Source: Verrucomicrobia bacterium UBA3841 (GTDB lineage Bacteria; Verrucomicrobiota; Kiritimatiellia; RFP12; UBA1067). Taken from it: a DNA stretch of 30,421 nt. Shown one piece after another: positions 1-30,421 of the stretch (positions within the stretch are counted from its first letter, which is position 1; every line of letters starts with the position of its first letter). Under the pieces are notes generated by a model. The model saw only the letters and a program-made list of their open reading frames with translations, ran no database searches and had not been told where the DNA came from. Both the position numbers and the translations under genes were made by a program. Location: positions 16,531 through 46,951 of the forward strand of contig DGHT01000015.1 in NCBI GenBank assembly GCA_002392765.1, written 5' to 3'.

Positions 1-59
1 CCGCGCCGGCCGCCGAACCCGCGCCTGCGGCAGAGCCCGCGCCTGCGGCGGTCGAGTGA
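1..59 (+). CDS. 3' end of an upstream CDS (partial), Pro/Ala/Glu-rich C-terminal tail
   Basis: Frame 3 is open from the window edge and reads APAAEPAPAAEPAPAAVE, then TGA at 57-59. Composition matches the PA-rich tail of the 1353..2297 protein. A hairpin follows at 77-103. Confidence 0.4.
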   Translation, partial: APAAEPAPAAEPAPAAVE

Positions 60-76
60 AAGAAACGTACAGCGGC

Positions 77-115
77 AGGATGCCGGAATTTTTCCGGCAT
101 CCTCTGCAATCTTTT
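77..115 (+). terminator. Putative intrinsic terminator of the upstream gene
   Basis: Perfect inverted repeat aggatgccggaa (77-88) / ttccggcatcct (92-103) around a T-rich loop, followed by ctgcaatctttt. Confidence 0.45.
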
Positions 116-116
116 C

Positions 117-146
117 TTGATTTTGCAGGGGTGTAAATAGTATAAT
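117..146 (+). promoter_or_regulatory. Sigma70-like promoter upstream of pcnB
   Basis: TTGATT (117-122), 18-nt spacer, TATAAT (141-146). Only 7 nt separate the -10 from the ATG at 154 and there is no Shine-Dalgarno, so the transcript may be leaderless. Confidence 0.4.
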
Positions 147-153
147 AGACAAA

Positions 154-1350
154 ATGTTTTCGTTTTTCAAGAAAAAGACCGCTGAACCTGTTGTCTACAA
201 ACGACAGGATCATTGCATTTCCCGCAAGAACATCGATCCCGACGCTTTGAAGGTTCTCTACCGGCTTTCGTCGCTTGGCTACACGGCATATCTTGTAGGC
301 GGCGGCGTTCGCGACCTGCTTCTTGGGCGCACGCCGAAGGATTTCGACGTCGGGACGTCCGCGCGCCCCAACGAAGTGCGCAATGCATTCAGGAACTGTT
401 TTCTCATCGGACGCCGCTTCCGCCTGGCGCAAGTGAGATTTCCGGGAAAGGTCATAGAGACCGCCACCTTCCGCCGCAGTTCGCAGTCGGTCGGGGAAAT
501 CATCGAGCGCGCCGGTGAAGGGCCTTTGGAAGACAATACGTTCGGAACGCCCGAGACGGACGCCTACCGCCGCGATTTCACCGTCAACGGACTTTTCTAC
601 GACATCAAGGACTTCAGCGTAATCGACTATGTCGGCGGGATGAAGGATTTGCAGCGCGGAATAATCCGTTCCATCGGAGATCCCGCCATAAGATTCCAGG
701 AAGATCCCGTGCGCATGATGCGCGCGATAAAGTTTTCATCAAGACTTGGCTTCAAGATAGAGCGCGGCACGCTCTCGGCGATGAAAAAATACCATTCCTG
801 CATACTGACCGCGTCGATACCGCGCGTGTGCGAGGAGGTGTACAGGCTTTTCACCTACGGACATTCGAAAGACGCTTTCTTCCAGATGTGGGAATGTTCG
901 CTTTTGCGCGATCTCATGCCGGAACTCTCCGCGTCGATCGACGCCACGGGCGGCAAACGCAGTCCGGTCTGGAAACATCTCGCCGGACTCGACGATTACG
1001 ACAGAATGATGGCTTCCAAGGGATTCGAACCTTCGAACGGACTCAGAACCGCCGTCTTGCTGACGTGTCTCTACAGGGAGTCGGGCAGGGACGGAGCGGG
1101 CAGAAAAGTAGCGCAGACGATGCTCTCGCATCTCAAAATCCCGAAAGCCGTGTATTTCACGGCGGCGCTGCTGCTGGAAAGCGCCAAGAGGCTTTCGACG
1201 CCGCCCGCCAGGAACAAGGCGCGCTTCATACACAACCGCGATTTTCTCGATGCGCTCGACTACAACAGGATAATCATGCGCAGCGAGGGGCAGAACGAGG
1301 ACGTTCTGGACAAATGGGCCGATTTTTACGAAGAGAAAGGAAACATATAA
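154..1350 (+). CDS. pcnB: Poly(A) polymerase I family nucleotidyltransferase (PcnB-like)
   Basis: 398-aa ORF. It has GGGVRDLLLGRTPKDFDV (the pol-beta nucleotidyltransferase motif of the CCA/poly(A) polymerase family). It also has RNCFLIGRRFRLAQVRF, which closely resembles the E. coli PcnB segment RNCRLVGRRFRLAHVMF. Confidence 0.8.
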   Translation: MFSFFKKKTAEPVVYKRQDHCISRKNIDPDALKVLYRLSSLGYTAYLVGGGVRDLLLGRTPKDFDVGTSARPNEVRNAFRNCFLIGRRFRLAQVRFPGKVIETATFRRSSQSVGEIIERAGEGPLEDNTFGTPETDAYRRDFTVNGLFYDIKDFSVIDYVGGMKDLQRGIIRSIGDPAIRFQEDPVRMMRAIKFSSRLGFKIERGTLSAMKKYHSCILTASIPRVCEEVYRLFTYGHSKDAFFQMWECSLLRDLMPELSASIDATGGKRSPVWKHLAGLDDYDRMMASKGFEPSNGLRTAVLLTCLYRESGRDGAGRKVAQTMLSHLKIPKAVYFTAALLLESAKRLSTPPARNKARFIHNRDFLDALDYNRIIMRSEGQNEDVLDKWADFYEEKGNI

Positions 1351-1352
1351 AC

Positions 1353-2297
1353 ATGAAAATACCAGAAGAACTTCTTCCCGTTATCGAGTGGTGGGAAAAA
1401 GACGGCAAGAAAACACTCGCGATAGCAGCAGTCGCCGGTGTGGCGGCGTTGGCTTGGTGGTCGTGGAAGGTGCACCGCGAATCCCAGCGCGAGGCCGGAG
1501 CGGCCGCTTTCGTCTCGGCGTCTTCGGTCGAGGAACTGCAGAACGCGGTCGGGAGCTACGCAAGCACGGAAAGCGCCAAGATGCTGAATCTCAAACTCGC
1601 AGCGGCGCTTTTTGACAGAGGAGCCGACGGCGACTGCGAGAGCGCGCTCGAAATCTACGAGAAGCTGATCTCCGAAGGCGGAGTCGCCGGAGGGTACGAC
1701 GACATCCCCGTCATCGGCAGGGCGGAATGTCTGGAAGCCCTCGGAAGGTACGACGAGGCTGTCGCAGCGTATTCGGGATATCTTTCGTCAAAGAGCGAAG
1801 GATCGCTCGTGCTCGAAGCCAATCTTGGATACGCGAGATGTCTGGCCCAGACCGGCAAGCGCGATGAAGCCGTCGCGTATCTCGAGGAACTCAAGAAAAC
1901 GCGCAAGGACGATTCCGAGAGGATAGATGCGACGATCGATATCGCCAAGCGCTGGGTGAAGCGCGATACTCCGCTCGCCATGTTCGACGAAACGGCGTCC
2001 GCGACTGCTGAAACCGCTCCTGCCGCCGTGACTCCTTCGGATGAAAAAGTGAAAATCGACCTTTCGCCTGTCGCAACTCCGGCTCCTGTCGTTGAGCCCG
2101 CCCCGGCGGCCGAACCCGTCCCCGCTCCTGTAGCGGAACCCGCCCCGGCGGCCGAGCCCGCTCCCGCACCTGTTGCGGAATCAGCTCCTGTCGCCGAGCC
2201 CGCTCCCGCTCCGGTTGCCGAGCCCGCTCCGGCGGCGGAGTCCGCCCCGGCTCCGGCGCCTGCCGCGGAACCGGCGTCGACGCCTGCCGAGAACTGA
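1353..2297 (+). CDS. N-terminally membrane-anchored TPR-like protein with Pro/Ala-rich repeat tail
   Basis: In-frame ATG at 1353, 3 nt after the pcnB stop. A hydrophobic helix (LAIAAVAGVAALAWW) is followed by TPR-like helical repeats (AECLEALGRYDEAVAAY, ARCLAQTGKRDEAVAYL) and then a PA-rich tail. The 828..1352 part of the listed ORF lies inside pcnB in another frame. Confidence 0.6.
   Translation: MKIPEELLPVIEWWEKDGKKTLAIAAVAGVAALAWWSWKVHRESQREAGAAAFVSASSVEELQNAVGSYASTESAKMLNLKLAAALFDRGADGDCESALEIYEKLISEGGVAGGYDDIPVIGRAECLEALGRYDEAVAAYSGYLSSKSEGSLVLEANLGYARCLAQTGKRDEAVAYLEELKKTRKDDSERIDATIDIAKRWVKRDTPLAMFDETASATAETAPAAVTPSDEKVKIDLSPVATPAPVVEPAPAAEPVPAPVAEPAPAAEPAPAPVAESAPVAEPAPAPVAEPAPAAESAPAPAPAAEPASTPAEN
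2067..2280 (+). repeat. Coding tandem repeat (EPAPAPVA / EPAPAA units)
   Basis: Translated tail reads PVATPAPVVEPAPAAEPVPAPVAEPAPAAEPAPAPVAESAPVAEPAPAPVAEPAPAAESAPAPAPAAEPAS. The nucleotide units gagcccgc(t/c)cc(g/c)gc recur. Confidence 0.7.
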
Positions 2298-2303
2298 TGG
2301 TTT

Positions 2304-3122
2304 ATGACCGTATCCAGAGAACCAGCCTGGGATGACGCGCCCAGATCGCGTTTGCACGGCGCCGCGCGCCGTGTATGCGCTTTTTTGTCGTCACTGGGCT
2401 GGTCCTCCAAGATTCTGGTTTCGTCCTTCGGATTCTTCCCTGCGGTCGTATGCCGCAGCGGGGGACGAGCGGATCTGTTCCGCCAGCTTTATTCCACGGG
2501 AATCAGAACGCTCCCGGTAGTCACGATCGTTTCTCTGTTCATGGGAATGATTCTCGCGCTCCAGGTCGGACTTGAGCTTCGCCGCTTCAACCAGGAGATT
2601 TATCTTGGCGCGGCGGTCATGATATCGCTGATCAGGGAAATGGGGCCGTTCAGCTGCGGAATGTGTCTGGCCGCATGCGTAGGTTCGGCGATCGCGGCGG
2701 AACTGGGGACGATGAAAGTGAACGACGAAATCGCCGCGCTCGAAATAATGTCCATCCCGCCCGTGCGCTATCTCGCCGCACCGAGGATTCTCGCTCTCAT
2801 GCTGATGGCGCCGCTGCTTTCCTTCTACTGCTGCATAATCGGCGCGATGGGAGGCGGAGTCGTGGGCGTCACGCAGCTTGGCGTCGATTTCAGCCAGTAC
2901 ATGTCGAGCGCCATTGGCGTGTGCGACCTCAAAGATCTTTACGTCGGTCTTCTTAAATCGCTCGTATTCGGCGTGGTGATCGGGACGGTTTCCGTCTGCC
3001 AGGGATTCGCCGCGGAACTCGGCGCGACGGGCGTCGGCAAGTCAACCCAACGGAGCGTTATCGTCAGTTTCCTGCTGATATTGATGTTCGGCTACATGGT
3101 GACAAGGATATGCTACAGGTGA
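2304..3122 (+). CDS. mlaE: MlaE-like ABC transporter permease
   Basis: 272-aa polytopic membrane ORF of typical MlaE/Ttg2B size. It sits directly upstream of an ABC ATPase and an MCE-domain gene. The exact start is uncertain. Confidence 0.75.
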   Translation: MTVSREPAWDDAPRSRLHGAARRVCAFLSSLGWSSKILVSSFGFFPAVVCRSGGRADLFRQLYSTGIRTLPVVTIVSLFMGMILALQVGLELRRFNQEIYLGAAVMISLIREMGPFSCGMCLAACVGSAIAAELGTMKVNDEIAALEIMSIPPVRYLAAPRILALMLMAPLLSFYCCIIGAMGGGVVGVTQLGVDFSQYMSSAIGVCDLKDLYVGLLKSLVFGVVIGTVSVCQGFAAELGATGVGKSTQRSVIVSFLLILMFGYMVTRICYR

Positions 3123-3131
3123 GGTGAGGCC

Positions 3132-3872
3132 ATGGCGATAGTCGAATTCAGAAACGTAGTGAAGAAGTTCGGCGGCGCGCCCGTGCTGGACGGAGTGGAT
3201 TTTTCCGTCGAAAAGGGCGAGATACTCTGCATTGTGGGCCCGTCGGGAACCGGAAAGTCGGTTACGCTCAAGCATATCGTGAGGCTGCTCACTCCGACTT
3301 CGGGGCAGGTGTTCGTCGACGGCAGCGACGTGGCCGCCTGCGACGAACGCACGCTCGTCTCCATAAGGCGCAGGGTCGGTTATCTTTTCCAGAGCGGAGC
3401 GCTCCTCGCGTGGATGACGGTCAGGGACAATGTCGCGCTTCCGCTGAGGGAAACGACCGATATCGATGAAGACGAGATATCGAAACGCGTCGACGCCGCC
3501 CTCGAGTCCGTCGATCTGCTCGCGGCGGCGGATAAATTCCCGTCCGAGATTTCCGGCGGAATGCAGAAGCGCGCGGGGCTCGCGCGCGCTATCGTGAGGG
3601 AATCCGACATCATACTCTACGACGAGCCTACGAGCGGACTCGACCCGGTCACGTCGATAACGATCCACCGTCTGATAAAGAAGCTCAACCAGACGCTGGG
3701 AATGACGTCGATCGTGGTTACGCACGACCTTCAGGGCGCGCTCCAGTTCGCGCACAGGATTCTGCTGCTGCGCAACGGCAAGGTCGCCGAATGTTCGACT
3801 CCGGCGGAGTTCTTGAACTCGCAAAACAGGGACGTACGCGAATTCATCGCGGCAATGAAAGGTGAGATGTAA
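3132..3872 (+). CDS. mlaF: MlaF-like ABC transporter ATP-binding protein
   Basis: Walker A GPSGTGKS, ABC signature SGGMQKR, Walker B ILYDEPTSGLD and H-loop VTHD. The stop overlaps the next start (ATG at 3872). Confidence 0.85.
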   Translation: MAIVEFRNVVKKFGGAPVLDGVDFSVEKGEILCIVGPSGTGKSVTLKHIVRLLTPTSGQVFVDGSDVAACDERTLVSIRRRVGYLFQSGALLAWMTVRDNVALPLRETTDIDEDEISKRVDAALESVDLLAAADKFPSEISGGMQKRAGLARAIVRESDIILYDEPTSGLDPVTSITIHRLIKKLNQTLGMTSIVVTHDLQGALQFAHRILLLRNGKVAECSTPAEFLNSQNRDVREFIAAMKGEM

Positions 3873-4948
3873 TGGCCTCTAAAAACAAAGATGCTTTTTC
3901 CGAAGCGATAGTCGGCGTGTTCATGATCGCCGTGCTCTCCCTGCTGGTCTATTTCACGATAATCATCTCCGGCGTGGACGTGCTGCAGGGGCGCAAGAAA
4001 GTCGACGCCACCGTCGTGTTCAAGGATGTCGGCGGACTCAAGGACCACGACAACGTGATGTACCGCGGAACCAAAGTGGGCACGATCGACAAGATCGACC
4101 TCGGTCCGGACGAGCTTAAGGTTACGATGGAGATAGACAAGAACGTCGTTCTTCGCGAAACATGCCGCATATCCGTGTGCAGTCTGTCGATGCTGGGCGG
4201 CAACTATCTTCTTCTTGAAGAGGGCGAGGGGGCGGAGCTTCCCCTCGAAACGACCGTTTTCAAAGGCGAGACGCCCACCGACTGGATGCGCGATCTTTCG
4301 TCCATCGCAAAGAACATCAACGAGCTTACGTCCGGCGAAGAGCTTAAATCGATAGTCGAAGATTTCAGCGCCACGGCGAAGAACCTGCGTTCGACTACCG
4401 GGCGCATCGAGCGCGGCGAAGGGACGGTCGGCAGGCTTCTGTCGAACGACGACACGGTCTACAATGATCTCAAGACCGTCATGACGAACCTGGCCGCCGT
4501 CACGACGAACATCAAGGAGGGGCGCGGAACGGTAGGAAAACTCCTTTCAGACGACGACACGGTGTACAACGATCTCAAGAGCACCCTCGCTTCCGCGAGC
4601 GAAGTCGCCGCGCGCCTCAAGGATGGAGAAGGGTTTCTCGGACGCCTCCTCGCGAAAGACGATCCGATATACGGCGAAATCGACGCGGCCGTCAAATCAT
4701 TCCGCAAGGCAAGCGAATCGTTCGACGCGAAAGAGGCGATGGAAGGCGCGGAGAAGCTTCTGGACAGCCTCAACAGCGTCGCGTCAAAAATCGAACGCGG
4801 CGAAGGGACCATCGGAAAGCTTGTAAACGAAGACGAACTCTACAACGAGATCAACTCCCTCGCGAAGGACGTGAGGCAGGTTCTCGACAATTTCCGCGAT
4901 ACGACGCCGGTCTCGACGTTCGGGTCGCTCATCACAGGCGGTCTGTAA
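3872..4948 (+). CDS. mlaD: MlaD-like MCE-domain protein
   Basis: N-terminal TM helix, then an MCE-like core (VVFKDVGGLKDHDNVMYRGTKVGTIDKI). The C-terminal half has four copies of a G(E/R)GT(V/I)G(R/K)L(L/V)x(D/E)D..Y..(L/I) unit. TAATG overlap with the next gene. Confidence 0.75.
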   Translation: MASKNKDAFSEAIVGVFMIAVLSLLVYFTIIISGVDVLQGRKKVDATVVFKDVGGLKDHDNVMYRGTKVGTIDKIDLGPDELKVTMEIDKNVVLRETCRISVCSLSMLGGNYLLLEEGEGAELPLETTVFKGETPTDWMRDLSSIAKNINELTSGEELKSIVEDFSATAKNLRSTTGRIERGEGTVGRLLSNDDTVYNDLKTVMTNLAAVTTNIKEGRGTVGKLLSDDDTVYNDLKSTLASASEVAARLKDGEGFLGRLLAKDDPIYGEIDAAVKSFRKASESFDAKEAMEGAEKLLDSLNSVASKIERGEGTIGKLVNEDELYNEINSLAKDVRQVLDNFRDTTPVSTFGSLITGGL

Positions 4949-6393
4949 TGCTTTTAGCGGCCCTGTCAAGTCTGTTCTTCGCTTTCCCGCGGCCTCTCGA
5001 AATGCCGCGCGCCGAGGCTTATTACGTCTACGGCGACGTTCCGCATCTCGAGGACAGATACGACGAACTCGATCTCTGGACGTCGCACGCCGTCGCGGGG
5101 CGCTGGGAAGACGGAGACGGACGGGTGTTTTCGCTTTCCAGGCTCGATACCGCAGCGCCGAGGTTCGCCGGCCCCACTCTCACCCGCGCGAAATACGCCG
5201 ACGGAGAAGTGCGCCTTTCCGTTTCGGACAAGGACTCCGGCCTGCGCATGGAGGCCGCCGCGATGCTCTCGCCCGTCCCTCTGGCGGAAAAGCCCGAGCC
5301 TCCCAGACACGAAATCCGGGGCATGAAGTCCGTCCTGTATCTGCACGGCACGAACGATACGTGTCTCGTATGCGCATTTCTCCCGGAGAATTCGCCGCTC
5401 TGGTATCTTGCGACTTGGGAACTCGCTCCCGAGGATGAGATGGACGTCGCCGTAGAGAATTTCGAAGCTGGCGTGCTTGCGGAGTGGGACGAACTCGACT
5501 TGCCGTCGGAAAAGAATATCGAAGAAAAATACCGCAGGCGGGAACGCGGAAAACCCCGGGACGGCGGGCGGCGTAAAGACGCGGCGCTCGCAAGGGAAAG
5601 GGAACTGTTCGCGGCGGATCTCTCCGCGAGCGTCACGAATTACGCTGGGTGGCATTTCACGCCTGCCGGCGGATTCGCGATCGTCGACGATCTCCCGCGC
5701 GGCGGCGATTTCGTAAGGACCCTCACCAACGAACTCGGGAACGCGTACGCGCGGTATGCAGCCACGGTTCCCTCGCCGCTGTCTGGATCGAACACGCTTT
5801 CCGTGGCGCGGATATACAAAAACCGCGACGAATATCTCGCGGCTCTTGAAATCGACGGCACGGAGGGGCTCGAATGGAGCGCCGCGTACTGGGACAAGTC
5901 CCGCCGCGAACTTGTCGCACATCTTCCGCAGGACGGCGAGAAGGAGCTTCTCAAGACGTTCAGACACGAGGCGTTCCACCAGTATCTTTCCTACGCCTGC
6001 TCGATGATGACCGCCGCGCCGTGGATAAACGAAGGCTACGCCCAGTACTTCGAGGACGCAAGCGACGGCGAATGGGGTATTGACGTCGATATCGACGCGG
6101 CGGCGGAGATGCTCCCTGCGGTCATGGCGATGGACTACGGAGAGTTCTACGCGGGGACGGATGCGGACAGGCGTCTCAAGTACCGCATGGCATGGTCGAT
6201 CGCGTGGTTCCTGGAAAACGGCGCGGACGACGTAAGGTTCCGCCCGTTCGCCGAAGTAAAGCGCAAATACGTCGAAACGCTTCTCAAGACCCAGGACATG
6301 CAGCTCGCGACATTCGAGGCGTTCGGGTCCCCCGACAATTTCCGGCTGTTCACGGCCGAGTGGAAAAAATACTGGAAAGAAAGGAATGGTTGA
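4948..6393 (+). CDS. Secreted hypothetical protein with HExxH...E gluzincin-like motif (DUF1570-like?)
   Basis: Hydrophobic N-terminus ([13 protein letters not shown]). HEAFH at 5965-5979 is followed by [12 protein letters not shown]. The start overlaps the mlaD stop. The family assignment is from memory only. Confidence 0.5.
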
Positions 6394-8065
6394 CACCATG
6401 GTGTCCGACAAGATAAAATCCGGCAAGGAAAGGGCTCCGCACAGGAGTCTCCTTTACGCGACCGGCATGAAGAGCGCCGATATGAAAAAGCCGTTCATAG
6501 GCATCTGCAACAGCTATGAAAGTTTCGTTCCCGGACACTGCCATCTTTCCGGCGTAGGGCAGCTGCTCAAGAAATTCATAACAGAAGCCGGCGGCGTGCC
6601 GATGGAGTTCAACACGATTGCCGTGTGCGACGGCATCGCGATGGGGCACGACGGAATGAAATACTCTCTTCCCTCGCGCGAACTCATCGCCGATTCCGTG
6701 GAGACGATCGCCAAGGCGCATTGCTTCGACGCGATGATATGCGTCCCGAACTGCGACAAGATCGTCCCCGGAATGCTTCTGGGCGCATTGAGGACCGGGA
6801 TCCCGGTCATCTTCGCGTCAGGCGGCCCGATGGCCGCGGGAAAGCATCCGAAGACCGGTGCGGACAGCGATCTCAATTCCGTTTTCGAGGCGGTCGGCGC
6901 GGAATCCGTCGGCAAGATCACCGAAGCCGATCTCGCAAAGATCGAACGCACGAGCTGCCCCGGCTGCGGAAGCTGCTCGGGGATGTTCACCGCGAATTCG
7001 ATGAACTGCCTCTACGAGGCGCTGGGACTGGCGCTTCCGGGCAACGGCACCATCCTCGCGGTCGATCCCGGACGCATCGAGCATTTCAGGCGTTCGGCGA
7101 AAGCGATCGTGCGGATGGCGAAAGCGGGCGGACCTCTCCCGCGCGATCTCGTCACGAAGGAATCCCTCGACAACGCCATCACTCTCGACATGGCGATGGG
7201 CGGCTCCACGAACACCGTCCTCCACACTCTCGCGATCGCGCGCCAGGCGGGCGTCGATTTTTCGCTCGAGAGGATGAACGAACTTTCGGCGAGAACGCCG
7301 TACATCTGCAAGCTGGCGCCGTCCGGACACTACCACATCGGCGATCTCGACAAGGCGGGCGGCGTGATGGCGATACTGAAGCGCCTGGATCCGTCGCTTC
7401 TCCATCTCGACGCGCCGACGGTGTCCGGGAAGACGCTTGGCGCGCAGATAAAGGCGGCGAAGATACGCGACGACGACGTAATCCGCAAACTGGACAGCGC
7501 CTATTCCAAGGACGGCGGTCTTGCGGTCCTCTGGGGCAATCTCGCCAAGGACGGAGCCGTCGTCAAGAAGGGCGGCGTCGCGCCGTCCATGATGAAATTC
7601 ACGGGCAAGGCGATCTGTTTCGATTCCCAGGAGGAGGCGTGCGCCGGAATCCTTGCGGGGAAAGTGAAACCTGGCCACGTAGTTGTGATCCGCTACGAAG
7701 GTCCGCGCGGCGGACCCGGCATGCAGGAGATGCTCGCTCCGACTTCCTACATCATCGGACAGGGACTCGGCGAATCGGTTGCGCTGATAACGGACGGAAG
7801 ATTCTCGGGCGCGACCCACGGAGCGTGCGTCGGACACGTCTCGCCGGAAGCGGCGGAAGGCGGTATGATCGGTCTTCTGCGCGACGGCGACGAGATAGAA
7901 ATCGACATACCTTCGAGGAAGATCGAAGCGCACGTTGCGGCGAAAGAGATCGCAAAACGCCGCAAGGCCGCTCCGGAATGGAAGCCCAGAATCCGGCAGG
8001 GATGGCTGTCGCGCTACGCGCGTCTTGTCGGGAACGCTTCGACGGGCGCATCGCTTATTTGTTAA
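6386..8065 (+). CDS. ilvD: Dihydroxy-acid dehydratase
   Basis: Canonical IlvD N-terminus ([21 protein letters not shown]), CDKIVPGM, and [11 protein letters not shown] near the C-terminus. The start may instead be the ATG at 6398. Confidence 0.9.
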
Positions 8066-8078
8066 AATCCGCGAAATT

Positions 8079-8087
8079 TGATATAAT
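8079..8087 (+). promoter_or_regulatory. Extended -10 promoter element (TGaTATAAT)
   Basis: TG at 8079-8080 and TATAAT at 8082-8087. Only 8 nt separate it from the ATG at 8096 and there is no Shine-Dalgarno. Confidence 0.35.
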
Positions 8088-8095
8088 CTTACGCA

Positions 8096-9547
8096 ATGGA
8101 CAACGAAAACAATATATTGGGATTCGGCTCTCTGGACTTCACCCCCGACTGGGCGAAGAAGGACGCCGGTGTCACTGTCGGTAGAACGCGCCCCGTGCGG
8201 GAAACGCAAGAGGCGGAAAGGCGGGGCGACAAGCCGCCGCGGAAGGGACCTTTTTCGCCAGACCGCGACCGGGACCGCGACAGAGGCCGCAAGCCTTTCG
8301 CGAAATTCCGTCCGGAGGCGGAGCGCGCGCGTCCGCCCGAGTTCGACGTGACGGTTCTGCCCGAGACGAAGGCTCTGGGAACCGTGATGCGCAAGCTCCA
8401 GCAGGACTACCACGCGTACAAGCTGAAGGATCTGGCGTATTTCTTCCTCGACAACCCGTCTTCGGTTCTCCTCAAGATCGTGCCTAAAAAGGAAGAAGGC
8501 GATGCGCAGCGGCAGAAGGCGCAGCCGTTCTTCCAGTGCAGAAGCTGTTCGTTCGCATCTGTTTCCGAACAAGACGTGATCGCGCACATTCTCGCGTCCC
8601 ACCTGTCGGAATATTTCGACACGAAAGAGATCGACGCCGAACCGCCCAAGGGTAATTTCAACTGCGTCGCAAAATGCGGCCTTTCCGGCGTGCTTCTCGG
8701 TCCGCCGAACATCCACGAGTTCAACTCGATCGTCCGCGAGATGATTCGCACGCGCTATCCGGGAATGTCCGAAAGCGAATACCGCTCCCATATTGTCATG
8801 CTCCGCGACAGCGAATCGATCGAGGCGTGGCGCGGCCAGGCGGTAAAGAAAACCCTTTATTTCAGAAAAGGCGCGGCGGAAGGGGAGCCGGGCATGACGC
8901 GCGAGCAAGCCGAAGGCCAGTTCAGGCGTTCCATGCTTCCTTCCATGATCGACACGCCCAAGACGCTCATGATAACGGCGGACGCGGCGCTGAAAAGTCC
9001 GTACCGTCCGCTCGCGTCGGCCGCTTCCGCCGCCCTCGAAGCGGAACGCCGCGCGCCGTACAAGATGTGCTTCGCGCTGCGCGGAGCGTTCCACCACAGG
9101 AAGATGAATTTCTTCCGGACAAACGATTCCAAAGGGCAGGAATTCGTGTGCGGACACGAACTCAAGACGTTCGATTCGGCGCACGCGATACCTGAACTTG
9201 CGAGAATCGCCGATTTCATCGCAGCGAATCCGTGCCTGCCCAAGGCGGAGATCGCGAAAACGCCGGACGACGAAAGGCAGCTTTTCTGGCTCGCTTCGAC
9301 AGGCCATGTCGTAGCATTCACGAACGGCGTATTCTCCGCCGTGGAGAAGTACCCGAAATACGGTCCGCAGTGGCAAAAGAAGAAAGCCGCAAAGGAGGAA
9401 AATCCCGATAAGCCGGAAACTCCGGAAACTACGGAAAGCCCGGAGAATCAGGAACAGCCGGAAACTCCGGAGACGCCGGCGACCGCCGAACCCACCGAGA
9501 TGCAAGAGGAGACGAGGAATGAAGATTCCGCTAAGTTGGTTGAATGA
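8096..9547 (+). CDS. Hypothetical protein: R/D-rich N-region, C2H2-spaced motif, P/E/T-rich acidic tail
   Basis: 483-aa ORF. It has DRDRDRDRGRK low complexity and CRSC-x12-H-x4-H at 8537-8602. The tail is PETPETTESPENQEQPETPETPATAEPTE. The 3' end overlaps the pheT start by 29 nt. Confidence 0.55.
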   Translation: MDNENNILGFGSLDFTPDWAKKDAGVTVGRTRPVRETQEAERRGDKPPRKGPFSPDRDRDRDRGRKPFAKFRPEAERARPPEFDVTVLPETKALGTVMRKLQQDYHAYKLKDLAYFFLDNPSSVLLKIVPKKEEGDAQRQKAQPFFQCRSCSFASVSEQDVIAHILASHLSEYFDTKEIDAEPPKGNFNCVAKCGLSGVLLGPPNIHEFNSIVREMIRTRYPGMSESEYRSHIVMLRDSESIEAWRGQAVKKTLYFRKGAAEGEPGMTREQAEGQFRRSMLPSMIDTPKTLMITADAALKSPYRPLASAASAALEAERRAPYKMCFALRGAFHHRKMNFFRTNDSKGQEFVCGHELKTFDSAHAIPELARIADFIAANPCLPKAEIAKTPDDERQLFWLASTGHVVAFTNGVFSAVEKYPKYGPQWQKKKAAKEENPDKPETPETTESPENQEQPETPETPATAEPTEMQEETRNEDSAKLVE

Positions 9548-11957
9548 GTATGTCAAGGTAGACGACATCGATCCGCACGAGTTGGCCGAGAAGCTGACGC
9601 GGGCCGGCCTTCAGGTAGAAACCGTGGAAACGGTCGGCAAGGCCGCGCTGGGCGATCTTTTCGTCGTCGTTGAAGTTTTGGAATGCGTAGACCATCCCGA
9701 TTCCGACCATCTGCACGTATGCAAGGTCACGGACGGCAAGGAGACTTTCCAGGTCGTCTGCGGCGCGCCCAACATGCGCGCAGGCATCAAGACGGCCTTC
9801 TCGAAAATCGGCGCGGTCATCCCGAACGGCGGCTTCAAGATCAAAAAAGGCAAACTGCGCGGCGTCGAATCTTTCGGCATGTGCTGCAGTTCGGCGGAGC
9901 TTGATCTTCCCGGCGGAGACCATTCCGGCATCATGGAATTCCCCTCGGAGACTCCAACCGGCGCGTTCGTCCGCGATGTAGTCAAGCAGGAGAAACCCGA
10001 AACGGTGTTCGACATCGAAGTCACCTGGAACAGGCCGGACGCGCTTTCCGTCGTCGGCATAGCCAGGGAGTTCGCCGCGATTCTCCACAGGGATGTGAAG
10101 CTTCCCGAAACTGATTTCACGGAGACGTCCACGCCAGTCGAATCGGAAATAAAGGTAGTCGTCGAAGATACGGTCAAGTGTCCGCGCTACACGGCCAGGG
10201 TCGTGACGAAAGTAGAGGACGGTCCCTCGCCGGAAATCATCGCGAAGAGGCTCGAACTTTGCGGAATGCGTTCGCTCGGCCTTGTGGTCGACGTCACGAA
10301 CTACGTAATGCTCGAACTCGGCCAGCCGCTCCACGCTTTCGACTACACGAAGCTCGCCGGCAGGACGATCGTCGTAAGGACGGCGAAGGAAGGCGAAACG
10401 ATGAAGACGCTCGACGGCGTCGAGCGCAAGCTCGATCCCGACATGCTTCTCATCTGCGACAGCGTCCGTCCGAACGCCGTGGCCGGCGTGATGGGCGGCG
10501 AGGAAAGCGAGATCGCCTCCGGCACAAGATCCGTGATGCTTGAAAGCGCGCTGTTCGATCCCGCGTCGGTGAAGAAGACGTCTACGAAACTCGGCATCGC
10601 TTCCGAGGCGGCGTACAGGTACATAAGGGGCGTGGACAAGGATCTGGCGGATTTCGCCAGCCGCCGCGCCGCGCATCTTTTCCAGAAGTACGGCAAGGCG
10701 GAGATTGCGCGCGGAATCGTCGACGCCGACTTCCGCAAGAAGCCGCTCAACGCCGACATAACCCTCAATTTCGAACGGGCCAGAAGGCTTATCGGAATAC
10801 CGGTTGGAAACGACGCGATGGTGTTCATCCTCAAATCGCTCGGTCTCGAGCCGCGTGCGTCAGAAAAACTGTTCGCGGGACTCGAATCGGTCGATTTCGC
10901 AATACCGTCCTGGCGGTGGGATCTCGAACTCGAGGCCGATCTCGTCGAAGAGATTGCGAGAATCTACGGGCTCGACAACATTCCTGACAAGATGCCGTCG
11001 GCGCCGTCGATCTCGCCGCTCGCCCAGACGCGTTTCGACGCGATTTCCAAAATCCGCAGCACGTGTCTCGCGCTCGGTTTCACCGAAGCGATGCACTACT
11101 CGTTCCTCTCTGCGAAAGAGACTTCCGATTTCGATCCAGGCAAGGCGTCCTCCGCGCTCAAGATCCCCGATCCCGTATCGGCCGAATTCGCCGTCATGAG
11201 GAATTCGCTCCTTCCGCAGATGATGGGTTCGCTCGGCAGAAACGCATCGCGCCAGATCGAAAGCGCCATGCTTTTCGAAATCGGCAAGATCTACGGCGAA
11301 ATCCAGGGCAAGTGCATCGAAAAGGACGTGCTGTCGCTCGGATTCTACGGACCGGCCGGACGCGACGCCGTCTCGAAAAGAGCGCCGCTTGCGGAAGAGG
11401 AGGCTTTTCTGTGGATGAAGGGCGCCGTGACTGAGCTGCTGTTCAGGTTGCACGCGGGCAAACTCGAATTCGCGCCGCTCGCGGACCATCCGGCCTTTGC
11501 GCAAGGCGCCGCTGCGACGGTCAGGCTCAACGGGCGCGACATCGGGGTGATGGGCGCGCTTTCGCAGAAGATGCGCCATCCCTACCGTCTCACATCGCAG
11601 ATGGTTCTTTGCGAGCTAGACATGAAACCGCTCATGAAGAACTGCGCCGCAGCGGGTAAAGTCTCGCCGGTGCCGCAATTCCCGCCCGTGAGGCGCGACA
11701 TCGCTGTAATCGCCGGGGCGGGAGTGACGAACGATTCAATTGTCGAGACGATCCGCCGAAACGGCGGAGGATTGTTGACTAACGTCGATCTCTTTGATAT
11801 ATTCAAGATGAAAGGATCGGAGCGGAAGTCTCTGGCGTATACGCTCGAATTCCGTTCCGGCGAGCGGACGCTTACCGACGACGAGGTCGGGAACGTGTTC
11901 CGCCGGATCGTCGAAGCCCTCAAATCGGCGCCCGGCGTCGAGGTGAGAGAGGGCTGA
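9519..11957 (+). CDS. pheT: Phenylalanine--tRNA ligase beta subunit
   Basis: 812 aa with the canonical start MKIPLSWLNEYV. A tRNA-binding OB region is followed by B3/4 and B5 regions and an anticodon-binding C-terminus typical of PheT. GAGGA lies upstream of the ATG. Confidence 0.9.
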   Translation: MKIPLSWLNEYVKVDDIDPHELAEKLTRAGLQVETVETVGKAALGDLFVVVEVLECVDHPDSDHLHVCKVTDGKETFQVVCGAPNMRAGIKTAFSKIGAVIPNGGFKIKKGKLRGVESFGMCCSSAELDLPGGDHSGIMEFPSETPTGAFVRDVVKQEKPETVFDIEVTWNRPDALSVVGIAREFAAILHRDVKLPETDFTETSTPVESEIKVVVEDTVKCPRYTARVVTKVEDGPSPEIIAKRLELCGMRSLGLVVDVTNYVMLELGQPLHAFDYTKLAGRTIVVRTAKEGETMKTLDGVERKLDPDMLLICDSVRPNAVAGVMGGEESEIASGTRSVMLESALFDPASVKKTSTKLGIASEAAYRYIRGVDKDLADFASRRAAHLFQKYGKAEIARGIVDADFRKKPLNADITLNFERARRLIGIPVGNDAMVFILKSLGLEPRASEKLFAGLESVDFAIPSWRWDLELEADLVEEIARIYGLDNIPDKMPSAPSISPLAQTRFDAISKIRSTCLALGFTEAMHYSFLSAKETSDFDPGKASSALKIPDPVSAEFAVMRNSLLPQMMGSLGRNASRQIESAMLFEIGKIYGEIQGKCIEKDVLSLGFYGPAGRDAVSKRAPLAEEEAFLWMKGAVTELLFRLHAGKLEFAPLADHPAFAQGAAATVRLNGRDIGVMGALSQKMRHPYRLTSQMVLCELDMKPLMKNCAAAGKVSPVPQFPPVRRDIAVIAGAGVTNDSIVETIRRNGGGLLTNVDLFDIFKMKGSERKSLAYTLEFRSGERTLTDDEVGNVFRRIVEALKSAPGVEVREG

Positions 11958-12126
11958 GACAACGAACGTGGGTCCTGTGTTGCACGCGGATTGAGCAGAT
12001 GTTTCTTCGACCGTCATATTACGATGGGGTTCCTCGCGGAATCCTCTTTGAAACCGAGGGTTATGGGGAGTCTGTGTTACGGCAATGCGGGATCTTTTCA
12101 ACCGTTATGCGGGAAGGGAGCCGGAT

Positions 12127-13002
12127 ATGAATTTGAGAGCGTTTATTTTGTCTGCGGCGATCGCGTCGCTCGCCGTCTGCGCCGGCGCGCAGCAGGCTTC
12201 GACCGGAGTTTTTCCGAAACCGCCGCCCGAAGCGGCCAAGGTGTTGAAACGCACCGTAGGCAGGCCCATCGACGCAGGCATGGTTTTCATCGCCGGCAAA
12301 TACATCAAGCCGCCCTATACTGTCGAGCGTCACGGGACGGTAATCAAAATCAATGGCATCCAGGCGACGAAAGAGATCATTCCGTGGACCGAATTCATCA
12401 AGACCCAGCAAGGCGTAGTCGCTACCAAAACCGTTTCCGAAGTCCCCGGCGGGGGTTCCTCCAATGTTCCTCCGCCCCCGGAACCGGAAGTCGAGGAGGA
12501 AGAGGACGATTTCGACGCCGACAGCAGTCTCGACGATCTTTTCGACGACGATCCGAAACCCAAGAAAAAGCAGCCGCCGAAAAAAAGGAAATCCGGCGCG
12601 CGACCGAAACCGCGCAAGCCGGCCGTTTCCGTATCGTACACGTTCGACGGGGAATTCGTCCACAACGACAAAACAAAGGTGTATGTCGATAAAATCAACA
12701 CCGCCAGAACGTCCGTGGACAAGCGTCTCAGATCGGGCGGATGCTTCTTTTTCGGGCCCAAATACGGTCAGTGCTACATACAGATGTCGCTGGCGAAATC
12801 GTTTTTGTCGAAGATCCCCGAAATCATGAAAAACAACCCCGCCCGCGCAGGTTTCGAGCAGGCGATCCGCGGGGCCGGTTTCACCTATCTTCCAAACTCC
12901 GCCATCACGGAGCTGTTCAGAAACAGGTTGGACTATCCCCGCCTCATGGAGAGGAGGAAAACCATGGAAGAGAAGAACAGGTGGCCCGGACTGGTCAAAT
13001 AA
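12127..13002 (+). CDS. Secreted hypothetical protein with acidic/basic charge blocks
   Basis: The internal ATG at 12127 gives a signal-peptide-like start (MNLRAFILSAAIASLAVCAGAQQ) preceded by GGGAG. The central tract reads EEEEDDFDADSSLDDLFDDD followed by PKPKKKQPPKKRKSGARPKPRKP. Confidence 0.55.
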   Translation: MNLRAFILSAAIASLAVCAGAQQASTGVFPKPPPEAAKVLKRTVGRPIDAGMVFIAGKYIKPPYTVERHGTVIKINGIQATKEIIPWTEFIKTQQGVVATKTVSEVPGGGSSNVPPPPEPEVEEEEDDFDADSSLDDLFDDDPKPKKKQPPKKRKSGARPKPRKPAVSVSYTFDGEFVHNDKTKVYVDKINTARTSVDKRLRSGGCFFFGPKYGQCYIQMSLAKSFLSKIPEIMKNNPARAGFEQAIRGAGFTYLPNSAITELFRNRLDYPRLMERRKTMEEKNRWPGLVK

Positions 13003-13042
13003 CGGCAGACCCGGCCCGCCATTCAGGAAGCCGGGAACAAAG

Positions 13043-14340
13043 ATGAACGAACTCGCAAAACAACTGAACGAAACTTTGGGCGGCGCGGCGGAATTCCTTT
13101 CGCCCGAAGGCCTTGAAATGTATTTTCCGTACGGGGGCATCCTCGGACAGGGAGCCGAGGCGAAGGGATGCTCGATAAACGCCACGATCGGCATGGCGTT
13201 CGAGGAGGACGGAACGGCGCTCGTCATGGACTGCTTCAGCAAAAACCTGAACGCCGACAAGAAAGTGTTTCTCTACGAGGGGAGTTTCGGCAATCCGGAA
13301 CTGAGGAAGACGTGGCGCGAGATGGAATTCCGCAAAAATCCCTCTCTGGCGGGGAAGAAGATATCGTCTCCCGTCGTCACGAACGCCCTCACCCACGGTC
13401 TCAGAATCGCGGCCGAACTCTTCGCCGCCCCCGGCGACGAAGTCGTCGTGCCCGATTTGTACTGGGACAACTATTCACTCATATTCGACACTGCCGCCGG
13501 TTCGAAAATTGCAACCTTCAACACGTTCAAGGACGGATCGTTCGATACGGAGGCGCTCGAAAAGGCTCTCCTTTCACCAGGCGCCAAAAAGATTCTCGTT
13601 TTGAACTTTCCGAACAATCCGACCGGATATACCGCTACGTTCTCCGATGCCGCCAAAATCGTCGCCGCCGTGAAAAAAGCGGCGGACGCGGGAAAGAAGA
13701 TCGTTGTGATTCTCGACGACGCCTATTTCGGGCTCGTTTACGAAGAGGGTGTGCACGGAGAGTCGCTTTTCGCCGAATTCGCCGATCTTTCGCCGAACGT
13801 GATGGCCGTCAAACTCGACGGCACGACGAAGGAGGATTACGTATGGGGCCTTCGGGTCGGTTTCATCACTTTCGCGTTCGCCGGGGCGACGGACGCGCAA
13901 CTCAAGGCGCTGGAGGCGAAGGCGGCCGGCAACGTGCGAAGCGGCGTTTCCAACATATCCTCCATCGGACAGAAACTCGCGGTCAAGGCTTTCTCGGATC
14001 CGGACTACGAAAAAGAAAAGAAGGAAAAATACGAAGTCCTGCTGAAACGCTACCGCAAGATCAGGGAAATCCTTGCCGCGCATCCCGAATACGCGGCGAG
14101 ATTTTCTCCGATGCCTTTCAATTCGGGGTATTTTATGTGCGTAAAACCGGTTGGCGCCGATCCCGAAGCCGTGCGCAGGCGGCTGATCGAGGCGTATTCC
14201 ACCGGCACGATCGTCCTTTCGGGCCTCATTCGTCTTGCTTTTTCCACAATTCCGCTGGACAAACTTGAAACTCTTTTCGCGAACGTAGCATCGGCTGTCG
14301 ATGACGTGCGCGAAGCAACAAAACAAAACAAGGAGCCAAC

Positions 14341-14344
<4 letters not shown>
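13043..14344 (+). CDS. PLP-dependent aminotransferase, class I/II fold
   Basis: 433 aa. It has LNFPNNPTGYT and DDAYFGLVYE motifs typical of class I/II aminotransferases. Substrate is not assignable by eye. Confidence 0.75.
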
Positions 14345-15814
<1,470 letters not shown>

Positions 15815-15831
<17 letters not shown>

Positions 15832-16669
15832 TAAATTCGAGGCATACGCAAAAATCAACCTCTTTCTTGAGGTTCTCGGGAAGCGCGCGGATGGATACCA
15901 CGCGCTTCGTTCTTTAGTCGTCCCCGTGTCCCTGTCGGACACTTTGGCGATCCGGAAATCAGATACGATGCGCTCCTCCTTCGGCTTCGCCGACGATCTT
16001 TGCCTGAAGGCGGCGCGCGTCCTTTCCGGAGCCGTCGGCAGAGAACTCGGAGCGGACATATCGGGAATCAAACGCATCCCGGCCGGAGGCGGGCTGGGCG
16101 GCGGCAGTTCCGACGCCGCGGCCGTGCTCGACGCGCTTGATTCGATGTACGGTCTAGGGCTTTCGCGCGAGCGGCTCGCGGAAATCGCCGCGGATGTCGG
16201 TTCTGACGTGCCGGCGCTGGTTCTGTCGCGCCGCTGCGGCGCGGTGCTTATGGAAGGGCGCGGCGAAATCGTAACGCCCGTCGAGGGGTTTCCCCGTCTG
16301 CACTTCGTCTTGGTGAATCCCGGAGTTTTTTCGTCCACCGCGAAAGTTTTCGCAAAATGCAACTTTTGCGTGACAAACAGGCCTCCGATATTGTATAATA
16401 TATTGAACGCATTGAAAAAGGGCGATCTGGAAGGCGTCGCTGGTTCGTTCGCGAACGATCTGGAAGCTCCTGCGGTCGCGCTTGAGCCGCGTATAGGCGA
16501 GGTGCTCGGCGAAGTTAGAAGGGCGGGCGCTGTCGGCGCCGCGATGAGCGGCAGCGGTTCGACGGTGTTCGGTCTTGCGAGAGACGAGGCCCATGCGAAA
16601 GAGATTGCATCGGCGCTTGAAGGACGCGATTTGAAGGTTTGGTGCGTTCACAGCTGTCCCGTGGTGTAG
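15815..16669 (+). CDS. ispE: 4-diphosphocytidyl-2-C-methyl-D-erythritol kinase
   Basis: The N-terminus AYAKINLFLEVLGKRADGYH is typical of IspE, and the GHMP kinase motif is PAGGGLGGGSSDAAA. Candidate ATGs at 15809, 15812 and 15815 lie inside the upstream poly-Asp codons in another frame. Upstream of these, the listed ORF (15641..) is an out-of-frame read-through of the previous gene. Confidence 0.85.
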
Positions 16670-16728
16670 AGGCTGCACAGGAGATTTTGATTCTCTTGGT
16701 TCTGGTTCGATTCCAGACGGGACAACCA
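16655..16728 (+). tRNA. tRNA-Gln (anticodon UUG), CCA encoded
   Basis: Hand-folded cloverleaf. Acceptor: TGTCCCG / CGGGACA (U1:A72). D arm: GTGT-AGAGGCT-GCAC. Anticodon arm: GGAGA-TTTTGAT-TCTCT, with TTG at 16687-16689. Variable loop: 4 nt. T arm: TCTGG-TTCGATT-CCAGA. Discriminator A, then CCA. Confidence 0.85.
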
Positions 16729-16742
16729 TTTTCTCCCTCGCC

Positions 16743-16818
16743 GTTTCTTTTTTCTGTTGCCATTCGACGCGGGCTTATGATATAATCCTTGCGAACCTCA
16801 AATCAGGTTCAAAAACCC
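16743..16818 (+). repeat. Left copy of 76-bp perfect direct repeat
   Basis: gtttcttttttctgttgccattcgacgcgggcttatgatataatccttgcgaacctcaaatcaggttcaaaaaccc is identical base for base to 29776-29851. The flanking bases differ on both sides. Confidence 0.95.
16757..16786 (+). promoter_or_regulatory. Sigma70-like promoter inside the left repeat
   Basis: TTGCCA (16757-16762), 18-nt spacer, TATAAT (16781-16786). The geometry matches the pcnB promoter. It faces the M48 gene. Confidence 0.45.
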
Positions 16819-16887
16819 GAAATAAAATGATCAAGTCCAGAAGAACGGGAGGGCGGCCGTCCCCGGCCGTCGAAACGGATCGAGGAA

Positions 16888-17781
16888 ATGAACTACAGAG
16901 AATTCATACACCCGGAGGACGAGGCGGCATTGCGCAATCTTGAGGCCGTTCCTGGTTTCGATACTGTCGCGCGCTTCATCCTGGAACATTTCACGGAAGA
17001 CATGATGCATGGTCTCTATATGGCGCAGAATGTACGCCTGTCGCCGTCGCAACTTCCGGAAATATTCAATCTGTTGCCGCCGATATGCGGAAAATTCGAA
17101 ATTGAATTGCCGGAATTTTACCTCACGATGGATCCTAGACCCAACGCCTGGACGATTGGCGACAAGCGCAAGTTCATCGTATTGACGAGCGGACTTCTTG
17201 ACCACATCGCCGACAAGGATGAATTGCAGTCCATAATCGCGCATGAATGCGGACACATTGTATGCCGGCACGTGCTGTACAACACCATTGCAATGCTGCT
17301 GGTGAAATTTGGCGAGAGCCTGGGCTTTGGCCGGATTGTCATCGCACCTATTCTCCTGGCCATAAAATATTGGCAGCGGCGCAGCGAGCTTTCCGCAGAC
17401 AGGGCGAGCGCGGTGTACACCGGCGGTCACGAAGTTCCGTGCCGTGCCCTGTTGAGGATATGCGGCGGACCTGACAACTTGACGAAAAACATCAACCTTC
17501 CGGAATATGCCGAACAGGCAAAGGCGTACGATGCATTGGTTGCAAAGAGCAAGTGGAACAAACTTCTTCAAAACATGGCGATAATGGATGCAGACCATCC
17601 TTTTGCCGCTGTTCGCGTACGAGAATTGTTGTCCTGGGCGGGTAGCGAACAGTTTGCGAAACTAAAGCAGGCGATGTCTGCGGCGGAAGTCTTGCCAATG
17701 TGTCGGAAGTGCGGACGGCGCATTGCTGCCGATGCGAAATTCTGCAGGTACTGCGGCAATAATTTGAAAGGAGAGAAGTGA
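16888..17781 (+). CDS. M48-family zinc metallopeptidase with C-terminal zinc ribbon
   Basis: HECGH at 17242-17256 is preceded by NAWT..FIVLTSGLL and followed by ELSADR (third zinc ligand region), as in the M48/HtpX-like family. The C-terminus is CRKCGRRIAADAKFCRYCG (CxxC-x10-CxxC). Confidence 0.75.
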   Translation: MNYREFIHPEDEAALRNLEAVPGFDTVARFILEHFTEDMMHGLYMAQNVRLSPSQLPEIFNLLPPICGKFEIELPEFYLTMDPRPNAWTIGDKRKFIVLTSGLLDHIADKDELQSIIAHECGHIVCRHVLYNTIAMLLVKFGESLGFGRIVIAPILLAIKYWQRRSELSADRASAVYTGGHEVPCRALLRICGGPDNLTKNINLPEYAEQAKAYDALVAKSKWNKLLQNMAIMDADHPFAAVRVRELLSWAGSEQFAKLKQAMSAAEVLPMCRKCGRRIAADAKFCRYCGNNLKGEK

Positions 17782-18020
17782 TGGGTATTGTGGAGAAACT
17801 GGACGAACTTGTCCAGAAGTCGGCGTCGTTCCGGAAAATAATGGAGGACGGCGTGGTTGAAGACAGCGAAGTTGAAGAGCAGGCAAAGCGGGTTGAGACG
17901 CTGCTTGCGGAGCTGGAGCGGAGTCTTTCGCCCGGTGATTTCGAGCGGGTCGCTGAGTTTATGGCAGAACTTTCGGTGCTGCAGGTGATCCTGCGCTACA
18001 ATCAGATTGGAGGACGGTGA
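17781..18020 (+). CDS. Small acidic, predicted helical protein
   Basis: 79-aa ORF whose ATG overlaps the upstream TGA (TGATG). No motif recognised. Support comes from operon packing only. Confidence 0.4.
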   Translation: MGIVEKLDELVQKSASFRKIMEDGVVEDSEVEEQAKRVETLLAELERSLSPGDFERVAEFMAELSVLQVILRYNQIGGR

Positions 18021-18021
18021 C

Positions 18022-18522
18022 ATGGCTTTCGCTTCGCAAATGAAATTCAACGTTTCGCCGAGCTGCATTCCGCACATGGCAAAGGCATTGGAGAATGCGC
18101 TCAGGGAAGAGGGATATGATACGAAGTGCGACACATTGTTGAACGGCGACGTTGTCGTTTCGCTGACAAAAGGAGGAATGTTCAAGGCTGTTGTCGGAAT
18201 GAAAACCGCGCTCAAAGTGGAGCTTCGCGCCGACTGCGGAAGCGTCCTTGCCAAGACGGGCGTCGGCATCTGGGGCCATCAGATAGTGCCAACCGTAATC
18301 ATGCTCCTCTGGTTCTGGCCTGTACTCATTACGCAGATATGGGGTCTTGTGCAGCAAAGCCGTCTTGACGCGCACGTGATGGATATCCTGTCCAGGGCGG
18401 TGTCCGGCGGGATGGACGCAATAGACGTTCCATCAGAGGACGTTTCCTCTGCCCGCTTTTGTTCCGAGTGCGGCAAGCCTGTCCACGGCAATTTCTGCTC
18501 CAACTGCGGCGCGAAGGTGTAA
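18022..18522 (+). CDS. Single-pass membrane protein with C-terminal zinc ribbon
   Basis: ATG at 18022, 8 nt after GGAGG (18009-18013). One hydrophobic helix (IVPTVIMLLWFWPVLITQIWGLV). The C-terminus is CSECGKPVHGNFCSNCG. Confidence 0.55.
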   Translation: MAFASQMKFNVSPSCIPHMAKALENALREEGYDTKCDTLLNGDVVVSLTKGGMFKAVVGMKTALKVELRADCGSVLAKTGVGIWGHQIVPTVIMLLWFWPVLITQIWGLVQQSRLDAHVMDILSRAVSGGMDAIDVPSEDVSSARFCSECGKPVHGNFCSNCGAKV

Positions 18523-18532
18523 GGAGGGGTTG

Positions 18533-20800
18533 ATGAACGGAATGGTGTTTGCGTTCAAGACGGCCGTGTACCTTGCGTTCGGGGCTTTGACGACCGCTGC
18601 AATGCTGCTTGTTATGGTGCGGGCGGCTCGGAATAAGTATGCGATGATATTGATTGGCGTATTTCTCTTCATCGCAGGGTTTGTTACATATTTCTCTCCG
18701 GTTGAGTCTTGCGGCAAAGCAGGCGGCTCGCACGGGATTCCCGGCAGTGCGAATGACTGCGCCCGTCCTGTGTCTGCAAATACGAATGAATGTTTGCGCG
18801 CAAACGCATGTATGGCGGATTCGACGCAAAACACTGCGGACGACATCTCCGCAGGCGGATGCGTTTTCATTAAAAACGGTGCAAAATCACTGTCGTCGGT
18901 GAACAGGACTCTCTCGGCTTTTTATCCGTCAAGAGGGGAGTACGACGACACGCCTCCACCAGGCTGGGGCGGGCTGAAATACTGGCTGTTCCATCTCGCC
19001 GCGATTCTTTATATCTTGACACTTGCGGTTTCCTACTTCGGTATTGAGCTGATCAACGCGGCGTCGCTGTGGATGCGCAAACAGGCGAAAAAATGGCGAC
19101 TCGGCGCATTCGTGCGGCAATCGGAATTGAATGTGTTCTGGGATGCGGGGCAGGAATCGGAAGCATTGGCCGGACAGATGCCGTCGAAAAGCGTCGTTTT
19201 CGCAATCGCAGCCGGCGGACGGTCGTGGCGTAAACTTCAGGACGACGATGCGATATGCAGACTTGTTCGCAAGGGTGTGTTGTGGATTTCTTCCGATTCC
19301 AAAACCAATCGCAGACTGCTGACAATCGCAAGACGCCATTTCTTCATCGGTCCGGACTGCCATGAAAACGTTGTGAAGGCGCAGAAATATGTTCAGTTTT
19401 TGTATGACGAAAACATTCGGCATAAGGTCGATGTGTATGTTCGCGTGTGGTCGGATGCCGATGATGACGCCGTCTACGCATGGGCGGACAAATGGAACGG
19501 CAGGTTTTCGAAAGAAGGATTCCTGACGCAGATAAACGTTCTGCGCGAAGAGTCCATCGTCTCCAGGAGATTCCTTGTAGACCATCCAATGCTGGATTGT
19601 CCCGGAGTGAGAGTTTCCGATTGCCATACGGCTTCTGTCGCAGGCGAATTCAAGTTGCTTGTTGTCGGCTTTGGCGTTCAGGGAGAGCGGCTTATGGGCG
19701 ACATGATCTGCGATGCGCAATTCCCGGACGGGAAAGGCGGCGCGATTCCGGTTTCCGTCGATGTGGTTGACAGGGACGATGCGTCGTTTGGATGGTGGAA
19801 GGCGAACTGCAAAGAGGCGTGTGCGCGGTATGGAATCCATTTCGAGAACTGTGCCGCCGAAAGCGACCGCTTTTGGAGGTTTATTGAAAGCCGTTGTGTG
19901 TACAACCGGATTGTGATCAGCACTCATGACGACATCTTGAATCTCCGGTTGGCGAACGACATTGCCAATTACTATGCTAAACGGTATAGGATGGATTATG
20001 CGGTACTGCGCAATACAATCTTCGCGCGCGTTCGCAGACCTTCGCTGTCCAAGGTGCTTTGCGGCGGCATGGCGGACAGATATCAGCTGTTCGGCGATGT
20101 ACTGGACACGTATTCTCCGAAATGGCTGCTGAACGACTCGTGGGACGATGGAGCAAAATTCATCAACGGTGTCTGGAGCGCCGTGTACGATGAAGATTTC
20201 AGGAAGCTTCCCGACGGGGCGGACGTGATCAGATGGTACCTCGACAATATGGATCGCGGCGAGAAATACTGGGCGGCAAGGCCAATGCTCGACAAGGAAT
20301 CTTCCCGTGCGTCGTTCTTGCACATGAGAAACATTTTGCGTCTGATGGGATATGAGTGCAGGCGTGACATGCCAACGGATGAGAATGCAGGGATAAAACA
20401 GCTGGAGATACCGGAAAACCAGAAGGAGGAGTTGAAATGCGCGGCCGGGGACGCAAAGCGCCGGGAGAAGCTTGCCGAGTCGGAACATTTGCGATGGATG
20501 GCCTTCCATTTTGTCCGGGGCTGGGAGAAGTGGAGCCCGACCGAGGACGAGCTTGAGAAGCTCTCCAACGGCGGCAAGAACAGAGTCGAGCCTAACAGCA
20601 TGAAGAGTCGTGCTCGCATACACGCGAACCTTGAGGATTTTGCCAGGCTGGACGAGGTTGACGAGAAGTTCAACATGATTAACAGGAAGAATGGCAGGGA
20701 GTCTGTTAATTCGAAGGACAAGGACATAAACATCATATATGGCATCGAAGCCATTTACGCGACCGGCTTTCGCGTGTTCAAAAAGGCGTGTGACACGTGA
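18533..20800 (+). CDS. Membrane protein with Rossmann-like (TrkA-N/RCK-like) region and C-terminal RyR-like domain
   Basis: ATG 5 nt after GGAGG (18523-18527). About three N-terminal hydrophobic helices. VVGFGVQG glycine-rich motif (GFGVQG at 19667-19684). The C-terminus EHLRWMAFHFVRGWEKW...IHANLEDFARLDEVDEKF...DKD resembles the RyR-domain pattern of the next gene. Confidence 0.55.
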   Translation: MNGMVFAFKTAVYLAFGALTTAAMLLVMVRAARNKYAMILIGVFLFIAGFVTYFSPVESCGKAGGSHGIPGSANDCARPVSANTNECLRANACMADSTQNTADDISAGGCVFIKNGAKSLSSVNRTLSAFYPSRGEYDDTPPPGWGGLKYWLFHLAAILYILTLAVSYFGIELINAASLWMRKQAKKWRLGAFVRQSELNVFWDAGQESEALAGQMPSKSVVFAIAAGGRSWRKLQDDDAICRLVRKGVLWISSDSKTNRRLLTIARRHFFIGPDCHENVVKAQKYVQFLYDENIRHKVDVYVRVWSDADDDAVYAWADKWNGRFSKEGFLTQINVLREESIVSRRFLVDHPMLDCPGVRVSDCHTASVAGEFKLLVVGFGVQGERLMGDMICDAQFPDGKGGAIPVSVDVVDRDDASFGWWKANCKEACARYGIHFENCAAESDRFWRFIESRCVYNRIVISTHDDILNLRLANDIANYYAKRYRMDYAVLRNTIFARVRRPSLSKVLCGGMADRYQLFGDVLDTYSPKWLLNDSWDDGAKFINGVWSAVYDEDFRKLPDGADVIRWYLDNMDRGEKYWAARPMLDKESSRASFLHMRNILRLMGYECRRDMPTDENAGIKQLEIPENQKEELKCAAGDAKRREKLAESEHLRWMAFHFVRGWEKWSPTEDELEKLSNGGKNRVEPNSMKSRARIHANLEDFARLDEVDEKFNMINRKNGRESVNSKDKDINIIYGIEAIYATGFRVFKKACDT

Positions 20801-21084
20801 TGAACGATGGCTATATCCCCCGTCCTCTCGACACATCGGACATATCCCTGCCCGAATCGCTCGTTGCGCTAATCGAGGCGTTGGCGGAGAATGTGCATGA
20901 CACATGGGCCAAAGGGCGAATGGACGGGGGCTGGACATACGGTCCGGTCCGCGACGACGCGAAGAAACAGCACCCCGGCCTAGTCCCGTACGCCGATCTC
21001 CCCGAATCCGAAAAGGCATACGACCGCGCCACGGCAATTTCGACGCTGAAGTTCATCTGCAAGAAGGGGTATTCTATCAAATGA
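20800..21084 (+). CDS. Stand-alone RyR-domain protein
   Basis: 94 aa. LAENVHDTWAKGRMDGGWTYGPVRDDAKKQHPGLVPYADLPESEKAYDRAT matches my memory of the RyR (ryanodine receptor repeat) domain consensus. TGATG overlap upstream and ATGA overlap downstream. Confidence 0.7.
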   Translation: MNDGYIPRPLDTSDISLPESLVALIEALAENVHDTWAKGRMDGGWTYGPVRDDAKKQHPGLVPYADLPESEKAYDRATAISTLKFICKKGYSIK

Positions 21085-22415
21085 CAGCTAATGAAGAACA
21101 TAGATGCCTGACGGAGTTCAAGGAACATCATTGGGACATGCTGCTTGATTACATCGGGCAGGGGCGTGTAGTGCCTGTATTAGGTCCGGAACTTTTGGTC
21201 GCAAATGAGGCGGGGCGAAGTGTTCCGTTCTATCAGGAGGTCTCTAGACGACTTGCACATCACTTCGACATGCCTGAAATTGAATCTGAGACGGTTAATG
21301 ATTTCATGTCCCGTTTTTTGAAGGGGAACAATACGGTAAAGATGGCTCGAACCGGCTTAATTAAGGTGTTGAAGGAACTCGAAGATCAACCGCAACCGTC
21401 TCTTCGGAAACTGGCATCGATAAATGCCTTCAAACTCTACCTGACGACAACGCCGGATAATCTGCTTGCAAAGGCATTGACCGCTTGCGGGACAGATCCT
21501 GATGTGTACTTCTTTAGTACCAATTACAAGCGCCGGAGCGACTTGCCGGACAAAAAACTGCTAGGTCGCCAACGTTACATTTATCACCTCTATGGGAAAG
21601 CTGCGCCATGTTTTGAGTATGCCATTTCAGAGGACGATCGCCTCTTGTTTTCGTGCGAATGGATGGATTCGCAGGTTAAGCCGAGGAATCTGCTGTCTTA
21701 TTTGGCGGACAAGTATCTATTGATTCTCGGATGCGGGTATGAAAATTGGCAAGCGCGCTTTTTCCTGTTTGGACTTAAGGGGGCGGAGTTGTTCTCCAAC
21801 ATTTGGGATGCAAGCAGCCTGTTGGCGGATTCGCACACCCGAAATGATGCCCAGCTTGACCGATTCCTCTCAAGGTGCAGAGGGAATATCTATTACGAAG
21901 GCGGGGCGATCAAGTTCGTGGACGAACTTTGCAAACGATTGGAGAATACTCCTGCCGTACCGTCAGAGAGGGAGGGTGATACGTTTGAGAAGGGCAGCAT
22001 CTTTATCAGCTATGCCAGCGAGGACAAAGAAGCCGCGCTCAAGATCAAGCGGCGCTTGGAGTCGTTTAGTCTTCCTGTTTGGCTTGACAAGTTTAGATTG
22101 GAAAGCGGTTCTGACTACGATGCGCGCATAGAGAACAACATAAGGAACAGCGCGCTCTTTATCCCAATCCTTTCTCAAACGACTGCGCAGACGGCTGAAC
22201 CACGCTACTTCCGCAAGGAATGGAATATTGCCGTAGACCAGTCGCTTAGGAGCTCCCCGAAAATTCCTTTTATTCACCCCATCGCACTTGATGGCGTCGA
22301 ACCTTGCGACAACATTCCCGGTGCGATAAATAAGGTTCATTGGATACACGCGCCAGGAGGCGAACTGAATGAATGCGACATTGACCGGCTTATTGATCTG
22401 ATCGCACAACTGTAG
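21081..22415 (+). CDS. SIR2-like (SIR2_2-type) domain fused to a C-terminal TIR domain
   Basis: The N-terminal half has, in SIR2_2 order, VVPVLGPELL, YLTTTPDNLL, IYHLYGK and LLILGCGYENWQARFF. The C-terminal part (from 21993) is TIR-like: IFISYASEDKE...LPVWLDKFRLESGSDY...ALFIPILSQ...YFRKEW. The listed ORF start at 20904 is an out-of-frame extension into the RyR gene. Confidence 0.65.
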   Translation: MTANEEHRCLTEFKEHHWDMLLDYIGQGRVVPVLGPELLVANEAGRSVPFYQEVSRRLAHHFDMPEIESETVNDFMSRFLKGNNTVKMARTGLIKVLKELEDQPQPSLRKLASINAFKLYLTTTPDNLLAKALTACGTDPDVYFFSTNYKRRSDLPDKKLLGRQRYIYHLYGKAAPCFEYAISEDDRLLFSCEWMDSQVKPRNLLSYLADKYLLILGCGYENWQARFFLFGLKGAELFSNIWDASSLLADSHTRNDAQLDRFLSRCRGNIYYEGGAIKFVDELCKRLENTPAVPSEREGDTFEKGSIFISYASEDKEAALKIKRRLESFSLPVWLDKFRLESGSDYDARIENNIRNSALFIPILSQTTAQTAEPRYFRKEWNIAVDQSLRSSPKIPFIHPIALDGVEPCDNIPGAINKVHWIHAPGGELNECDIDRLIDLIAQL

Positions 22416-22426
22416 GAGGCGTGTAT

Positions 22427-25400
22427 ATGTCTAATAATGTTTTCAAGTCCGCGTGGCCAGGTCTGAATTCCTACGAAGAGGAAGATCAATCCCGTTTCTT
22501 CGGAAGGGACAGGGAGATTGATCTTTTGAAGGATGTCATCGGCACTGAATCGTTATGTACGATTTACGGTGTTTCCGGCGTCGGGAAGACATCCCTGTTG
22601 CAGGCTGGTGTTTTCCCAGAGTTGCGGGCGCGTTGTTTCCTGCCAGTGTATTTGCGTCTGGGACATGACAAAATTGACAGGCCGTATGCAGCCCAAATCA
22701 TTGAAGGATGCCTCGCGGCGGCGCGGAAGTCAAGACTTGAGGTGGTAGAGACATGTCAGGCGCTGGGGGCGTCCGAACATGAGACGCTATGGGAATGGTT
22801 TCACAGGCATGAATTTTTGAACGCCGTCAAGAAAGTCGTGCGCCCGGTTCTTGTCATCGACCAGTTCGAGGAAGTGTTCACACAGGGGAGTGACAAGGCT
22901 GAAAAAGAGTCTTGGTTTGATGAATTGACCGACCTGTGTTCCAACAGCGTTCCGGAATCTGTTGCAGATTTCATGTCTAATTCTGAAAATGATTTGGCTT
23001 TCCAAACAGAGAACCAGACCTGGCGCACGGTAATCTGTTTGAGAGAAGATTTTCTCTCGCGTCTAGAAGAGCGAACTGTTGAGTACCCGATATTCAAGCG
23101 GAACCGCATATCAATAGGGCCGTTGAGTGCCGAAAACGCAATAGAGGCGGTACTGAAAGGCGGAGATGGAATTGTCGATCTGACAGTCGCCGAATGTATC
23201 GTAAGGTATGTAGGAGGTTCGGCCGGGAAAATTGAGACCCCATTGCTTTCGTTGTTTTGTTCGCGTCTTGACATCCTTCGGCAAAGGGCTGGGTTGCCGA
23301 AGATCTCGCAGGAACTCGTCGAAGGAAACAAGGGTAAGATACTGAACAGTTTCTACGATGAATCGATGGGGCTTGTTTCGGCGTCATCCCGCGACTATCT
23401 TGAGGCGAATCTTCTGAACGAGGGGGGCTACCGGACGCCGGTACAACTCGATGAGGCGGAACGGAACGGTGTCCGGCCCGAAGAATGGAAAACACTTGAA
23501 AGAGTTCGCCTGTTACATGTGATTTCACGTGACAATGTACAGTGGTTGGAATTTAGTCATGACACCTTGGCGCCGGTTGCGAAAAGCGCACTTGAAAGGC
23601 GAAAAGCGGACAGGGAACGGCATGTGATGCAGGAGAAGTTGGCTCGTTCACGTCGTCGCACCAGAAGGCTCTTCTATGCATTTGTCGGCTTTGTCGGCTT
23701 TATATGCATCGCATCGTTTGCAACGTGGTTTCTGTTCTACAAGGAACATGTTGCGTACTATAGGGAATTTACCAAGAAATGGGGATGTCCAGTTGGGGTC
23801 GGTGCGCCGCTTACGATGGAACAGGTGCGCCACAGGGAATGCAGTTTTAGAATGAAGCGAAAGGGTCTGTATTCGCGGCGCGGCTTCCATTTTGAACCCA
23901 CCTATGCATATCGCGTCGAGGCTGTCAACGGTCGTCTGCAACCGACGACCGCACATGGGATGGTGACGTATTTGTGGGGAGGGGAAAATACAGCAAAACA
24001 GATGCAGAAAGAATTGGATAAGCGGAATTCAAATTATAAAGGGGACGCAAAAAGCGTTGGTAAAGACAACGCAAATGACAACCGCAAAAGTGGCTATTTG
24101 ACGTCAACGAAACTGGGAACAGTTTGCACATGGGAATTCATGTGTGACAAAGATGGTTTGCCGGAACGCGAAATCGGCTATGACGAAAAGGGCGAAATAG
24201 TATGGATGATGCCGTATGCCGTGGAAGCCACTGCAAATAGCGGGAAGCCAGAGTCTGCGATTGTGCATTTTACAATGAAAGACAGTTATTCGGTGAGACA
24301 GCGGCTGGACGATGCAGAATATGTAAGAATAACATACGACGATAAAAGCGGTTATGAAACAAAATACGAGTTCCTCGATAGGTATGGTAATGAAACCATA
24401 GGACCGGATGGTGTGTATGCGCGATCTCGAGAGTATTATTCTTCGGGGCGACTTAAGAAGCACGCCTCTTTGGATGTAGCAGGGAATTACATCATTGACC
24501 TGGCTGGGAATACAGGCCTGCGGTATGAGTATTCAGATGACAATCGGGAAATGCGCGTCACATCATTTGGTACAAACGAAGAGGCAAAGGCTTTAAACGA
24601 TGGATGGGTAAAATGTGTGCAGCGATATGACGAATGGGGAAATCTTGCGGAGCAAAGTTTCTACGATGCGACAAATCGGCTGGCTCTTTCCGATGGATGG
24701 CCGAGTGCCATCGTTGAAAGGGATTCCTATGGTCTCAAACAATCAGTGACATTGAGGGGGCAGATGTCCAATGGAGAAGATTTGGAACAATATGTTCTTT
24801 TTGATGTCGAGGGCAATGCGACAAACGTAGTGTGGCGCAATGCAAATGACAAAAGACCTAGCTGTAAGCCGGGAACTGAAGTACACATGATCTGCCGAGA
24901 GTATGCAGGCAAGGACAGGGCTTCGGTCGAGTGGTATTTAGATGTGAATAATGAGGCGATCACAAATGAATATGGCGTTGCCAGGGATGTGAGTATATAT
25001 GACACATCAACAGGCATGCTCGACACGAATAACCTTTACGCCCTGCCAGGACAAGGTGGAGCGCTAGGATACACCAATGTCCATCATTCATGTACGAGTT
25101 TTGATGGGTTCGGAAACCAGACCGGAGAAAGGTATTTTGATGCGGATGGGAATCCTACTGCGGATAACAACGGTGTATTTGAGTGTAAGTACTTGTGGCA
25201 GGGTGGCTATAAGGTTAGAGATGACTACCTTGCGCCGAATGGCAAAGGCGGGGTTGGGGGCGGCACAAACGTGCATCACATGGTGAAAATCTACAAGACA
25301 GTCAATGGTGCGAATCTTTGCGTGTGCGAGAAGTATTATGGTTGCGACGAAAGCCCGGTCGCGAACAATTACGGCGTAGCGAGAGTGGAATATACGTATG

Positions 25401-26440
25401 ACACAGCCGGCGTTGAAAGACGCCGAGATATGTATTCGGCGGATGCCGCCGGAGGAATCTGGGGGTGCACAAATCTATGCCATGTACTTGAGACGCGTGA
25501 TGAAAGGGGAAACACCGAGACGCAGCAGTGTTTTGACAGGGATGGGCGATATGTCGCATCTGACGGCACTGGGATGGTTGTTGGTCGTATGTCTTACTTT
25601 CCCGGTTCAGGCGATAATCCGCCCGTCATATCCATGCTTGATGGTTTCTCAATGCCGACGGTTGGCTTTGGCAATGACGGAAGAAGATGCAGGGTGACGC
25701 GATTCTACCGTAAAGACGGAGGAGAAAGAAGGACTGAAGAAGTAGATTTCAGCGGTAATCGCCATATTGAGGAAAAGAATACTGACGGTAATGTCACCTC
25801 CGAGGAGTTTGCGGGTGCGAAAGATGGTGGAATTGCCGATTTCAGTCTGCACGGAGTGGCTAAAATCAATCGGTGTTATGGTATAAAACCTGCCACTTTG
25901 TTTGAGCGTATATTCGGTGGGGGAGTCAAGCATAAGGACATTTGTGTGCGCGAAATGTATCTTGATTCATCGGGGAATCCGGTCGTCAATCGTTTTGGTA
26001 TCGCGGGATGGCGCAAGGATACGGATTACTCATCCGGCAAAATTGGGAATACCTTGTACTTTGATGTTTCAAGTAATGAAATGAAAGTTGCCGTAGGCAG
26101 GATTGTGACACCCAGCAGGGTTAGACCGCTCGGTATGGCTGACAAGAATGGAATCAAGGTTGGCGATATAATCTGTCACTACAACGATTATGATATATTG
26201 CGTTCCTCCTTGGATGTCATGGAACAAGTCGTTTCAACCGGGATGAACGATAATAAACGGATTGTCATCGGCAGAAGAAATAAGAATGGCCAATACGACA
26301 TAATCCCATATATATTGCCTCCCGGTGTACTTAATTTTAATCTGGTTGATGTGCCGATTAGCGAGGAGTATTATAAAGAACTTGAACACGACTATAAGGC
26401 GTATCAGGCGTATTGCGAAAAAGAAAGCGGGATGAAGTAA
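22427..26440 (+). CDS. STAND-class P-loop NTPase with TM helix, YD/RHS-like repeat region and PDZ-like C-terminus
   Basis: ATG 7 nt after AGGAGG (22414-22419). The lead-in WPGLNSYEEEDQSRFFGRDRE is followed by Walker A GVSGVGKTS (22568-22594) and Walker B VLVIDQFEEVF. RRRTRR precedes the hydrophobic helix LFYAFVGFVGFICIASFATWFLFY (23669-23740). About 24100-26070 carries repeated YD..GN / FD.DGNP.....GV motifs. The C-terminal part is GIKVGDII...GRRNKNGQYD...LVDV. Confidence 0.7.
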   Translation: MSNNVFKSAWPGLNSYEEEDQSRFFGRDREIDLLKDVIGTESLCTIYGVSGVGKTSLLQAGVFPELRARCFLPVYLRLGHDKIDRPYAAQIIEGCLAAARKSRLEVVETCQALGASEHETLWEWFHRHEFLNAVKKVVRPVLVIDQFEEVFTQGSDKAEKESWFDELTDLCSNSVPESVADFMSNSENDLAFQTENQTWRTVICLREDFLSRLEERTVEYPIFKRNRISIGPLSAENAIEAVLKGGDGIVDLTVAECIVRYVGGSAGKIETPLLSLFCSRLDILRQRAGLPKISQELVEGNKGKILNSFYDESMGLVSASSRDYLEANLLNEGGYRTPVQLDEAERNGVRPEEWKTLERVRLLHVISRDNVQWLEFSHDTLAPVAKSALERRKADRERHVMQEKLARSRRRTRRLFYAFVGFVGFICIASFATWFLFYKEHVAYYREFTKKWGCPVGVGAPLTMEQVRHRECSFRMKRKGLYSRRGFHFEPTYAYRVEAVNGRLQPTTAHGMVTYLWGGENTAKQMQKELDKRNSNYKGDAKSVGKDNANDNRKSGYLTSTKLGTVCTWEFMCDKDGLPEREIGYDEKGEIVWMMPYAVEATANSGKPESAIVHFTMKDSYSVRQRLDDAEYVRITYDDKSGYETKYEFLDRYGNETIGPDGVYARSREYYSSGRLKKHASLDVAGNYIIDLAGNTGLRYEYSDDNREMRVTSFGTNEEAKALNDGWVKCVQRYDEWGNLAEQSFYDATNRLALSDGWPSAIVERDSYGLKQSVTLRGQMSNGEDLEQYVLFDVEGNATNVVWRNANDKRPSCKPGTEVHMICREYAGKDRASVEWYLDVNNEAITNEYGVARDVSIYDTSTGMLDTNNLYALPGQGGALGYTNVHHSCTSFDGFGNQTGERYFDADGNPTADNNGVFECKYLWQGGYKVRDDYLAPNGKGGVGGGTNVHHMVKIYKTVNGANLCVCEKYYGCDESPVANNYGVARVEYTYDTAGVERRRDMYSADAAGGIWGCTNLCHVLETRDERGNTETQQCFDRDGRYVASDGTGMVVGRMSYFPGSGDNPPVISMLDGFSMPTVGFGNDGRRCRVTRFYRKDGGERRTEEVDFSGNRHIEEKNTDGNVTSEEFAGAKDGGIADFSLHGVAKINRCYGIKPATLFERIFGGGVKHKDICVREMYLDSSGNPVVNRFGIAGWRKDTDYSSGKIGNTLYFDVSSNEMKVAVGRIVTPSRVRPLGMADKNGIKVGDIICHYNDYDILRSSLDVMEQVVSTGMNDNKRIVIGRRNKNGQYDIIPYILPPGVLNFNLVDVPISEEYYKELEHDYKAYQAYCEKESGMK

Positions 26441-26508
26441 TGACATCTAAGCGAACGCTTACGGGTTTCCGCGGATTATATCCGGCATATTAGGTTGTTT
26501 TGCGACAG

Positions 26509-26542
26509 ATGCGGAGCATGCTCCGCATTATTATTGTGTTTT
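26509..26542 (+). terminator. Putative intrinsic terminator closing the 7-gene operon
   Basis: Perfect 20-bp palindrome atgcggagcatgctccgcat (26509-26528), immediately followed by tattattgtgtttt. Confidence 0.55.
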
Positions 26543-26565
26543 GATATGAATTATGGTATACTTGT

Positions 26566-27060
26566 GTGCAAAATGAGGATTTGAACATGATAGATCGTCC
26601 TTATGGGCTTAAGTGGCTTTGGCAATGGAAAGACCATGAGCCGATAAAAGTCGTCACCGGCATACGACGGTGCGGCAAATCGACATTGCTTTCAATGTTT
26701 CAGGAGCAATTGCGCGAAGACGGCATCAACGCCGATCAGATTGTCGCAATCAACTTTGAGCATCCGGATTTCATGGAACTTGACAATTCCGCCGCCGTAT
26801 GGAAATACTTGAAGCCGAAAATTGCCCAGGGACGAAATGCATACGTTTTCCTTGATGAAATTCAGCGTGTAAGAGACTTTGAAAAGGTGGTTGACGGACT
26901 TTTGTGCTGCCTGGCGTTGATGTCCTGTTGCGCTTGATGCCGTGGTACGATACATCTTCGACAACATCGGGAATCTCACGAGCATGCGGAATATCGCGAC
27001 AGTCCTGAAGTCTGAAGGCGTTTCAATTGATGCTTCTTCTGTTGAGGACTATGTCTCCGC
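26566..27060 (+). pseudogene. Decayed AAA_14 / DUF4143-family ATPase gene
   Basis: The N-terminal fragment has Walker A GIRRCGKST and Walker B VFLDEIQ, then a premature stop at 26935-26937. A second fragment in another frame (from 26942) reads VRYIFDNIGNLTSMRNIATVLK..SVEDYVSAL, like the DUF4143 part. Intact family members are, from memory, roughly 400 aa. Confidence 0.6.
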
Positions 27061-27063
27061 CCT

Positions 27064-27112
27064 GTGCGGCACGGGCGGTCGGCGGCGAATGGCGTTGCGA
27101 TCGTGTATAGTC
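27064..27112 (+). pseudogene. 49-nt fragment of a histidine phosphatase gene 5' end
   Basis: Ungapped alignment to 29067-29115 matches at 42 of 49 nt, including 27 of the first 28. It translates to VRHGRSAANGVAIVYS against VRHGRSAANEDPTVYS in the intact gene. There is no start codon in frame. Confidence 0.7.
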
Positions 27113-27212
27113 TACGGTATTGGCGATGTAGTTTAAGAATTTTGTGAAATTTAAGTTGGAAATTGCAAGATAAATGTGGCGATAAAACTGTACCATCTAT
27201 TGGAGTTGCGAA

Positions 27213-29018
27213 ATGAACAAGTCACAACAATACGATATCTTCATTTCATACCGCCGCGAGGGCGGATATGACACGGCGCAGCTGCTGTACGACCGGTTGA
27301 CGCAGATGGGCTATCGCGTGTCGTTCGACCTGGAGACGCTGCGCGGCGGGAAGTTCAACACGCAGCTCTACCGGCGCATCGAGCAATGCTCCGACATGCT
27401 TGTCATCATGAGCAGGGATTCTCTTAACCTTCGCGAGAATCACGAGGACGACTGGTTCCGGCTGGAGATCGCCCACGCGCTGAAGCACAAGAAGAACATC
27501 GTCCCCGTGTTCCTGCGTGACTTCAAGTTCCCTCAGAAAGGGGAGTTGCCAGACGATATAGCCGACCTGGTGGACTATCAGGGCGTCACGGCGTCGCAGG
27601 AACATTTCGACAGTGTGCTGAATCGGATATGCAGGAACTTCAAGGCGAAGCCCCATCGGCGCAAATGGCCGGTAGTCGCCGCCATTGCCGCAGCTCTTCT
27701 TGTCGGCGCGGGGATTGGAGTCTGGTTGAAGGCAGACAAGATTTTCCCGTATCCTTTTACCAGAGAGGCAAGACAGGAGGTTGATGCATACTATGGAACT
27801 GTGTTGCGGATTGGGGCCGCCTACAATGAATTTCTGTCCGCAAAGATGGAACTTCTTGACAAGGTCAGTTTGAGTATAGAAGCTGAAGACAAGGCGCCAT
27901 ATCAAGCCGCCGTACCAGAGTTCTTGCATCGACGCGGAATGGCGAGAAAAAATCTCGACGCCGCTGCTGAGGCGTTGGAAAGAGTTGTCAAGGAGAACCC
28001 CGGATTGCGTGTGGATCGCGCATACATACCGAATTTCCTGGAGGGGGTACGACAGGAATTCGGCGATGCGGATGAGTGGGCTGCTCTTTTCAGCCTCCCG
28101 TGTGATCCTGATTACGTATGCTCAAAGGCAAACAGGATTAGGATTGTCATGCTCAATCGCAAGGAGATTGAGATATATGCCGACGTGTTTGCCTATGGCG
28201 TCATGTTCCTTTTCGACATGATTTCGCCGGAAGCGCTCGCTGACTTTAGGGAAGTCGCGGCAAAACAGTGGACGATGTTGAAGCGGTTCAGAGGTGAATG
28301 GCTGTCAGATCAAAAGCAGATTGAACAGAATGGCGAGGCTTCGCTGAACCAGCTTCAAGAAGTGGTCGAGGAGCGTGCGCAGATAATAGGAAATACGGCA
28401 CAGGCCCTGGAGCAGGCTAAGCGCAACACCAGGCAAATGAGAATGGACGCGGGAATGTCGCCGGAACAAGCCGAGAGAATCGGCAAGAAGGAGGAGGAGC
28501 TTGAGAATTTGAAGGCGCAGAGGAAAGAGACGCAAAAAGCGATAGCGGATGCACGAGAGCGGCTCCGCAAGAAGTTCGCGCCGAAGGATGATGACGACAT
28601 TGGAATACTCTGGGGCAAGGCGTTGCGGTTCATGTCAGTCAATATGCCGGAGGAGGCGAAGCGGTGTGCAGATGTTTTGCGTCGGCGCAATACGCCGGAT
28701 TTCCCGCCATCGGCGATAGACACCGCGGAGGCGATCATCCTGTCTAAAGGCGCGTTGCCGTTTGTGGGTGGTGTCTTGGTTTGTTCATACGAACCGCCGG
28801 CTACGTCTCATGCGATATTCAAAATCGGAGACGTCGTCACGGAAGTGAACGAGAAACCATGTCTGTACTTCGAGGATTACAGCAGCAAGGCCGGCAACAC
28901 CTACACGATATACCGTCGAAACGCGAAGGGCCAGTTTGACAAGCTGACGGCAACCATGCCTGAAGGCCAGCCGCGTGTGGCTCTGGTGGATTTGGCGGAG
29001 AAGGGCGACCGCAAGTAG
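27213..29018 (+). CDS. TIR domain - TM helix - coiled-coil region - PDZ-like C-terminal domain protein
   Basis: GGAG lies 7 nt upstream of the ATG. TIR start YDIFISYRREGGYD...VIMSRDSL...DDWFRLEIAHAL...IVPVFL. KAKPHRRK precedes the helix WPVVAAIAAALLVGAGIGVWL (27666-27728). A charged heptad-like stretch runs about 28300-28580. The C-terminus is IFKIGDVVTEVN...YRRNAKGQFD...LVDL. Confidence 0.75.
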   Translation: MNKSQQYDIFISYRREGGYDTAQLLYDRLTQMGYRVSFDLETLRGGKFNTQLYRRIEQCSDMLVIMSRDSLNLRENHEDDWFRLEIAHALKHKKNIVPVFLRDFKFPQKGELPDDIADLVDYQGVTASQEHFDSVLNRICRNFKAKPHRRKWPVVAAIAAALLVGAGIGVWLKADKIFPYPFTREARQEVDAYYGTVLRIGAAYNEFLSAKMELLDKVSLSIEAEDKAPYQAAVPEFLHRRGMARKNLDAAAEALERVVKENPGLRVDRAYIPNFLEGVRQEFGDADEWAALFSLPCDPDYVCSKANRIRIVMLNRKEIEIYADVFAYGVMFLFDMISPEALADFREVAAKQWTMLKRFRGEWLSDQKQIEQNGEASLNQLQEVVEERAQIIGNTAQALEQAKRNTRQMRMDAGMSPEQAERIGKKEEELENLKAQRKETQKAIADARERLRKKFAPKDDDDIGILWGKALRFMSVNMPEEAKRCADVLRRRNTPDFPPSAIDTAEAIILSKGALPFVGGVLVCSYEPPATSHAIFKIGDVVTEVNEKPCLYFEDYSSKAGNTYTIYRRNAKGQFDKLTATMPEGQPRVALVDLAEKGDRK

Positions 29019-29042
29019 GCAGGCGAGATTAAGACAAATGCA

Positions 29043-29702
29043 ATGAAACCTAAGCGAATAATCCTAGTGCGGCACGGACGGTCGGCGGCGAATGAGGATC
29101 CGACCGTGTACAGTCGTGTGCCCGACTACAAGATCGAGCTTGTGGAGCAGGGGCTGGAAGAGGCTCGCCGGGCTGGAGAGCATATTCGCGATCTGATTGG
29201 ATCCGAATCCTACGGTGTGTATGTTTCGCCGTATCGCCGTACCTTGCAGACCAAGGAATGCATTGTTGAACGGATAGGTTTTGCGCCTGCATTTGATTAT
29301 CAGGAACCATACCTTCGCGAGCAGGAGATGGGCAATATGCCGGCAATCATCGATAATGAGTTGAACTGGGCGGCACGAAAGAAGTACGGGACGTTCTTCT
29401 ATCGATTCCCGGACGGCGAGTCGTGCGCGGACATCTATGACCGCATGTGCGGATTCCTCGACAATCTCCACCGGCAGTTTGGCAATCCGGACTATCCCCG
29501 GAACATCATAATCGTCACGCACAGCGTCGCCATGTGCTGCTTCCTCTTCCGCTGGTATCACTGGACGGTGGAGAAGTTCGACTCTCTGCCGCTCTTGCCA
29601 AACTGCCACATCGCCGTCATGACACGCGGAGATGACGGGGCGTTTGTGCTGACCGAGCCATATTCCATGAAACCGTATCTGTCAACTGACGACAACCAAT
29701 GA
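29043..29702 (+). CDS. Histidine phosphatase superfamily (phosphoglycerate mutase-like) protein
   Basis: The N-terminal RIILVRHGRSAAN carries the RHG catalytic motif. SPYRRTLQT and IIIVTHSVAM follow at the expected spacing. 219 aa. Confidence 0.75.
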   Translation: MKPKRIILVRHGRSAANEDPTVYSRVPDYKIELVEQGLEEARRAGEHIRDLIGSESYGVYVSPYRRTLQTKECIVERIGFAPAFDYQEPYLREQEMGNMPAIIDNELNWAARKKYGTFFYRFPDGESCADIYDRMCGFLDNLHRQFGNPDYPRNIIIVTHSVAMCCFLFRWYHWTVEKFDSLPLLPNCHIAVMTRGDDGAFVLTEPYSMKPYLSTDDNQ

Positions 29703-29761
29703 AGTACGACATTTTTGCAAGCTGCTCGCGCAAGGACAGCCTGGTTGTCCAGTCCATCTGA
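29699..29761 (+). pseudogene. 20-codon stump of a TIR-domain gene
   Basis: Its ATG overlaps the phosphatase TGA (ATGA). It reads MKYDIFASCSRKDSLVVQSI then stop. YD(I/V)F(I/A)S.SRKD is the typical first strand of bacterial TIR domains. It ends 14 nt before the right repeat. Confidence 0.5.
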
Positions 29762-29775
29762 ACAAGCCGATTTAA

Positions 29776-29851
29776 GTTTCTTTTTTCTGTTGCCATTCGA
29801 CGCGGGCTTATGATATAATCCTTGCGAACCTCAAATCAGGTTCAAAAACCC
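29776..29851 (+). repeat. Right copy of 76-bp perfect direct repeat
   Basis: Identical to 16743-16818. Confidence 0.95.
29790..29819 (+). promoter_or_regulatory. Sigma70-like promoter inside the right repeat
   Basis: TTGCCA (29790-29795), 18-nt spacer, TATAAT (29814-29819). It lies 59 nt upstream of the ATG at 29879, which has GGAGG upstream. Confidence 0.45.
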
Positions 29852-29878
29852 TAAAGACCCGAAAATGGAGGTGTGGAG

Positions 29879-30421
29879 ATGAAAAAGAGGTTGATTGCTG
29901 TAATTGCCGCCGCAGGCGCTGTCGCGGCTCATGCTGATGCGTGGGACGACATGATAAGGGGCCAGCTCAGTCAGATGAACGCTCCAGCGCCGTCAAGCAG
30001 GGAGAATCCCGTCGAGTACTTACAAAAATGCTGGGATGCCACGGAAGCCGGGAATTGGGGGGATGCCGTAAGATACATGAAACGATGCGTCGAACTTGAA
30101 AAGAATGCCGGGATTCTCCGGTGCGACTGCAATCTTGCCGGATACTACGTGTGGTTGGCGATGCTGCAGTGGAACTACGACGAGGCAGGTTCGGCGCGCA
30201 GTTCGATGGAGGAGGCGGTAAGGCTGATGAAGTACGGGGAAAGTCTTGGAAACGGTTGCGAAAAGCTCGCCGAGAAATTCCTCGCTAAATTGCGTTCCGG
30301 CGATTTGCCGTCCACATTTACTCCGACGGATATTCTTTCAGATTGCGGCGTCTGCAAAAACATCATGGCTCCTGTAGAGGCGAGGTTCTGGAAATGCACT
30401 AACGCCAGCATTTCGAGATCC
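29879..30421 (+). CDS. Secreted hypothetical protein (5' partial, runs off the window)
   Basis: Not in the ORF track because no stop is reached. My translation of 181 codons is open. It starts MKKRLIAVIAAAGAVAAHA (signal-peptide-like) after GGAGG. Several Cys and helical repeat-like segments are present. Confidence 0.55.
   Translation, partial: MKKRLIAVIAAAGAVAAHADAWDDMIRGQLSQMNAPAPSSRENPVEYLQKCWDATEAGNWGDAVRYMKRCVELEKNAGILRCDCNLAGYYVWLAMLQWNYDEAGSARSSMEEAVRLMKYGESLGNGCEKLAEKFLAKLRSGDLPSTFTPTDILSDCGVCKNIMAPVEARFWKCTNASISRS

What the first reader, a model, noticed from the sequence alone, without database searches (positions are those of the whole stretch)
16743..29851. 13.1-kb insertion bracketed by a perfect 76-bp direct repeat next to tRNA-Gln, with no integrase
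Seen: identical 76-mers lie at 16743-16818 and 29776-29851, and the flanks differ immediately on both sides. The left copy starts 14 nt after the tRNA-Gln CCA end. Sample 60-nt lines give 26/60 G+C (21301) and 25/60 (24301) inside. They give 38/60 (7501) and 34/60 (10501) outside, and 38/60 again at 27301, so the interior is a mosaic. The interior also holds a pseudogene, a gene fragment and a gene stump. No ORF resembles a tyrosine or serine recombinase or a transposase. Inference: this is an old or immobilised integrative island, or a cassette exchanged by homologous recombination across the repeat.
Basis: partly seen in the sequence, partly recalled or inferred. Interest (0 to 1): 0.75.

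Follow-up and report, generated by a model that had tools for sequence, protein, structure and literature searches.

The report
Duplicated promoter brackets acquired immune-gene block
A 13-kb block of horizontally acquired TIR/STAND immune-type genes sits just after a tRNA-Gln gene in an uncultured rumen bacterium, bracketed by two identical copies of a 76-base promoter module rather than by integrase attachment sites, which makes it a tidy but fairly ordinary recombinase-less genomic island.

Summary
Identical 76-mers lie at 16743-16818 and 29776-29851 (79/80 over 80 nt). The left copy starts 14 nt after tRNA-Gln. The interior has lower, mosaic G+C, three gene remnants and no recombinase.

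The repeat is not derived from the tRNA. It is a complete promoter module: a T-rich tract, TTGCCA, an 18-nt spacer, TGaTATAAT, and a 6-bp hairpin. One copy sits upstream of the first block gene (M48 peptidase). The other sits upstream of the resident 251-aa gene.

The interior is a conserved multi-gene system: M48/Zn-ribbon, 79 aa, 166 aa, about 700 aa, a RyR domain, variable TIR/STAND proteins and His_Phos_1-TIR. Other Kiritimatiellae carry it at unrelated sites, without the 76-mer and without a tRNA. Here it is cut short at both ends compared with those relatives. It is therefore an internal fragment of a larger locus, not an intact mobile element.

ispE-tRNA-Gln is conserved in relatives, and each has different genes downstream.

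Best reading: recombinational, integrase-independent insertion at a promoter, which duplicated that promoter.

No conspecific genome lacking the block was available, so the empty site and the genome-wide copy number of the 76-mer remain untested.

The parts
15773..16669 (+). ispE (GHMP kinase), the last conserved core gene of the left flank; its 3' end overlaps tRNA-Gln
   Evidence: Pfam GHMP_kinases_N/C. The called gene is in L001. The same aminotransferase, ~480-aa protein, ispE, tRNA-Gln arrangement occurs in relatives L015, L017 and L018.
16655..16728 (+). tRNA-Gln (anticodon UUG)
   Evidence: ARAGORN; Rfam tRNA, 57 bits; 73/74 identical to the tRNA in L015 and L017.
16743..16818 (+). Left copy of the 76-nt repeat, a promoter/leader module: T-rich tract 16743-16756, -35 TTGCCA 16757-16762, TG 16778-16779, -10 TATAAT 16781-16786, hairpin GAACCU/AGGUUC 16793-16798 / 16805-16810
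   Evidence: Repeat. Promoter match 11/12 with an extended -10. Hairpin -7.1 kcal/mol, z = -2.85. It lies 70 nt upstream of the M48 start.
16819..16873 (+). Left junction filler, 55 nt with no homologue found (contains a GC-rich hairpin)
   Evidence: Nucleotide homology to the L021 and L110 groups starts at 16874 (L026 group at 16900). No hit to any relative.
16888..17781 (+). M48 metallopeptidase with a C-terminal zinc ribbon, the first gene of the block
   Evidence: Pfam Peptidase_M48 3e-20 and Zn_Ribbon_1. Homologues up to 91% identical.
17781..18020 (+). 79-aa protein, a conserved core component
   Evidence: 86-92% identical in L021-L029 at the same position.
18022..18522 (+). 166-aa protein with a C-terminal zinc ribbon, a conserved core component
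   Evidence: Pfam DZR (weak). 74-77% identical in close relatives and 37-47% in dozens of gut contigs.
18533..20800 (+). 755-aa protein of unknown fold; a fast-diverging component at a conserved position
   Evidence: No Pfam, PADLOC, NCBIfam or PDB sequence hit. Only 32-39% identical in relatives whose neighbouring genes are 74-92% identical.
20800..21084 (+). RyR-domain protein, 94 aa
   Evidence: Pfam RyR 3e-34. PDB RyR Repeat12 domains and the bacterial 3nrt.
21081..22415 (+). TIR-domain protein, 444 aa, with a weak SIR2-like N-terminal region
   Evidence: Pfam TIR_2 5e-19; SIR2_2 only 0.006; PADLOC TIR models.
22427..26440 (+). nSTAND1 NTPase, 1337 aa; lowest G+C of the block
   Evidence: Pfam nSTAND1 3e-30; GC3 0.50. 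The pair with the preceding TIR gene recurs in L039, L058, L094, L099 and L102.
26587..27060 (+). Pseudogene: the AAA_14 N-terminal fragment (26587-26937) plus an out-of-frame C-terminal-like tail
   Evidence: PADLOC PDC-S01 2e-34, covering profile positions 9-115 of 412 only. Frame-shifted tail.
27064..27111 (+). His_Phos_1 gene fragment, 16 codons
   Evidence: 86% nt identity to 29067-29115. Translation VRHGRSAANGVAIVYS.
27213..29018 (+). TIR protein, 601 aa, with a SARM1-type NADase TIR domain
   Evidence: Pfam TIR_2 8e-15. PDB TIR-1/SARM1, E 7e-22. The 5' end is 84% nt identical to the L026 TIR642 gene.
29043..29702 (+). His_Phos_1 phosphatase, 219 aa; the last intact gene of the block
   Evidence: Pfam 4e-26. 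79% nt and 84% aa identical to the L026 HisPhos219 gene.
29699..29761 (+). Stump of a TIR gene, 20 codons (MKYDIFASCSRKD...), overlapping the His_Phos_1 stop
   Evidence: Same position and motif as the start region of the L026 TIR245 gene (MKYDVFISAKSED).
29762..29775 (+). Right junction, 14 nt between the stump's stop codon and the right repeat
   Evidence: Sequence read directly. No homologue found.
29776..29851 (+). Right copy of the 76-nt promoter module (-35 29790-29795, -10 29814-29819, hairpin 29826-29843)
   Evidence: It lies 27 nt upstream of the 29879 start codon, which is preceded by GGAGG.
29879..30421 (+). Resident 251-aa secreted-type protein gene (runs off the window), the first gene of the right-flank operon (then His_Phos_1 247 aa and a 3265-aa CotH/LTD protein)
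   Evidence: Full gene in L006 and L009. No family hit. Homologues 71-84% identical in unrelated contexts.

Best explanation
The 76-mer is a complete sigma-70-type promoter plus 5'-leader module. It has been duplicated on either side of a 12.96-kb horizontally acquired block.

The block is an internal fragment of a conserved Kiritimatiellae immune-type gene cluster. That cluster has an M48/Zn-ribbon/RyR core followed by variable TIR and STAND proteins and a His_Phos_1-TIR pair. The fragment has lost the cluster's native upstream gene and promoter on the left. On the right it has lost the rest of a TIR gene and everything beyond it.

It lies in the variable region downstream of ispE-tRNA-Gln. 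The left promoter copy now reads into the acquired M48 operon. The right copy reads into the resident 251-aa gene operon, so both are expressed from identical promoter and possible operator sequences.

The most likely origin is recombinational insertion that did not use an element-encoded integrase. Candidate routes are a Campbell-type single crossover or homology-facilitated illegitimate recombination, anchored on the shared ispE-tRNA-promoter region of a conspecific donor. Either would leave one promoter copy on each side. The two copies now allow precise RecA-mediated loss of the block, leaving one promoter copy in front of the 251-aa gene.

**Shown:** the repeat, its promoter-like anatomy and positions, the foreign and mosaic composition, the truncation at both ends, the absence of recombinase genes, and the synteny break after tRNA-Gln.

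**Inferred:** promoter activity, the recombination route, and excision by recombination across the repeat.
For: - **Repeat and its anatomy:**. It is the only intergenic 11/12 promoter match with an extended -10 in the window. The same TGnTATAAT style precedes genes in relatives.
- **Positions:** the copies lie at -145..-70 and -103..-28 from two weakly similar or unrelated start codons.
- **The block is a conserved system found elsewhere:**
- **Left edge:** nucleotide homology to the L021 and L110 groups begins at 16874 and to the L026 group at 16900. Those relatives share several hundred nt of upstream gene and promoter with one another that the window lacks.
- **Right edge:** the block ends in a stump of the TIR gene that is intact in L026.
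- **No recombinase:**
- **No tRNA-derived repeat:**
- **Foreign origin:** system genes are 74-92% identical to homologues, against 28-74% for housekeeping neighbours. GC3 and GC skew are deviant.
- **Variable site:** relatives keep ispE-tRNA-Gln, and each has different genes downstream.
- **Precedent:** many HGT hotspots lack integrases, and their flanking core genes recombine frequently (PMC5635113).
Against: - No genome of this species without the block was available, so insertion as opposed to ancestral presence rests on composition and on distant relatives only.
- The genome-wide copy number of the 76-mer is unknown. Only 40.6 kb of the genome could be searched.
- The Campbell or homology-facilitated route presupposes a donor that already had the promoter next to the block. 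That pushes the first event back one step.
- 76 bp is short for efficient RecA recombination.
- Promoter activity is predicted from a consensus match only.
- Perfect identity with sharp boundaries is also what a site-specific att core would look like.
Confidence: 0.5

Rival explanations
1. The two 76-mers are attL and attR of a non-autonomous integrative element (CIME-like). It is inserted and excised by a site-specific recombinase encoded elsewhere in the genome or on a helper element. The element carries a copy of the promoter so that the downstream host gene stays expressed, much as tRNA-targeting islands restore the tRNA 3' end.
For: - Perfect identity with sharp boundaries on both sides.
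- Location 14 nt from a tRNA gene.
- No recombinase inside.
- Foreign composition.
Against: - The block is truncated at both ends relative to the natural gene system, within 55 nt and about 36 nt of the repeats. Its ends therefore do not look like element termini.
- The same system in other genomes is never flanked by the 76-mer, by other long direct repeats, or by a tRNA.
- No match to the repeat in the viral, phage or plasmid collections.
- The system is absent from IMG/VR.
- The repeat contains no tRNA sequence.
Confidence: 0.2
2. The 76-mer is a dispersed, multi-copy 'mobile promoter' or small repeat family of this genome. Two members happen to sit in front of neighbouring operons, and the repeat is not a scar of the block's insertion.
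For: - Both copies satisfy the published criteria for putative mobile promoters: at least 80% identity over at least 50 nt within -150..-50 of non-paralogous genes (PMC3575422; positions).
- The repeat's limits coincide with those of a functional promoter module.
Against: - Only two copies occur in the 40.6 kb of this genome that could be read, and none in 1.17 Mb of other loci.
- No hits in the GTDB representatives, the metagenome-contig collection or IMG/VR.
- The two copies coincide exactly with the limits of the compositionally foreign, truncated block. That would be a striking coincidence for unrelated copies.
Confidence: 0.15
3. Both promoter copies pre-existed around a larger, older resident cluster, and the present edges were made by later deletions. 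On the left, a deletion fused the promoter to M48 (promoter capture). On the right, a deletion removed the genes from the TIR gene up to the second promoter.
For: - Stumps and fragments inside the block show that deletions and cassette shuffling have occurred here repeatedly.
- The order HisPhos stump, TIR601, HisPhos219, TIR stump differs from the L026 order HisPhos219, TIR245, TIR642.
Against: - It needs two independent deletions, each ending within a few tens of nt of a repeat copy.
- It still does not explain how a perfect 76-nt duplicate arose.
- Perfect identity argues for a recent event.
Confidence: 0.1
4. Assembly artefact. The real molecules are an empty chromosomal site plus a separate circular or otherwise located 13-kb segment that shares the 76-mer, and the assembler threaded them together.
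For: - In k=31 Logan assemblies the graph is left flank, repeat, block, repeat, right flank, with contigs breaking exactly at the repeat. That topology alone cannot tell the integrated form from a circle.
Against: - Several longer-k assemblies (ENA scaffold 65.8 kb, an NCBI contig 67.8 kb, four 50-200-kb contigs in all) give the integrated order without a break or any N.
- A 76-nt repeat is shorter than typical reads, so both junctions should be read through directly.
Confidence: 0.05

Closest known systems
tRNA-associated genomic / pathogenicity islands with flanking direct repeats (attL/attR)
   Same: A block of foreign composition next to a tRNA gene, bracketed by perfect direct repeats tens of bases long, carrying accessory (here immune-type) genes and gene remnants.
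   Different: - No integrase.
- The repeat starts 14 nt after the tRNA and contains none of it.
- The repeat is a promoter module.
- The block's ends cut through a gene system, so they are not element termini.
- Relatives of the cargo are never tRNA-linked.
CIMEs (cis-mobilisable elements) and other non-autonomous att-flanked islands mobilised in trans
   Same: Flanked by identical direct repeats and devoid of recombination or transfer genes.
   Different: - CIMEs derive from ICE/IME decay and keep recognisable att sites of a known integrase family.
- Here no cognate element or integrase is known, and both ends look like arbitrary breakpoints.
Putative mobile promoters / promoter reuse (Matus-Garcia, Nijveen and van Passel 2012; PMC3575422)
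   Same: Identical sequence of at least 50 nt in the -150..-50 region of two genes with at most marginal protein similarity (27% over 127 residues, E 0.002) in one genome. It matches no Rfam family and no IS.
   Different: - Those families were defined genome-wide. Here only two copies are known, and they delimit an inserted block exactly, which points to a by-product of insertion and not to free promoter mobility.
Integrase-less HGT / defence hotspots between conserved core genes (Oliveira et al. 2017, PMC5635113; Johnson et al. 2023, PMC10250203, abstract only)
   Same: Variable, defence-rich content at a fixed chromosomal position flanked by conserved genes, with no mobility genes. Turnover is attributed to homologous recombination.
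   Different: - In those hotspots recombination is thought to occur in the flanking core genes. Here a short internal 76-nt repeat offers an additional, precise substrate.
- Hotspot status cannot be shown at species level because no other strains are available.
TIR-based anti-phage systems (Thoeris) and STAND/NLR-like defence NTPases
   Same: The cargo encodes several TIR proteins (one with a SARM1-type NADase domain), an nSTAND1 NTPase and a RyR-domain protein. Phage RyR-domain proteins bind or cleave TIR-made cADPR signals (PMC13232231).
   Different: - No ThsA-type effector was identified.
- Hits to Thoeris models fall far below their cut-offs.
- The M48, 79-aa, 166-aa and ~700-aa core matches no PADLOC model.

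Membership tests
tRNA-targeting integrative island (integrase-mediated) | Tyrosine or serine integrase gene inside the island, usually next to the tRNA-proximal end | tested here: not met
   Pfam on all + strand genes and the long - strand ORFs, plus NCBIfam and PADLOC on the + strand genes, found no recombinase or transposase domain. Three proteins (79, 166 and 755 aa) are unannotated but hold conserved positions in the gene system in all relatives.
tRNA-targeting integrative island (integrase-mediated) | Flanking direct repeats formed by duplication of the tRNA 3' end | tested here: not met
   The repeat begins 14 nt after the CCA end. No tRNA fragment longer than 14 nt occurs elsewhere in the window.
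tRNA-targeting integrative island (integrase-mediated) | Deviant base composition and codon usage | tested here: met
   Block G+C 0.513 against 0.585 in the left flank. GC3 0.50-0.70 against 0.68-0.77. Stronger GC skew.
tRNA-targeting integrative island (integrase-mediated) | Presence/absence polymorphism with an empty site that keeps one repeat copy; excised circles | not testable with these tools
   Every assembly that holds the flanks also holds the block. The nearest other genomes have IspE only 60% identical. There is no read-level access.
Non-autonomous att-flanked element (CIME-like) | The ends correspond to the natural termini of a decayed ICE/IME, and a cognate integrase exists in trans | tested here: inconclusive
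   The ends are truncation points of a gene system, which argues against natural termini. The rest of the genome could not be searched for a cognate recombinase.
Putative mobile promoter (PMP) | At least 80% identity over at least 50 nt within -150..-50 of the start codons of two genes in one genome | tested here: met
   The left copy spans -145..-70 of the M48 start. The right copy spans -103..-28 of the 29879 start, with 54 nt inside the -150..-50 window. Identity is 100%.
Putative mobile promoter (PMP) | The downstream coding sequences are not paralogous | tested here: met
   No nucleotide similarity beyond the repeat. The proteins share only a marginal local match: 27% over 127 aa, single-comparison E 0.002.
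Putative mobile promoter (PMP) | Not a known IS, tRNA or RNA family | tested here: met
   Rfam with permissive E-values found only the tRNA. No transposase was found.
Integrase-less defence/HGT hotspot | A conserved flanking core gene with different accessory content in different genomes | tested here: inconclusive
   ispE-tRNA-Gln is conserved, and L015, L017 and the window each have different downstream genes. However, these are different species (74% or lower aa identity), and their downstream genes are housekeeping genes, not accessory ones.
Thoeris (TIR-based defence) | ThsB-type TIR protein plus a ThsA-type (SIR2/SLOG or Macro) effector that passes the family cut-offs | tested here: not met
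   PADLOC ThsB hit of only 28 bits. NCBIfam Thoeris type III ThcB4 41.5 bits against a cut-off of 220. SIR2_2 E 0.006, below the gathering score.

The most novel reading that the evidence does not exclude
The 76-nt promoter module is a portable 'promoter-att' site. A recombinase-less immune-gene cassette would be gained and lost at a promoter, by RecA or by an unlinked site-specific recombinase acting on the 76-mer. Because the recombination site is itself a complete promoter, every insertion would automatically supply transcription for the incoming cassette and also restore it for the resident gene. This would be a previously undescribed way for defence cassettes to move without their own mobility genes.
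Probability: 0.12. Interest if true: 0.7.

Novelty: new variant of a known kind. Interest (0 to 1): 0.4.

Why it matters
How defence islands that carry no mobility genes get in and out of chromosomes is still poorly understood.

This locus is a clean example in which the only structural trace of the event is a duplicated promoter. That duplication both expresses the incoming genes and preserves expression of the resident operon. It also provides a ready-made substrate for precise loss.

If the pattern recurs in other genomes, duplicated promoters could serve as markers for recombinase-independent insertions.

The cargo is of independent interest. It is a widespread M48/Zn-ribbon/RyR core followed by variable TIR and STAND proteins, and it matched no model in the defence library used (PADLOC-DB v2.0.0, 2023). 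It places a bacterial RyR-domain protein beside NADase-type TIR proteins, and phage RyR-domain proteins have just been reported to bind or cleave TIR-made signals.

Tried and rejected
1. **Exact scans with a 32-nt core of the repeat** (TTGCCA...TATAATCC). GTDB representative genomes, the metagenome-contig collection and IMG/VR all gave 0 hits. blastn of the repeat with its flanks against the phage and plasmid collections gave only chance matches.
2. **Rfam with permissive E-values over 16500-30421** found only the tRNA, so the leader hairpin is not a known RNA family.
3. **Empty-site search through homologues of the right-flank 251-aa gene.** Its ~80% homologues lie in unrelated neighbourhoods, with different upstream sequence and no tRNA. 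They are not orthologous sites.
4. **Empty-site search through IspE.**
   - The search for related loci on the reference genomes returned only a 29% spirochaete hit.
   - The protein search showed the nearest IspE is 60% identical. Only distant synteny could be compared.
5. **Recent duplication of the two His_Phos_1 genes** (219 aa inside the block, 247 aa outside): rejected. They are 32% identical over 106 aa.
6. **Xer/dif-type (IMEX) insertion:** set aside. Cumulative GC skew rises monotonically across the window with no switch. By eye the 76-mer shows no convincing dif-like palindrome; this was not tested formally.
7. **Transposon target-site duplication:** rejected from general knowledge. 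76 nt is far longer than any known target-site duplication, and no transposase is present.
8. **Phage carriage of the cargo:** no relative of the M48 gene in IMG/VR.
9. **Flanking direct repeats around the homologous systems** in L021, L022 and L026: none found.
10. **Structure prediction of the 755-aa protein:** not attempted.

Full report
**1. The observation**

- The window holds a perfect 76-nt direct repeat at 16743-16818 and 29776-29851. It extends to 79/80 over 80 nt, and the flanks show no similarity on either side.
- tRNA-Gln(UUG) lies at 16655-16728, so the left copy begins 14 nt after the CCA end.
- The left flank is 58.5% G+C and the block 51.3%. The block has three zones: 53.8%, 48.3% and 54.3%.
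- GC3 falls from 0.68-0.77 in the left-flank genes to 0.50-0.56 in the central TIR/nSTAND/AAA_14 genes. It returns to 0.66-0.71 to the right of the block.
- GC skew is also much stronger inside the block.
- The three gene remnants are real.
  - A truncated AAA_14 gene at 26587-26937 matches only the N-terminal quarter of the PADLOC PDC-S01 profile.
  - A 16-codon His_Phos_1 fragment at 27064-27111 is 86% identical in DNA to the start of the intact gene 2 kb downstream.
  - A 20-codon TIR stump at 29699-29761 overlaps the His_Phos_1 stop codon.
- No recombinase or transposase domain was found. Pfam covered every + strand gene and the long antisense ORFs. NCBIfam and PADLOC covered the + strand genes.

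**2. Source and reliability of the assembly**

- The window is part of a 65.8-kb metagenome scaffold (ENA ERZ28612947, scaffold_970).
- The same proteins occur on an NCBI contig of 67.8 kb and in two Logan run assemblies.
- In the k=31 Logan assemblies the left flank, the block (a 13,017-bp contig) and the right flank are separate contigs. Each ends in exactly 30 nt of the repeat. That is how a true repeat behaves in a de Bruijn graph.
- The topology alone would also fit an empty site plus a circle. However, the longer-k assemblies read straight through both junctions, and the window has no N.
- I therefore treat the integrated order as real and give the artefact reading about 5%.
- The organism is an uncultured Kiritimatiellae-type bacterium. 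Named homologues are from Kiritimatiellae and Lentisphaerae MAGs.

**3. What the repeat is**

- The repeat contains no tRNA sequence, and no tRNA fragment occurs at the right end.
- It reads as a complete promoter module.
  - It begins with a T-rich tract, followed by TTGCCA, an 18-nt spacer, and TG-a-TATAAT.
  - That is an 11/12 match with an extended -10, and the only intergenic match of that quality in the window.
  - A 6-bp hairpin, GAACCU-N6-AGGUUC, lies just after the expected transcription start (-7.1 kcal/mol, z = -2.85).
- The same TGnTATAAT style precedes genes in related genomes.
- The left copy lies 70 nt upstream of the first block gene, the M48 peptidase at 16888.
- The right copy lies 27 nt upstream of the 251-aa gene at 29879, which has a GGAGG ribosome-binding site.
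- The two downstream proteins show only a marginal local similarity.
- Both copies meet the published operational definition of putative mobile promoters (PMC3575422).
- Promoter activity itself is inferred, not shown.

**4. What the block is**

- The interior is not a random collection of genes. Its order is:
  - M48 peptidase with a zinc ribbon;
  - a 79-aa protein;
  - a 166-aa zinc-ribbon protein;
  - a 755-aa protein;
  - a 94-aa RyR-domain protein;
  - TIR and STAND proteins;
  - His_Phos_1, then a TIR gene.
- This order recurs in other Kiritimatiellae contigs, with M48 81-91% identical (L021-L031, L110-L112).
- In looser form it recurs in dozens of gut and rumen contigs, with M48 45-52% identical.
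- The core genes are 74-92% identical to these homologues. The middle ~700-aa protein is only 32-39% identical, and the genes after RyR differ from locus to locus.
- The housekeeping neighbours of the window reach only 74% (aminotransferase), 60% (IspE) and 28% to the nearest relatives in the same databases. This supports lateral spread of the system.
- The cargo has an immune character.
  - The 601-aa protein carries a SARM1-type NADase TIR domain (E 7e-22).
  - There is an nSTAND1 NTPase (E 3e-30).
  - The RyR protein is a canonical single RyR repeat.
- Phage RyR-domain proteins were recently reported to bind or cleave TIR-made cADPR signals (PMC13232231).
- None of the core proteins matches a PADLOC model. 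Thoeris membership fails the family cut-offs.

**5. The edges of the block**

This is the most informative result.

- **Left edge.**
  - Nucleotide homology to the L021 and L110 groups starts at window position 16874, 14 nt before the M48 start. Homology to the L026 group starts at 16900.
  - Those relatives share several hundred nt of upstream sequence with one another, including an 87-99-aa gene and its promoter.
  - The window has none of this. Instead it has the 76-mer plus 55 nt of unmatched sequence.
- **Right edge.**
  - L026 has His_Phos_1 (219 aa), TIR (245 aa), then TIR (642 aa). The first TIR start overlaps the His_Phos_1 stop.
  - The window keeps His_Phos_1 (79% nt identity). It has only about 13 homologous codons of the following TIR gene, then a stop, 14 nt, and the right 76-mer.
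- **Conclusion.** The block is an internal fragment of a larger locus, cut at both ends within a few tens of bases of the repeat copies. Its ends are not the natural termini of a mobile element.
- **Signs of earlier rearrangement inside the block.**
  - The order His_Phos_1 stump, TIR601 (homologue of the L026 TIR642), His_Phos_1, TIR stump differs from the order in L026.
  - The central low-G+C genes form a separate compositional layer.

**6. The site**

- The aminotransferase, ~480-aa protein, ispE, tRNA-Gln arrangement is conserved in the nearest relatives. This includes the 15-nt overlap of ispE with the tRNA, which is 73/74 identical.
- What follows differs in each genome. L015 has a convergent rotamase/recO cluster, L017-L019 have dxs, and the window has the block.
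- The 3' side of tRNA-Gln is therefore a synteny breakpoint in this group.
- These are different species, so this is not a presence/absence polymorphism.
- The homologous gene systems elsewhere are never next to a tRNA (28 loci).
- They never carry the 76-mer.
- They show no flanking direct repeats.
- They are absent from viral contigs.

**7. Mechanism**

The facts that any explanation must accommodate are these:

- a perfect 76-nt duplication with sharp limits;
- those limits coincide with a functional promoter unit;
- one copy sits in front of the acquired genes and one in front of the resident gene;
- the cargo is truncated at both ends;
- there is no recombinase.

I consider insertion by general recombination, without an element-encoded integrase, the best fit (about 0.5).

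- One possible route runs as follows.
  - A conspecific donor carries the promoter followed by the cluster.
  - Its DNA pairs with the recipient through the shared ispE-tRNA region.
  - Its far end joins illegitimately just upstream of the recipient's own promoter.
  - The result is exactly the observed order, with a promoter on each side.
- A Campbell-type crossover of a circularised fragment at the 76-mer gives the same product.

Functional consequences, all inferred:

- Both operons would be driven by identical promoter, and possibly operator, sequences.
- The repeat allows precise loss of the block.

Rival explanations:

- **att sites used by a recombinase in trans (0.2).** The sharp identity fits. 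The truncated ends and the lack of any related element argue against it.
- **A dispersed promoter family whose two copies are unrelated to the insertion (0.15).** This cannot be excluded without the whole genome. Only two copies occur in the 40.6 kb available, and they coincide with the limits of the block.
- **Two later deletions around an older cluster (0.1).**
- **Assembly artefact (0.05).**

**8. Comparison with known kinds**

- The locus works like a recombinase-less accessory island in a variable region. Many such HGT hotspots lack integrases (PMC5635113).
- Its repeat fits the operational class of reused promoters (PMC3575422).
- It fails two defining tests for a classical tRNA-targeting integrative island: there is no integrase, and the repeat is not derived from the tRNA.
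- I rate it a new variant of a known kind. The unusual point is that the flanking repeat is a whole promoter module serving both the incoming and the resident operon.

**9. Limits**

- No conspecific genome without the block, and no read data, were accessible. The empty site, excised circles and the genome-wide copy number of the 76-mer remain untested.
- Two strain-level variants of the right-flank protein exist on short contigs in other samples.

Noticed in passing
window 16888-21084 with 21081-29702; also L021-L031, L110-L112 and many of L033-L109: A conserved gene neighbourhood that matches no model in PADLOC-DB v2.0.0: M48 peptidase with a Zn ribbon, a 79-aa protein, a ~165-aa Zn-ribbon protein, a 640-755-aa protein, and a RyR-domain protein, followed by a variable series of TIR/STAND proteins. 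It recurs in dozens of gut and rumen metagenome contigs, and its core has no PADLOC hit. Phage RyR-domain proteins were recently reported to bind or cleave TIR-made cADPR (PMC13232231). A host-encoded RyR protein beside NADase-type TIR genes may therefore be a signalling or self-protection component of a new defence system.
   Followed up: partly
window 18533-20800 (755-aa protein) versus L021 4105-6231 and L026 11666-13597: The large protein in the middle of the conserved core is only 32-39% identical between loci whose neighbouring genes are 74-92% identical. Its length also varies, from 643 to 755 aa. This pattern would fit a diversifying specificity or sensor component. It has no Pfam, NCBIfam, PADLOC or PDB sequence match.
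   Followed up: partly
window 18460-18524; L021 4023-4081 and 12646-12704; L022 1966-2024 and 8861-8919: The same ~60-nt zinc-ribbon coding tail (CSECGKPV.GNFC.NCGAKV) ends different proteins of one locus: the ~165-aa core protein and a TIR/FGE-sulfatase protein. The window's copy is 91% identical to the tail in the other gene of L021. It may be a shared docking module, or it may be spread by gene conversion.
   Followed up: no
window 29879-30421 (full gene L006 10837-11592); L011 4149-4907; L012 545-1303: The 251-aa secreted-type protein just right of the block has no family assignment. It is nevertheless 71-84% identical to proteins that head quite different operons in other contigs (Virul_Fac/SrfB, FGE-sulfatase/RHS). 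That is much more conserved than IspE at 60%. It also shows a marginal local match to the M48 protein: KFGESLGFG against KYGESLGNG, pairwise E 0.002.
   Followed up: partly
window 15641-15830 and 15760-15828: The 3' end of the 496-aa gene and the start of ispE overlap in a run of GAC/GAT codons (poly-Asp in one frame, Thr/Met-rich in the other). It is a 9-nt-period repeat family (family D3).
   Followed up: no
window 2079-2264 and 9379-9497: Two in-gene tandem repeat tracts: an 18/24/42-nt periodic Pro/Ala/Glu-rich tract and a 9-nt periodic tract. Both lie in left-flank genes of unknown function (families D1 and D2).
   Followed up: no
L021 8215-10242: Three tandem 864-nt repeats (100%, 100% and 94% identical over the 300-nt stretches reported) inside the 1566-aa gene that follows RyR. 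Sister contigs L022 and L023 have 990-aa and 1278-aa versions of this gene, so the repeat number varies between samples.
   Followed up: no
L011 3140-3290: Five or six tandem copies of a ~26-nt unit (TTGGTCAGACCTTTTAATGTAT-like) lie in a 1.5-kb intergenic region upstream of a homologue of the 251-aa gene.
   Followed up: no

What the first reader, a model, noticed from the sequence alone, without database searches (positions are those of the whole stretch)
16888..26542. Seven-gene coupled operon joining RyR domains, a SIR2-like-TIR fusion and a membrane-spanning STAND NTPase: candidate undescribed immune system
Seen: seven + strand ORFs are packed with the following junctions.
- TGATG at 17779-17783.
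- A 1-nt gap at 18020/18022.
- A 10-nt gap with GGAGG at 18522/18533.
- TGATG at 20798-20802.
- ATGA at 21081-21084.
- An 11-nt gap with AGGAGG at 22415/22427.
The operon is closed by a palindrome plus T-run at 26509-26542. Established: TIR and SIR2 domains are NAD+-cleaving or signal-making effectors in Thoeris, DSR and Avs5-type systems. STAND NTPases are the sensor-switches of Avs/bNACHT systems. Inference: this is a split system in which the effector (SIR2-TIR) is a separate polypeptide from an effector-less STAND protein. Two RyR-domain proteins and an M48/Zn-ribbon trio may act as additional signalling or membrane components. I do not recognise this combination as any named system.
Basis: partly seen in the sequence, partly recalled or inferred. 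Interest (0 to 1): 0.92.

Follow-up and report, generated by a model that had tools for sequence, protein, structure and literature searches.

The report
RyR-domain and TIR signalling operon
A gut bacterium carries a tightly packed operon in which proteins with the "ryanodine-receptor" nucleotide-binding domain sit next to TIR enzymes that make cyclic ADP-ribose-type signals; this pairing recurs in three bacterial phyla and suggests an undescribed Thoeris-like immune or signalling pathway.

Summary
The seven-gene operon is real and every junction is as described. HMMs support M48+Zn-ribbon (g1), RyR (g5), TIR (g6) and nSTAND1 (g7). g6's N-terminal domain is a true SIR2_2/ThsA homologue, but the ThsA catalytic Asn and His are not conserved. 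g4 (755 aa) matches no Pfam, NCBIfam or PADLOC model. It has three TM helices, a TrkA-like tandem Rossmann (RCK-like) region, and a C-terminal RyR-like domain that keeps the four ligand residues of phage RyDEP.

PADLOC names no system. The locus is modular:
- Module A (M48 / 79 aa / Zn-ribbon-TM / g4 / RyR) recurs in Kiritimatiellae. TIR proteins follow it almost every time.
- Module B (SIR2-TIR + nSTAND1) also occurs alone.

RyR-TIR adjacency also appears in Firmicutes, with a true K+ channel-RyR protein. In Bacteroidales it appears with a C39 peptidase-RyR fusion and the same M48 trio.

Two 2026 preprints show that phage RyR domains bind or cleave TIR-made 2'/3'cADPR. My best reading is therefore that TIR makes an NAD-derived signal, the RyR pocket (g4 + g5) senses it, and the output is at the membrane or through a protease. 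The STAND protein is the likely trigger. None of this has been tested biochemically. Verdict: new variant of a known kind (Thoeris-like logic, new receptor), high interest.

The parts
16757..16786 (+). Promoter-like site (TTGCCA, 18 nt, TG-TATAAT) upstream of g1
   Evidence: Best sigma-70-type match in 16500-27300, 11 of 12 positions with an extended -10 TG. This is a consensus match only.
16888..17781 (+). g1: M48-family zinc metalloprotease with a C-terminal zinc ribbon (297 aa)
   Evidence: Pfam Peptidase_M48 2.9e-20 and Zn_Ribbon_1 2.5e-6. The HECGH and ELSAD motifs are visible in the translation. Orthologues of 81% identity (L005) down to Bacteroidales (4e-93) sit in the same cassette.
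17781..18020 (+). g2: 79-aa protein with no family match; always sits between the M48 gene and the Zn-ribbon-TM gene
   Evidence: No Pfam, NCBIfam or PADLOC family above noise. 92% identical in L005. A homologue lies at the same position in Bacteroidales L108 (2e-13).
18022..18522 (+). g3: 166-aa protein with one TM helix (88-106) and a C-terminal zinc ribbon
   Evidence: Weak DZR/Zn_Ribbon_1 hits. TM scan. The family has 635 clusters, including Kiritimatiellae and Bacteroidales members. Conserved position in the cassette.
18533..20800 (+). g4: 755-aa membrane protein. It has 3 TM helices, a Cys-rich outer loop and an invariant F/Y-P-S-R-G loop. Its cytoplasmic part is a TrkA-like tandem Rossmann (RCK-like) region carrying GFGxQG. 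The C-terminal domain is RyR-like (H652, W655, H697, D731).
   Evidence: - No Pfam hit in any of 37 family members.
- AF2 model pLDDT 85.9.
- Foldseek top hits are the TrkA gating ring, 4g65/4j9v, at 5e-6.
- For the C-terminal domain, hhalign against the g5 family gives E 1e-4. A profile against PDB sequences puts an RyR1 chimera first (0.011). The Foldseek top 17 hits are the B. thetaiotaomicron RyR-domain protein (prob up to 0.98).
- The RyDEP ligand residues are conserved.
- The family has 273 clusters at E<=1e-30.
20800..21084 (+). g5: 94-aa stand-alone RyR-domain protein (H33, W36, H58, D75)
   Evidence: Pfam RyR 3.5e-34, full length. 33.7% identical to phage DyoEdafos gp78 (RyDEP), E 2e-8. 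All four RyDEP ligand/catalytic residues are conserved. It is adjacent to or fused with g4-like genes in 19 of 33 non-redundant loci.
21081..22415 (+). g6: SIR2-like (about residues 1-290) plus TIR (about 300-430) fusion, 444 aa; catalytic-position Glu E380
   Evidence: TIR_2 3.4e-19; SIR2_2 only 0.0045. Homologues carry PF13289+PF13676. An N-terminal profile hits ThsA 8bto/6lhx at 3e-7, but ThsA N112 aligns to Thr and H152 to Phe/Tyr. A TIR profile hits PdTIR, AbTIR, SPARTA TIR and SARM1. E380/W381 are invariant.
22427..26440 (+). g7: nSTAND1 NTPase (1-410, Walker A K54), one TM helix (419-437), then an outer domain of about 900 aa with RHS/YD-like repeats and a weak PDZ-like region
   Evidence: nSTAND1 2.7e-30 and AAA_16. 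TM scan with a positive-inside flank. Weak PDZ. The repeats are shared with TIR-TM proteins of other g4 loci, and with an L043 protein that has a Pfam RHS_repeat hit. It is paired with SIR2-TIR in L039-41, L104 and L105.
26508..26542 (+). Terminator-like hairpin (9-bp stem) with a weak T-rich tail
   Evidence: Best + strand terminator-like site in the region. Sequence checked.
27213..29018 (+). g9 (outside the reported span): TIR + one TM helix (154-172) + outer domain of about 430 aa. Probably belongs to the same signalling locus.
   Evidence: TIR_2 7.8e-15. TM scan. Close orthologues of its outer domain follow the g4-RyR cassette in L029/L031 (8e-218), L049, L054, L059, L066 and L071.

Best explanation
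The locus is a composite TIR-based signalling (probably defence) system built from two modules.

**Module B (g6 + g7) is the input.** g7 is a membrane-spanning nSTAND1 NTPase whose RHS-like/PDZ-like domain faces outward. It senses a cue at the envelope, switches on through its P-loop (K54), and activates the separate SIR2-like-TIR protein g6. The g6 TIR domain (E380) converts NAD+ into a cyclic-ADP-ribose-type nucleotide. Other TIR-TM proteins such as g9 may feed the same signal.

**Module A (g1-g5) is the receiver and output.** The signal binds an RyR-type pocket formed by the C-terminal RyR-like repeat of g4 together with the single-repeat RyR protein g5. This would be a two-repeat module like animal RyR Repeat12 or the RyDEP homodimer. 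Binding is passed through g4's TrkA-like tandem Rossmann ring to its membrane domain. The result would be altered ion flux or membrane integrity. The M48 protease trio (g1-g3) acts as a further output or as a reset.

**Shown here:** operon structure, domain identities, conservation of the RyDEP ligand residues, and cross-phylum RyR-TIR synteny.

**Inferred:** that the TIR product is a cADPR isomer, that g4/g5 bind it, that g4+g5 heterodimerise, the direction of signalling, the membrane output, and the anti-phage role.
For: 1. **Operon structure.** The seven genes are tightly coupled.
2. **Published RyR biochemistry.** Phage RyR-domain proteins bind or cleave the TIR products 2'cADPR and 3'cADPR (RyDEP: PMC13232231, read; 'RyR Tad': 10.64898/2026.06.04.730250).
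3. **Ligand residues conserved.** g5 is 34% identical to RyDEP. RyDEP H75/W78/H100/D117 correspond to g5 H33/W36/H58/D75. They also correspond to g4 H652/W655/H697/D731; three of these are invariant and D731 is near-invariant in the alignments.
4. **g4 C-terminus is RyR-like.** Evidence comes from hhalign, a PDB sequence profile and Foldseek. A gammaproteobacterial MAG protein (L088) that carries the same EHLRWMAFH motif scores Pfam Ion_trans_2+TrkA_N+RyR.
5. **TIR neighbours.** 23 of 33 non-redundant g4-like loci with at least 3 kb of flank on both sides have a TIR ORF within 5 kb. TIR density falls from 1.67 per 10 kb (under 2 kb away) to 0.28 per 10 kb (8-10 kb away). In most Kiritimatiellae-type loci with enough downstream flank, the gene directly after RyR is a TIR protein; L004 is one exception.
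6. **Other phyla.** In Firmicutes the arrangement is a g4-like protein, a TVGYG K+ channel-RyR protein and a TIR-beta-propeller protein. In Bacteroidales it is a C39 peptidase-RyR fusion, the M48 trio and several TIR proteins, with no g4.
7. **RyR behaves like a sensor domain.** It is fused or adjacent to varied outputs: a K+ channel, g4, a C39 peptidase and a nitroreductase-like domain. A direct g4-g5 fusion also exists (L064).
8. **g4 cytoplasmic core.** It resembles the nucleotide-gated TrkA ring.
9. **Module B and shared sensors.** The SIR2-TIR + nSTAND1 pair is conserved down to 33% identity. g7's outer repeats are fused directly to TIR in other g4 loci, which links sensor, TIR and RyR cassette.
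10. **Genomic setting.** The locus sits right after tRNA-Gln where GC drops from 58% to 50%. Its chromosomal neighbours differ between genomes. No g4 relative was found in IMG/VR.
Against: - There is no biochemical or phage-challenge evidence for any component.
- g4 has no Pfam RyR hit, and the statistical support for its RyR domain is modest (hhalign probability 58%; Foldseek E about 0.2-1).
- g4's membrane region shows no sequence similarity to K+-channel pores (hhalign 0.5%), so an ion-conducting output is conjecture.
- Module B occurs without module A, so the two may be independent neighbours.
- About a third of g4-like loci show no TIR within reach, and some show no RyR gene.
- These Kiritimatiellae genomes are rich in TIR proteins, which inflates chance adjacency.
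- Extracytoplasmic sensor domains are unusual for anti-phage STANDs and fit physiological signalling equally well.
- The g6 SIR2 domain lacks the canonical catalytic residues and its role is unexplained.
- TIR and ORF calls in the related loci used a home-made HMM and a simple ORF finder.
Confidence: 0.45

Rival explanations
1. Two unrelated systems happen to be joined in one transcript within a variable island. Module B (SIR2-TIR + nSTAND1) would be a self-contained Avs-like abortive-infection pair in which g6 is the killing effector (an NAD+ depleter) and makes no diffusible signal. Module A (M48 trio, g4, RyR) would do something else.
For: The SIR2-TIR + nSTAND1 (or STAND-like/WD40) pair occurs without any g1-g5 gene in L039-41, L104 and L042. 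Module A occurs with quite different TIR partners and no SIR2-TIR or STAND in L005, L029, L034 and L036. The g9-type TIR-TM protein, not g6, is the recurrent TIR partner of module A, so g6-g7 may be an insertion between g5 and g9.
Against: The g5/g6 genes overlap by ATGA here and in L037/L046. The two modules co-occur in at least three diverged lineages: the window, L037/L046 and L105. Module A is hardly ever found without a TIR gene next to it, so it appears to need one. g7's sensor repeats are shared with TIR proteins of other module-A loci.
Confidence: 0.25
2. The RyR proteins are host-encoded brakes rather than receptors. Like phage RyDEP or RyR Tad, g5 (and g4) would sequester or hydrolyse cADPR-type signals to stop self-activation or to end the response. 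The real effector would lie elsewhere, for example the SIR2-like domain, the M48 protease, or NAD+ depletion itself.
For: g5 keeps both residues of the RyDEP glycosidase dyad (H33, D75) and is a small soluble protein like the phage sponges (PMC13232231).
Against: RyR is covalently fused to output-type domains: a K+ channel with TVGYG, a C39 peptidase, and g4. That is the pattern of a sensor domain, not of a free sponge. The g4-g5 fusion in L064 points to a two-repeat receptor module.
Confidence: 0.15
3. This is not an immune system but a physiological envelope-sensing pathway of gut anaerobes. Toll-like receptors (outer domain, one TM helix, cytoplasmic TIR) and a TM-STAND would report external cues through an NAD-derived messenger to RyR/RCK-regulated ion transport and proteolysis.
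For: g7, g9 and most partner TIR proteins are single-pass membrane proteins with large outer domains. g1-g3 and g5 are strongly conserved between genomes (76-92% identity), unlike typical fast-evolving defence genes. RCK domains normally regulate K+ homeostasis (GsuK, PMC3510474 abstract).
Against: The locus lies in a low-GC stretch right after a tRNA and occupies different chromosomal positions in different genomes. Its neighbours include typical conflict-system genes: patatin, caspase-like C14, TIR-STING, AAA_14/DUF4143 and Lon_C. g4 itself diverges fast (34% identity where its neighbours are about 80%). Phyletic distribution is patchy.
Confidence: 0.15

Closest known systems
Thoeris (ThsB TIR + ThsA effector; types I and II)
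   Same: A TIR protein with the catalytic Glu is encoded next to a protein carrying a small-nucleotide-binding sensor domain joined to an output. In type II Thoeris the output is a membrane domain. Multiple TIR genes per locus also occur in Thoeris. The g6 N-terminal domain is homologous to the ThsA SIR2 domain.
   Different: There is no SLOG or Macro sensor and no PADLOC Thoeris hit. The proposed sensor is an RyR domain. The SIR2-like domain is fused to the TIR, not to the sensor, and lacks ThsA's N112/H152 equivalents. A STAND NTPase and an M48 protease trio are added. Many of the TIR proteins are transmembrane receptors.
Phage RyR-domain anti-Thoeris proteins (RyDEP of phage DyoEdafos; RyR Tad gp68 of Pectobacterium phage CB1)
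   Same: g5 is a member of the same Pfam family (PF02026). It is 34% identical to RyDEP and conserves all four ligand/catalytic residues.
   Different: Here the RyR proteins are cellular, not viral (no IMG/VR relatives of g4). They are co-transcribed with TIR genes and linked or fused to membrane, channel or peptidase domains. This suggests signal reception rather than immune evasion.
Avs / bNACHT-type STAND anti-phage NTPases (including SIR2-STAND Avs5)
   Same: g7 is a STAND P-loop NTPase (nSTAND1) with a large C-terminal sensor region. It is genetically coupled to SIR2/TIR-type NAD+-processing domains.
   Different: The effector is on a separate polypeptide. The sensor region lies outside the cytoplasmic membrane behind a TM helix and consists of RHS-like repeats plus a PDZ-like region. 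There are no PADLOC Avs/NLR model hits.
RCK-gated K+ channels and TrkA gating rings (TrkA-TrkH, MthK, GsuK)
   Same: g4's cytoplasmic core superposes on TrkA's tandem Rossmann ring and carries a GxGxxG...D nucleotide-binding signature. Related proteins in other loci are bona fide Ion_trans_2+TrkA_N channels with a C-terminal RyR domain (L088; the Firmicutes L010 channel scores Ion_trans_2+RyR only).
   Different: g4 has no recognisable pore domain or TVGYG filter. Instead it has an invariant F/YPSRG loop. It also carries an RyR-like domain that is unknown in characterised RCK channels.
Animal ryanodine receptor Repeat12 domain and the cADPR-RyR Ca2+-release axis
   Same: It uses the same small helical fold and the same adenine-nucleotide pocket residues. 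The domain is attached to an ion-channel-type protein, and a cADPR-type ligand is implicated.
   Different: The bacterial proteins are unrelated to RyR outside this domain. A single repeat per polypeptide would need a partner (g5) to mimic the tandem repeat. No ligand has been tested.

Membership tests
Thoeris | TIR-domain protein (ThsB-like) with the conserved catalytic glutamate | tested here: met
   g6 TIR_2 3.4e-19. E380 is invariant in 31 homologues and aligns with the W/Y-x-x-x-E position of other TIRs and with the FFKKEW motif of PdTIR. However, the Pfam ThsB_TIR model did not hit g6.
Thoeris | ThsA-type effector with a SLOG (type I) or Macro (type II) signal-binding domain | tested here: not met
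   No SLOG, Macro or ThsA model hit for any of the seven proteins in Pfam, NCBIfam or PADLOC.
Thoeris | TIR product (gcADPR / His-ADPR) activates the effector | not testable with these tools
   Needs an NAD+ turnover assay with LC-MS and binding assays.
RyR domain family (PF02026; RyDEP / RyR Tad) | Match to the Pfam RyR model above the gathering score | tested here: met
   g5: 117.3 bits against a cut-off of 27.4, covering 90 of 91 model positions.
RyR domain family (PF02026; RyDEP / RyR Tad) | The same, for the g4 C-terminal domain | tested here: inconclusive
   No Pfam hit in 37 family members. In its favour: hhalign against the g5 family gives E 1e-4 (prob 58%). The best PDB sequence hit is an RyR1 chimera at 0.011. 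The Foldseek top 17 hits are all the B. thetaiotaomicron RyR-domain protein (prob 0.85-0.98, TM 0.45-0.59). A bridging protein, L088, scores 27.1 bits on Pfam RyR.
RyR domain family (PF02026; RyDEP / RyR Tad) | Ligand-pocket residues equivalent to RyDEP H75, W78, H100 and D117 | tested here: met
   g5 H33/W36/H58/D75. g4 H652/W655/H697 are invariant, and D731 is invariant or near-invariant.
RyR domain family (PF02026; RyDEP / RyR Tad) | Binds or hydrolyses 2'cADPR / 3'cADPR | not testable with these tools
   Biochemistry is required.
STAND NTPases of Avs / bNACHT type | STAND P-loop NTPase module with an intact Walker A motif | tested here: met
   nSTAND1 2.7e-30 and AAA_16 8.9e-8. GVSGVGKTS with K54.
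STAND NTPases of Avs / bNACHT type | Effector domain fused to the same polypeptide, and a match to the Avs/NLR defence models | tested here: not met
   The NTPase starts at residue about 10, with no N-terminal effector. PADLOC gives zero families for g7.
SIR2 NADase effectors (ThsA, DSR, Avs5 SIR2) | SIR2_2-type fold homology | tested here: met
   g6 alone scores only 0.0045, below the cut-off. Most homologues below about 40% identity carry PF13289. The family profile hits ThsA 8bto/6lhx at 2.8e-7 and 5.1e-7.
SIR2 NADase effectors (ThsA, DSR, Avs5 SIR2) | Catalytic Asn (ThsA N112 in TTNYD) and His (ThsA H152 in KMHG) | tested here: not met
   N112 aligns to Thr (the family motif is TTTxD). H152 aligns to Phe/Tyr, and the family's conserved His (H169) sits two residues upstream. 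GPE replaces the GAG loop.
RCK-regulated K+ channels | Tandem RCK/KTN Rossmann domains | tested here: met
   Foldseek hits to TrkA 4g65_B at 4.7e-6 and 4j9v_A at 8.7e-6 over about 415 columns. GFGxQG...D motif.
RCK-regulated K+ channels | Ion_trans_2 pore with a TVGYG-type filter | tested here: not met
   No Pfam hit, no filter motif, and hhalign against neighbouring channel pores gives prob 0.5%. The feature is present in the Firmicutes partner proteins (L010 type) and in the gammaproteobacterial L088 protein.
Peptidase family M48 | HExxH motif plus a downstream Glu, and a Pfam match | tested here: met
   Peptidase_M48 73 bits against a cut-off of 20.3. HECGH and ELSAD are present in the translation.

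The most novel reading that the evidence does not exclude
The RyR domain is a general bacterial receptor for TIR-made NAD-derived messengers. It is coupled to interchangeable outputs: a K+ channel, the g4 RCK-membrane protein, a C39 peptidase and M48 proteolysis. This operon would then be a new Thoeris-like immune class in which a cADPR-type signal gates an RyR-domain membrane protein. That would be a prokaryotic antecedent of the animal cADPR-to-ryanodine-receptor axis. It would also explain why phages carry RyR-domain sponges and glycosidases: they would be captured host receptors.
Probability: 0.35. Interest if true: 0.92.

Novelty: new variant of a known kind. Interest (0 to 1): 0.8.

Why it matters
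If correct, three things follow.

1. It adds a new receptor/effector class to TIR-nucleotide immunity: an RyR domain, with channel-like and protease outputs. It would also give phage RyDEP and RyR Tad a cellular counterpart and a likely origin.

2. The long-debated link between cADPR and ryanodine receptors becomes testable in a simple bacterial system. Here an RyR domain, an ion-channel-type protein and the cADPR-making enzyme are encoded side by side.

3. It points to bacterial single-pass receptors with a cytoplasmic TIR domain or STAND NTPase and a large outer domain. This is a Toll-like topology that would feed such a pathway.

It also defines g4 as a member of a sizeable family with no Pfam model (273 clusters at E<=1e-30). 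SIR2-TIR + nSTAND1 emerges as a conserved two-gene module that I did not find described in the searchable literature.

Tried and rejected
- Pfam at E up to 10, NCBIfam and PADLOC gave nothing for g4 or g2.
- A whole-chain Foldseek search of g4 against BFVD viral structures found nothing meaningful.
- A scan of IMG/VR for g4 relatives found none, so a phage origin for g4 is not supported.
- I tested whether g4's helix/F-P-S-R-G loop/TM region is a diverged K+-channel pore. hhalign against the TVGYG pores of neighbouring channels gave 0.5% probability. I therefore dropped 'g4 is a pore-loop channel' as a claim and keep it only as conjecture.
- I looked for a second copy of the tRNA-Gln 3' end to delimit an integrated island. 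None lies within the window.
- Rfam found only the tRNA and no riboswitch in the leader.
- Literature searches for 'SIR2-TIR', 'TIR-SIR2', and RyR together with TIR/gene neighbourhood found no description of this arrangement. The library lacks most subscription journals, so absence there is weak evidence.
- The PDZ call in g7 stays below threshold. A PDB sequence search of the g7 outer domain gave only that weak PDZ hint.
- I considered filing the locus as Thoeris or Avs and rejected both, because defining features were tested and not met.

Full report
**1. Observation**

The window holds seven + strand genes between 16888 and 26440. They are TGATG overlaps at 17779 and 20798, an ATGA overlap at 21081, a 1-nt gap at 18020/18022, and 10- and 11-nt gaps carrying GGAGG-type ribosome-binding sites before 18533 and 22427.

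Gene calls on three independent public contigs that carry the identical proteins give the same seven genes. The strongest promoter-like site of the region, TTGCCA-18-TG-TATAAT, lies at 16757-16786. The strongest + strand terminator-like hairpin lies at 26508-26529 and has only a weak T tail.

**2. Setting**

A tRNA-Gln gene (16655-16728) lies immediately upstream. GC content drops from about 58% to about 50% at that point. The left flank is housekeeping: PcnB/CCA-type nucleotidyltransferase, MlaEFD, IlvD, PheT, an aminotransferase and a GHMP kinase.

Downstream lie a truncated AAA_14 ATPase fragment, a TIR-TM protein (g9, 27213-29018) and a His_Phos_1 phosphatase. No second copy of the tRNA 3' end occurs in the window. 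The closest relatives of the proteins come from Kiritimatiellae MAGs of gut and rumen, so the source is probably such an organism. This is an inference.

**3. Domain identities**

- **g1** is an M48 metalloprotease with an intact HExxH motif and a Zn ribbon.
- **g2** (79 aa) matches nothing.
- **g3** has one TM helix and a C-terminal Zn ribbon.
- **g5** is a full-length RyR domain (Pfam 3.5e-34).
- **g7** is an nSTAND1 NTPase (2.7e-30). It has a single TM helix at 419-437 preceded by an Arg-rich stretch. This places about 900 residues outside the membrane. That outer region has only a weak PDZ signal. Its repeats are shared with an L043 protein that has a Pfam RHS_repeat match.
- **g6** has a clear TIR_2 domain (3.4e-19).

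The g6 N-terminal half scores only 0.0045 on SIR2_2. Even so, most of its 282 homologue clusters below about 40% identity carry PF13289+PF13676. A family profile also hits the ThsA SIR2 domain at about 3e-7. In that alignment ThsA's catalytic N112 faces a Thr and H152 faces Phe/Tyr. The family's conserved His sits two residues upstream. The fold call is therefore right, but a ThsA-like NADase activity is doubtful.

The g6 TIR profile matches enzymatic bacterial TIRs (PdTIR, AbTIR), SPARTA TIR and SARM1. PADLOC reports only generic TIR-domain hits for g6 and nothing for the other proteins.

**4. The unknown protein g4**

No Pfam, NCBIfam or PADLOC model matches g4 or any of 36 relatives. A word-indexed search finds 42 clusters. 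A full profile search finds 273 clusters at E<=1e-30 and 2828 at E<=1e-3. It is thus a real, sizeable and unnamed family.

AlphaFold2 with the family alignment gives a confident model (pLDDT 85.9, pTM 0.83). Its features, in order:
- two N-terminal TM helices;
- a disordered Cys-rich loop;
- a helix followed by the invariant F/Y-P-S-R-G motif;
- a third TM helix;
- two Rossmann domains, the second carrying GFGxQG...D;
- a helical linker;
- a compact C-terminal domain.

The best PDB matches are the TrkA gating ring, 4g65 and 4j9v, at about 5e-6 over about 415 columns.

Several independent lines, each modest, say the C-terminal domain is RyR-like:
- hhalign against the g5 family gives E 1e-4 at 58% probability.
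- The top hit of a profile search of all PDB sequences is an RyR1 repeat chimera (0.011).
- A separate AF2 model of the domain (pLDDT 88.5) has as its top 17 Foldseek hits the B. thetaiotaomicron 'putative ryanodine receptor'. RyR1/2/3 Repeat12 domains follow.
- A protein from a gammaproteobacterial MAG (L088) carries g4's EHLRWMAFH motif. It scores Ion_trans_2 + TrkA_N + RyR in Pfam.

I tested whether g4's membrane region is a diverged K+ pore and found no support (hhalign 0.5%).

**5. Link to published biochemistry**

Two 2026 preprints show that phage RyR-domain proteins bind (RyR Tad) or hydrolyse (RyDEP) the TIR products 2'cADPR and 3'cADPR. In RyDEP the ligand contacts are H75, W78, H100 and D117.

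g5 hits 244 phage records. Among them is DyoEdafos gp78, which is RyDEP itself, at 33.7% identity and E 2e-8. An alignment shows all four residues conserved in g5 (H33, W36, H58, D75). In g4 the equivalents are H652, W655, H697 and D731, which are invariant or near-invariant across the family.

**6. Synteny**

Using the g4 family as a probe, I collected 25 genome loci and 61 metagenome loci, plus contigs found by exact protein look-up. In Kiritimatiellae-type loci the order M48 / 79 aa / Zn-ribbon-TM / g4 / RyR recurs. g1, g2, g3 and g5 are 76-92% identical to the window's proteins, whereas g4 is only 34% identical (L005).

In most loci with enough downstream flank, the gene after RyR encodes a TIR protein of variable architecture:
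- TIR-TPR;
- TIR-STAND;
- TIR + TM + large outer domain;
- SIR2-TIR.

L004 is one exception.

After clustering at 90% identity, I examined the g4-like loci that have at least 3 kb on both sides:
- 23 of 33 have a TIR ORF within 5 kb, and 20 of 33 within 2 kb.
- TIR density falls steadily with distance, from 1.67 to 0.28 per 10 kb.
- 19 of 33 have an RyR ORF within 100 nt or fused.
- L064 is a direct g4-RyR fusion.

In Firmicutes MAGs the arrangement is a g4-like protein, then a bona fide K+ channel (TVGYGD; Pfam Ion_trans_2 + RyR). In many of these loci a TIR-beta-propeller or other TIR protein follows.

Probing with g3 instead led to Bacteroidales loci. These carry a Peptidase_C39_2-RyR-Zn-ribbon fusion, the M48 trio (g1, g2 and g3 homologues at 4e-93, 2e-13 and 5e-47) and three TIR proteins, but no g4. 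RyR-TIR linkage therefore holds in three phyla. RyR is attached to interchangeable output-type domains, which is how sensor domains behave in nucleotide-signalling defence systems.

**7. Modularity**

The SIR2-TIR + nSTAND1 pair occurs without g1-g5 in another Kiritimatiellae lineage (45% identity; L039-41). It also occurs in a distant environmental genome (33% identity, overlapping genes; L104). In L042 the partner is a WD40-rich protein.

Both modules occur together again in L037/L046, with the same ATGA overlap between RyR and SIR2-TIR. They also occur together in L105, where a Lon_C protein is inserted.

g7's outer repeats are found fused directly to TIR + TM in other g4 loci (L005, L058, L073). 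Close orthologues of g9 follow the g4-RyR cassette in several loci. So g9, which lies outside the reported span, probably belongs to the same signalling locus.

**8. Interpretation**

The best-supported reading is a Thoeris-like logic with a new receptor. TIR domains (g6, activated by the TM-STAND g7; possibly also g9) make an NAD-derived messenger. An RyR pocket formed by g4's C-terminal repeat and g5 senses it. The signal is relayed through g4's TrkA-like ring to its membrane domain and/or to the M48 protease trio.

The shown parts are the operon structure, the domain identities, the residue conservation and the cross-phylum synteny. The messenger, the binding, the heterodimer, the membrane output and the anti-phage role are all inferred.

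I put confidence in this reading at 0.45. Rival readings, with my confidence in each:
- Two independent systems joined in an island (0.25).
- RyR proteins as host brakes, that is sponges or glycosidases (0.15).
- A non-immune envelope-sensing pathway (0.15).

The main weaknesses are the absence of any experiment and the modest statistics for g4's RyR call. In addition, g4 lacks a recognisable pore, module B exists on its own, these genomes are rich in TIR genes, and I relied on a home-made TIR HMM and a simple ORF caller for the related loci.

**9. Comparison and novelty**

The locus fails defining tests for Thoeris: there is no SLOG/Macro ThsA and no model hits. It also fails those for Avs-type STANDs: there is no fused effector and no model hits. 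It is therefore not a member of either family, although it plausibly works like Thoeris.

The published RyR work concerns phage proteins only. I found no description of cellular RyR-TIR operons, of SIR2-TIR + nSTAND1 pairs, or of the g4 family in the searchable literature. That library is incomplete.

I rate the finding a new variant of a known kind, with interest 0.8. The most novel reading not excluded is that RyR is a general bacterial receptor for TIR messengers and a prokaryotic precedent for the animal cADPR-RyR axis. I give that a probability of about 0.35.

Noticed in passing
window 16655-16728: A tRNA-Gln(TTG) gene lies directly upstream of the operon. GC falls from about 58% to about 50% from here to the window's end, which suggests an island boundary. 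No repeat of the tRNA 3' end is present in the window.
   Followed up: partly
window 26566-26937 (and 26942-27136): The AAA_14 ATPase ORF is only 123 aa. Full-length relatives in related loci are about 405-450 aa and carry DUF4143. This is probably a truncated or frameshifted remnant between the operon and the next TIR gene.
   Followed up: partly
window 29043-29702: A His_Phos_1 (phosphoglycerate-mutase-like phosphatase) gene follows the TIR-TM gene g9, and a second His_Phos_1 gene follows on the source contig. It could process phosphorylated ADP-ribose derivatives. Its link to the system was not tested.
   Followed up: no
window 18929-21037 (-) and 6818-9568 (-): Very long antisense ORFs (702 and 916 aa) overlap g4/g5 and ilvD/the next gene. 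No gene caller on the public contigs reports the 18929-21037 ORF, and both are most likely artefacts of GC-rich coding sequence.
   Followed up: partly
L108/L109 7640-18564 (Bacteroidales MAG): The locus holds a Peptidase_C39_2-RyR-Zn-ribbon fusion protein next to the M48 / 85 aa / Zn-ribbon trio. It also holds a TIR protein, a TIR+TM protein and a Transglutaminase-Pkinase-TIR protein, with no g4. This looks like an RyR-regulated protease variant of the same theme.
   Followed up: partly
L006 5178-15305 (Kiritimatiellia MAG): A Cupin-NUDIX hydrolase gene sits between a TIR-NPHP3_N(STAND)-TPR gene and the RyR / g4-like pair, and a second TIR-STAND gene follows. NUDIX enzymes act on ADP-ribose-type nucleotides.
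   Followed up: no
L033 1-22043: A g4 homologue is embedded in a cluster of at least nine TIR-domain proteins of varied architecture. Examples are TIR-FGE-sulfatase, Sel1-TIR, TIR-protein kinase, CAP12-type TIR-prokaryotic STING and TIR-Fe-hydrogenase-like. This is an extreme expansion of TIR fusion proteins.
   Followed up: no
L074 11651-12427: An RyR domain is fused to a nitroreductase-like C-terminal region (258 aa), 2.8 kb from a g4-like gene. This is another possible RyR-output fusion.
   Followed up: no
L036 6407-17790: In this variant a patatin phospholipase replaces g2/g3 between M48 and g4. A caspase-like Peptidase_C14 protein lies downstream among three TIR proteins. These are typical conflict-system effectors.
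   Followed up: no
L107 (phage DyoEdafos 49365-50413): RyDEP (gp78) is flanked by ribose-phosphate pyrophosphokinase and nicotinamide phosphoribosyltransferase genes, as the preprint describes. This is a useful positive control for the RyR alignment.
   Followed up: yes

Follow-up and report, generated by a model that had tools for sequence, protein, structure and literature searches.

The window analysed here, the whole stretch of 30,421 nucleotides, comes from a gut bacterium and contains a seven-gene operon which, judged from its sequence, on balance appears to encode a Thoeris-like TIR signalling system, with an RyR domain as the sensor and a membrane RCK protein as the effector. The operon lies on a 13-kb island that adjoins a tRNA-Gln gene and holds RyR, TIR, nSTAND1 and M48 genes. 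Its order is M48 protease, two small partners, a 755-aa membrane protein (F755), a solo RyR protein, a SIR2-like-TIR protein and an nSTAND1 NTPase. The features of the region, numbered by window position, are these:

16655-16728: tRNA-Gln
16743..16822, no strand: 80-nt direct repeat, left copy, 14 nt past tRNA-Gln
16757-16786: promoter-like site, the best of the region (TTGCCA-18-TATAAT, TG upstream), inside the left repeat copy
16888..17781, plus strand: opening gene of the operon, M48 (HtpX-like) zinc metalloprotease with an HECGH motif and a zinc ribbon at its C-terminus
17778..18020, plus strand: 80-aa acidic helical protein, 4-nt overlap with the M48 gene
18007..18522, plus strand: 171-aa protein, a single TM helix at residues 93-115, double zinc ribbon at the C-terminus
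18533..20800, plus strand: F755, three TM helices, tandem Rossmann/RCK (TrkA-like), divergent RyR domain
18560..19060, plus strand: F755 membrane region, TM1-TM2 hairpin (residues 10-58), disordered loop, FPSRG, TM3
19628..20092, plus strand: F755 second Rossmann domain, GFGVQG at 19667-19684 and VVD ending strand 2
20453..20797, plus strand: F755 C-terminal divergent RyR-fold domain, residues 641-755
20800..21084, plus strand: solo RyR-domain protein, 94 aa, putative ligand residues His33, Trp36, His58 and Asp75
21081..22415, plus strand: SIR2-like plus TIR_2 protein, 444 aa, TIR at about 21999-22364, Glu380 at 22218-22220
22421..26440, plus strand: nSTAND1 NTPase, 1339 aa from GTG 22421, or 1337 aa if ATG 22427 is used
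26508..26529, plus strand: terminator-like hairpin, the best of the region, 68 nt 3' of the STAND stop codon
27213..29018, plus strand: second TIR protein of the island, 601 aa, a TM helix following an N-terminal TIR_2 that has the Glu at the catalytic position
29776..29855, no strand: 80-nt direct repeat, right copy, 79/80 identical to the left copy

The island is chromosomal, with pheT, a GHMP-family kinase gene (possibly ispE) and tRNA-Gln as housekeeping neighbours; it is bracketed by the two repeat copies, and its GC content lies below that of its surroundings. The hairpin at 26508..26529 is the probable end of the operon, within which the F755 and solo RyR genes are translationally coupled to the SIR2-like-TIR and nSTAND1 genes. 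A sequence-only reading of this DNA had described stop/start overlaps running from the F755 and RyR genes into the SIR2-TIR gene, and overlaps of 1 nt and 4 nt are indeed present. The F755 reading frame opens at ATG 18533 after GGAGGGG and closes with TGA at 20798-20800; the solo RyR frame opens at ATG 20800 (TGATG, the 1-nt overlap) and closes with TGA at 21082-21084; and the SIR2-like-TIR gene opens at ATG 21081 (ATGA, the 4-nt overlap). The module is bigger than that reading saw, since it includes an M48 protease triad upstream. The M48 protein matches Pfam PF01435 (E 2.9e-20) and, in NCBIfam, an HtpX-like family; a search for a family match to the 80-aa protein found none, and the gene of the 171-aa protein has another possible ATG start at 18022. 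The M48 gene and the next two genes are kept together in 12 of the first 84 loci surveyed, and also in L086 and L089.

The 94-aa protein had been taken for a single RyR repeat, which a whole-profile match to Pfam PF02026 bears out (E 3.5e-34; 117.3 bits, the cut-off being 27.4; positions 1-90 of the 91 in the profile). It matches every RyR structure in the PDB, with RyR repeats down to E 5e-68, and the solo RyR of B. thetaiotaomicron (3NRT) at E 3.9e-33. To the phage protein RyDEP gp78 it is 34% identical, and His75, Trp78, His100 and Asp117 of RyDEP align to its His33, Trp36, His58 and Asp75, so that the RyDEP catalytic dyad His75/Asp117 has its counterparts in His33/Asp75. Identity of the solo RyR across phyla is 55-87%, far above the conservation of any partner, and the canonical solo RyR occurs as one copy per island, even beside other RyR-fusion proteins.

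The C-terminus of F755 adopts a real but divergent RyR fold, as judged from profile comparison and a structural model. The earlier claim that F755 ends in an RyR-related segment (EHLRWMAFHFVRGWEKW, residues 651-667) thus survives, and the proposed confirmation by HMM divides: the solo RyR match is very strong, whereas the F755 C-terminus stays under the Pfam RyR gathering threshold (11.7 bits, E 0.31) and is recognised by profile-profile and fold comparison. BLASTP aligns it to the solo RyR at E 0.006, and the hhalign alignment, which contains two insertions, runs through the complete RyR domain at E 1.6e-5 to 3.1e-5 and a probability of 73-79%. For the AF2 model of the domain the top 18 PDB matches found by Foldseek are all B. 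thetaiotaomicron RyR (probability 0.72-1.00, at least 0.9 for the top 17), followed mainly by animal RyR repeat domains. Farther relatives of F755 pass the Pfam RyR threshold at the equivalent position with 28-29 bits. His652, Trp655, His697 and Asp731 do not vary across 41 members of the family and align with RyDEP His75, Trp78, His100 and Asp117, respectively.

F755 as a whole belongs to no family in Pfam, NCBIfam or PADLOC. Three hydrophobic helices (residues 10-32, 34-58 and 148-176) agree with the roughly three TM helices proposed before, and the FPSRG motif (residues 130-135) is almost invariant; no motif of a pore or of selectivity can be recognised in the three-TM region. The Rossmann-type GFGVQG motif, likewise pointed out earlier, corresponds to residues 379-384 and is invariant or nearly so among 41 homologues, with a conserved VVD ending the next strand; by its sequence, GFGxQG...VVD is a classical dinucleotide-binding signature. 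A TrkA-N match had also been anticipated. The TrkA_N HMM (PF02254) finds nothing in F755 up to E 10 and TrkA_C is likewise without a match, whereas Foldseek aligns the F755 body with the TrkA gating ring (4g65/4j9v) over about 410 columns at E 3e-6 and probability 1.00, and the TrkA/RCK assignment is therefore one of fold, not of HMM. In the superfamily, one of 51 members matches PF02254 (E 1e-3) and distant relatives weakly match Slo-like RCK. Fusions to HD or lipase-like (Mbeg1-like) domains also occur within the family. Public data hold about 3,000 clusters, at 50% identity, that fit the effector profile, for which Pfam has no model; a search of the viral contigs in IMG/VR did not find the family.

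Both TIR proteins of the window match PF13676 (E 5e-19 and 7.8e-15) and keep the catalytic-position Glu, a 90%-conserved column; close homologues of the 601-aa protein occur in the RyR islands L001 and L006. The N-terminal part of the 444-aa protein is SIR2-like: the window protein scores 17.2 bits against PF13289 (SIR2_2), for which the cut-off is 24.5, and its orthologues reach 39.7 (L031), 39.0 (L045) and 26.4 bits (L066). Canonical SIR2 enzymes carry a catalytic Asn in a TTNYD-type motif and a His in an xHG motif. Neither position is conserved in the alignment of the SIR2-like family, which has TT-x-x-D without a conserved Asn and Y/F-G-K at the expected HG position. The product of the next gene is an nSTAND1 NTPase (PF20703, E 2.8e-30, 106.7 bits against a cut-off of 27.1, residues 12-287); it has one TM helix at 414-438 (ATG-start numbering), extends far on the C-terminal side and weakly matches PDZ.

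How far this arrangement recurs was followed in the 80 loci nearest to this RyR (55-84% identity), a subset of bacterial RyR genes. An F755 superfamily member is present in 49 of the 80 solo-RyR loci, adjacent or fused in 35, and F755 and the solo RyR are a conserved gene pair that forms a single fused chain in some genomes; in L057 and L050 the F755-like protein carries a canonical RyR behind its divergent one. TIR genes occur in 37 of the 80 loci, and in ten of the 14 loci anchored on the F755 family. The suggestion that TIR genes should be commoner near RyR genes finds support within the loci surveyed: among 73 loci, a TIR reading frame lies within 10 kb of the solo RyR in 36, within 3 kb in 24 and directly adjacent in 13, and within loci TIR density falls from 1.19 per 10 kb beside the RyR gene, where it is highest, to 0.2-0.3 at 8-10 kb. 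A locus often holds several TIR genes around its RyR gene, whose strand is shared by 58 of 67 TIR reading frames. Other RyR fusions beside TIR genes involve a C39-like peptidase, PrsW and AAA modules, and behind C39-like-RyR fusions the TIR gene comes directly next in five loci. The SIR2-like-TIR and nSTAND1 pair recurs in five other loci (RyR-anchored L031, L032, L045 and L066; F755-anchored L086), while RyR accompanies many TIR architectures, most of them without STAND. In 27 of the 49 loci with an RyR and F755-like pair there is no TIR gene within 10 kb and the neighbours are housekeeping genes, so the pair can work without a TIR protein in cis, or may respond otherwise.

According to two preprints of 2026, phage RyR-domain proteins bind or cleave 2'/3'cADPR via His, Trp, His and Asp: RyDEP cleaves it, and sponge-type homologues and RyR Tad bind it at nanomolar Kd (PMC13232231; 10.64898/2026.06.04.730250). 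In the alignment the four residues used by the phage homologues to bind 2'/3'cADPR are present in both RyR domains of the window, and the animal R12 domain binds adenine nucleotides, ATP/ADP (PMC12627627). The idea in the sequence-only reading that RyR is a receptor for a TIR-made nucleotide that gates a membrane effector thus gains support from the RyR HMM, the apparent TIR enrichment and the ligand binding of phage homologues, and may be spelled out as follows. Infection would lead the nSTAND1 NTPase, together with sensor regions in the other TIR proteins, to switch on the TIR domains, which would turn NAD+ into cyclic or otherwise modified ADP-ribose. The RyR module would bind this signal, probably as an R12-like pseudo-dimer of the solo RyR and the F755 C-terminal RyR, or as homodimers of each. 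Binding would shift the RCK ring, whereupon the three-TM domain would open or disrupt the membrane and infection would be aborted. The Rossmann GxGxxG site may supply a second input, for example the level of NAD(H) or adenine nucleotides; its role as a second receptor is suggested by the GxGxxG...D motif only. The M48 triad, too, is conserved as a companion of the RyR module.

The alternative that survives best, unlikely though we judge it, makes the solo RyR a host brake, either a sponge or a RyDEP-like glycosidase, that soaks up or linearises basal TIR product, sets the activation threshold and resets the system; the receptor would then be the RyR-like domain of F755 alone, or another protein. 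Ring nucleases play an analogous role in type III CRISPR. The solo RyR keeps both the binding residues and the RyDEP dyad, its single copy per island persists even with other RyR fusions around, and its conservation far beyond that of its partners is what a mainly small-ligand constraint would produce. Moreover, the stand-alone RyR proteins that have been functionally tested are all sponges or glycosidases (PMC13232231; 10.64898/2026.06.04.730250). Yet the dyad is shared by non-catalytic sponges and animal RyRs and is uninformative on catalysis, so its presence in the solo RyR does not establish that activity (PMC13232231), and, as the dyad is there, a sensor and a degrader look alike in sequence. 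Against a brake speak the fusions of canonical RyR to an F755-like C-terminus and elsewhere to peptidase, PrsW or AAA modules, a regulatory-sensor pattern, and the 27 pair loci that hold no source of TIR product to buffer.

Quite improbable is a second alternative, in which the TIR/SIR2-like protein and nSTAND1 form a self-contained, Avs-like NAD+ depleter and the F755 Rossmann GxGxxG site, as part of a second-layer effector, senses the fall in NAD(H) or the rise in ADPR, while RyR is structural or senses ATP/ADP only. The TIR protein and its nSTAND1 partner could work in this self-contained way with no receptor needed. The Rossmann signature of F755 is canonical and conserved, a TrkA-type RCK is the best structural match to its body, and TrkA-type RCK domains are regulated by NAD(H)/ATP. 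Binding of ATP/ADP by animal R12 (PMC12627627) is in keeping with this alternative, STAND proteins with TIR or SIR2 are known NADase effectors (PMC8195603), and a Thoeris survey leaves out Avs TIRs as NADase effectors (10.64898/2025.12.03.692087). It accords poorly with the lack of conservation at the canonical SIR2 Asn and His positions, with an RyR that travels with mostly STAND-free TIR architectures, and with an RyR tetrad invariant in 41 family members, which favours ligand binding over a structural role. That F755 and the solo RyR are a housekeeping nucleotide-regulated membrane module, such as an RCK-type ion-flux regulator, which merely resides on the same island as TIR genes, is highly improbable: the TIR-less pair loci among housekeeping genes, an RCK fold typical of ion-transport regulators and the lack of a PADLOC model for any of these proteins would suit it, but the start/stop overlaps tie the pair to a TIR gene, TIR genes are mostly co-directional, densest at the RyR gene and found directly behind other RyR fusions, effector domains of the lipase-like or HD kind occur in the family, the island that holds the cassette is flanked by repeats and lower in GC, and there is neither a K+ channel or TrkH-type partner nor a selectivity-filter motif.

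Read as a Thoeris-like system, the operon resembles Thoeris types I-XI (ThsB TIR synthases with ThsA, ThsC and later effectors) in that TIR genes with a catalytic-position Glu share an operon with a putative effector bearing a predicted nucleotide-binding domain; membrane effectors are known in types II, V and VII, and several TIR genes per effector are typical. It differs in its putative sensor, an RyR domain (PF02026) absent from PADLOC and from the available parts of the late-2025 29-type Thoeris catalogue (10.64898/2025.12.03.692087), in its predicted effector, a new three-TM tandem-RCK protein, and in a TIR that is fused to a SIR2-like domain, coupled to nSTAND1 and accompanied by the M48 triad. 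The RyR/TIR system as such is found in neither PADLOC, NCBIfam nor those parts of the catalogue, and the literature searched holds no description of a host-side RyR receptor/effector arrangement beside TIR. With STAND conflict systems (nSTAND1, Avs-like) it shares an nSTAND1 gene directly after a TIR and SIR2-like gene (PMC8195603). Here, by contrast, the TIR is on another polypeptide than the NTPase, and the SIR2-like-TIR and nSTAND1 pair is always among RyR genes, in loci that were sampled by RyR or F755 anchors.

RyDEP (mycobacteriophage DyoEdafos gp78) and RyR Tad (Pectobacterium phage CB1 gp68) have the Pfam domain, its fold and the His/Trp/His/Asp residues in common with the window proteins, and the solo RyR is likewise a small, probably dimer-forming protein. 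Those, however, are phage anti-defence factors that destroy or sequester the signal, whereas the window proteins are host-encoded, co-transcribed with TIR genes and paired or fused with effector-like modules. A phage anti-defence context for the window RyR, such as a NARP1 operon, is at odds with the chromosomal island, its housekeeping neighbours and the TIR genes that it carries. The best structural match of the F755 C-terminal domain, the B. thetaiotaomicron 'putative ryanodine receptor' (3NRT, 6UAG and related), is also a stand-alone RyR of about 100 aa, for which no function-assigning paper was found in the literature searched; the surveyed Bacteroides loci L064 and L076 differ in having no TIR gene or F755-like neighbour. 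F755 resembles the TrkA/RCK gating rings of K+ transporters in its tandem Rossmann fold and its nucleotide site of GxGxxG plus an acidic residue, and departs from them in carrying a three-TM segment and an RyR domain of its own on the same chain and in lacking a TrkH or channel partner. As to animal R12, the solo RyR matches RyR2 with per-repeat E down to 5e-20, natural bacterial fusions set divergent and canonical RyR repeats in tandem, and the adenine-nucleotide pocket of R12 is equivalent (PMC12627627); the window repeats, by contrast, are on separate polypeptides, there is no Ca2+-release channel, and the three TM helices of F755 are unrelated to the RyR pore.

Crystal structures of bacterial RyR domains go back to 2010 (3NRT), and the literature searched assigns these domains no function. 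The phage versions were characterised in 2026, and the host versions are much more numerous; host RyR domains, which in TIR operons are partners of effector-like proteins or joined to them in one chain, stand just where a signal receptor would be. We tentatively propose that in bacteria the RyR domain may serve natively as an immune receptor which recognises cyclic ADP-ribose isomers produced by TIR, on a par with SLOG, Macro, SAVED and CARF. A widespread Thoeris-like class, so far uncatalogued, would thereby be defined among Kiritimatiellae, Bacteroidales, Clostridia and Planctomycetes of the gut and rumen; its TIR sensors, one or several per system, would feed effectors gated by RyR, namely a papain-like peptidase, PrsW, the RCK membrane protein and, possibly, an M48 protease. 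On this view the RyR-domain sponges and glycosidases of phages would have been captured from host receptors, and animal R12 would descend from the receptor. If true, TIR immunity would be extended by a sensor domain and an effector family that are both new, a possible origin of the phage sponges would be explained, and small bacterial proteins would become available for studying the disputed direct action of cADPR-type ligands on the R12 domain of ryanodine receptors. Should R12 indeed descend from a bacterial RyR receptor, the long-debated link between cADPR and RyR would gain an evolutionary and structural basis.

A stand-alone RyR protein of 94 aa and a 755-aa membrane protein are encoded side by side in an operon that also carries a TIR gene. 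What is observed are the domains present, the retention of ligand residues, the operon layout, the gene pairing and fusions, and the grouping of TIR genes around RyR. On this basis we consider a Thoeris-like reading on balance probable, in which a signal from the TIR proteins of the window would pass to the RyR module and on to an RCK membrane assembly. That RyR domains bind TIR-made cADPR isomers is known from phage proteins (PMC13232231; 10.64898/2026.06.04.730250). [quoted passage not shown] This matches the logic of Thoeris, which combines one or several TIR proteins with an effector bearing a nucleotide-binding domain.

The coordinates assigned by the sequence-only reading to the 755-aa gene and the solo RyR gene, and the overlap into the gene downstream, were confirmed on the sequence. 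The 755-aa ORF runs from an ATG at 18533, with GGAGGGG ahead of it, to a TGA at 20800 and shares a TGATG overlap with the solo RyR ORF (ATG 20800 to stop 21084), which in turn overlaps the SIR2-like-TIR gene (start ATG 21081) by ATGA. These three form the middle of a single run of seven co-directional genes joined by overlaps or by gaps of at most 11 nt.

Features of the operon and its surroundings (window positions)
16743-16822 and 29776-29855: 80-nt direct repeat, two copies, 79/80 identical
16757-16786: best promoter-like site of the region, 11/12 matches plus upstream TG
16888-17781, +: M48 metalloprotease with zinc ribbon
17700-17781 and 18440-18522: C-terminal double zinc ribbons
17778-18020, +: 80-aa acidic protein
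18007-18522, +: 171-aa one-TM zinc-ribbon protein
18533-20800, +: 755-aa protein
20800-21084, +: solo RyR protein, 94 aa
21081-22415, +: SIR2-like-TIR protein
22421-26440, +: nSTAND1 NTPase, 1339 aa
26508-26529, +: best terminator-like hairpin of the region
27213-29018, +: second TIR gene

The repeats enclose the operon, the second TIR gene and a histidine-phosphatase gene. Each copy contains a near-consensus promoter (TTGCCA-18-TATAAT, upstream TG), a tRNA-Gln gene lies 14 nt ahead of the left copy, and no integrase gene was found between the two. The GC content is 0.56-0.63 upstream and 0.45-0.55 within the block, and the upstream genes are housekeeping genes (pheT, an aminotransferase and a GHMP-family kinase, possibly ispE); the block resembles a chromosomal island, roughly 13 kb long, and its repeats look like the scar-like trace of an island insertion that doubled a promoter region. 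An AAA_14 ATPase gene in the stretch that separates the operon from the second TIR gene (26566-26937 and 26942-27136) seems truncated or broken, with 123 aa against the 419 aa of a homologue in another surveyed locus (L006, 12870-14126), and this remnant is probably a pseudogene. A 496-aa protein (14341-15831) combines a signal-peptide-like N-terminus with a C-terminal run of about 23 Asp and belongs to no Pfam family. Ruminant-gut Kiritimatiellae genomes supply the closest relatives. We rejected the idea that the cassette derives from a phage or prophage, as the 755-aa family has no confirmed match in 2.9 million IMG/VR contigs and the flanks are housekeeping genes. Among records labelled 'phage', the sole close ones are two virome scaffolds of unverified status, and one of these holds the same pair of RyR and 755-like genes. 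One human faecal virome record, labelled 'UNVERIFIED: Bacteriophage sp.' in GenBank (L090, MT836850.1), has a solo RyR gene of host type with a 755-aa relative downstream (7040-8493); it is either DNA of bacterial origin in the virome or a copy of the pair that has become mobile.

The solo protein is one complete RyR domain, as had been proposed (PF02026, E 3.5e-34). In the PDB it matches all ryanodine-receptor repeat structures as well as the stand-alone B. thetaiotaomicron protein 3NRT (E 3.9e-33). Its homologues are unusually conserved: identity is 71-87% for the 120 best matches and, across phyla, 55-84% for the loci of the genome survey. According to two 2026 preprints, the phage protein RyDEP (DyoEdafos gp78) acts as a glycosidase, opening 2'cADPR and 3'cADPR to linear products, and other phage RyR homologues and RyR Tad are sponges of nanomolar affinity; the ligand is bound via a His, a Trp, another His and an Asp, which in RyDEP are His75, Trp78, His100 and Asp117 (PMC13232231; 10.64898/2026.06.04.730250). 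Adenine nucleotides occupy the corresponding pocket of animal R12 (PMC12627627). The solo RyR is 34% identical to RyDEP, whose tetrad aligns with His33, Trp36, His58 and Asp75, and the equivalent His652, Trp655, His697 and Asp731 are invariant in 41/41 sequences of the 755-aa family. A kinship with sponges and a glycosidase would suit a solo RyR serving as a host brake of either kind; we think this unlikely.

In the Thoeris-like reading the membrane partner would supply the effector. The 755-aa protein gave zero matches in Pfam, NCBIfam and PADLOC scans and only noise against PDB sequences. It has 41 clear homologues, whose profile retrieves 3,009 cluster representatives at E<=1e-3 and 1,440 at E<=1e-10 from 1.84 billion proteins; with thousands of profile matches and no Pfam, NCBIfam or PADLOC match, the family is thus sizeable yet without description. 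In a confident AlphaFold model (pLDDT 85.6, pTM 0.82), read together with hydropathy, the membrane part comprises a TM hairpin (10-58), a disordered loop, a near-invariant FPSRG motif and TM3 (148-176). The body consists of two Rossmann-type domains, which among known structures align best with the TrkA gating ring, over about 410 columns at E 3e-6, and the model ends in a helical C-terminal domain; the TrkA-N HMM match anticipated from the sequence was not obtained for the window protein. The first Rossmann domain is degenerate, and the second keeps GFGVQG, and a VVD ending the next strand, across the family. Such a site might instead detect the loss of NAD(H) caused by a self-contained STAND-TIR NADase, a possibility to which we give little credence; the ligand tetrad invariant across the same family lies in the C-terminal domain.

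This C-terminus, a candidate receiver of the signal in the Thoeris-like reading, is a divergent RyR domain, on which several independent tests agree. The relationship suggested earlier found support in profiles and fold, the Pfam match being just E 0.31. Profile-profile alignment with the solo-RyR alignment spans the whole domain with two insertions (E 1.6e-5 to 3.1e-5), the top 18 PDB matches of a separate model of the C-terminus are the B. theta RyR and then mainly animal R12/R34, and remoter superfamily members exceed the Pfam RyR threshold at the equivalent position. Domains of lipase-like (Mbeg1-like or phospholipase-like) or HD type occur in some members of the superfamily.

Searching a single genome of each GTDB species with the solo-RyR alignment yielded more than 567 relatives. 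The best 80 loci, weighted to close relatives of the window RyR, were taken with 10-kb flanks, and their six-frame, stop-to-stop ORFs were searched with purpose-built HMMs for RyR, the 755-aa family and TIR. The predicted proximity of RyR and TIR genes holds: a TIR ORF lies within 10 kb in 36/73 stand-alone-RyR loci, within 3 kb in 24 and directly adjacent in 13. Most TIR ORFs (58/67) share the RyR strand. TIR density is 1.19 per 10 kb within the first kilobase and has dropped to 0.2-0.3 at a distance of 8-10 kb. On average the loci contain about 57 TIR ORFs per Mb, which, by inference rather than by a matched control, is far more than ordinary genomes have; TIR signalling systems have been reported in about 8% of genomes (10.64898/2025.12.03.692087). 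Proteins of about 700 aa that adjoin RyR in 27 loci turned out to be remotely related to the 755-aa family (hhalign probability 99.1%, E 4e-19) and likewise end in an RyR-like segment. Altogether a superfamily member occurs in 49/80 loci, adjoining or fused with the RyR gene in 35 of these; TIR genes occur in 37, both partners in 22 and at least one in 64. Neighbours in the 16 RyR loci with no partner of either kind were rejected as hidden 755-aa relatives (hhalign probabilities below 1%); these low values double as a negative control for cluster c1, which had matched at 99%.

Two loci (L057 and L050) carry a canonical RyR fused behind a divergent one in a single chain, reproducing the repeat arrangement of animal R12. 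Other fusion partners of RyR are a PrsW protease, an AAA module and a C39-like, papain-like peptidase whose Cys and His are conserved; the peptidase fusions have a TIR gene directly downstream in five loci. Loci from searches with the 755-aa family and superfamily contain TIR genes in 10/14 cases, up to nine per locus, including TIR-STING, TIR-kinase and TIR-TPR-STAND types. Two of the surveyed loci (L004, 1-22043; L092, 1072-7644) place 755-aa relatives within arrays of up to nine TIR genes, with FGE-sulfatase, protein kinase, Fe-hydrogenase-like, methyltransferase, Sel1, TPR and STING fusion partners, a picture of one putative effector amid many TIR sensors. The strongest point against strict TIR dependence is a set of 27 RyR and 755-like pairs among housekeeping genes, TIR-free within 10 kb; the 106 ORFs neighbouring such TIR-less pairs are heterogeneous housekeeping genes with no recurrent partner. 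We regard it as very improbable that the pair is a mere co-resident of TIR genes, serving as a housekeeping membrane module gated by a nucleotide.

On the TIR side of the proposed Thoeris-like system, both window TIR proteins keep the Glu of a 90%-conserved TIR alignment column, and one of them, the SIR2-like-TIR protein, matches the NADase AbTir. Its own N-terminal domain is SIR2-like, to judge from orthologues that exceed the PF13289 threshold. Canonical SIR2 motifs contain Asn and His; the positions expected for these residues are not conserved in the family alignment, so the domain may not be an active SIR2 NADase. The SIR2-like-TIR and nSTAND1 pair recurs in five loci (L031, L032, L045, L066, L086), each time in an RyR island. 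The nSTAND1 protein has a TM helix after its NTPase module (residues 414-438 of the ATG-start protein), followed by some 900 residues that match no family except for a weak C-terminal PDZ match, which suggests a sensor part across the membrane from the NTPase, unusual among STAND proteins.

The M48, 80-aa and 171-aa genes at the head of the operon form a triad found in 12 of the first 84 loci (Kiritimatiellae, Bacteroidales) and in L086 and L089, lying directly 3' of the solo RyR gene in three loci. It recurs with RyR and TIR genes in the window (16888-18522), L016 (4541-6319), L054 (10292-12011), L056 (376-2124) and eight further loci. In the island of one relative (L088) a patatin phospholipase gene (6956-7966) replaces the two small triad genes ahead of the 755-like gene, and a caspase-like Peptidase_C14 gene (15962-17503) follows the TIR genes. 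The weak CATASP (E 0.048) and JetA matches of the 80-aa protein were discarded as noise. The M48 protease, the 171-aa protein and several peptidase-RyR fusions, otherwise unrelated, end in the same kind of double zinc ribbon (CxxC...CxxC; also in L032 7534-8682, L033 1677-2819, L039 4003-5145, L053 639-1787 and L083 5997-7157), which may be a common docking or sensing tail.

PADLOC-DB 2.0 and NCBIfam hold no model for RyR-module proteins, and the available text and supplementary files of a December 2025 catalogue of 29 putative Thoeris types mention neither RyR, PF02026 nor TrkA (10.64898/2025.12.03.692087). The comparative-genomics papers examined from the Aravind group do not mention the RyR domain, the 2026 RyR preprints cover phage proteins only (PMC13232231; 10.64898/2026.06.04.730250), and no discussion of host operons was found in the RyDEP paper. 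Absent from these catalogues, models and papers, the host-side RyR-TIR module is therefore new within the searchable literature. The overall kind of system is already known; its new parts are the sensor domain and the effector family.

Follow-up and report, generated by a model that had tools for sequence, protein, structure and literature searches.

In bacterial immunity NAD+ is cleaved mainly by effectors of two folds, SIR2 and TIR. A gene in the window, by which we mean the whole stretch of 30,421 nucleotides analysed here, appears to combine both in one chain, which raises the question whether its product is a double NAD+-consuming enzyme and in which system it acts. A preliminary description based on the DNA letters had read the product as a SIR2-like N-terminus fused to a TIR C-terminus and had assigned an NAD+-directed function to both parts. 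The gene and its two domains are located as follows:

21081..22415, plus strand: SIR2-like-TIR fusion gene, 444 aa (open reading frame and translation, Pfam TIR_2, weak SIR2_2 match, homologues)
21081..21950, plus strand: SIR2_2/ThsA-type Rossmann domain, aa 1-290, predicted to be catalytically degenerate (ThsA profile, Foldseek)
21993..22415, plus strand: TIR domain, aa 305-444 (Pfam TIR_2 over aa 307-428)

All four SIR2_2-type motifs named in the preliminary description are present in the N-terminal half, namely VVPVLGPELL (aa 30-39), YLTTTPDNLL (aa 120-129), IYHLYGK (aa 167-173) and LILGCGYENW (aa 214-223). On the 444-aa protein alone Pfam SIR2_2 (PF13289) reaches 17.5 bits (E 0.0045), which is below the gathering cut-off of 24.5. 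A single-sequence search against the PDB yielded partial TIR matches only, apart from an interferon-gamma match (aa 79-155, E 1.6e-4) that falls in a low-complexity helical region and was dismissed as spurious. The SIR2 assignment, sub-threshold on the single sequence, is established by the relatives, the profile comparison and the structural model. A precomputed SIR2_2 match is present in most relatives at <=45% identity, and P0266, P0185 and P0205 also exceed the cut-off. The family profile of the N-terminal domain matches ThsA (8bto, E 1.3e-6; 6lhx, E 2.6e-6). The AlphaFold model of the fusion protein (pLDDT 88, pTM 0.74) was likewise matched by Foldseek to ThsA with an E-value of 3.8e-11 and a probability of 1.0, followed by Avs5, DSR2, KomC and SIR2/HerA. 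This alignment spans the whole protein on ThsA, a SIR2-SLOG protein, with the TIR domain occupying the place of SLOG. Both the DHS-like/SIR2 fold of the N-terminal half and its fusion to a TIR domain are thus borne out by the ThsA profile, Foldseek and TIR_2 matches.

The C-terminal TIR domain is unambiguous according to its Pfam TIR_2 score (E 3.4e-19, 69.9 bits vs a cut-off of 28) and to its matches in the PDB, which comprise AbTir, PdTIR, the SPARTA TIR-APAZ protein and SARM1 with E-values of the family profile down to 3.8e-11. Its putative catalytic residue is encoded at:

22218..22220, plus strand: Glu380 codon, predicted TIR catalytic glutamate (invariance, alignment to SPARTA E77)

This glutamate, which had already been pointed out as retained, is invariant in 114/114 relatives and in all of the 120 representatives having a TIR domain, alongside W381, S310, Y311 and D336, and the position four residues ahead of it (E-4) is aromatic (Y/F/W), as is characteristic of the catalytic Glu on helix alpha-C of TIR NADases. 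In the whole-domain HMM alignment E380 falls on E77 of SPARTA TIR-APAZ, and the exchange E77A abolishes the NADase activity of SPARTA (PMC9097488). A local HMMER alignment suggests a rival register in which the family motif 'yFrkEW' is placed on 'FFKKEW' of PdTIR. With that register, the catalytic Glu column of AbTir and PdTIR would fall on residue 385, which is variable, and E380 would lose its catalytic assignment. The TIR half apparently represents an active-looking NADase centred on E380.

The SIR2-like half was compared with ThsA on the basis of two conservation sets, 114 non-redundant relatives and 142 representatives of 50% clusters, i.e. 256 sequences. The relevant codons are:

21450..21452, plus strand: Thr124 codon, in the column of the ThsA catalytic Asn112 (TTNYD; profile alignment to ThsA)
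21591..21593, plus strand: Tyr171 codon, in the column of the ThsA catalytic His152 (profile alignment to ThsA)
21585..21587, plus strand: His169 codon, the 'displaced' His of the preliminary description, three residues ahead of the invariant Gly172

Since N112 of ThsA falls on T124 and H152 on Y171, the canonical catalytic columns of SIR2 lack Asn and His, as had been suspected. The Asn112 column contains T in 101, S in 7 and C in 4 of the 114 relatives and Asn in none; among the 142 representatives there are 120 T, 9 S and 4 N. Over both sets T, S or C occurs in 250/256 sequences and Asn in 4/256, and the His152 column is restricted to L, F, Y or M in 256/256 sequences without a single His. 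The suggestion that the two residues had merely moved to N127 and H169 did not hold. Position 127 has no conserved substitute to offer (Asn in 13/114 and 7/142 sequences) and was rejected at a conservation of <12%. His at position 169 is not obligatory (93/114, 82%; 98/142, 69%); Q, G, S, Y, R and K occur instead, and H or Q is found in 123/142 representatives. With a conservation of 69-82% a role of H169 as catalytic substitute is doubtful.

Furthermore, the second Gly of the glycine-rich (GAG) phosphate-binding loop is replaced by an acidic residue, E/D37, in 113/114 sequences. An acidic residue in the GAGxS loop of sirtuins should disfavour pyrophosphate binding, and canonical NAD+ binding by the SIR2-like half therefore appears doubtful. 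In ThsA both NAD+ binding and cleavage are lost upon the exchanges N112A and H152A (PMC7272460). The earlier proposal of two NAD+-directed domains is probably overstated. Its further suggestion, that the SIR2-like half is regulatory or non-catalytic, agrees with the family-wide loss of both residues. Based on these alignments the SIR2-like half is most likely a pseudo-enzyme and probably not a second NADase.

The degenerate half has nevertheless not been released from constraint. Mean pairwise identity is 0.44 in the SIR2-like half vs 0.45 in the TIR, and 16% vs 18% of the columns are at least 90% conserved. G35, G172, G217, W223, R226 and F227 are invariant in the 114 relatives, and D126 and D154 are each kept in 111/114. 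Judging from these values the SIR2-like half remains under selection and is conserved as much as the TIR.

A gene that the preliminary description had overlooked places the fusion protein in a system:

22427..26440, plus strand: nSTAND1 NTPase gene, 1337 aa from the ATG at 22427 (Pfam nSTAND1, E 2.8e-30)

Its product contains a Walker A (GVSGVGKTS) and a Walker B motif (LVIDQFEE), both read from the sequence, and its gene has a GGAGG ribosome-binding site that overlaps with the SIR2-TIR stop codon. An nSTAND1 gene follows directly downstream on the same strand in 77/77 SIR2-TIR loci with room for it. These loci belong to Verrucomicrobiota, Acidobacteriota, Proteobacteria, Gemmatimonadota, Nitrospira, Planctomycetota, Chlorobi, Fibrobacteres, cyanobacteria and Clostridia. 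Pairwise distances of SIR2-TIR and nSTAND1 proteins are correlated with a Mantel r of 0.96, a value reached by 0 of 2000 permutations; by this measure the two proteins co-diverge. On the evidence of gene order and spacing, nSTAND1 is the obligatory, translationally coupled partner of SIR2-TIR, which would make the latter an effector or adaptor of a STAND system instead of a stand-alone enzyme. A Pfam scan detected no adaptor domain (EAD or Death-like) on the SIR2-TIR or the nSTAND1 protein of the window. The absence of an N-terminal effector-associated or adaptor domain from nSTAND1 counts against its recruiting a separate protein.

The nSTAND1 protein is furthermore predicted to span the membrane:

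23681..23737, plus strand: predicted single transmembrane helix of the nSTAND1 protein (Kyte-Doolittle 2.15 over 19 aa)
23738..26437, plus strand: variable C-terminal sensor region of ~900 aa, predicted to be extracytoplasmic

In the window's protein the hydrophobic segment is preceded by RSRRRTRR. One strong hydrophobic segment is found right after the NTPase, in the same place, in 69/72 nSTAND1 partners, and K and R residues are more numerous ahead of the segment than behind it in 62/70 partners, with the opposite bias in none. Helix and topology are both predicted from hydropathy and charge bias only; they suggest that the C-terminal region is located outside the cytoplasmic membrane. Past the segment this region measures 199-1652 aa. 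In the window's protein it is RHS-like, with weak PDZ_2 and PDZ_6 matches near the end (about 26117-26302); a faint RHS_repeat match was obtained in close relatives, and in other partners the region carries WD40, TPR or Phage_lysozyme domains or has no assignment. Since sensor domains of the WD40 and TPR types are more commonly cytoplasmic, the reading as an extracytoplasmic sensor is weakened.

Two further genes are located immediately 5' of the SIR2-TIR gene in a tightly packed, co-directional string:

18533..20800, plus strand: membrane protein with tandem RCK/TrkA-like domains, 755 aa, lineage-specific neighbour
20797..21084, plus strand: RyR-domain protein, 94-95 aa, lineage-specific neighbour (Pfam RyR, E 3.5e-34)

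For the 755-aa protein no match was obtained in Pfam or in a sequence search against the PDB. Its AlphaFold model (pLDDT 84) was matched by Foldseek to TrkA (4g65, E 8e-7; 4j9v, E 6e-6) and also to GsuK, and no pore-forming element was recognised in it beyond 2-3 N-terminal helices of low model confidence. The RyR gene was considered for the core unit because its stop codon shares ATGA with the start codon of the SIR2-TIR gene. It was rejected as a core part, being fused to the RCK protein in locus L009 and absent from most loci. In L009 this fused gene lies directly upstream of a SIR2-TIR gene (35% identical) and its nSTAND1 partner. A RyR or RCK-protein match was found in only 5 of the 85 loci examined (L001-L003, L009, L076). 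As about 75/80 genome loci of the family are without the RCK-RyR module, the SIR2-TIR and nSTAND1 pair presumably works without it. The module recurs beside varied TIR genes in six contexts with room for it (the window together with its close relatives L001-L003, L009, L086, L087, L088 and L092), and it also accompanies TIR genes without a SIR2-like domain.

With a rough probability of 0.55 we propose that SIR2-TIR provides the cytosolic output of an outside-in, NLR-like (STAND) conflict system encoded by two genes, in which the TIR acts as NADase and the pseudo-sirtuin as scaffold or regulator. The two folds, the substitutions and their conservation, the pairing with co-divergence and the hydrophobic segment with its charge bias are shown by the analysis, and an NADase function, the way in which the signal travels, physical contact of both proteins and an immune role are inferred. 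The NTPase module of nSTAND1 would be cytoplasmic, followed by one transmembrane helix and by the variable C-terminal region on the outside. A signal sensed by this outer region would lead to nucleotide-dependent oligomerisation of the NTPase at the inner face of the membrane, and the NTPase oligomers would bring copies of the SIR2-like-TIR protein together, allowing their TIR domains to form active NADase sites centred on Glu380. The assembled NADase would deplete NAD+ and thereby cause growth arrest or cell death. The SIR2-like domain may be a scaffold for oligomerisation and for docking of the STAND NTPase, or it may gate the TIR through an allosteric pocket. A more speculative and, in our view, unlikely version describes an outside-in receptor composed of a hypervariable ectodomain, the STAND NTPase, a pseudo-sirtuin adaptor and the TIR, whose output in this gut-bacterium lineage would additionally feed a Thoeris-like RCK (NAD/ATP-binding)-RyR membrane effector.

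The same findings may be read in other ways. The equal conservation of both halves would be compatible with both being enzymes, the SIR2-like half acting as NADase or ADP-ribosyltransferase via E/D37, D126 and H/Q169 in a double NAD+-consuming effector. The conserved polar residues lie at the C-terminal ends of the Rossmann strands, which is the NAD+-binding place of sirtuins, and the SirTM proteins are active ADP-ribosyltransferases that possess Gln instead of the catalytic His (PMC4518038), reminiscent of the H or Q at position 169. However, SirTM retains the Asn, which is missing in 252/256 sequences of this family, the residue in the His column is hydrophobic, and at position 169 some members have G, S, Y, R or K instead of His. 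Taking furthermore into account the acidic residue within the glycine-rich loop and the loss of NAD+ binding itself in the ThsA variants N112A and H152A (PMC7272460), a second enzyme seems distinctly improbable. The SIR2-like half might instead be a small-molecule sensor gating the TIR, comparable to SLOG in ThsA or to ARM, the domain of SARM1 that binds NAD+/NMN, with the upstream role of nSTAND1 being only indirect or independent. Its conserved cleft without catalytic residues would suit such a sensor, as would the position of the TIR in the place of SLOG in the Foldseek alignment, TIR and SLOG having been described as evolutionarily related folds (PMC7159879). The strict pairing with nSTAND1, the co-divergence, the translational coupling and the rare nSTAND1-SIR2-TIR fusion all argue for a direct functional unit, though, and no ligand can be inferred. 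We therefore regard an independent sensor as highly improbable.

Signalling similar to Thoeris, as opposed to NAD+ depletion, would mean that the TIR produces a messenger (cyclic-ADPR-type or other NAD-derived) which in this locus is read by the RCK membrane protein and RyR, forming an ion-conducting or membrane-disrupting effector. The co-directional position of both genes immediately upstream, the RCK fold indicated by the TrkA match (E 8e-7) and the fused RCK-RyR gene ahead of the SIR2-TIR and nSTAND1 pair in L009 are in line with this scenario. The recurrence of the module beside varied TIR genes is likewise comparable to several thsB genes beside one thsA. It seems unlikely, however, given the rarity of the module (5/85 loci; about 75/80 genome loci without it), its occurrence with TIR genes that have no SIR2-like domain and the lack of a pore element other than the low-confidence N-terminal helices. 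The biological role may also lie outside phage defence, in an envelope-stress, kin-recognition or developmental cell-death switch responding to extracellular or periplasmic cues. STAND proteins that sense phages do not usually have their sensor outside the cytoplasm, as is predicted here, envelope surveillance typically involves PDZ and lysozyme domains, and nSTAND1 systems have been discussed for multicellular bacteria (PMC8195603). The patchy spread over phyla, the low-GC island (the GC content across the locus drops from about 0.58-0.62 to 0.45-0.53) and the additional TIR genes in the neighbourhood are, on the other hand, typical of defence islands, and we consider such a switch outside phage defence very improbable as an alternative. 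It would moreover be compatible with an anti-phage role, so that both may hold.

The favoured reading, an output subunit of a STAND conflict system, differs from each of the related systems described so far. ThsA of type I Thoeris (SIR2-SLOG; 6LHX, 8BTO, 7UXT) is the best profile and structural match of the N-terminal domain, and in both proteins a Rossmann-like domain forms the C-terminus behind a SIR2_2 fold. However, ThsA needs N112 and H152 where the present family holds Thr and Tyr/Leu/Phe, its C-terminus is a SLOG ligand sensor and not a TIR with a predicted catalytic Glu, and its partner is the TIR protein ThsB and not a STAND NTPase. No SLOG or Macro domain was detected on the SIR2-TIR protein or in the neighbouring window genes scanned. 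Since nSTAND1 is in addition the conserved partner, membership in Thoeris was rejected, in agreement with the preliminary description. Avs5 (AVAST type 5, SIR2-STAND; 9JAP, 9NC9) resembles the pair in combining a SIR2-fold module with a STAND NTPase (Foldseek E 1e-8). In Avs5, however, a SIR2 NADase effector and a sensor in the cytosol belong to a single polypeptide. Instead of a competent SIR2 domain fused N-terminally to the STAND module, the present family has two genes and separate polypeptides, a degenerate SIR2 site, an added TIR, an NTPase of the nSTAND1 clade and a predicted membrane span.

The nSTAND1 conflict systems with separate TIR effectors (PMC8195603) share the NTPase clade and the combination of a variable C-terminal sensor with a TIR. 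In the described systems the effector is coupled by shared N-terminal adaptors (bDLD3 or EADs) or is fused to the NTPase (PMC8195603). The P-loop NTPase with Walker A and B motifs and the variable C-terminal region of STAND conflict systems are both found in the window, but the effector is encoded by a separate gene, being neither fused nor adaptor-linked. Further differences are the absence of an adaptor from both proteins, the pseudo-SIR2 on the effector and the sensor predicted to lie beyond a transmembrane helix. The TIR_2 domain aligns at full length with SPARTA TIR-APAZ, with E380 on the catalytic E77. The TIR NADases of SPARTA, AbTir and SARM1 are activated by induced oligomerisation; unlike in SPARTA the proposed activator would be a STAND NTPase and not a short Argonaute, and no APAZ domain is present. 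The comparison of the pseudo-sirtuin with an allosteric, non-catalytic domain such as that of SARM1 is an analogy only. This also applies to Toll-like receptors, which likewise combine a sensor on the outside with one membrane span and a TIR output in the cytoplasm. In the present pair a second protein carries the TIR, which is predicted to be an enzyme and not a scaffold, and an NTPase switch lies in between; no homology of the sensor parts is implied.

In total, 282 homologues of the SIR2-TIR protein were found, and the N-terminal domain (E<=1e-30) forms about 1001 clusters at 50% identity. PADLOC v2 contains no model for the SIR2-like half or the nSTAND1 partner, and the system is thus not a catalogued one; the PADLOC matches concern the TIR half only (Aga_TIR, PDC-S66, SAVED-TIR, RT-TIR and, marginally, ThsB with E 0.03-0.05). 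No description of the SIR2-TIR/nSTAND1 pairing was found in the searchable literature, where SIR2-TIR proteins surface only as a tree label (SIR2_2 proteins with TIR) among the extended data of a paper on FAM118; SIR2 is absent from Kaur 2020. In terms of gene content and distribution the pair looks like a widespread, undescribed two-gene bacterial immune-type module.

The family joins both folds in one chain, with a SIR2 half that is devoid of catalytic residues yet conserved like the TIR, and it would be a clear case of a pseudo-sirtuin reused as scaffold or regulator. If the predicted topology is true, bacterial NLR-like proteins would watch the cell exterior and not the cytoplasm alone. 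Prokaryotic immunity would thereby gain a new compartment for sensing and resemble TLR-type signalling in its mechanism. Independently of this, the RCK-RyR module beside TIR genes may represent a new receiver of TIR signals and would, if read correctly, connect NAD-derived TIR products with RyR-domain proteins in prokaryotes.

Two representatives depart from the usual layout. P0266 is a single nSTAND1-SIR2_2-TIR_2 polypeptide without transmembrane helix or sensor, which could be an assembly chimera. In P0205 a bacterial Death-like adaptor is inserted between the SIR2 and TIR domains, namely the bDLD3 adaptor described by Kaur, Iyer, Burroughs and Aravind in 2021 (PMC8195603).

The gene at 21081-22415 (forward strand, 444 codons) starts with an ATG that overlaps the stop codon of the upstream gene, encoding 94-95 aa, as ATGA, and the sequence AAGGGG is located about 12 nt 5' of this ATG. 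The Pfam search assigned a TIR_2 domain to residues 307-428 of the predicted protein (E 3.4e-19; 69.9 bits versus a cut-off of 28), while SIR2_2 was matched below the threshold (residues 119-231; 17.5 versus 24.5 bits; E 0.0045). The SIR2 assignment is nevertheless supported by three further lines of evidence. Among the 282 homologues, which comprise about 450 aa, the precomputed Pfam annotation lists both SIR2_2 and TIR_2 for most of those that share at most 45% identity. A profile of the N-terminal 296 residues of 17 family members matched the ThsA structures 8bto (E 1.3e-6) and 6lhx (E 2.6e-6) as well as SeThsA (E 1.3e-3) and EcThsA (E 6.6e-3). Finally, a Foldseek search with the AlphaFold model (37-sequence alignment; pLDDT 88, pTM 0.74) identified BcThsA as best hit (E 3.8e-11), followed by SeThsA, EcThsA, Avs5, DSR2, KomC and SIR2/HerA. 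The fusion of a SIR2-like to a TIR domain proposed in the preliminary description is thus borne out for both halves, and the motifs quoted there were all found at the residue numbers given.

In the alignment of the profile with ThsA the motif WTTNYD of ThsA is paired with LTTTfD of the family and VVYKMHG with vvYhLfG, so that by direct count ThsA N112 corresponds to T124 and ThsA H152 to Y171. Both columns were inspected in 114 non-redundant family proteins (homologue set and translated genome loci) and in 142 representatives of clusters at 50% identity. Column 124 is occupied by T (101), S (7), C (4), M (1) and A (1) in the former sample and by T (120), S (9), N (4), C (3), G (3), A (2) and F (1) in the latter. 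Column 171 contains L (71), F (26), Y (14) and M (3), and F (74), L (59) and M (9), respectively; a histidine was detected there in none of these sequences. The residues considered as displaced catalytic positions in the preliminary description fare differently from each other: Asn at position 127 is present in 13 of 114 and 7 of 142 sequences, while His at position 169 is present in 93 of 114 and 98 of 142, the remainder having Q, G, S, Y, R or K. Moreover, residue 37 is acidic in 113 of the 114 proteins, at what we take to be the place of the second Gly in the phosphate-binding loop (GAGxS motif of sirtuins).

The SIR2-like domain is not decaying, since its conservation matches that of the TIR domain (mean pairwise identity 0.44 versus 0.45; 16% versus 18% of the columns conserved to at least 90%) and several residues, namely G35, G172, G217, W223, R226 and F227, are invariant, with D126 and D154 kept in 111 of 114 proteins. 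Most of these residues directly follow the predicted strands 30-34, 119-122, 166-169 and 212-216. The C-terminal end of the strands is the topological ligand-binding site of Rossmann folds. We therefore regard the SIR2-like half as a pseudo-enzyme, conserved and with a remodelled cleft. In ThsA both N112A and H152A abolished binding as well as cleavage of NAD+ (PMC7272460). It has to be considered, however, that SirTM sirtuins are ADP-ribosyltransferases despite lacking the catalytic His, although these retain the Asn (PMC4518038). A non-catalytic SIR2-like half is nonetheless regarded as likely.

In the TIR half all members of both samples that have this domain (114 proteins and 120 of the representatives) share S310, Y311, D336, E380 and W381, with S365 and A384 almost as strictly kept, and an aromatic residue is found four positions before E380. 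The HMMER alignment of the family profile with the TIR-APAZ protein of MapSPARTA spans the whole TIR domain (positions 291-420) and places E380 on the Glu of VLKEL and the motif FIxPvAID on FIIPLAID. Counted from Met1 of the aligned sequence this Glu is E77, and the exchange E77A abolished the NADase activity of SPARTA (PMC9097488). A shorter local alignment with PdTIR puts yFrkEW on FFKKEW, a register in which the catalytic Glu of AbTir and PdTIR would match the variable residue 385. Since this alignment extends no further and E380 alone is invariant, we regard the PdTIR register as a coincidental shift by one helical turn. The TIR domain is expected, with good probability, to be an active NADase around E380.

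The gene 3' of the SIR2-TIR gene encodes a STAND NTPase of the nSTAND1 type (Pfam E 2.8e-30; Walker A GVSGVGKTS, Walker B LVIDQFEE). Translation of this gene probably begins at the ATG at 22427, preceded by a GGAGG ribosome-binding site which overlaps the TAG stop codon of the SIR2-TIR gene. This partner had been missed in the preliminary description. The same pairing was found on metagenome contigs with relatives of 87%, 33% and 33% identity. When one genome of each GTDB species was scanned, 248 SIR2-TIR loci were obtained, of which 80 were kept, originating from Verrucomicrobiota, Acidobacteriota, Beta- and other Proteobacteria, Gemmatimonadota, Nitrospira, Planctomycetota, Chlorobi, Fibrobacteres, Synechococcus and one Clostridia MAG. 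Wherever there was enough sequence downstream (77 loci), the SIR2-TIR gene is directly followed by an nSTAND1 homologue on the same strand, and the pairwise distances of the SIR2-TIR proteins and the NTPase domains are closely correlated (Mantel r 0.96, 74 loci; reached by 0 of 2000 permutations). Other neighbours are not conserved, except for recurrent extra TIR genes. The two genes almost certainly function as a unit. In the contig of one close relative (L001:11347-14727) the gene caller reported other, small ORFs in place of nSTAND1; a 1126-aa nSTAND1-like ORF is present, and disruption or rearrangement of the partner may have occurred there.

The nSTAND1 protein in the window contains one strongly hydrophobic 19-mer (aa 421-439, Kyte-Doolittle 2.15) directly after the NTPase module, with RSRRRTRR just before it. 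An equivalent segment was detected in 69 of 72 partner proteins, and the Lys+Arg content of the 15 residues before it exceeds that of the 15 residues after it in 62 of 70 partners and is lower in none. Hydropathy and charge bias predict a membrane-spanning partner, in which by the positive-inside rule the NTPase would be cytoplasmic and the C-terminal 199-1652 residues outside. The outer region is RHS-like and weakly matches PDZ in the lineage of the window; elsewhere it contains WD40 propellers, TPRs or a phage-type lysozyme domain, or is without assignment. The lysozyme domain, which ends the nSTAND1 protein of Synechococcus sp. WH 5701 (L081:9374-11344) beyond the predicted transmembrane helix, fits a periplasmic, peptidoglycan-facing C-terminus. 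A sensor external to the cytoplasm is somewhat favoured.

We propose that the variable ectodomain would sense a cue outside the cytoplasm, upon which the NTPase may oligomerise at the inner face of the membrane and recruit or cluster the SIR2-like-TIR protein. The clustered TIR domains would form active NADase assemblies, and the resulting drop of NAD+ would arrest or kill the cell. The pseudo-sirtuin domain might serve as docking and oligomerisation scaffold and, alternatively or additionally, as an allosteric pocket; the SIR2 domains of ThsA, Avs5 and FAM118B all work via filaments (PMC12700824). We assign this mechanism as a whole a probability of roughly 0.55.

Thoeris could be excluded, in agreement with the preliminary description, by the lack of a SLOG or Macro domain in the protein and in the neighbouring genes scanned, and by the STAND NTPase as partner. 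The pair differs from Avs5 in its separate polypeptides, the degenerate SIR2 site and the additional TIR domain. In the wider sense it is a STAND-NTPase conflict system, a class in which Kaur et al. 2021 defined the nSTAND1 clade and TIR-linked, adaptor-coupled versions (PMC8195603). No description of a pseudo-SIR2-TIR protein without adaptor combined with a predicted transmembrane nSTAND1 was found in the searchable literature, the sole trace being a label on a phylogeny in the FAM118 paper (extended data; PMC12700824) that marks SIR2_2 proteins with TIR domain, and PADLOC v2 has no model for the system.

The N-terminal domain profile retrieved 1001 clusters at 50% identity (E<=1e-30), nearly all of about 450 aa. 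Rare variants are informative exceptions: the cluster representative P0266 unites nSTAND1, SIR2_2 and TIR_2 in one chain without transmembrane helix or sensor, P0205 has the order SIR2_2-bDLD3-TIR_2, bDLD3 being a bacterial Death-like adaptor domain, and P0185, truncated at the contig end, combines a Ser/Thr protein kinase with a following SIR2-like domain.

A metagenome contig of 65.8 kb matches the window. Housekeeping genes (pheT, aminotransferase, GHMP kinase) extend to about 16.7 kb, the GC content decreases from about 0.58-0.62 in this part to 0.45-0.53 across the island (about 16500-27000), and the GC skew stays positive throughout from about 16 kb on, in keeping with the horizontal acquisition of a block with genes mostly on one strand. 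From the M48 peptidase through nSTAND1 the genes form a compact co-directional string, followed by further genes:

16888-18522, +, M48 peptidase with C-terminal zinc ribbon, 79-aa protein and 166-aa zinc-ribbon protein
18533-20800, +, 755-aa membrane protein
20797-21084, +, RyR-domain protein
21081-26440, +, SIR2-TIR protein and nSTAND1 NTPase
about 26587-26937, +, short AAA_14 fragment
27213-29018, +, 601-aa protein with N-terminal TIR_2, C-terminal part without assignment
29043-29702, +, histidine phosphatase (His_Phos_1)

Since close relatives carry further TIR_2 genes and an HD_4 protein downstream of the pair, the island is TIR-rich. The block encoding the M48 peptidase and proteins of 79 and 167 aa is conserved in four compared loci (L001-L003 and L092), and the M48 gene is located upstream in L088.

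No Pfam family was matched by the 755-aa protein. With its model (pLDDT 84) as query, Foldseek retrieved the gating ring of TrkA and the RCK channel GsuK (E 8e-7 to 2e-4), which indicates putative tandem RCK/KTN nucleotide-binding domains behind N-terminal helices. Within this family (44 homologues) the RCK gene and an adjacent RyR gene adjoin varied TIR genes in L086, L087, L088 and L092; in a Fibrobacteres MAG (L009:5551-7815) both are fused directly upstream of a SIR2-TIR (35% identity) and nSTAND1 pair. These arrangements point to a TIR-associated module of its own, which may be a new receiver or effector of signals made by TIR domains. It lies outside the core pair, since about 75 of the 80 genome loci of the SIR2-TIR family lack it. 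An Arg/Pro-rich ORF of 702 aa (18929-21037, reverse strand) that runs antisense to the RCK and RyR genes looks like a spurious, GC-driven ORF.

Follow-up and report, generated by a model that had tools for sequence, protein, structure and literature searches.

An nSTAND1 NTPase predicted to span the membrane carries a YD-repeat ectodomain and follows a SIR2-TIR gene in Verrucomicrobia bacterium UBA3841

The gene at positions 22427 to 26440 (+ strand) of the 30,421-nt stretch of Verrucomicrobia bacterium UBA3841 DNA analyzed here (the window) raises the question of whether a bacterial STAND NTPase can be joined to a sensor outside the cytoplasm. An initial annotation, made from the sequence alone, had proposed such a protein: a STAND switch without an effector domain, followed by one membrane helix and an extracytoplasmic sensor. 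The open reading frame and all features that it named are present where it had placed them, and its central idea is supported by hydrophobicity, a family-wide charge bias, AlphaFold2 models, a PDZ domain, and the swapping of modules between proteins.

The gene opens directly with a STAND module

22427..26440, +, whole gene: nSTAND1 NTPase, transmembrane (TM) helix, YD-repeat ectodomain, PDZ domain (1337 amino acids plus stop)
22415..22419, +, Shine-Dalgarno-like GGAGG, 7 nt before ATG 22427 (read from the sequence)
22454..23566, +, predicted cytosolic STAND module, residues 10-380 (Pfam nSTAND1, AlphaFold2 model, Foldseek)
22568..22591, +, Walker A GVSGVGKT, residues 48-55 (G48-T55); S50, G51, G53, and K54 invariant in 55 homologues
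22847..22873, +, Walker B VLVIDQFEE, residues 141-149; D145, F147, and E148 invariant in 55 homologues
23558..23563, +, H378-D379, closing the winged-helix domain; invariant across sets of 18 and 55 homologues
26508..26529, +, terminator-like hairpin with a 9-bp stem, ~70 nt 3' of the stop codon

The frame ending at 26440 has two possible starts, GTG 22421 and ATG 22427, of which the ATG is the likely one. The GGAGG shares bases with the TAG stop codon of the SIR2-TIR gene before it, an overlap that suggests translational coupling of the two genes. A homologue (P0001) is 100% identical across all 1337 amino acids, and the identical gene occurs on contigs of three independent metagenome samples. 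The locus is chromosomal, with housekeeping genes around it (pheT, ilvD, and pcnB), and the organism encodes MlaE/MlaD and is thus diderm.

The initial annotation had proposed to check the N-terminal region against STAND/NACHT profiles, and Pfam nSTAND1 (PF20703) matches it with an E value of 2.8e-30 and 106.7 bits (cut-off, 27.1). Since this match begins at residue 12, shortly after the start of the lead-in (residues 10-30, WPGLNSYEEEDQSRFFGRDRE), no space is left for an N-terminal domain, as had been claimed; Walker A and Walker B, also claimed, are both present. The module comprises a P-loop nucleotide-binding domain (NBD), a helical domain (about residues 235-328), and a winged-helix domain (WHD; about 341-376). 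Its AlphaFold2 model (pLDDT 90.6, pTM 0.80) matches Orc1/Cdc6, archaeal ATPase_2, and NLRP NACHT modules in Foldseek. Judging from its place in this model, the position of H378-D379 is MHD-like and may be equivalent to the MHD motif of NLRs.

One hydrophobic helix separates the NTPase from the remaining 899 residues

23567..23668, +, juxtamembrane helix, residues 381-414, within one continuous predicted helix 381-452 (AlphaFold2)
23669..23740, +, predicted TM helix L415-Y438, 24 uncharged residues, N-in/C-out (hydrophobicity, homologues, charge bias)

As initially noted, a basic cluster, RSRRRTRR (nt 23645-23668), closes the juxtamembrane helix, and a hydrophobic helix follows at exactly 23669-23740. 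L415-Y438 is hydrophobic enough to span a membrane, with a Kyte-Doolittle (KD) 19-residue mean of 2.15 (next-best segment of the protein, 1.22) and a Wimley-White (WW) octanol sum of -12.8 kcal/mol (next best, -3.9), and it is the sole segment of such hydrophobicity in the protein. A hydrophobicity scan for an N-terminal signal peptide found none. A single hydrophobic segment implies an odd number of membrane crossings. The 15 residues before the helix hold seven K+R and the 15 residues after it four; the latter flank is thus fairly basic too, which counts against the predicted topology. AlphaFold2 draws one unbroken helix from the winged-helix domain via the hydrophobic stretch to an all-beta domain, spanning residues 381-452 in the model of the STAND module and 382-438, followed directly by beta structure, in that of the ectodomain. 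The ~900 repetitive residues announced after the helix were counted as 899.

Because the initial annotation had suggested searching for the same NTPase-TM-repeat layout, the helix was surveyed in the 120 closest homologues (down to about 30% identity). One such helix is present in 116 of them, a median of 385 amino acids after Walker A (interquartile range, 375-393), and its recurrence at the same place argues against chance. Its N-terminal side is the more basic one in 110 of these 116 proteins (mean K+R, 6.4 versus 3.4). The layout holds across WD40, TPR, FGE-sulfatase, and YD sensors and is a property of a large, little-studied nSTAND1 clade, not of the UBA3841 protein alone. Three close relatives (P0012, P0013, and P0017; NTPase 50 to 56% identical) have no helix and run directly into TPR repeats, indicating that this NTPase can work with a cytosolic sensor and that the TM helix is not obligatory. 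Together, sequence and models support the prediction of a cytosolic STAND NTPase that one N-in/C-out helix connects with a repeat sensor outside the cytoplasm.

The predicted ectodomain is a YD-repeat module with varied heads and ends in a PDZ domain

23741..26062, +, ectodomain, residues 439-1212, ~48 beta-strands of YD/RHS-type hairpin repeats (family consensus, AlphaFold2, Foldseek)
23987..24091, +, low-complexity insert, residues 521-555, predicted disordered (pLDDT <50)
26105..26350, +, C-terminal PDZ domain, residues about 1227-1308 (Pfam, family profile, model)
26363..26425, +, C-terminal amphipathic helix, residues 1313-1333 (model)

In the family consensus, the ectodomain opens with a conserved juxtamembrane motif, (E)HVxYYRxFTKxxGxPxGIG, and continues with repeats of the form YDxxGN...DG.P....G.A. 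Its model (pLDDT 81) arranges 48 beta-strands in hairpins, and the best Foldseek matches are type VI secretion system (T6SS) Rhs cores, teneurin YD shells, and TcB/TcC (E values, 5e-19 to 1e-11), with low TM-scores of 0.1 to 0.2. Pfam RHS_repeat was found in homologues P0010 and P0022. The PDZ region, alpha/beta in the model, matches PDZ_6/PDZ_2 at about 2e-4 when the C-terminal segment is searched in isolation, and its family profile is closest to the PDZ domains of periplasmic DegP, DegQ, and RseP-type site-2 proteases (6e-7 to 1e-5).

A phmmer search with the ectodomain returned 1160 clusters. Among the top 155, the heads are nSTAND1 (77 clusters), Ser/Thr kinase (24), TIR (23), and others such as AAA_35, SIR2_2, and DUF4062+nSTAND1, and in 143 of these 155 a TM helix stands just before the module. 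Some copies have a Sec signal peptide in place of a head, as in P0212 (MKKRILFALMLALAAMASAVSAETA). Carried by varied heads and also placed behind Sec signal peptides, the TM-plus-YD module behaves as a true ectodomain. The likeness to receptor kinases and TLRs that had been suggested is thereby literal in one respect, as the same TM-plus-repeat module sits on Ser/Thr kinases and TIR domains in other bacteria. The sensor is also mosaic: the NTPase is 98% identical (dS, 0.036) and the ectodomain 82% (dS, 0.29).

A SIR2-TIR gene and a putative signaling cassette accompany the STAND gene

18530..20800, +, protein of 756 aa; three TM segments near the N terminus, Rossmann GxGxxG region, RyR-like C terminus (by its orthologue in L004)
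20797..21084, +, 95-aa RyR (Repeat12) domain protein (Pfam RyR, 3.5e-34)
21081..22415, +, partner gene, cytosolic SIR2_2-like + TIR_2 protein, 444 aa (Pfam, conserved adjacency)
27213..29018, +, TIR, TM segment (about residues 154-172), and 430-aa C-terminal region with a PDZ-like end (Pfam TIR_2, 7.8e-15)
29043..29702, +, histidine phosphatase (His_Phos_1), 219 aa; in relatives, directly after the STAND gene

The description of the protein as effector-less stands for the polypeptide and fails for the system, in that a SIR2_2+TIR_2 gene abuts its start codon. Such a gene lies directly upstream in 75 of 78 GTDB loci, counted as a homologous ORF ending 140 to 350 nt before the Walker A codons, and in all 6 metagenome contexts, where the sensors are YD, FGE, WD40, or TPR, often with a 4-nt overlap of the genes. 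The partner matches TIR_2 at 5e-19 and SIR2_2 at 0.0057 (subthreshold here, significant in homologues), and a hydrophobicity scan for TM segments found none. Its TIR part resembles the NAD+ hydrolase AbTIR (E = 3e-5), and the family invariants include FxSYA..D, W334, D336, and E380-W381. The canonical Asn of TTNYD is missing from the SIR2-like half (TTTPD here; family consensus, ttfD), which may be noncatalytic. Tandem paralogous arrays of SIR2-TIR/nSTAND1 pairs occur by toxin-antitoxin, AAA_15/21, TIR-kinase, and TIR-STAND genes. The SIR2-TIR protein is the probable effector, supplied in trans.

The remaining cassette genes keep their order in relatives at 29 to 36% identity, and the RyR, His_Phos, and TrkA_N genes are limited to the YD subclade. 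The 95-aa protein matches PDB 3nrt, an RyR-like protein of B. thetaiotaomicron, at 3.7e-33, and its H34, W37, H59, and D76 are spaced as the ligand and catalytic residues are in phage RyDEP (PMC13232231). The L004 orthologue of the 756-aa protein is annotated TrkA_N + RyR; a Pfam search of the window's own protein gave no match. This protein may act as a membrane effector or receive the signal. Proteins with an RyR domain bind 2'cADPR and 3'cADPR or cleave them (PMC13232231), and the retention of such proteins together with a histidine phosphatase in the YD subclade suggests cADPR-type signaling. The TIR-TM protein (TM segment KD, 2.42) shares a related C terminus with the STAND protein (BLASTP E = 9e-6) and matches NCBIfam Thoeris ThcB4 at 41.5 bits, under the cut-off of 220.

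A clustering receptor is the favored reading

We consider it probable that the protein is a single-pass, N-in/C-out inner-membrane nSTAND1 receptor whose clustering activates the SIR2-TIR partner. In vivo, an ATP-driven switch (NBD, helical domain, and winged helix) would lie in the cytosol, and a ~70-residue helix from the winged-helix domain would cross the membrane at residues 415-438 and bear a 900-residue periplasmic sensor, built as a YD/RHS-type beta-hairpin sheet that ends in a DegP/RseP-like PDZ domain. As a single helix could not relay an intramolecular autoinhibitory contact, clustering is the most likely mechanism: a multivalent or envelope-derived ligand, or the loss of a self ligand, would cluster the ectodomains, which would concentrate the NTPase modules in two dimensions and permit ATP-dependent oligomerization. 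In turn, this oligomer would bring together and activate the cotranslated cytosolic partner, whose TIR domain would require higher-order assembly to cleave NAD+. In the YD subclade, the output would probably be a cADPR-type nucleotide, with or instead of NAD+ depletion; the small RyR protein might buffer or degrade this signal, the three-TM TrkA_N-RyR protein might serve as membrane effector, and the histidine phosphatase might act as signal phosphatase. Since PADLOC has no model for the STAND protein and a search of 2.9 million viral contigs gave one weak match only, an immune or danger-sensing role is proposed by analogy only.

It is tempting to ask whether the same transmembrane architecture might instead be a housekeeping receptor that senses stress in the envelope, a nutrient or polymer, or contact between cells, with an NAD-derived second messenger and the TrkA_N-RyR membrane protein (ion flux) as output, like receptor Ser/Thr kinases. 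We regard this as the less likely option, albeit one of real weight: the same ectodomain is found on 24 Ser/Thr receptor-kinase-like proteins, DegS/DegP/RseP-type PDZ domains are classic envelope-stress sensors, teneurin-type YD shells mediate cell-cell recognition, and the locus is chromosomal amid pheT, ilvD, and pcnB, essentially absent from viral contigs and unmatched by PADLOC. However, bacterial SIR2 and TIR domains are overwhelmingly NAD+-destroying or immune-signal enzymes, the paralogous pairs stand in tandem by toxin-antitoxin, TIR-kinase, and TIR-STAND genes, divergence is fast in the mosaic sensor part, and the FGE-sulfatase versions belong to a class diversified by DGRs (PMC8195603, PMC10907252).

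Alternatively, the helix could be a tether to the cytoplasmic face or a buried element, leaving the repeats in the cytoplasm to sense molecules of intracellular invaders, as other STAND sensors do. Related STAND-FGS sensors have indeed been published as intracellular (PMC8195603, PMC10907252), TM-less close relatives exist, and the C-side flank holds four K/R. We nevertheless find this improbable, given a lone segment of 24 uncharged residues (KD, 2.15; WW, -12.8 kcal/mol) with its odd number of crossings, the charge bias in 110 of 116 homologues, the same module behind cleavable signal peptides and kinase-TM heads, a PDZ domain of periplasmic type, and a continuous model helix unpacked against either domain (by secondary structure and pLDDT). 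Finally, a Rhs/YD toxin cocoon, which would make the protein a polymorphic toxin or a container for cargo and not a sensor, would fit the YD-repeat consensus and the best Foldseek matches (T6SS Rhs effectors and Tc toxin BC components) but is hardly credible for a protein with a P-loop NTPase instead of a PAAR, VgrG, or secretion-associated N terminus, no DPxGL/PxxxxDPxGL autoprotease motif, a C-terminal PDZ in place of a toxin domain, TM-scores (0.1 to 0.2) that do not support a closed Rhs-type shell, and no evident immunity gene.

Relation to known systems

The receptor favored above belongs to the nSTAND1 clade described by Kaur, Iyer, Burroughs, and Aravind (eLife 2021; PMC8195603), with which it shares the profile match (106.7 bits) as well as the conserved Walker A/B, R-E-D motif, and WHD His-Asp; WD40, TPR, and FGE-sulfatase (FGS) sensors are likewise among the published C-terminal ones. 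That account stresses N-terminal EADs/effectors and "intracellular invader-sensing" FGS domains, and Dore et al. predicted nSTAND1-FGE DGR targets to be cytoplasmic (PMC10907252). In contrast, the present clade has no N-terminal domain, a single TM helix between WHD and sensor, and a separate SIR2-TIR partner gene, with a YD-repeat + PDZ sensor in the UBA3841 protein; we did not find these traits reported in the searchable literature.

Gao et al. reportedly described the Avs anti-phage STAND proteins in 2022. Avs and bNACHT proteins share with this system a sensor, a STAND switch, and an effector activated via oligomerization, yet the characterized ones are soluble, have the effector built into the same polypeptide, and bind their phage proteins within the cytoplasm, whereas the effector here would act in trans, and PADLOC gives no match. 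The initial remark that the known Avs/bNACHT sensors are cytosolic is outdated, as Kibby et al. (bioRxiv 10.1101/2022.07.19.500537) include a "TM regions" class, for which the sensing of signals within the membrane or in the periplasm is proposed; those proteins have several TM regions, in some cases within the NACHT module itself, instead of one helix between switch and sensor.

With Thoeris (ThsB TIR + ThsA SIR2-SLOG) and phage RyDEP (PMC13232231), the locus shares the co-occurrence of TIR, SIR2, and RyR domains, TIR-made 2'/3'cADPR being a known ligand or substrate of RyR-domain proteins (PMC13232231). Here, however, a single protein combines SIR2 with TIR and lacks a SLOG or Macro sensor, the STAND scaffold would presumably provide the activation in place of direct phage sensing as by ThsB, and, unlike RyDEP, the RyR proteins are host encoded. 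Rhs/YD shells (T6SS Rhs effectors, Tc toxin BC, and teneurins) share the beta-hairpin repeat type (Foldseek E to 5e-19) and an extracytoplasmic or secreted location; they differ in that the repeats here form the C-terminal part of signaling receptors, lack an autoprotease motif, cargo, and toxin, have low global TM-scores, and are followed by a terminal PDZ.

Defense whose trigger lies in the envelope or periplasm and whose signal passes through the inner membrane has precedents in Zorya ZorAB (PMC11946911) and in the anti-sigma factor DdvA, which controls CBASS/CRISPR (PMC11506125), although both are unrelated proteins without a STAND NTPase, the former a proton-driven motor and the latter acting by regulated proteolysis of the anti-sigma factor. 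TLRs and receptor kinases, a functional analogy only, share a repeat ectodomain, a single TM helix, and a cytosolic signaling module, and the locus itself holds a TIR-TM-ectodomain protein (27213-29018). TLR ectodomains have no homology to the one described here, the head is an ATP-dependent oligomerization switch rather than a kinase or TIR, and the polarity is reversed, with the cytosolic head N-terminal and the sensor C-terminal.

The STAND gene and its locus

The STAND gene is a real open reading frame (ORF) on the + strand that starts at 22421 or 22427 and ends at 26440, with a GGAGG at 22415-22419 that lies ahead of the ATG at 22427 and shares bases with the stop codon (TAG) of the gene before it. 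A protein identical to its 1,337-aa product is present in public collections (P0001), and the gene recurs together with its neighbors on contigs of three independent metagenome samples. Upstream of the locus lie housekeeping genes (a pcnB-like poly(A) polymerase gene, mlaE/F/D, ilvD, and pheT), which argues that the locus is chromosomal and that the host has an outer membrane. The best GTDB relatives of the protein, from Odoribacter, Alistipes, and Thermoanaerobaculaceae, are merely 27 to 29% identical to it.

Features of the locus (L005 and L006 are loci whose STAND proteins are 36% and 85% identical to that of the window)
16888-29702: multigene cassette around the STAND gene
20797-21084: RyR (Repeat12) protein, 95 aa
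21081-22415, + strand: SIR2-TIR partner, 444 aa
22427-26440, + strand: STAND protein (nSTAND1 NTPase, helix, YD-repeat ectodomain, PDZ)
26441-27212: insertion relative to L005 and L006, where a His_Phos_1 gene directly follows the STAND gene
26508-26529: terminator-like hairpin inside the insertion
26566-26937: remnant of a truncated AAA_14/PDC-S01-like ATPase gene, 123 aa, whose match to PADLOC PDC-S01 (2e-34) takes in profile positions 1 to 113 of 412
27213-29018: TIR-TM protein

A phage-borne origin of the STAND gene was rejected, a scan of viral contigs having given one weak match. The window also contains long antisense ORFs, such as one of 702 aa at 18929-21037 (- strand); their translations are of low complexity and rich in Arg and Pro, and they are most likely artifacts of G+C-rich coding sequence rather than genes.

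An nSTAND1 NTPase followed by a single hydrophobic helix

The initial annotation had read the protein as opening directly with a STAND lead-in and Walker A and B motifs, with no N-terminal effector domain. Pfam bears this out: nSTAND1 (PF20703) matches residues 12 to 287 (E = 2.8e-30; 106.7 bits against a cut-off of 27.1) with nothing before it, and in homologs the match reaches profile position ~370 of 379. No effector domain was found on the polypeptide, in which nSTAND1 begins at about residue 10 and no catalytic domain occurs elsewhere in the chain. Walker A (GVSGVGKT) occupies residues 48 to 55 and Walker B (VLVIDQFEE) residues 141 to 149; S50, G51, G53, K54, D145, and E148 are invariant in 55 homologs, as are an R206-E207-D208 motif and H378-D379. 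In an AlphaFold2 model built on a 55-sequence alignment and covering residues 1 to 455 (pLDDT, 90.6; pTM, 0.80), the alpha/beta core with the P-loop is followed by a helical domain (~235-328), a winged helix (~341-376, helix-helix-hairpin), and then a single unbroken helix from residue 381 to 452. H378-D379 are placed by the model at the end of the winged-helix domain, in a putatively MHD-like position. Foldseek searches with this model retrieved Orc1/Cdc6, archaeal ATPase_2, and NLRP NACHT modules (1e-10 to 1e-6), which, for the predicted fold, is the neighborhood expected of a STAND NTPase; a search for solved structures related to the module in sequence found none.

The hydrophobic helix that the initial annotation had placed at 23669-23740 was recovered at exactly these coordinates as L415-Y438, a run of 24 uncharged residues. 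Its 19-residue Kyte-Doolittle (KD) mean is 2.15, against 1.22 for the next best segment of the protein, and its Wimley-White octanol sum is -12.8 kcal/mol, against -3.9; neither a second hydrophobic segment nor a signal peptide was found. The helix is preceded by RSRRRTRR, and flanking Lys and Arg residues number 7 on the N-terminal side versus 4 on the C-terminal side, in keeping with the charge bias on which the proposed orientation had been based. On the premise that this helix crosses the membrane, a cytosolic position is predicted for the ATP-dependent head and an outside one for the other 899 residues.

Taking as the criterion a hydrophobic segment with a KD mean of at least 1.6 in the same region, we detected the helix in 116 of the 120 best homologs, a sample that represents the clade nearest the query rather than the whole of PF20703, and nearly all of the 116 have no other such segment. 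The distance from Walker A to the helix is narrowly distributed (median, 385 aa; interquartile range, 375 to 393), and Lys plus Arg average 6.4 on the N-terminal versus 3.4 on the C-terminal side, with the excess on the N-terminal side in 110 of the 116. The helix is kept regardless of the sensor that follows, be it a WD40 propeller, a TPR array, an FGE-sulfatase/C-type-lectin domain (8/8), or YD repeats, and it is found in 104 of the 107 homologs whose Walker A falls among residues 1 to 75, i.e., which have no N-terminal effector. By this comparison of sequences, the single-helix layout is a property of the clade and not a peculiarity of the window protein. Three homologs with an NTPase 50 to 56% identical (P0012, P0013, and P0017) have no helix, a basic linker running straight into TPR repeats, which indicates that the helix was gained or lost within the clade; in another, P0075, an N-terminal TIR domain is present and the helix is absent. 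Set beside the hydrophobicity, charge bias, and conservation described here, the alternative that the helix does not span the membrane is poorly supported, such helix-less relatives notwithstanding.

A predicted YD-repeat ectodomain with a PDZ terminus

Family alignments of the region beyond the helix reveal a conserved juxtamembrane motif, (E)HVxYYRxFTKxxGxPxGIG, and then repeats of the form YDxxGN...DG.P....G.A. In the AlphaFold2 model of residues 379 to 1337 (24 sequences; pLDDT, 81; pTM, 0.58), a helix (382-438) gives way to hairpins that comprise 48 beta-strands and extend to residue 1212, residues 521-555 forming a disordered insert; an alpha/beta domain (1227-1308) and a terminal helix complete the chain. 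The best Foldseek matches were to Rhs cores of the type VI secretion system (T6SS; 7q97, E = 5e-19), to the YD shells of teneurins and teneurin-like proteins, and to the BC components of Tc toxins, with TM-scores of just 0.1 to 0.2 and an rmsd of ~30 Å; the model thus points to a repeat type in common with Rhs/teneurin shells and does not imply a closed cocoon. Among Pfam YD/RHS families, the window protein matches PF03527 alone (E = 0.04) and has 7 strict YD motifs, and RHS_repeat (PF05593) is significant in the homologs P0010 (6e-11) and P0022 (9e-5). A sequence search of the PDB with the ectodomain alone gave a marginal PDZ match and nothing else, and a profile search found PDZ domains and neither Rhs nor teneurin proteins, so that the YD assignment rests on the family consensus, the Pfam matches in homologs, and Foldseek.

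The C-terminal domain is a PDZ domain (Pfam, ~2e-4 on the isolated segment), and the family profile matches the PDZ domains of periplasmic DegP/DegQ and of RseP-type site-2 proteases (6e-7 to 1e-5). By analogy with DegS and DegP, this suggests that the terminus may recognize exposed C-terminal peptides. The Rhs, teneurin, and Tc resemblances might also invite a reading of the YD region as a toxin cocoon. This is poorly supported, and the protein was rejected as an Rhs toxin, since neither a DPxG[LWF] autoprotease motif nor a toxin domain is present anywhere in it and its terminus is the PDZ domain.

The company that the ectodomain keeps in other proteins bears on its location. While a word-indexed homolog search with the ectodomain returned 7 proteins, an exhaustive phmmer search, used instead, yielded 1,160 clusters at E ≤ 1e-3. 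In 143 of the best 155 of these 1,160 clusters, a hydrophobic helix lies directly ahead of the module; the heads among the same 155 include nSTAND1 (77), Ser/Thr kinase (24), and TIR (23) domains, with AAA_35, SIR2_2, and DUF4062+nSTAND1 among the others. Several headless copies carry a typical Sec signal peptide, e.g., P0212 (MKKRILFALMLALAAMASAVSAETA). This interchangeability among receptor-kinase-like, TIR-TM, and signal-peptide contexts argues that the module is extracytoplasmic. Together with the periplasmic type of the PDZ domain, it supports, as a prediction, the initial placement of some 900 residues outside the cytoplasm, and the kinase and TIR heads lend substance to the likeness to receptor kinases and Toll-like receptors (TLRs) noted there. 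It also indicates, as far as domain architectures tell, a general design of outside sensor and cytosolic conflict-type head that reaches beyond STAND proteins. Individual fusions of the helix and YD ectodomain were seen with SIR2_2 (P0266), AAA_35 (P0170, P0178, and P0234), and DUF4062+nSTAND1 (P0192 and P0152) heads.

Probable exchange of the sensor half

We compared divergence along the STAND gene (22427-26440) with its counterpart in L006 (6437-11380), the 85% identical relative. The NTPase is 98.3% identical (dS, 0.036), the ectodomain 82% (dS, 0.29), and the PDZ domain 75% (dS, 0.68), with dN/dS 0.2 to 0.5 throughout, a strongly mosaic pattern. As dS is eight-fold higher in the ectodomain than in the NTPase, the sensor half was probably exchanged by recombination and did not merely evolve faster, which fits with module swapping. 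Positive selection on the ectodomain was considered and is unsupported (dN/dS, 0.26 to 0.53). P0002 also exceeds the window protein in length by 310 aa and contains one PDZ copy more.

A SIR2-TIR partner is encoded directly upstream

The 444-aa partner has no hydrophobic segments and combines a TIR_2 domain (5e-19) with a SIR2_2-like N-terminal half. In its TIR half, which is similar to the NADase AbTIR, a Glu-Trp pair (E380-W381) is invariant; its SIR2 half retains a His (YHLYG) but not the canonical Asn (TTTPD), which makes that half a putative enzyme at most. The SIR2-TIR/STAND pair was present in 6/6 metagenome contexts examined, covering YD, FGE-sulfatase, WD40, and TPR sensors, and its genes usually overlap by 4 nt. 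When adjacency in GTDB was anchored on the Walker A codons, a SIR2-TIR ORF ended 140 to 350 nt before them in 75 of 78 evaluable loci (median, 171 nt; 153 in the window), drawn from Acidobacteriota, Verrucomicrobiota, Gamma- and Betaproteobacteria, Bacteroidota, and Actinomycetota. Judging from this linkage, the core system is a two-gene operon of SIR2-TIR followed by TM-nSTAND1-sensor. The description of the STAND protein as effector-less therefore holds for the polypeptide and not for the system, in which the SIR2-TIR protein is the probable effector, supplied in trans.

A Holophagales MAG contig of 1.98 Mb (L008) holds three tandem SIR2-TIR/nSTAND1-WD40 pairs within 17 kb, one of them with a duplicated SIR2-TIR gene, in an arrangement like a paralogous receptor array; it adjoins AAA_15/AAA_21+DUF3696 and MazE/Fic genes.

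A wider cassette with RyR-domain genes

The cassette around the STAND gene has counterparts in L004, L005, and L006 (L004 being the locus with a 29% identical STAND protein).

Composition of the cassette
M48 peptidase with zinc ribbon and two small proteins: window, L006, and L005; not L004
Small cassette proteins: 79 aa; 166 to 171 aa with a TM segment and a zinc ribbon
Rossmann/TrkA_N protein with RyR-like end: 640 to 756 aa, two or three TM segments (three in the window)
Small RyR-domain protein: 94 to 98 aa across relatives
SIR2-TIR protein, then STAND receptor: next in order
His_Phos_1 phosphatase and further TIR proteins: window, L006, and L005; not L004

Between the TrkA_N/RyR-like protein and the STAND receptor, the core gene order persists even where the STAND proteins share just 29% identity, whereas the flanking genes are kept in the closer relatives alone (85% and 36%); extra genes of the RyR, His_Phos_1, and TrkA_N types were not found around most other clade members. 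In the 756-aa protein of the window, Pfam recognized neither TrkA_N nor RyR even at E ≤ 0.1, and its putative assignment comes from the L004 ortholog and a visible H..W motif. The layout of the TIR-TM protein is TLR-like: one TM helix (~154-172) joins an N-terminal TIR domain to a C-terminal region of 430 aa in which coiled-coil-like sequence occurs. The PDZ-like stretch at the end of this region and the PDZ domain of the STAND protein are related (BLASTP, E = 9e-6).

Phage RyR-domain proteins (RyDEP) bind or hydrolyze the TIR products 2'cADPR and 3'cADPR via H75, W78, H100, and D117 (PMC13232231, a 2026 preprint). The host-encoded 95-aa RyR protein of the window has H34, W37, H59, and D76 with identical spacing, which suggests that the cassette may run on a cADPR-type signal. 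Since this protein is encoded beside TIR genes, it could serve on the host side to buffer or degrade TIR signals.

A proposed model of outside-in signaling

The sequence comparisons show the domain identities, the helix with its conservation and charge bias, the swapping of modules, and the linkage of the genes. In the predicted topology and function of the STAND protein, the head would be cytosolic and the sensor periplasmic. Because one helix cannot pass on the usual sensor-on-NBD autoinhibition, the simplest activation would be a clustering of ectodomains, driven by a ligand or by release of a guard, upon which the NTPase modules would oligomerize with ATP. The STAND oligomer may in turn scaffold the SIR2-TIR partner; TIR NADases need higher-order assembly, as in SARM1, plant TNLs, AbTIR, and TIR-STING. 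The output would be loss of NAD+ and/or a cADPR-type messenger that might act on the RyR-bearing membrane protein, with the small RyR protein and the phosphatase tempering it.

It is tempting to speculate that the clade consists of outside-in pattern-recognition STAND receptors. Phage particles, damage to the envelope, or foreign cells would be sensed in the periplasm or at the surface by YD, WD40, TPR, or DGR-diversifiable FGE-lectin domains, either ahead of entry into the cytoplasm or in its absence. The signal would cross the inner membrane through clustering-driven STAND oligomerization and activate the SIR2-TIR protein, an NADase or cADPR synthase dedicated to the receptor, and the RyR proteins would serve as receiver and buffer in this sub-clade. 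We regard this reading as possible rather than probable. The main rival to the mechanism as a whole accepts the same architecture and takes the system as a non-immune envelope or contact receptor. Literature searches found no published experiment on phage protection by such proteins.

If the receptors do recognize invaders, they would functionally be a bacterial hybrid of a TLR and an NLR. With a sensor truly outside the inner membrane, they would unite TLR logic (outside sensing, single TM helix) with the ATP-driven oligomeric switch of NLRs and TIR/SIR2 NAD+ chemistry, and the long-standing question of whether bacteria recognize invaders or envelope danger ahead of genome entry, with relay to abortive-infection effectors, would become directly testable. 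For STAND biology, the question arises of how the switch stays off when sensor-on-NBD autoinhibition is impossible across a membrane. The two-gene core is widespread, from Acidobacteriota, Verrucomicrobiota, and Proteobacteria to Bacteroidota and Actinomycetota, and the RyR/His_Phos/TrkA_N cassette would provide a first host-side context for RyR domains, binders or cleavers of TIR-made cADPR signals (PMC13232231).

Comparison with known systems

To our knowledge, all mechanistically characterized bacterial STAND/NLR-like immune sensors (Avs and bNACHT) detect phage proteins in the cytoplasm. The statement that STAND sensors are cytosolic thus stands for those characterized, but not for STANDs at large: the idea of a TM-bearing STAND is not new, as Kibby et al. 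described a "TM regions" class of bacterial NACHT proteins with possible intramembrane or periplasmic sensing (bioRxiv 10.1101/2022.07.19.500537). Overall, the initial observation is confirmed and its interpretation supported with three corrections, namely, the probable effector in trans, the clade-wide layout, and this earlier computational mention.

nSTAND1 was named by Kaur et al. in 2021, where the lectin domains of STAND-FGS proteins were described as "intracellular invader-sensing" (PMC8195603); Dore et al. (2024) predicted nSTAND1-FGE targets of DGRs to be cytoplasmic (PMC10907252), and membrane-spanning forms are not among the topics of a 2026 survey of defense-associated STANDs (PMC12803255). 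No statement was found in the searchable text of the literature that nSTAND1 proteins without an effector form a large clade, near-uniformly single-pass, in which the sensor lies outside and the SIR2-TIR partner is dedicated. Literature searches on NLR-like proteins of a transmembrane or periplasmic kind turned up nothing specific, and those for SIR2-TIR or TIR-SIR2 as terms found no paper. Among catalogs, PADLOC assigned 0 families to the STAND protein (1,339 aa) and has no model for the two-gene core in v2.0.0 (2023), the one catalog searched for it; an NCBIfam scan of the STAND protein gave noise-level matches and nothing more. In the SIR2-TIR protein, no SLOG or Macro domain was detected, and on the neighboring TIR-TM protein the NCBIfam Thoeris model scored far under its cut-off.

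Unlike Avs and bNACHT, the STAND protein of the window matches no PADLOC model and carries no effector on the same chain. In contrast to Rhs/YD shells, it lacks the DPxGL autoprotease and an encapsulated toxin and ends in a PDZ domain. Finally, whereas Thoeris has a separate TIR protein (ThsB) and a SIR2 or TM effector with SLOG/Macro (ThsA), SIR2 and TIR are fused in the window in a single protein of 444 aa.

Follow-up and report, generated by a model that had tools for sequence, protein, structure and literature searches.

The window, the whole 30,421-nt stretch of DNA that was analysed, carries a gene for a 601-aa protein with a TIR domain and a predicted transmembrane (TM) helix, downstream of an operon of seven genes. 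The features of the locus are as follows:

16888..18522, +: operon genes 1-3, encoding an M48 peptidase with a Zn-ribbon, a 79-aa protein and a 166-aa TM/Zn-ribbon protein
18533..20800, +: 755-aa protein with three TM helices near its N-terminus, GxGxxG in the middle region and an RyR(R12)-like domain at the C-terminus
20800..21084, +: 94-aa stand-alone RyR (R12) protein (Pfam RyR on the gene call)
21081..22415, +: 444-aa protein ending in a TIR domain; the gene begins with a 4-nt overlap with the RyR gene
22427..26440, +: nSTAND1 NTPase with a TM helix, an external region of ~900 aa and a PDZ-like end (Pfam nSTAND1, E 2.8e-30; weak PDZ_2/PDZ_6)
26508..26539, +: terminator-like hairpin (26508-26529) with a T-rich tail, downstream of the nSTAND1 gene
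26566..27136, +: remnant of an AAA_14/DUF4143 ATPase gene that separates the TIR-TM gene from the operon
27202..27205, +: GGAG ribosome-binding site, 7 nt ahead of the ATG, read from the sequence
27213..29018, +: gene for the 601-aa TIR-TM-helical-PDZ protein (open reading frame with ATG start; AlphaFold2 (AF2) mean pLDDT 87)
27228..27638, +: TIR domain of apparent SARM1 type, residues 6-142 (Pfam TIR_2, PDB sequence matches, Foldseek)
27465..27467, +: codon of Glu85, the candidate catalytic residue, in DDWFRLE (invariance; alignment to the TIR-1/SARM1 Glu)
27639..27728, +: basic juxtamembrane stretch and predicted single TM helix (residues 152-172, nt 27666-27728)
27741..28739, +: predicted extracytoplasmic helical region, residues 177-509 (fast-evolving; AF2 pLDDT 91.6; without a solved-fold match)
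28740..29000, +: C-terminal HtrA/RseP-type PDZ, residues 510-596 (profile against the PDB; PDZ_6 in 19/26 members)

A TIR-TM gene and its surroundings

The open reading frame at 27213-29018 is a real gene, since the protein has 128 homologues at E<=1e-3 and identical copies of it are encoded on five further metagenome contigs. As a preliminary description of this DNA had stated, the frame possesses its own ribosome-binding site and an AT-rich upstream spacer, both read from the sequence. Being small and found solely in gut and rumen anaerobes, the family has been missed by screens that focus on E. coli and Bacillus, and a literature search returned no description of a TIR-TM-PDZ protein. No homologue was detected in 50,697 phage records or in IMG/VR, and a phage or viral origin was dropped.

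Transcription of the TIR-TM gene may be separate from that of the seven-gene operon, because the terminator-like hairpin and the AAA_14 pseudogene lie between them. A 123-aa fragment of the pseudogene matches AAA_14 at E 3e-18 and the remainder contains four stop codons; an intact 401-aa copy is present in a relative (L003). The earlier proposal of a separate single-gene unit may hold to that extent. Functionally it is not supported, since relatives in three phyla adjoin homologues of the 755-aa or RyR proteins. Within the operon, the 444-aa protein was matched by Pfam TIR_2 (E 5e-19) and weakly by SIR2_2, and the nSTAND1 protein (TM helix at residue 419) has the topology and end module of the TIR-TM protein. 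A whole external region common to these two proteins was considered and rejected: only the PDZ-like ends match, and weakly (E 0.002). For no gene of the locus did a PADLOC or NCBIfam model exceed its cutoff. A His_Phos_1 gene lies 24 nt downstream of the TIR-TM gene; the association is limited to the closest relatives, and the gene was treated as unrelated. In several genomes the flanks of the loci consist of housekeeping genes and are not obviously defence islands.

Architecture of the 601-aa protein

The N-terminal TIR proposed earlier is supported by two Pfam families above their curated cutoffs, which places the protein in the TIR superfamily: TIR_2 at residues 9-114 (E 7.8e-15; 55.9 bits, cutoff 28) and TIR (E 2.6e-6; 27.8 bits, cutoff 21.3). 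Sequence matches of the domain in the PDB were to SARM1/TIR-1 chains only (E 6.8e-22), and Foldseek superposed its model on SARM1/TIR-1 with TM-scores of 0.92-0.95 (rmsd 1.4 A, 31-33% identity). Judged by these matches and by the modelled fold, the head is of the SARM1 type. SARM1 and C. elegans TIR-1 are its nearest solved relatives (E 7e-22); it has the same Glu in the W..E context as they do, and its Box 1, BB-loop and EE-loop motifs are similar to theirs. This Glu, E85, had been singled out beforehand as the candidate catalytic residue; it is invariant in 60/60 homologues and is aligned with the catalytic Glu of C. elegans TIR-1/SARM1. It is the conserved Glu after W in the alphaC region that marks enzymatic NADase/cyclase TIRs. 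Unlike SARM1, the 601-aa protein has neither ARM nor SAM domains and carries its TIR at the N-terminus, joined to a TM helix and a putative external sensor. Control by NMN/NAD+ through an ARM domain, as in SARM1, cannot apply. Orthology to SARM1 was rejected, since the ARM-SAM-SAM-TIR architecture is absent and only the TIR is shared.

There are several TIR genes per locus, and the domain could be imagined as a scaffold that recruits the other TIR proteins through TIR-TIR contacts, in the way that TLRs recruit adaptors, without being an enzyme itself. The invariance of the catalytic Glu, the SARM1-like pocket motifs and the standing of the TIR as the most conserved part of the protein (mean pairwise identity 65%) make this extremely improbable.

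The single TM helix claimed at 27666-27728 after a basic stretch was recovered. Residues 154-172 form the sole hydrophobic 19-mer that is a candidate TM segment (Kyte-Doolittle 2.42), FKAKPHRRKW precedes it, and AF2 predicts a helix at residues 152-172. The runner-up (residues 507-525, 1.77) lies in the PDZ region and overlaps a beta strand of the model (521-526). In all 60 homologues examined the hydrophobicity and position of the helix are kept while its sequence varies. The 15 residues on its N-side hold 331 K/R and 16 D/E across these homologues, against 115 K/R and 101 D/E on the C-side; the N-side exceeds the C-side in 57/60, and the reverse was never seen. No N-terminal signal peptide was found in the 601-aa protein. 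One hydrophobic helix, a positive-inside bias and the lack of a signal peptide together describe a single-pass N-in/C-out protein. The TIR is predicted to be cytoplasmic and the C-terminal region external, both because of the charge bias and because the same C-terminal module follows a TM helix behind Hanks kinase and nSTAND1 heads, which depend on ATP and must be cytoplasmic. The topology anticipated in the preliminary description is supported.

Its comparison with Toll-like receptors holds as an analogy only. TLRs are type I (N-out/C-in) proteins with an N-terminal LRR ectodomain and a C-terminal TIR, and no LRR match was obtained in the 601-aa protein. In common with TLR/IL-1 receptors it would have a region outside the cell that senses ligands, a single TM helix and, in the cytosol, a TIR that gives the output by assembling. 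The polarity is reversed, the ectodomain is a helical bundle with a PDZ domain rather than LRR or Ig domains, and the TIR appears by sequence to belong to the SARM1-type enzyme class, whereas that of the receptors is a scaffold. No evidence was found for common descent of the TLR and TIR-TM architectures. Similar in layout are N-in single-pass receptors such as PASTA Ser/Thr kinases and the anti-sigma factors RseA/RsiW, which likewise join a cytoplasmic head, one TM helix and an external sensor. An HtrA/RseP-type PDZ outside is a further common point, the anti-sigma factors working with DegS/RseP PDZ sensing. They differ in that the output of the 601-aa protein would be a TIR enzyme and that its ectodomain belongs to neither the PASTA nor the anti-sigma type.

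In the AF2 model the ~430 aa after the TM helix consist of long helices at 184-509, among them 367-412 and 417-454, and then a small beta domain at 521-593. A Foldseek search of the PDB with an ectodomain-only model returned nothing significant (best E 0.98). The TM domains of ABC exporters, TorS/MCP sensor domains and PhoU were set aside as showing only generic, non-significant helical-bundle likeness. The membrane-proximal helical region has a mean pairwise identity of 26%, against 65% for the TIR, and this divergence looks sensor-like. The PDZ-like end that had been noticed earlier was confirmed with the family profile, which matches PDZ domains of periplasmic DegP/DegQ/Do and of an RseP homologue (E 2.5e-9 to 1e-5); these nearest relatives are all extracytoplasmic. 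Pfam PDZ_6 matches are weak and all under the gathering score, and the window sequence alone matches none. Among 1.84 billion representatives, the ectodomain family accounts for only 162 clusters at 50% identity. It is modular: other heads that precede the same ectodomain are a Hanks kinase (P0165, P0234), nSTAND1 (P0142) and one of unknown type (P0129, P0179), with a TM helix after each head.

RyR-domain proteins encoded beside TIR genes

Relatives of the TIR-TM gene are often accompanied by genes for RyR-domain proteins. Partners were counted within 10 kb as a ~650-770-aa protein ending in RyR (R12) (the 'big' protein), a ~95-aa RyR protein, or both. They were present at 26/40 full-length loci and at 44/84 loci overall, in Lentisphaeria, Bacillota and Bacteroidota, often at <=350 nt and on the same strand. 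Homologues of the 755-aa protein are the commonest neighbours of TIR-TM genes elsewhere, and in Enterocloster/Lachnospiraceae the TIR-TM gene and a partner stand alone among housekeeping genes. The remaining 14 full-length loci have no RyR or 'big' neighbour, some of them on short contigs. At some loci a different unannotated partner of 545-626 aa (family c6), without a Pfam match, takes the place of the RyR or 'big' protein. In the reverse direction, a metagenome scan based on an alignment of seven RyR sequences was used, and 80 loci were fetched by their RyR protein; a TIR of this clade was encoded at 22 of them, usually abutting the RyR gene, and a 'big' protein at 31. Both partner types are present in the operon upstream in the window (755 and 94 aa). 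There, the TIR-TM gene is 6.1 kb from the RyR gene, with the hairpin, the pseudogene and two other genes in between, and the immediate, translationally coupled neighbour of the RyR gene is the gene for the 444-aa TIR protein. Further TIR proteins are encoded in these neighbourhoods, namely TIR-FGE-sulfatase, TIR-TPR, TIR-Sel1 and SIR2-like-TIR proteins. A literature search yielded no description of host RyR-domain genes adjoining TIR genes.

Phage RyR-domain proteins have been reported to bind or cleave 2'/3'cADPR and to bind cADPR, and the fold is used by phages to defeat TIR/Thoeris signals; RyDEP (DyoEdafos gp78) is a 2'/3'cADPR glycosidase (PMC13232231; bioRxiv 10.64898/2026.06.04.730250). 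The 94-aa protein (PDB match at E 5e-68) is 34% identical to RyDEP and 47% identical to repeat 1 of mammalian RyR2. Its H33, W36, H58 and D75 are aligned with H75, W78, H100 and D117 of RyDEP, so that all four ligand or catalytic residues are kept. Of 17 aligned stand-alone RyR sequences (that of the window and 16 from 14 related loci), 15-17 keep these residues. For the 755-aa protein, the family profile (A4) matched an RyR1 chimera (E 2e-9) and B. thetaiotaomicron 3NRT (E 8e-5) in the PDB. Invariant residues in this family are E651, H652, R654, W655 and H697. Taken as PF02026 or a solved R12 domain together with an H..W/H/D pocket, RyR (R12) identity was found for both partners, the equivalent of the pocket Asp being unclear in the 755-aa protein. 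The central domain of the latter gave weak Rossmann-type hints only (NmrA, prephenate or saccharopine dehydrogenase, E 0.06-0.3). A fold is thus shared by phage RyDEP/RyR-Tad, the Repeat12 of animal ryanodine receptors, the 94-aa protein and the C-terminal end of the 755-aa protein. RyDEP and RyR-Tad are phage counter-defence proteins, whereas the 94-aa protein is host-encoded and shares an operon with TIR genes; it may be a binder or a glycosidase.

Possible roles in signalling

Thoeris systems combine ThsB TIR proteins, which make a signal, with ligand-gated effectors, that of type II being Macro-TM, and several TIR genes around one effector are an established trait. To our knowledge, RyR is not an established Thoeris sensor domain. 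The loci described here may resemble Thoeris in having a TIR with a candidate catalytic Glu beside a protein that joins TM helices to a small domain for ADPR-type ligands, in having multiple different TIR genes per locus, and in that phage RyR proteins counteract Thoeris signals. The RyR-ending protein is adjacent in many relatives and 6 kb off in the window. Known ThsB proteins are cytosolic, whereas the 601-aa protein is predicted to be membrane-anchored, and it falls below the curated ThsB/Thoeris models (41.5 bits for NCBIfam ThcB4, whose cutoff is 220; PADLOC ThsB, E 2e-7, over the TIR only). Keywords for the RyR (R12) domain are not found in the main text of a survey of 29 Thoeris types (bioRxiv 10.64898/2025.12.03.692087).

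The interpretation that we favour, with roughly even confidence for and against it, is that the 601-aa protein serves as the predicted transmembrane sensor-TIR in a signalling system akin to Thoeris, together with RyR-domain proteins. What has been observed is which domains are present, that the Glu is invariant, where the topology signals point and that other cytoplasmic heads carry the same ectodomain; the mechanism that these observations suggest is as follows. The cytoplasmic head would be an enzyme that cleaves or cyclises NAD+, and the helical bundle with its PDZ domain would be an envelope-side sensor or anchor. An event at the envelope would alter the oligomeric state of the protein; one possible cue is that damaged or foreign envelope proteins expose their C-terminal peptides, to which the PDZ domain would bind. 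The TIR domains would then assemble their active site, as SARM1 and other TIR enzymes do. Because of the conserved gene neighbourhood and the work on phage RyR-domain proteins, we infer that the product could be cADPR or a 2'/3' isomer, an ADPR-type signal which the RyR (R12) proteins of the locus would read or trim. The RyR-ending protein, with its Rossmann-like region and with or without TM helices, may be the receptor or effector, and the small RyR protein, which keeps the catalytic dyad of RyDEP, a buffer or off-switch. The TIR-TM protein would be one of several interchangeable TIR sensors feeding such a conflict system, together with the TIR-FGE-sulfatase, TIR-TPR, TIR-Sel1 and SIR2-like-TIR proteins, and would be specialised for extracytoplasmic cues. 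The TIR-TM gene and its RyR neighbours suggest that TIR immune signalling has a membrane-sensing branch not described before. The bacterial immune sensors known so far act mostly in the cytoplasm. If the reading is true, a TIR enzyme on an external sensor would amount to bacterial transmembrane innate-immune signalling that arose independently of TLRs. A host-side function would also be offered for the RyR fold, which has so far been characterised only in phage counter-defence.

Does the TIR make a signal, or is it the weapon itself? SARM1 is an NAD+ hydrolase/cyclase that mainly destroys NAD+, so by analogy the TIR might act as an effector and not produce a signal. The protein might then sense and kill by itself as an abortive-infection effector, with the envelope-side clustering suggested in the preliminary description leading to SARM1-like depletion of NAD+ and the RyR proteins serving the other TIR genes of the island or mopping up leaky product. 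Such a role is consistent with the catalytic core, with the gene's own ribosome-binding site and possibly separate transcript, with the 14/40 relatives in which no RyR or 'big' neighbour was detected and with the coupling of the RyR gene in the window to the other TIR gene. We judge it unlikely, given the RyR-ending protein encoded immediately adjacent and on the same strand in many distant relatives, the two-gene islands in Firmicutes, and the fact that a depleter of NAD+ has no need of an ADPR-binding partner.

It is also conceivable that an external cue, such as envelope stress or a signal from another cell, is converted into an NAD-derived second messenger outside immunity. The RyR proteins would be ordinary receptors, as the kinase- and nSTAND-headed paralogues signal by other routes. 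Ser/Thr kinases with the same ectodomain have a classic non-immune receptor layout, and the housekeeping flanks and the lack of homologues in the phage and viral collections fit as well. A non-immune role is nonetheless very unlikely: the neighbours are typical parts of conflict systems (nSTAND1, TIRs with sensor-type FGE-sulfatase, TPR and Sel1 domains, a SIR2-like region), the ectodomain diverges fast, and phages use the RyR fold against TIR signalling.

The sensor-TIR reading can be extended to animals. The animal pairing of SARM1, which produces cADPR, with the R12 repeats of the ryanodine receptor may have descended, or been borrowed piecemeal, from operons of this kind. There would then be an ancient bacterial axis from SARM1-type TIR through cyclic ADPR to RyR(R12), whose input can be a transmembrane receptor, the 601-aa protein, reporting extracytoplasmic events through TIR assembly. 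Host RyR proteins would be the original receptors or off-switches, copied later by phages as RyDEP and RyR-Tad. This wider proposal is speculative and, on balance, rather doubtful. The action of cADPR on RyR channels has long been debated in animal biology, and a SARM1-like TIR encoded side by side with ryanodine-receptor-type domains gives the link a testable origin.

Activation might proceed by regulated proteolysis instead of clustering. In response to an envelope cue, co-encoded proteases (the M48 peptidase, or PrsW in Bacteroidota) or housekeeping site-1/site-2 proteases would cleave the protein, and the TIR would be set free in a soluble form able to assemble by itself. The N-in single-pass layout is that of RseA/RsiW, the PDZ is of the DegP/RseP type found in envelope-stress proteolytic cascades, and PrsW and ECF sigma genes are present at loci in Bacteroidota. 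The M48 and Zn-ribbon proteins recur jointly at 10 loci (nine distinct) in three phyla, with the 79-aa protein detected at six. A precedent is the amoeba TIR NADase TirC, which becomes toxic once its TM tether is removed (PMC13142454). Most loci have neither M48 nor PrsW, however, the M48 protein of the window shows no convincing TM helix and no cleavage motif was identified, so that proteolytic release is decidedly unlikely. Such a step would be compatible with a sensor-TIR and does not exclude it.

Architecture and topology of the TIR-TM protein

The TIR-TM gene is clearly a real gene. Its product has 128 homologues, an identical copy is present on five other contigs, and the nearest homologue from a named genome (an uncultured rumen bacterium) shares 93% identity. 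Judged by the nearest named hits, the window probably comes from a PVC-group gut bacterium.

Features of the TIR-TM gene and its product
27202-27205, + strand: GGAG upstream of the gene, with an AT-rich spacer upstream
27213-29018, + strand: open reading frame, 601 aa
27465-27467, + strand: codon of Glu85 in DDWFRLE, candidate catalytic residue
Residues 9-114: TIR domain (Pfam TIR_2, E 7.8e-15, above cutoff)
Residues 1-142: TIR fold in the AlphaFold2 model
Residues 152-172: helix in the model
Residues 184-509: long helices in the model
Residues 521-593: small beta domain in the model

The AlphaFold2 model was built with the family alignment as input and has a mean pLDDT of 87. The C-terminal ~95 residues, used as a profile, match PDZ domains of periplasmic DegP, Do, DegQ and an RseP homologue (best E 2.5e-9), and weak Pfam PDZ_6 matches are found in 19 of 26 family members. 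The open reading frame, Pfam, alignment, model and PDZ-profile results therefore place every element of the preliminary description where it had been put: a gene with its own ribosome-binding site and AT-rich spacer, an N-terminal TIR, Glu85, a single helix, a large external region and a PDZ-like end. Comparison of the helical region with solved structures gave nothing significant (best E 0.98). Mean pairwise identity in the family is 65% in the TIR, which is much the best conserved part of the protein, 26% in the membrane-proximal helical region and 47% in the PDZ domain.

The sole candidate transmembrane (TM) helix spans residues 154-172 (Kyte-Doolittle 2.42) and is preceded by FKAKPHRRKW. 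The segment second in hydrophobicity (507-525, 1.77) is part of the PDZ region and overlaps a beta strand of the model (521-526). A 19-mer with a Kyte-Doolittle value of at least 1.76 occupies the same position in 60/60 homologues, and the helix sequence itself is freely variable. Within the 15 residues flanking the helix in these homologues, the TIR side holds 331 K/R and 16 D/E and the other side 115 K/R and 101 D/E; the N-terminal side is the more positive in 57 of the 60 sequences, and the opposite was never seen. No signal peptide was found in the protein.

The ectodomain has been found to be modular. A search with the ectodomain only against 1.84 billion cluster representatives retrieved 162 clusters, mostly TIR-TM proteins. 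In some clusters, the head in front of a TM helix and the same module is a Hanks Ser/Thr kinase (proteins P0165 and P0234), an nSTAND1 NTPase like that of the upstream gene in the window (P0142) or an unassigned stretch of 290 aa. Kinases, STAND ATPases and TIRs all require cytoplasmic nucleotides, and the shared C-terminal module must therefore lie on the far side of the membrane. The nearest relatives of the PDZ domain are all extracytoplasmic. Helix, flanking charge, absence of a signal peptide and interchangeable heads agree, bearing out the proposed cytoplasmic TIR and external C-terminal region. The protein very probably consists of a cytoplasmic SARM1-type TIR, one TM helix and, outside, divergent helices that end in a PDZ domain of HtrA type.

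Head swapping on a common ectodomain is modular-receptor logic. The label of Toll-like-receptor type holds only as an analogy: receptor-like working is common to both, but the TIR-TM protein has reversed polarity, no LRR and a TIR of enzymatic type. The same receptor logic could belong to an envelope signalling receptor with a non-immune role; an immune or conflict role is somewhat favoured.

The type of TIR

When the TIR-TM protein was searched against all PDB sequences, SARM1 and C. elegans TIR-1 were the only matches (E 6.8e-22 to 8e-16), and Glu85 was aligned with their catalytic Glu. This residue is invariant in the alignment of 60 homologues. In Foldseek, the top ranks were 35 SARM1/TIR-1 chains, with identities of about 27-34% across chains; isolated SARM1 TIR-domain entries gave TM-scores of 0.92-0.95 on the target and rmsd values of 1.4-1.6 A, and SPARTA, AbTir and plant TIRs ranked far below. 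On comparison by eye, the SARM1-group versions of Box 1, BB loop and EE loop (PMC7075850) are recognisably retained. Having no ARM or SAM domains, the protein does not count as a SARM1 orthologue. The nesting of the SARM1 TIR among bacterial TIRs was already known (PMC13142454). A TIR serving as a scaffold is the alternative here; the TIR is likely to be enzymatic.

Gene neighbourhood and proposed RyR-domain partners

Upstream of the TIR-TM gene lies a tightly packed operon of seven genes, spaced -4 to +11 nt apart.

Neighbours of the TIR-TM gene in the window
Within 16888-18522, + strand: gene 1, M48 peptidase (HtpX-like) with C-terminal Zn-ribbon
Within 16888-18522, + strand: gene 2, acidic 79-aa protein
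Within 16888-18522, + strand: gene 3, TM/Zn-ribbon protein
18533-20800, + strand: gene 4, 755-aa protein with three N-terminal TM helices
20800-21084, + strand: gene 5, 94-aa RyR-domain protein
21081-22415, + strand: gene 6, 444-aa protein with C-terminal TIR and weak SIR2_2 match
22427-26440, + strand: gene 7, 1337-aa nSTAND1-TM-...-PDZ-like protein
26508-26529: terminator-like hairpin after the operon
26566-27136, + strand: remnant of an AAA_14/DUF4143 ATPase gene, with a 123-aa fragment followed by frame breaks
29043-29702, + strand: His_Phos_1 histidine-phosphatase gene, starting 24 nt past the TIR-TM stop codon

The remaining window genes are housekeeping genes (Mla, IlvD, PheT, aminotransferase, GHMP kinase). 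Locus L003, a 94%-identical relative, has an undamaged AAA_14/DUF4143 gene of 401 aa in this position, and behind it stand two TIR-TM paralogues in tandem (601 and 645 aa). The link of the His_Phos_1 gene to the TIR-TM gene is limited to the closest relatives; in L003 and L007, a 41-codon remnant of it sits at another position of the island.

The hairpin and the decayed ATPase gene stand between the operon and the TIR-TM gene, and thus a transcript of its own is possible, as the preliminary description had proposed. Such a gene could encode a self-sufficient abortive-infection protein that depletes NAD+. However, a gene of the 755-aa family (the "big" protein) or an RyR gene lies within 10 kb in 26/40 full-length loci and in 44/84 loci overall, which counts against a separate single-gene unit. 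The observation is confirmed, and its interpretation is supported in part. These counts were made with HMMs of both neighbour families; of the 29 RyR genes, 19 lie within 2.5 kb of the TIR-TM gene. Clustering of neighbours in 44 full-length loci gave the 755-aa family (~650-770 aa) as the commonest, often directly downstream on the same strand, and the RyR protein of ~95-115 aa as the second. In Enterocloster and Lachnospiraceae, the TIR-TM and "big" genes form a two-gene island amid housekeeping genes.

Both partners carry RyR domains. In 18 aligned "big" proteins, E651, H652, R654, W655 and H697 of the C-terminal segment are invariant; as a profile, this segment matches RyR Repeat12 structures (E 2e-9) and a B. 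thetaiotaomicron "putative ryanodine receptor" (E 8e-5), and six family members pass Pfam RyR unaided. The middle of the family has an invariant GxGxxG-type glycine with weak Rossmann hints, and the N-terminus has 0-4 TM helices. The 94-aa RyR protein, whose gene overlaps the start of the TIR gene by 4 nt, is 60% identical to a B. thetaiotaomicron-derived RyR-like repeat, 47% to mammalian RyR2 repeat 1 (residues 862-947) and 34% to mycobacteriophage DyoEdafos gp78 (pairwise E 3e-16). Its H33, W36, H58 and D75 align with gp78 H75, W78, H100 and D117, and among 17 aligned stand-alone RyR sequences (the window's own and 16 from 14 related loci), 15-17 keep these pocket residues. Homologues of the phage RyR protein are nanomolar sponges (PMC13232231), and 3'cADPR, 2'cADPR and canonical cADPR are all ligands of a phage RyR-type sponge (preprint 10.64898/2026.06.04.730250). 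The small RyR-domain partners are shown to keep the pocket for cyclic ADPR isomers, and the neighbourhood with RyR-domain proteins is conserved. Homologues of the 94-aa protein also occur in 244 phage records.

In the reverse direction, 80 metagenome loci were retrieved via the RyR protein. A TIR of this clade is present in 22 of them, in most cases with its gene directly beside the RyR gene or overlapping it; the "big" protein is present in 31 and the TIR-TM ectodomain in one only. The constant core is therefore RyR and TIR, with TIR-TM-PDZ as one of several attached TIR variants. A functional link of the TIR-TM protein with the RyR proteins is slightly favoured.

In the proposed scheme, an external cue would alter the oligomeric state of the TIR-TM protein or trigger its cleavage. 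The TIRs would then assemble and act on NAD+, the TM-Rossmann-like-RyR ("big") protein would read the product, and the small RyR protein would trim or buffer it. For this Thoeris-like scheme with a membrane sensor, taken as a combined statement, the chances are about even. Activation by regulated proteolysis is a rival to a change of oligomeric state and is compatible with the main model. An ancestral bacterial axis from SARM1-TIR through cADPR to an RyR domain, with true transmembrane input, is rather doubtful. The TIR-TM protein is not a catalogued Thoeris component, and catalogued Thoeris models scored far under their cutoffs against it. The main text of a survey of 29 Thoeris types, by keyword, does not mention RyR, PDZ or M48. 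A literature search of incomplete coverage, giving absence of evidence only, returned no report of host RyR-domain genes beside TIR genes or of the TIR-TM-PDZ architecture. The finding is rated as a case of TIR-based signalling or abortive defence, one in which a sensor TIR spans the membrane and has proteins with RyR domains as partners.

Relatives and other neighbours

The gut and rumen MAGs with full-length homologues belong to Lentisphaeria, many Bacillota (Lachnospiraceae, Oscillospiraceae, Enterocloster, Ruminiclostridium) and Bacteroidota (Alistipes, Rikenellaceae, Lentimicrobiaceae). Genes for the M48 peptidase and the Zn-ribbon protein occur together at 10 loci in three phyla (Lentisphaeria, Bacillota, Bacteroidota), of which nine are distinct because L005 and L006 duplicate one place; the 79-aa gene was detected in six of the 10. 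L005 encodes a fusion of the M48 domain with a Ser/Thr kinase, and upstream of it lies an FHA-Trans_reg_C regulator. The same loci are crowded with further TIR proteins (TIR-FGE-sulfatase, TIR-TPR, TIR-WG-repeat).

The nSTAND1 protein is a second receptor-shaped protein of the window locus. Its TM helix (~residue 419) is followed by a region of ~900 aa without a Pfam match, in which YD..G-like motifs recur by eye, and its PDZ-like end weakly resembles that of the TIR-TM protein; P0142, a shorter relative, bears the TIR-TM protein's own end module. The 444-aa TIR protein and the nSTAND1 protein form an adjacent pair again in Bacteroidota loci L041, L071, L075 and L082.

Outside the window, P0088, P0090 and P0091 carry this TIR at 63-68% identity together with a Macro domain (PF01661); by eye, P0088 and P0090 have no evident TM helix and a second TIR-like segment after the Macro domain. 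P0094 is a TIR-TM protein with two FGE-sulfatase domains, and P0102 is TIR-TM-Sel1. An alternative conserved neighbour of 545-626 aa, without a Pfam match, is found in L008, L030, L031, L066 and L073 (e.g., L066:7615-9330). It has a soluble alpha/beta-looking N-terminal domain and 2-3 C-terminal TM helices, sometimes with small RyR genes alongside. A gene for a PrsW-family intramembrane protease precedes the TIR-TM gene within a distance of one or two genes in Bacteroidota loci L039, L051, L059, L065 and L084. L036 and L065 have genes for ECF-type sigma factors close by, as do the Bacillota loci L033, L043 and L067.
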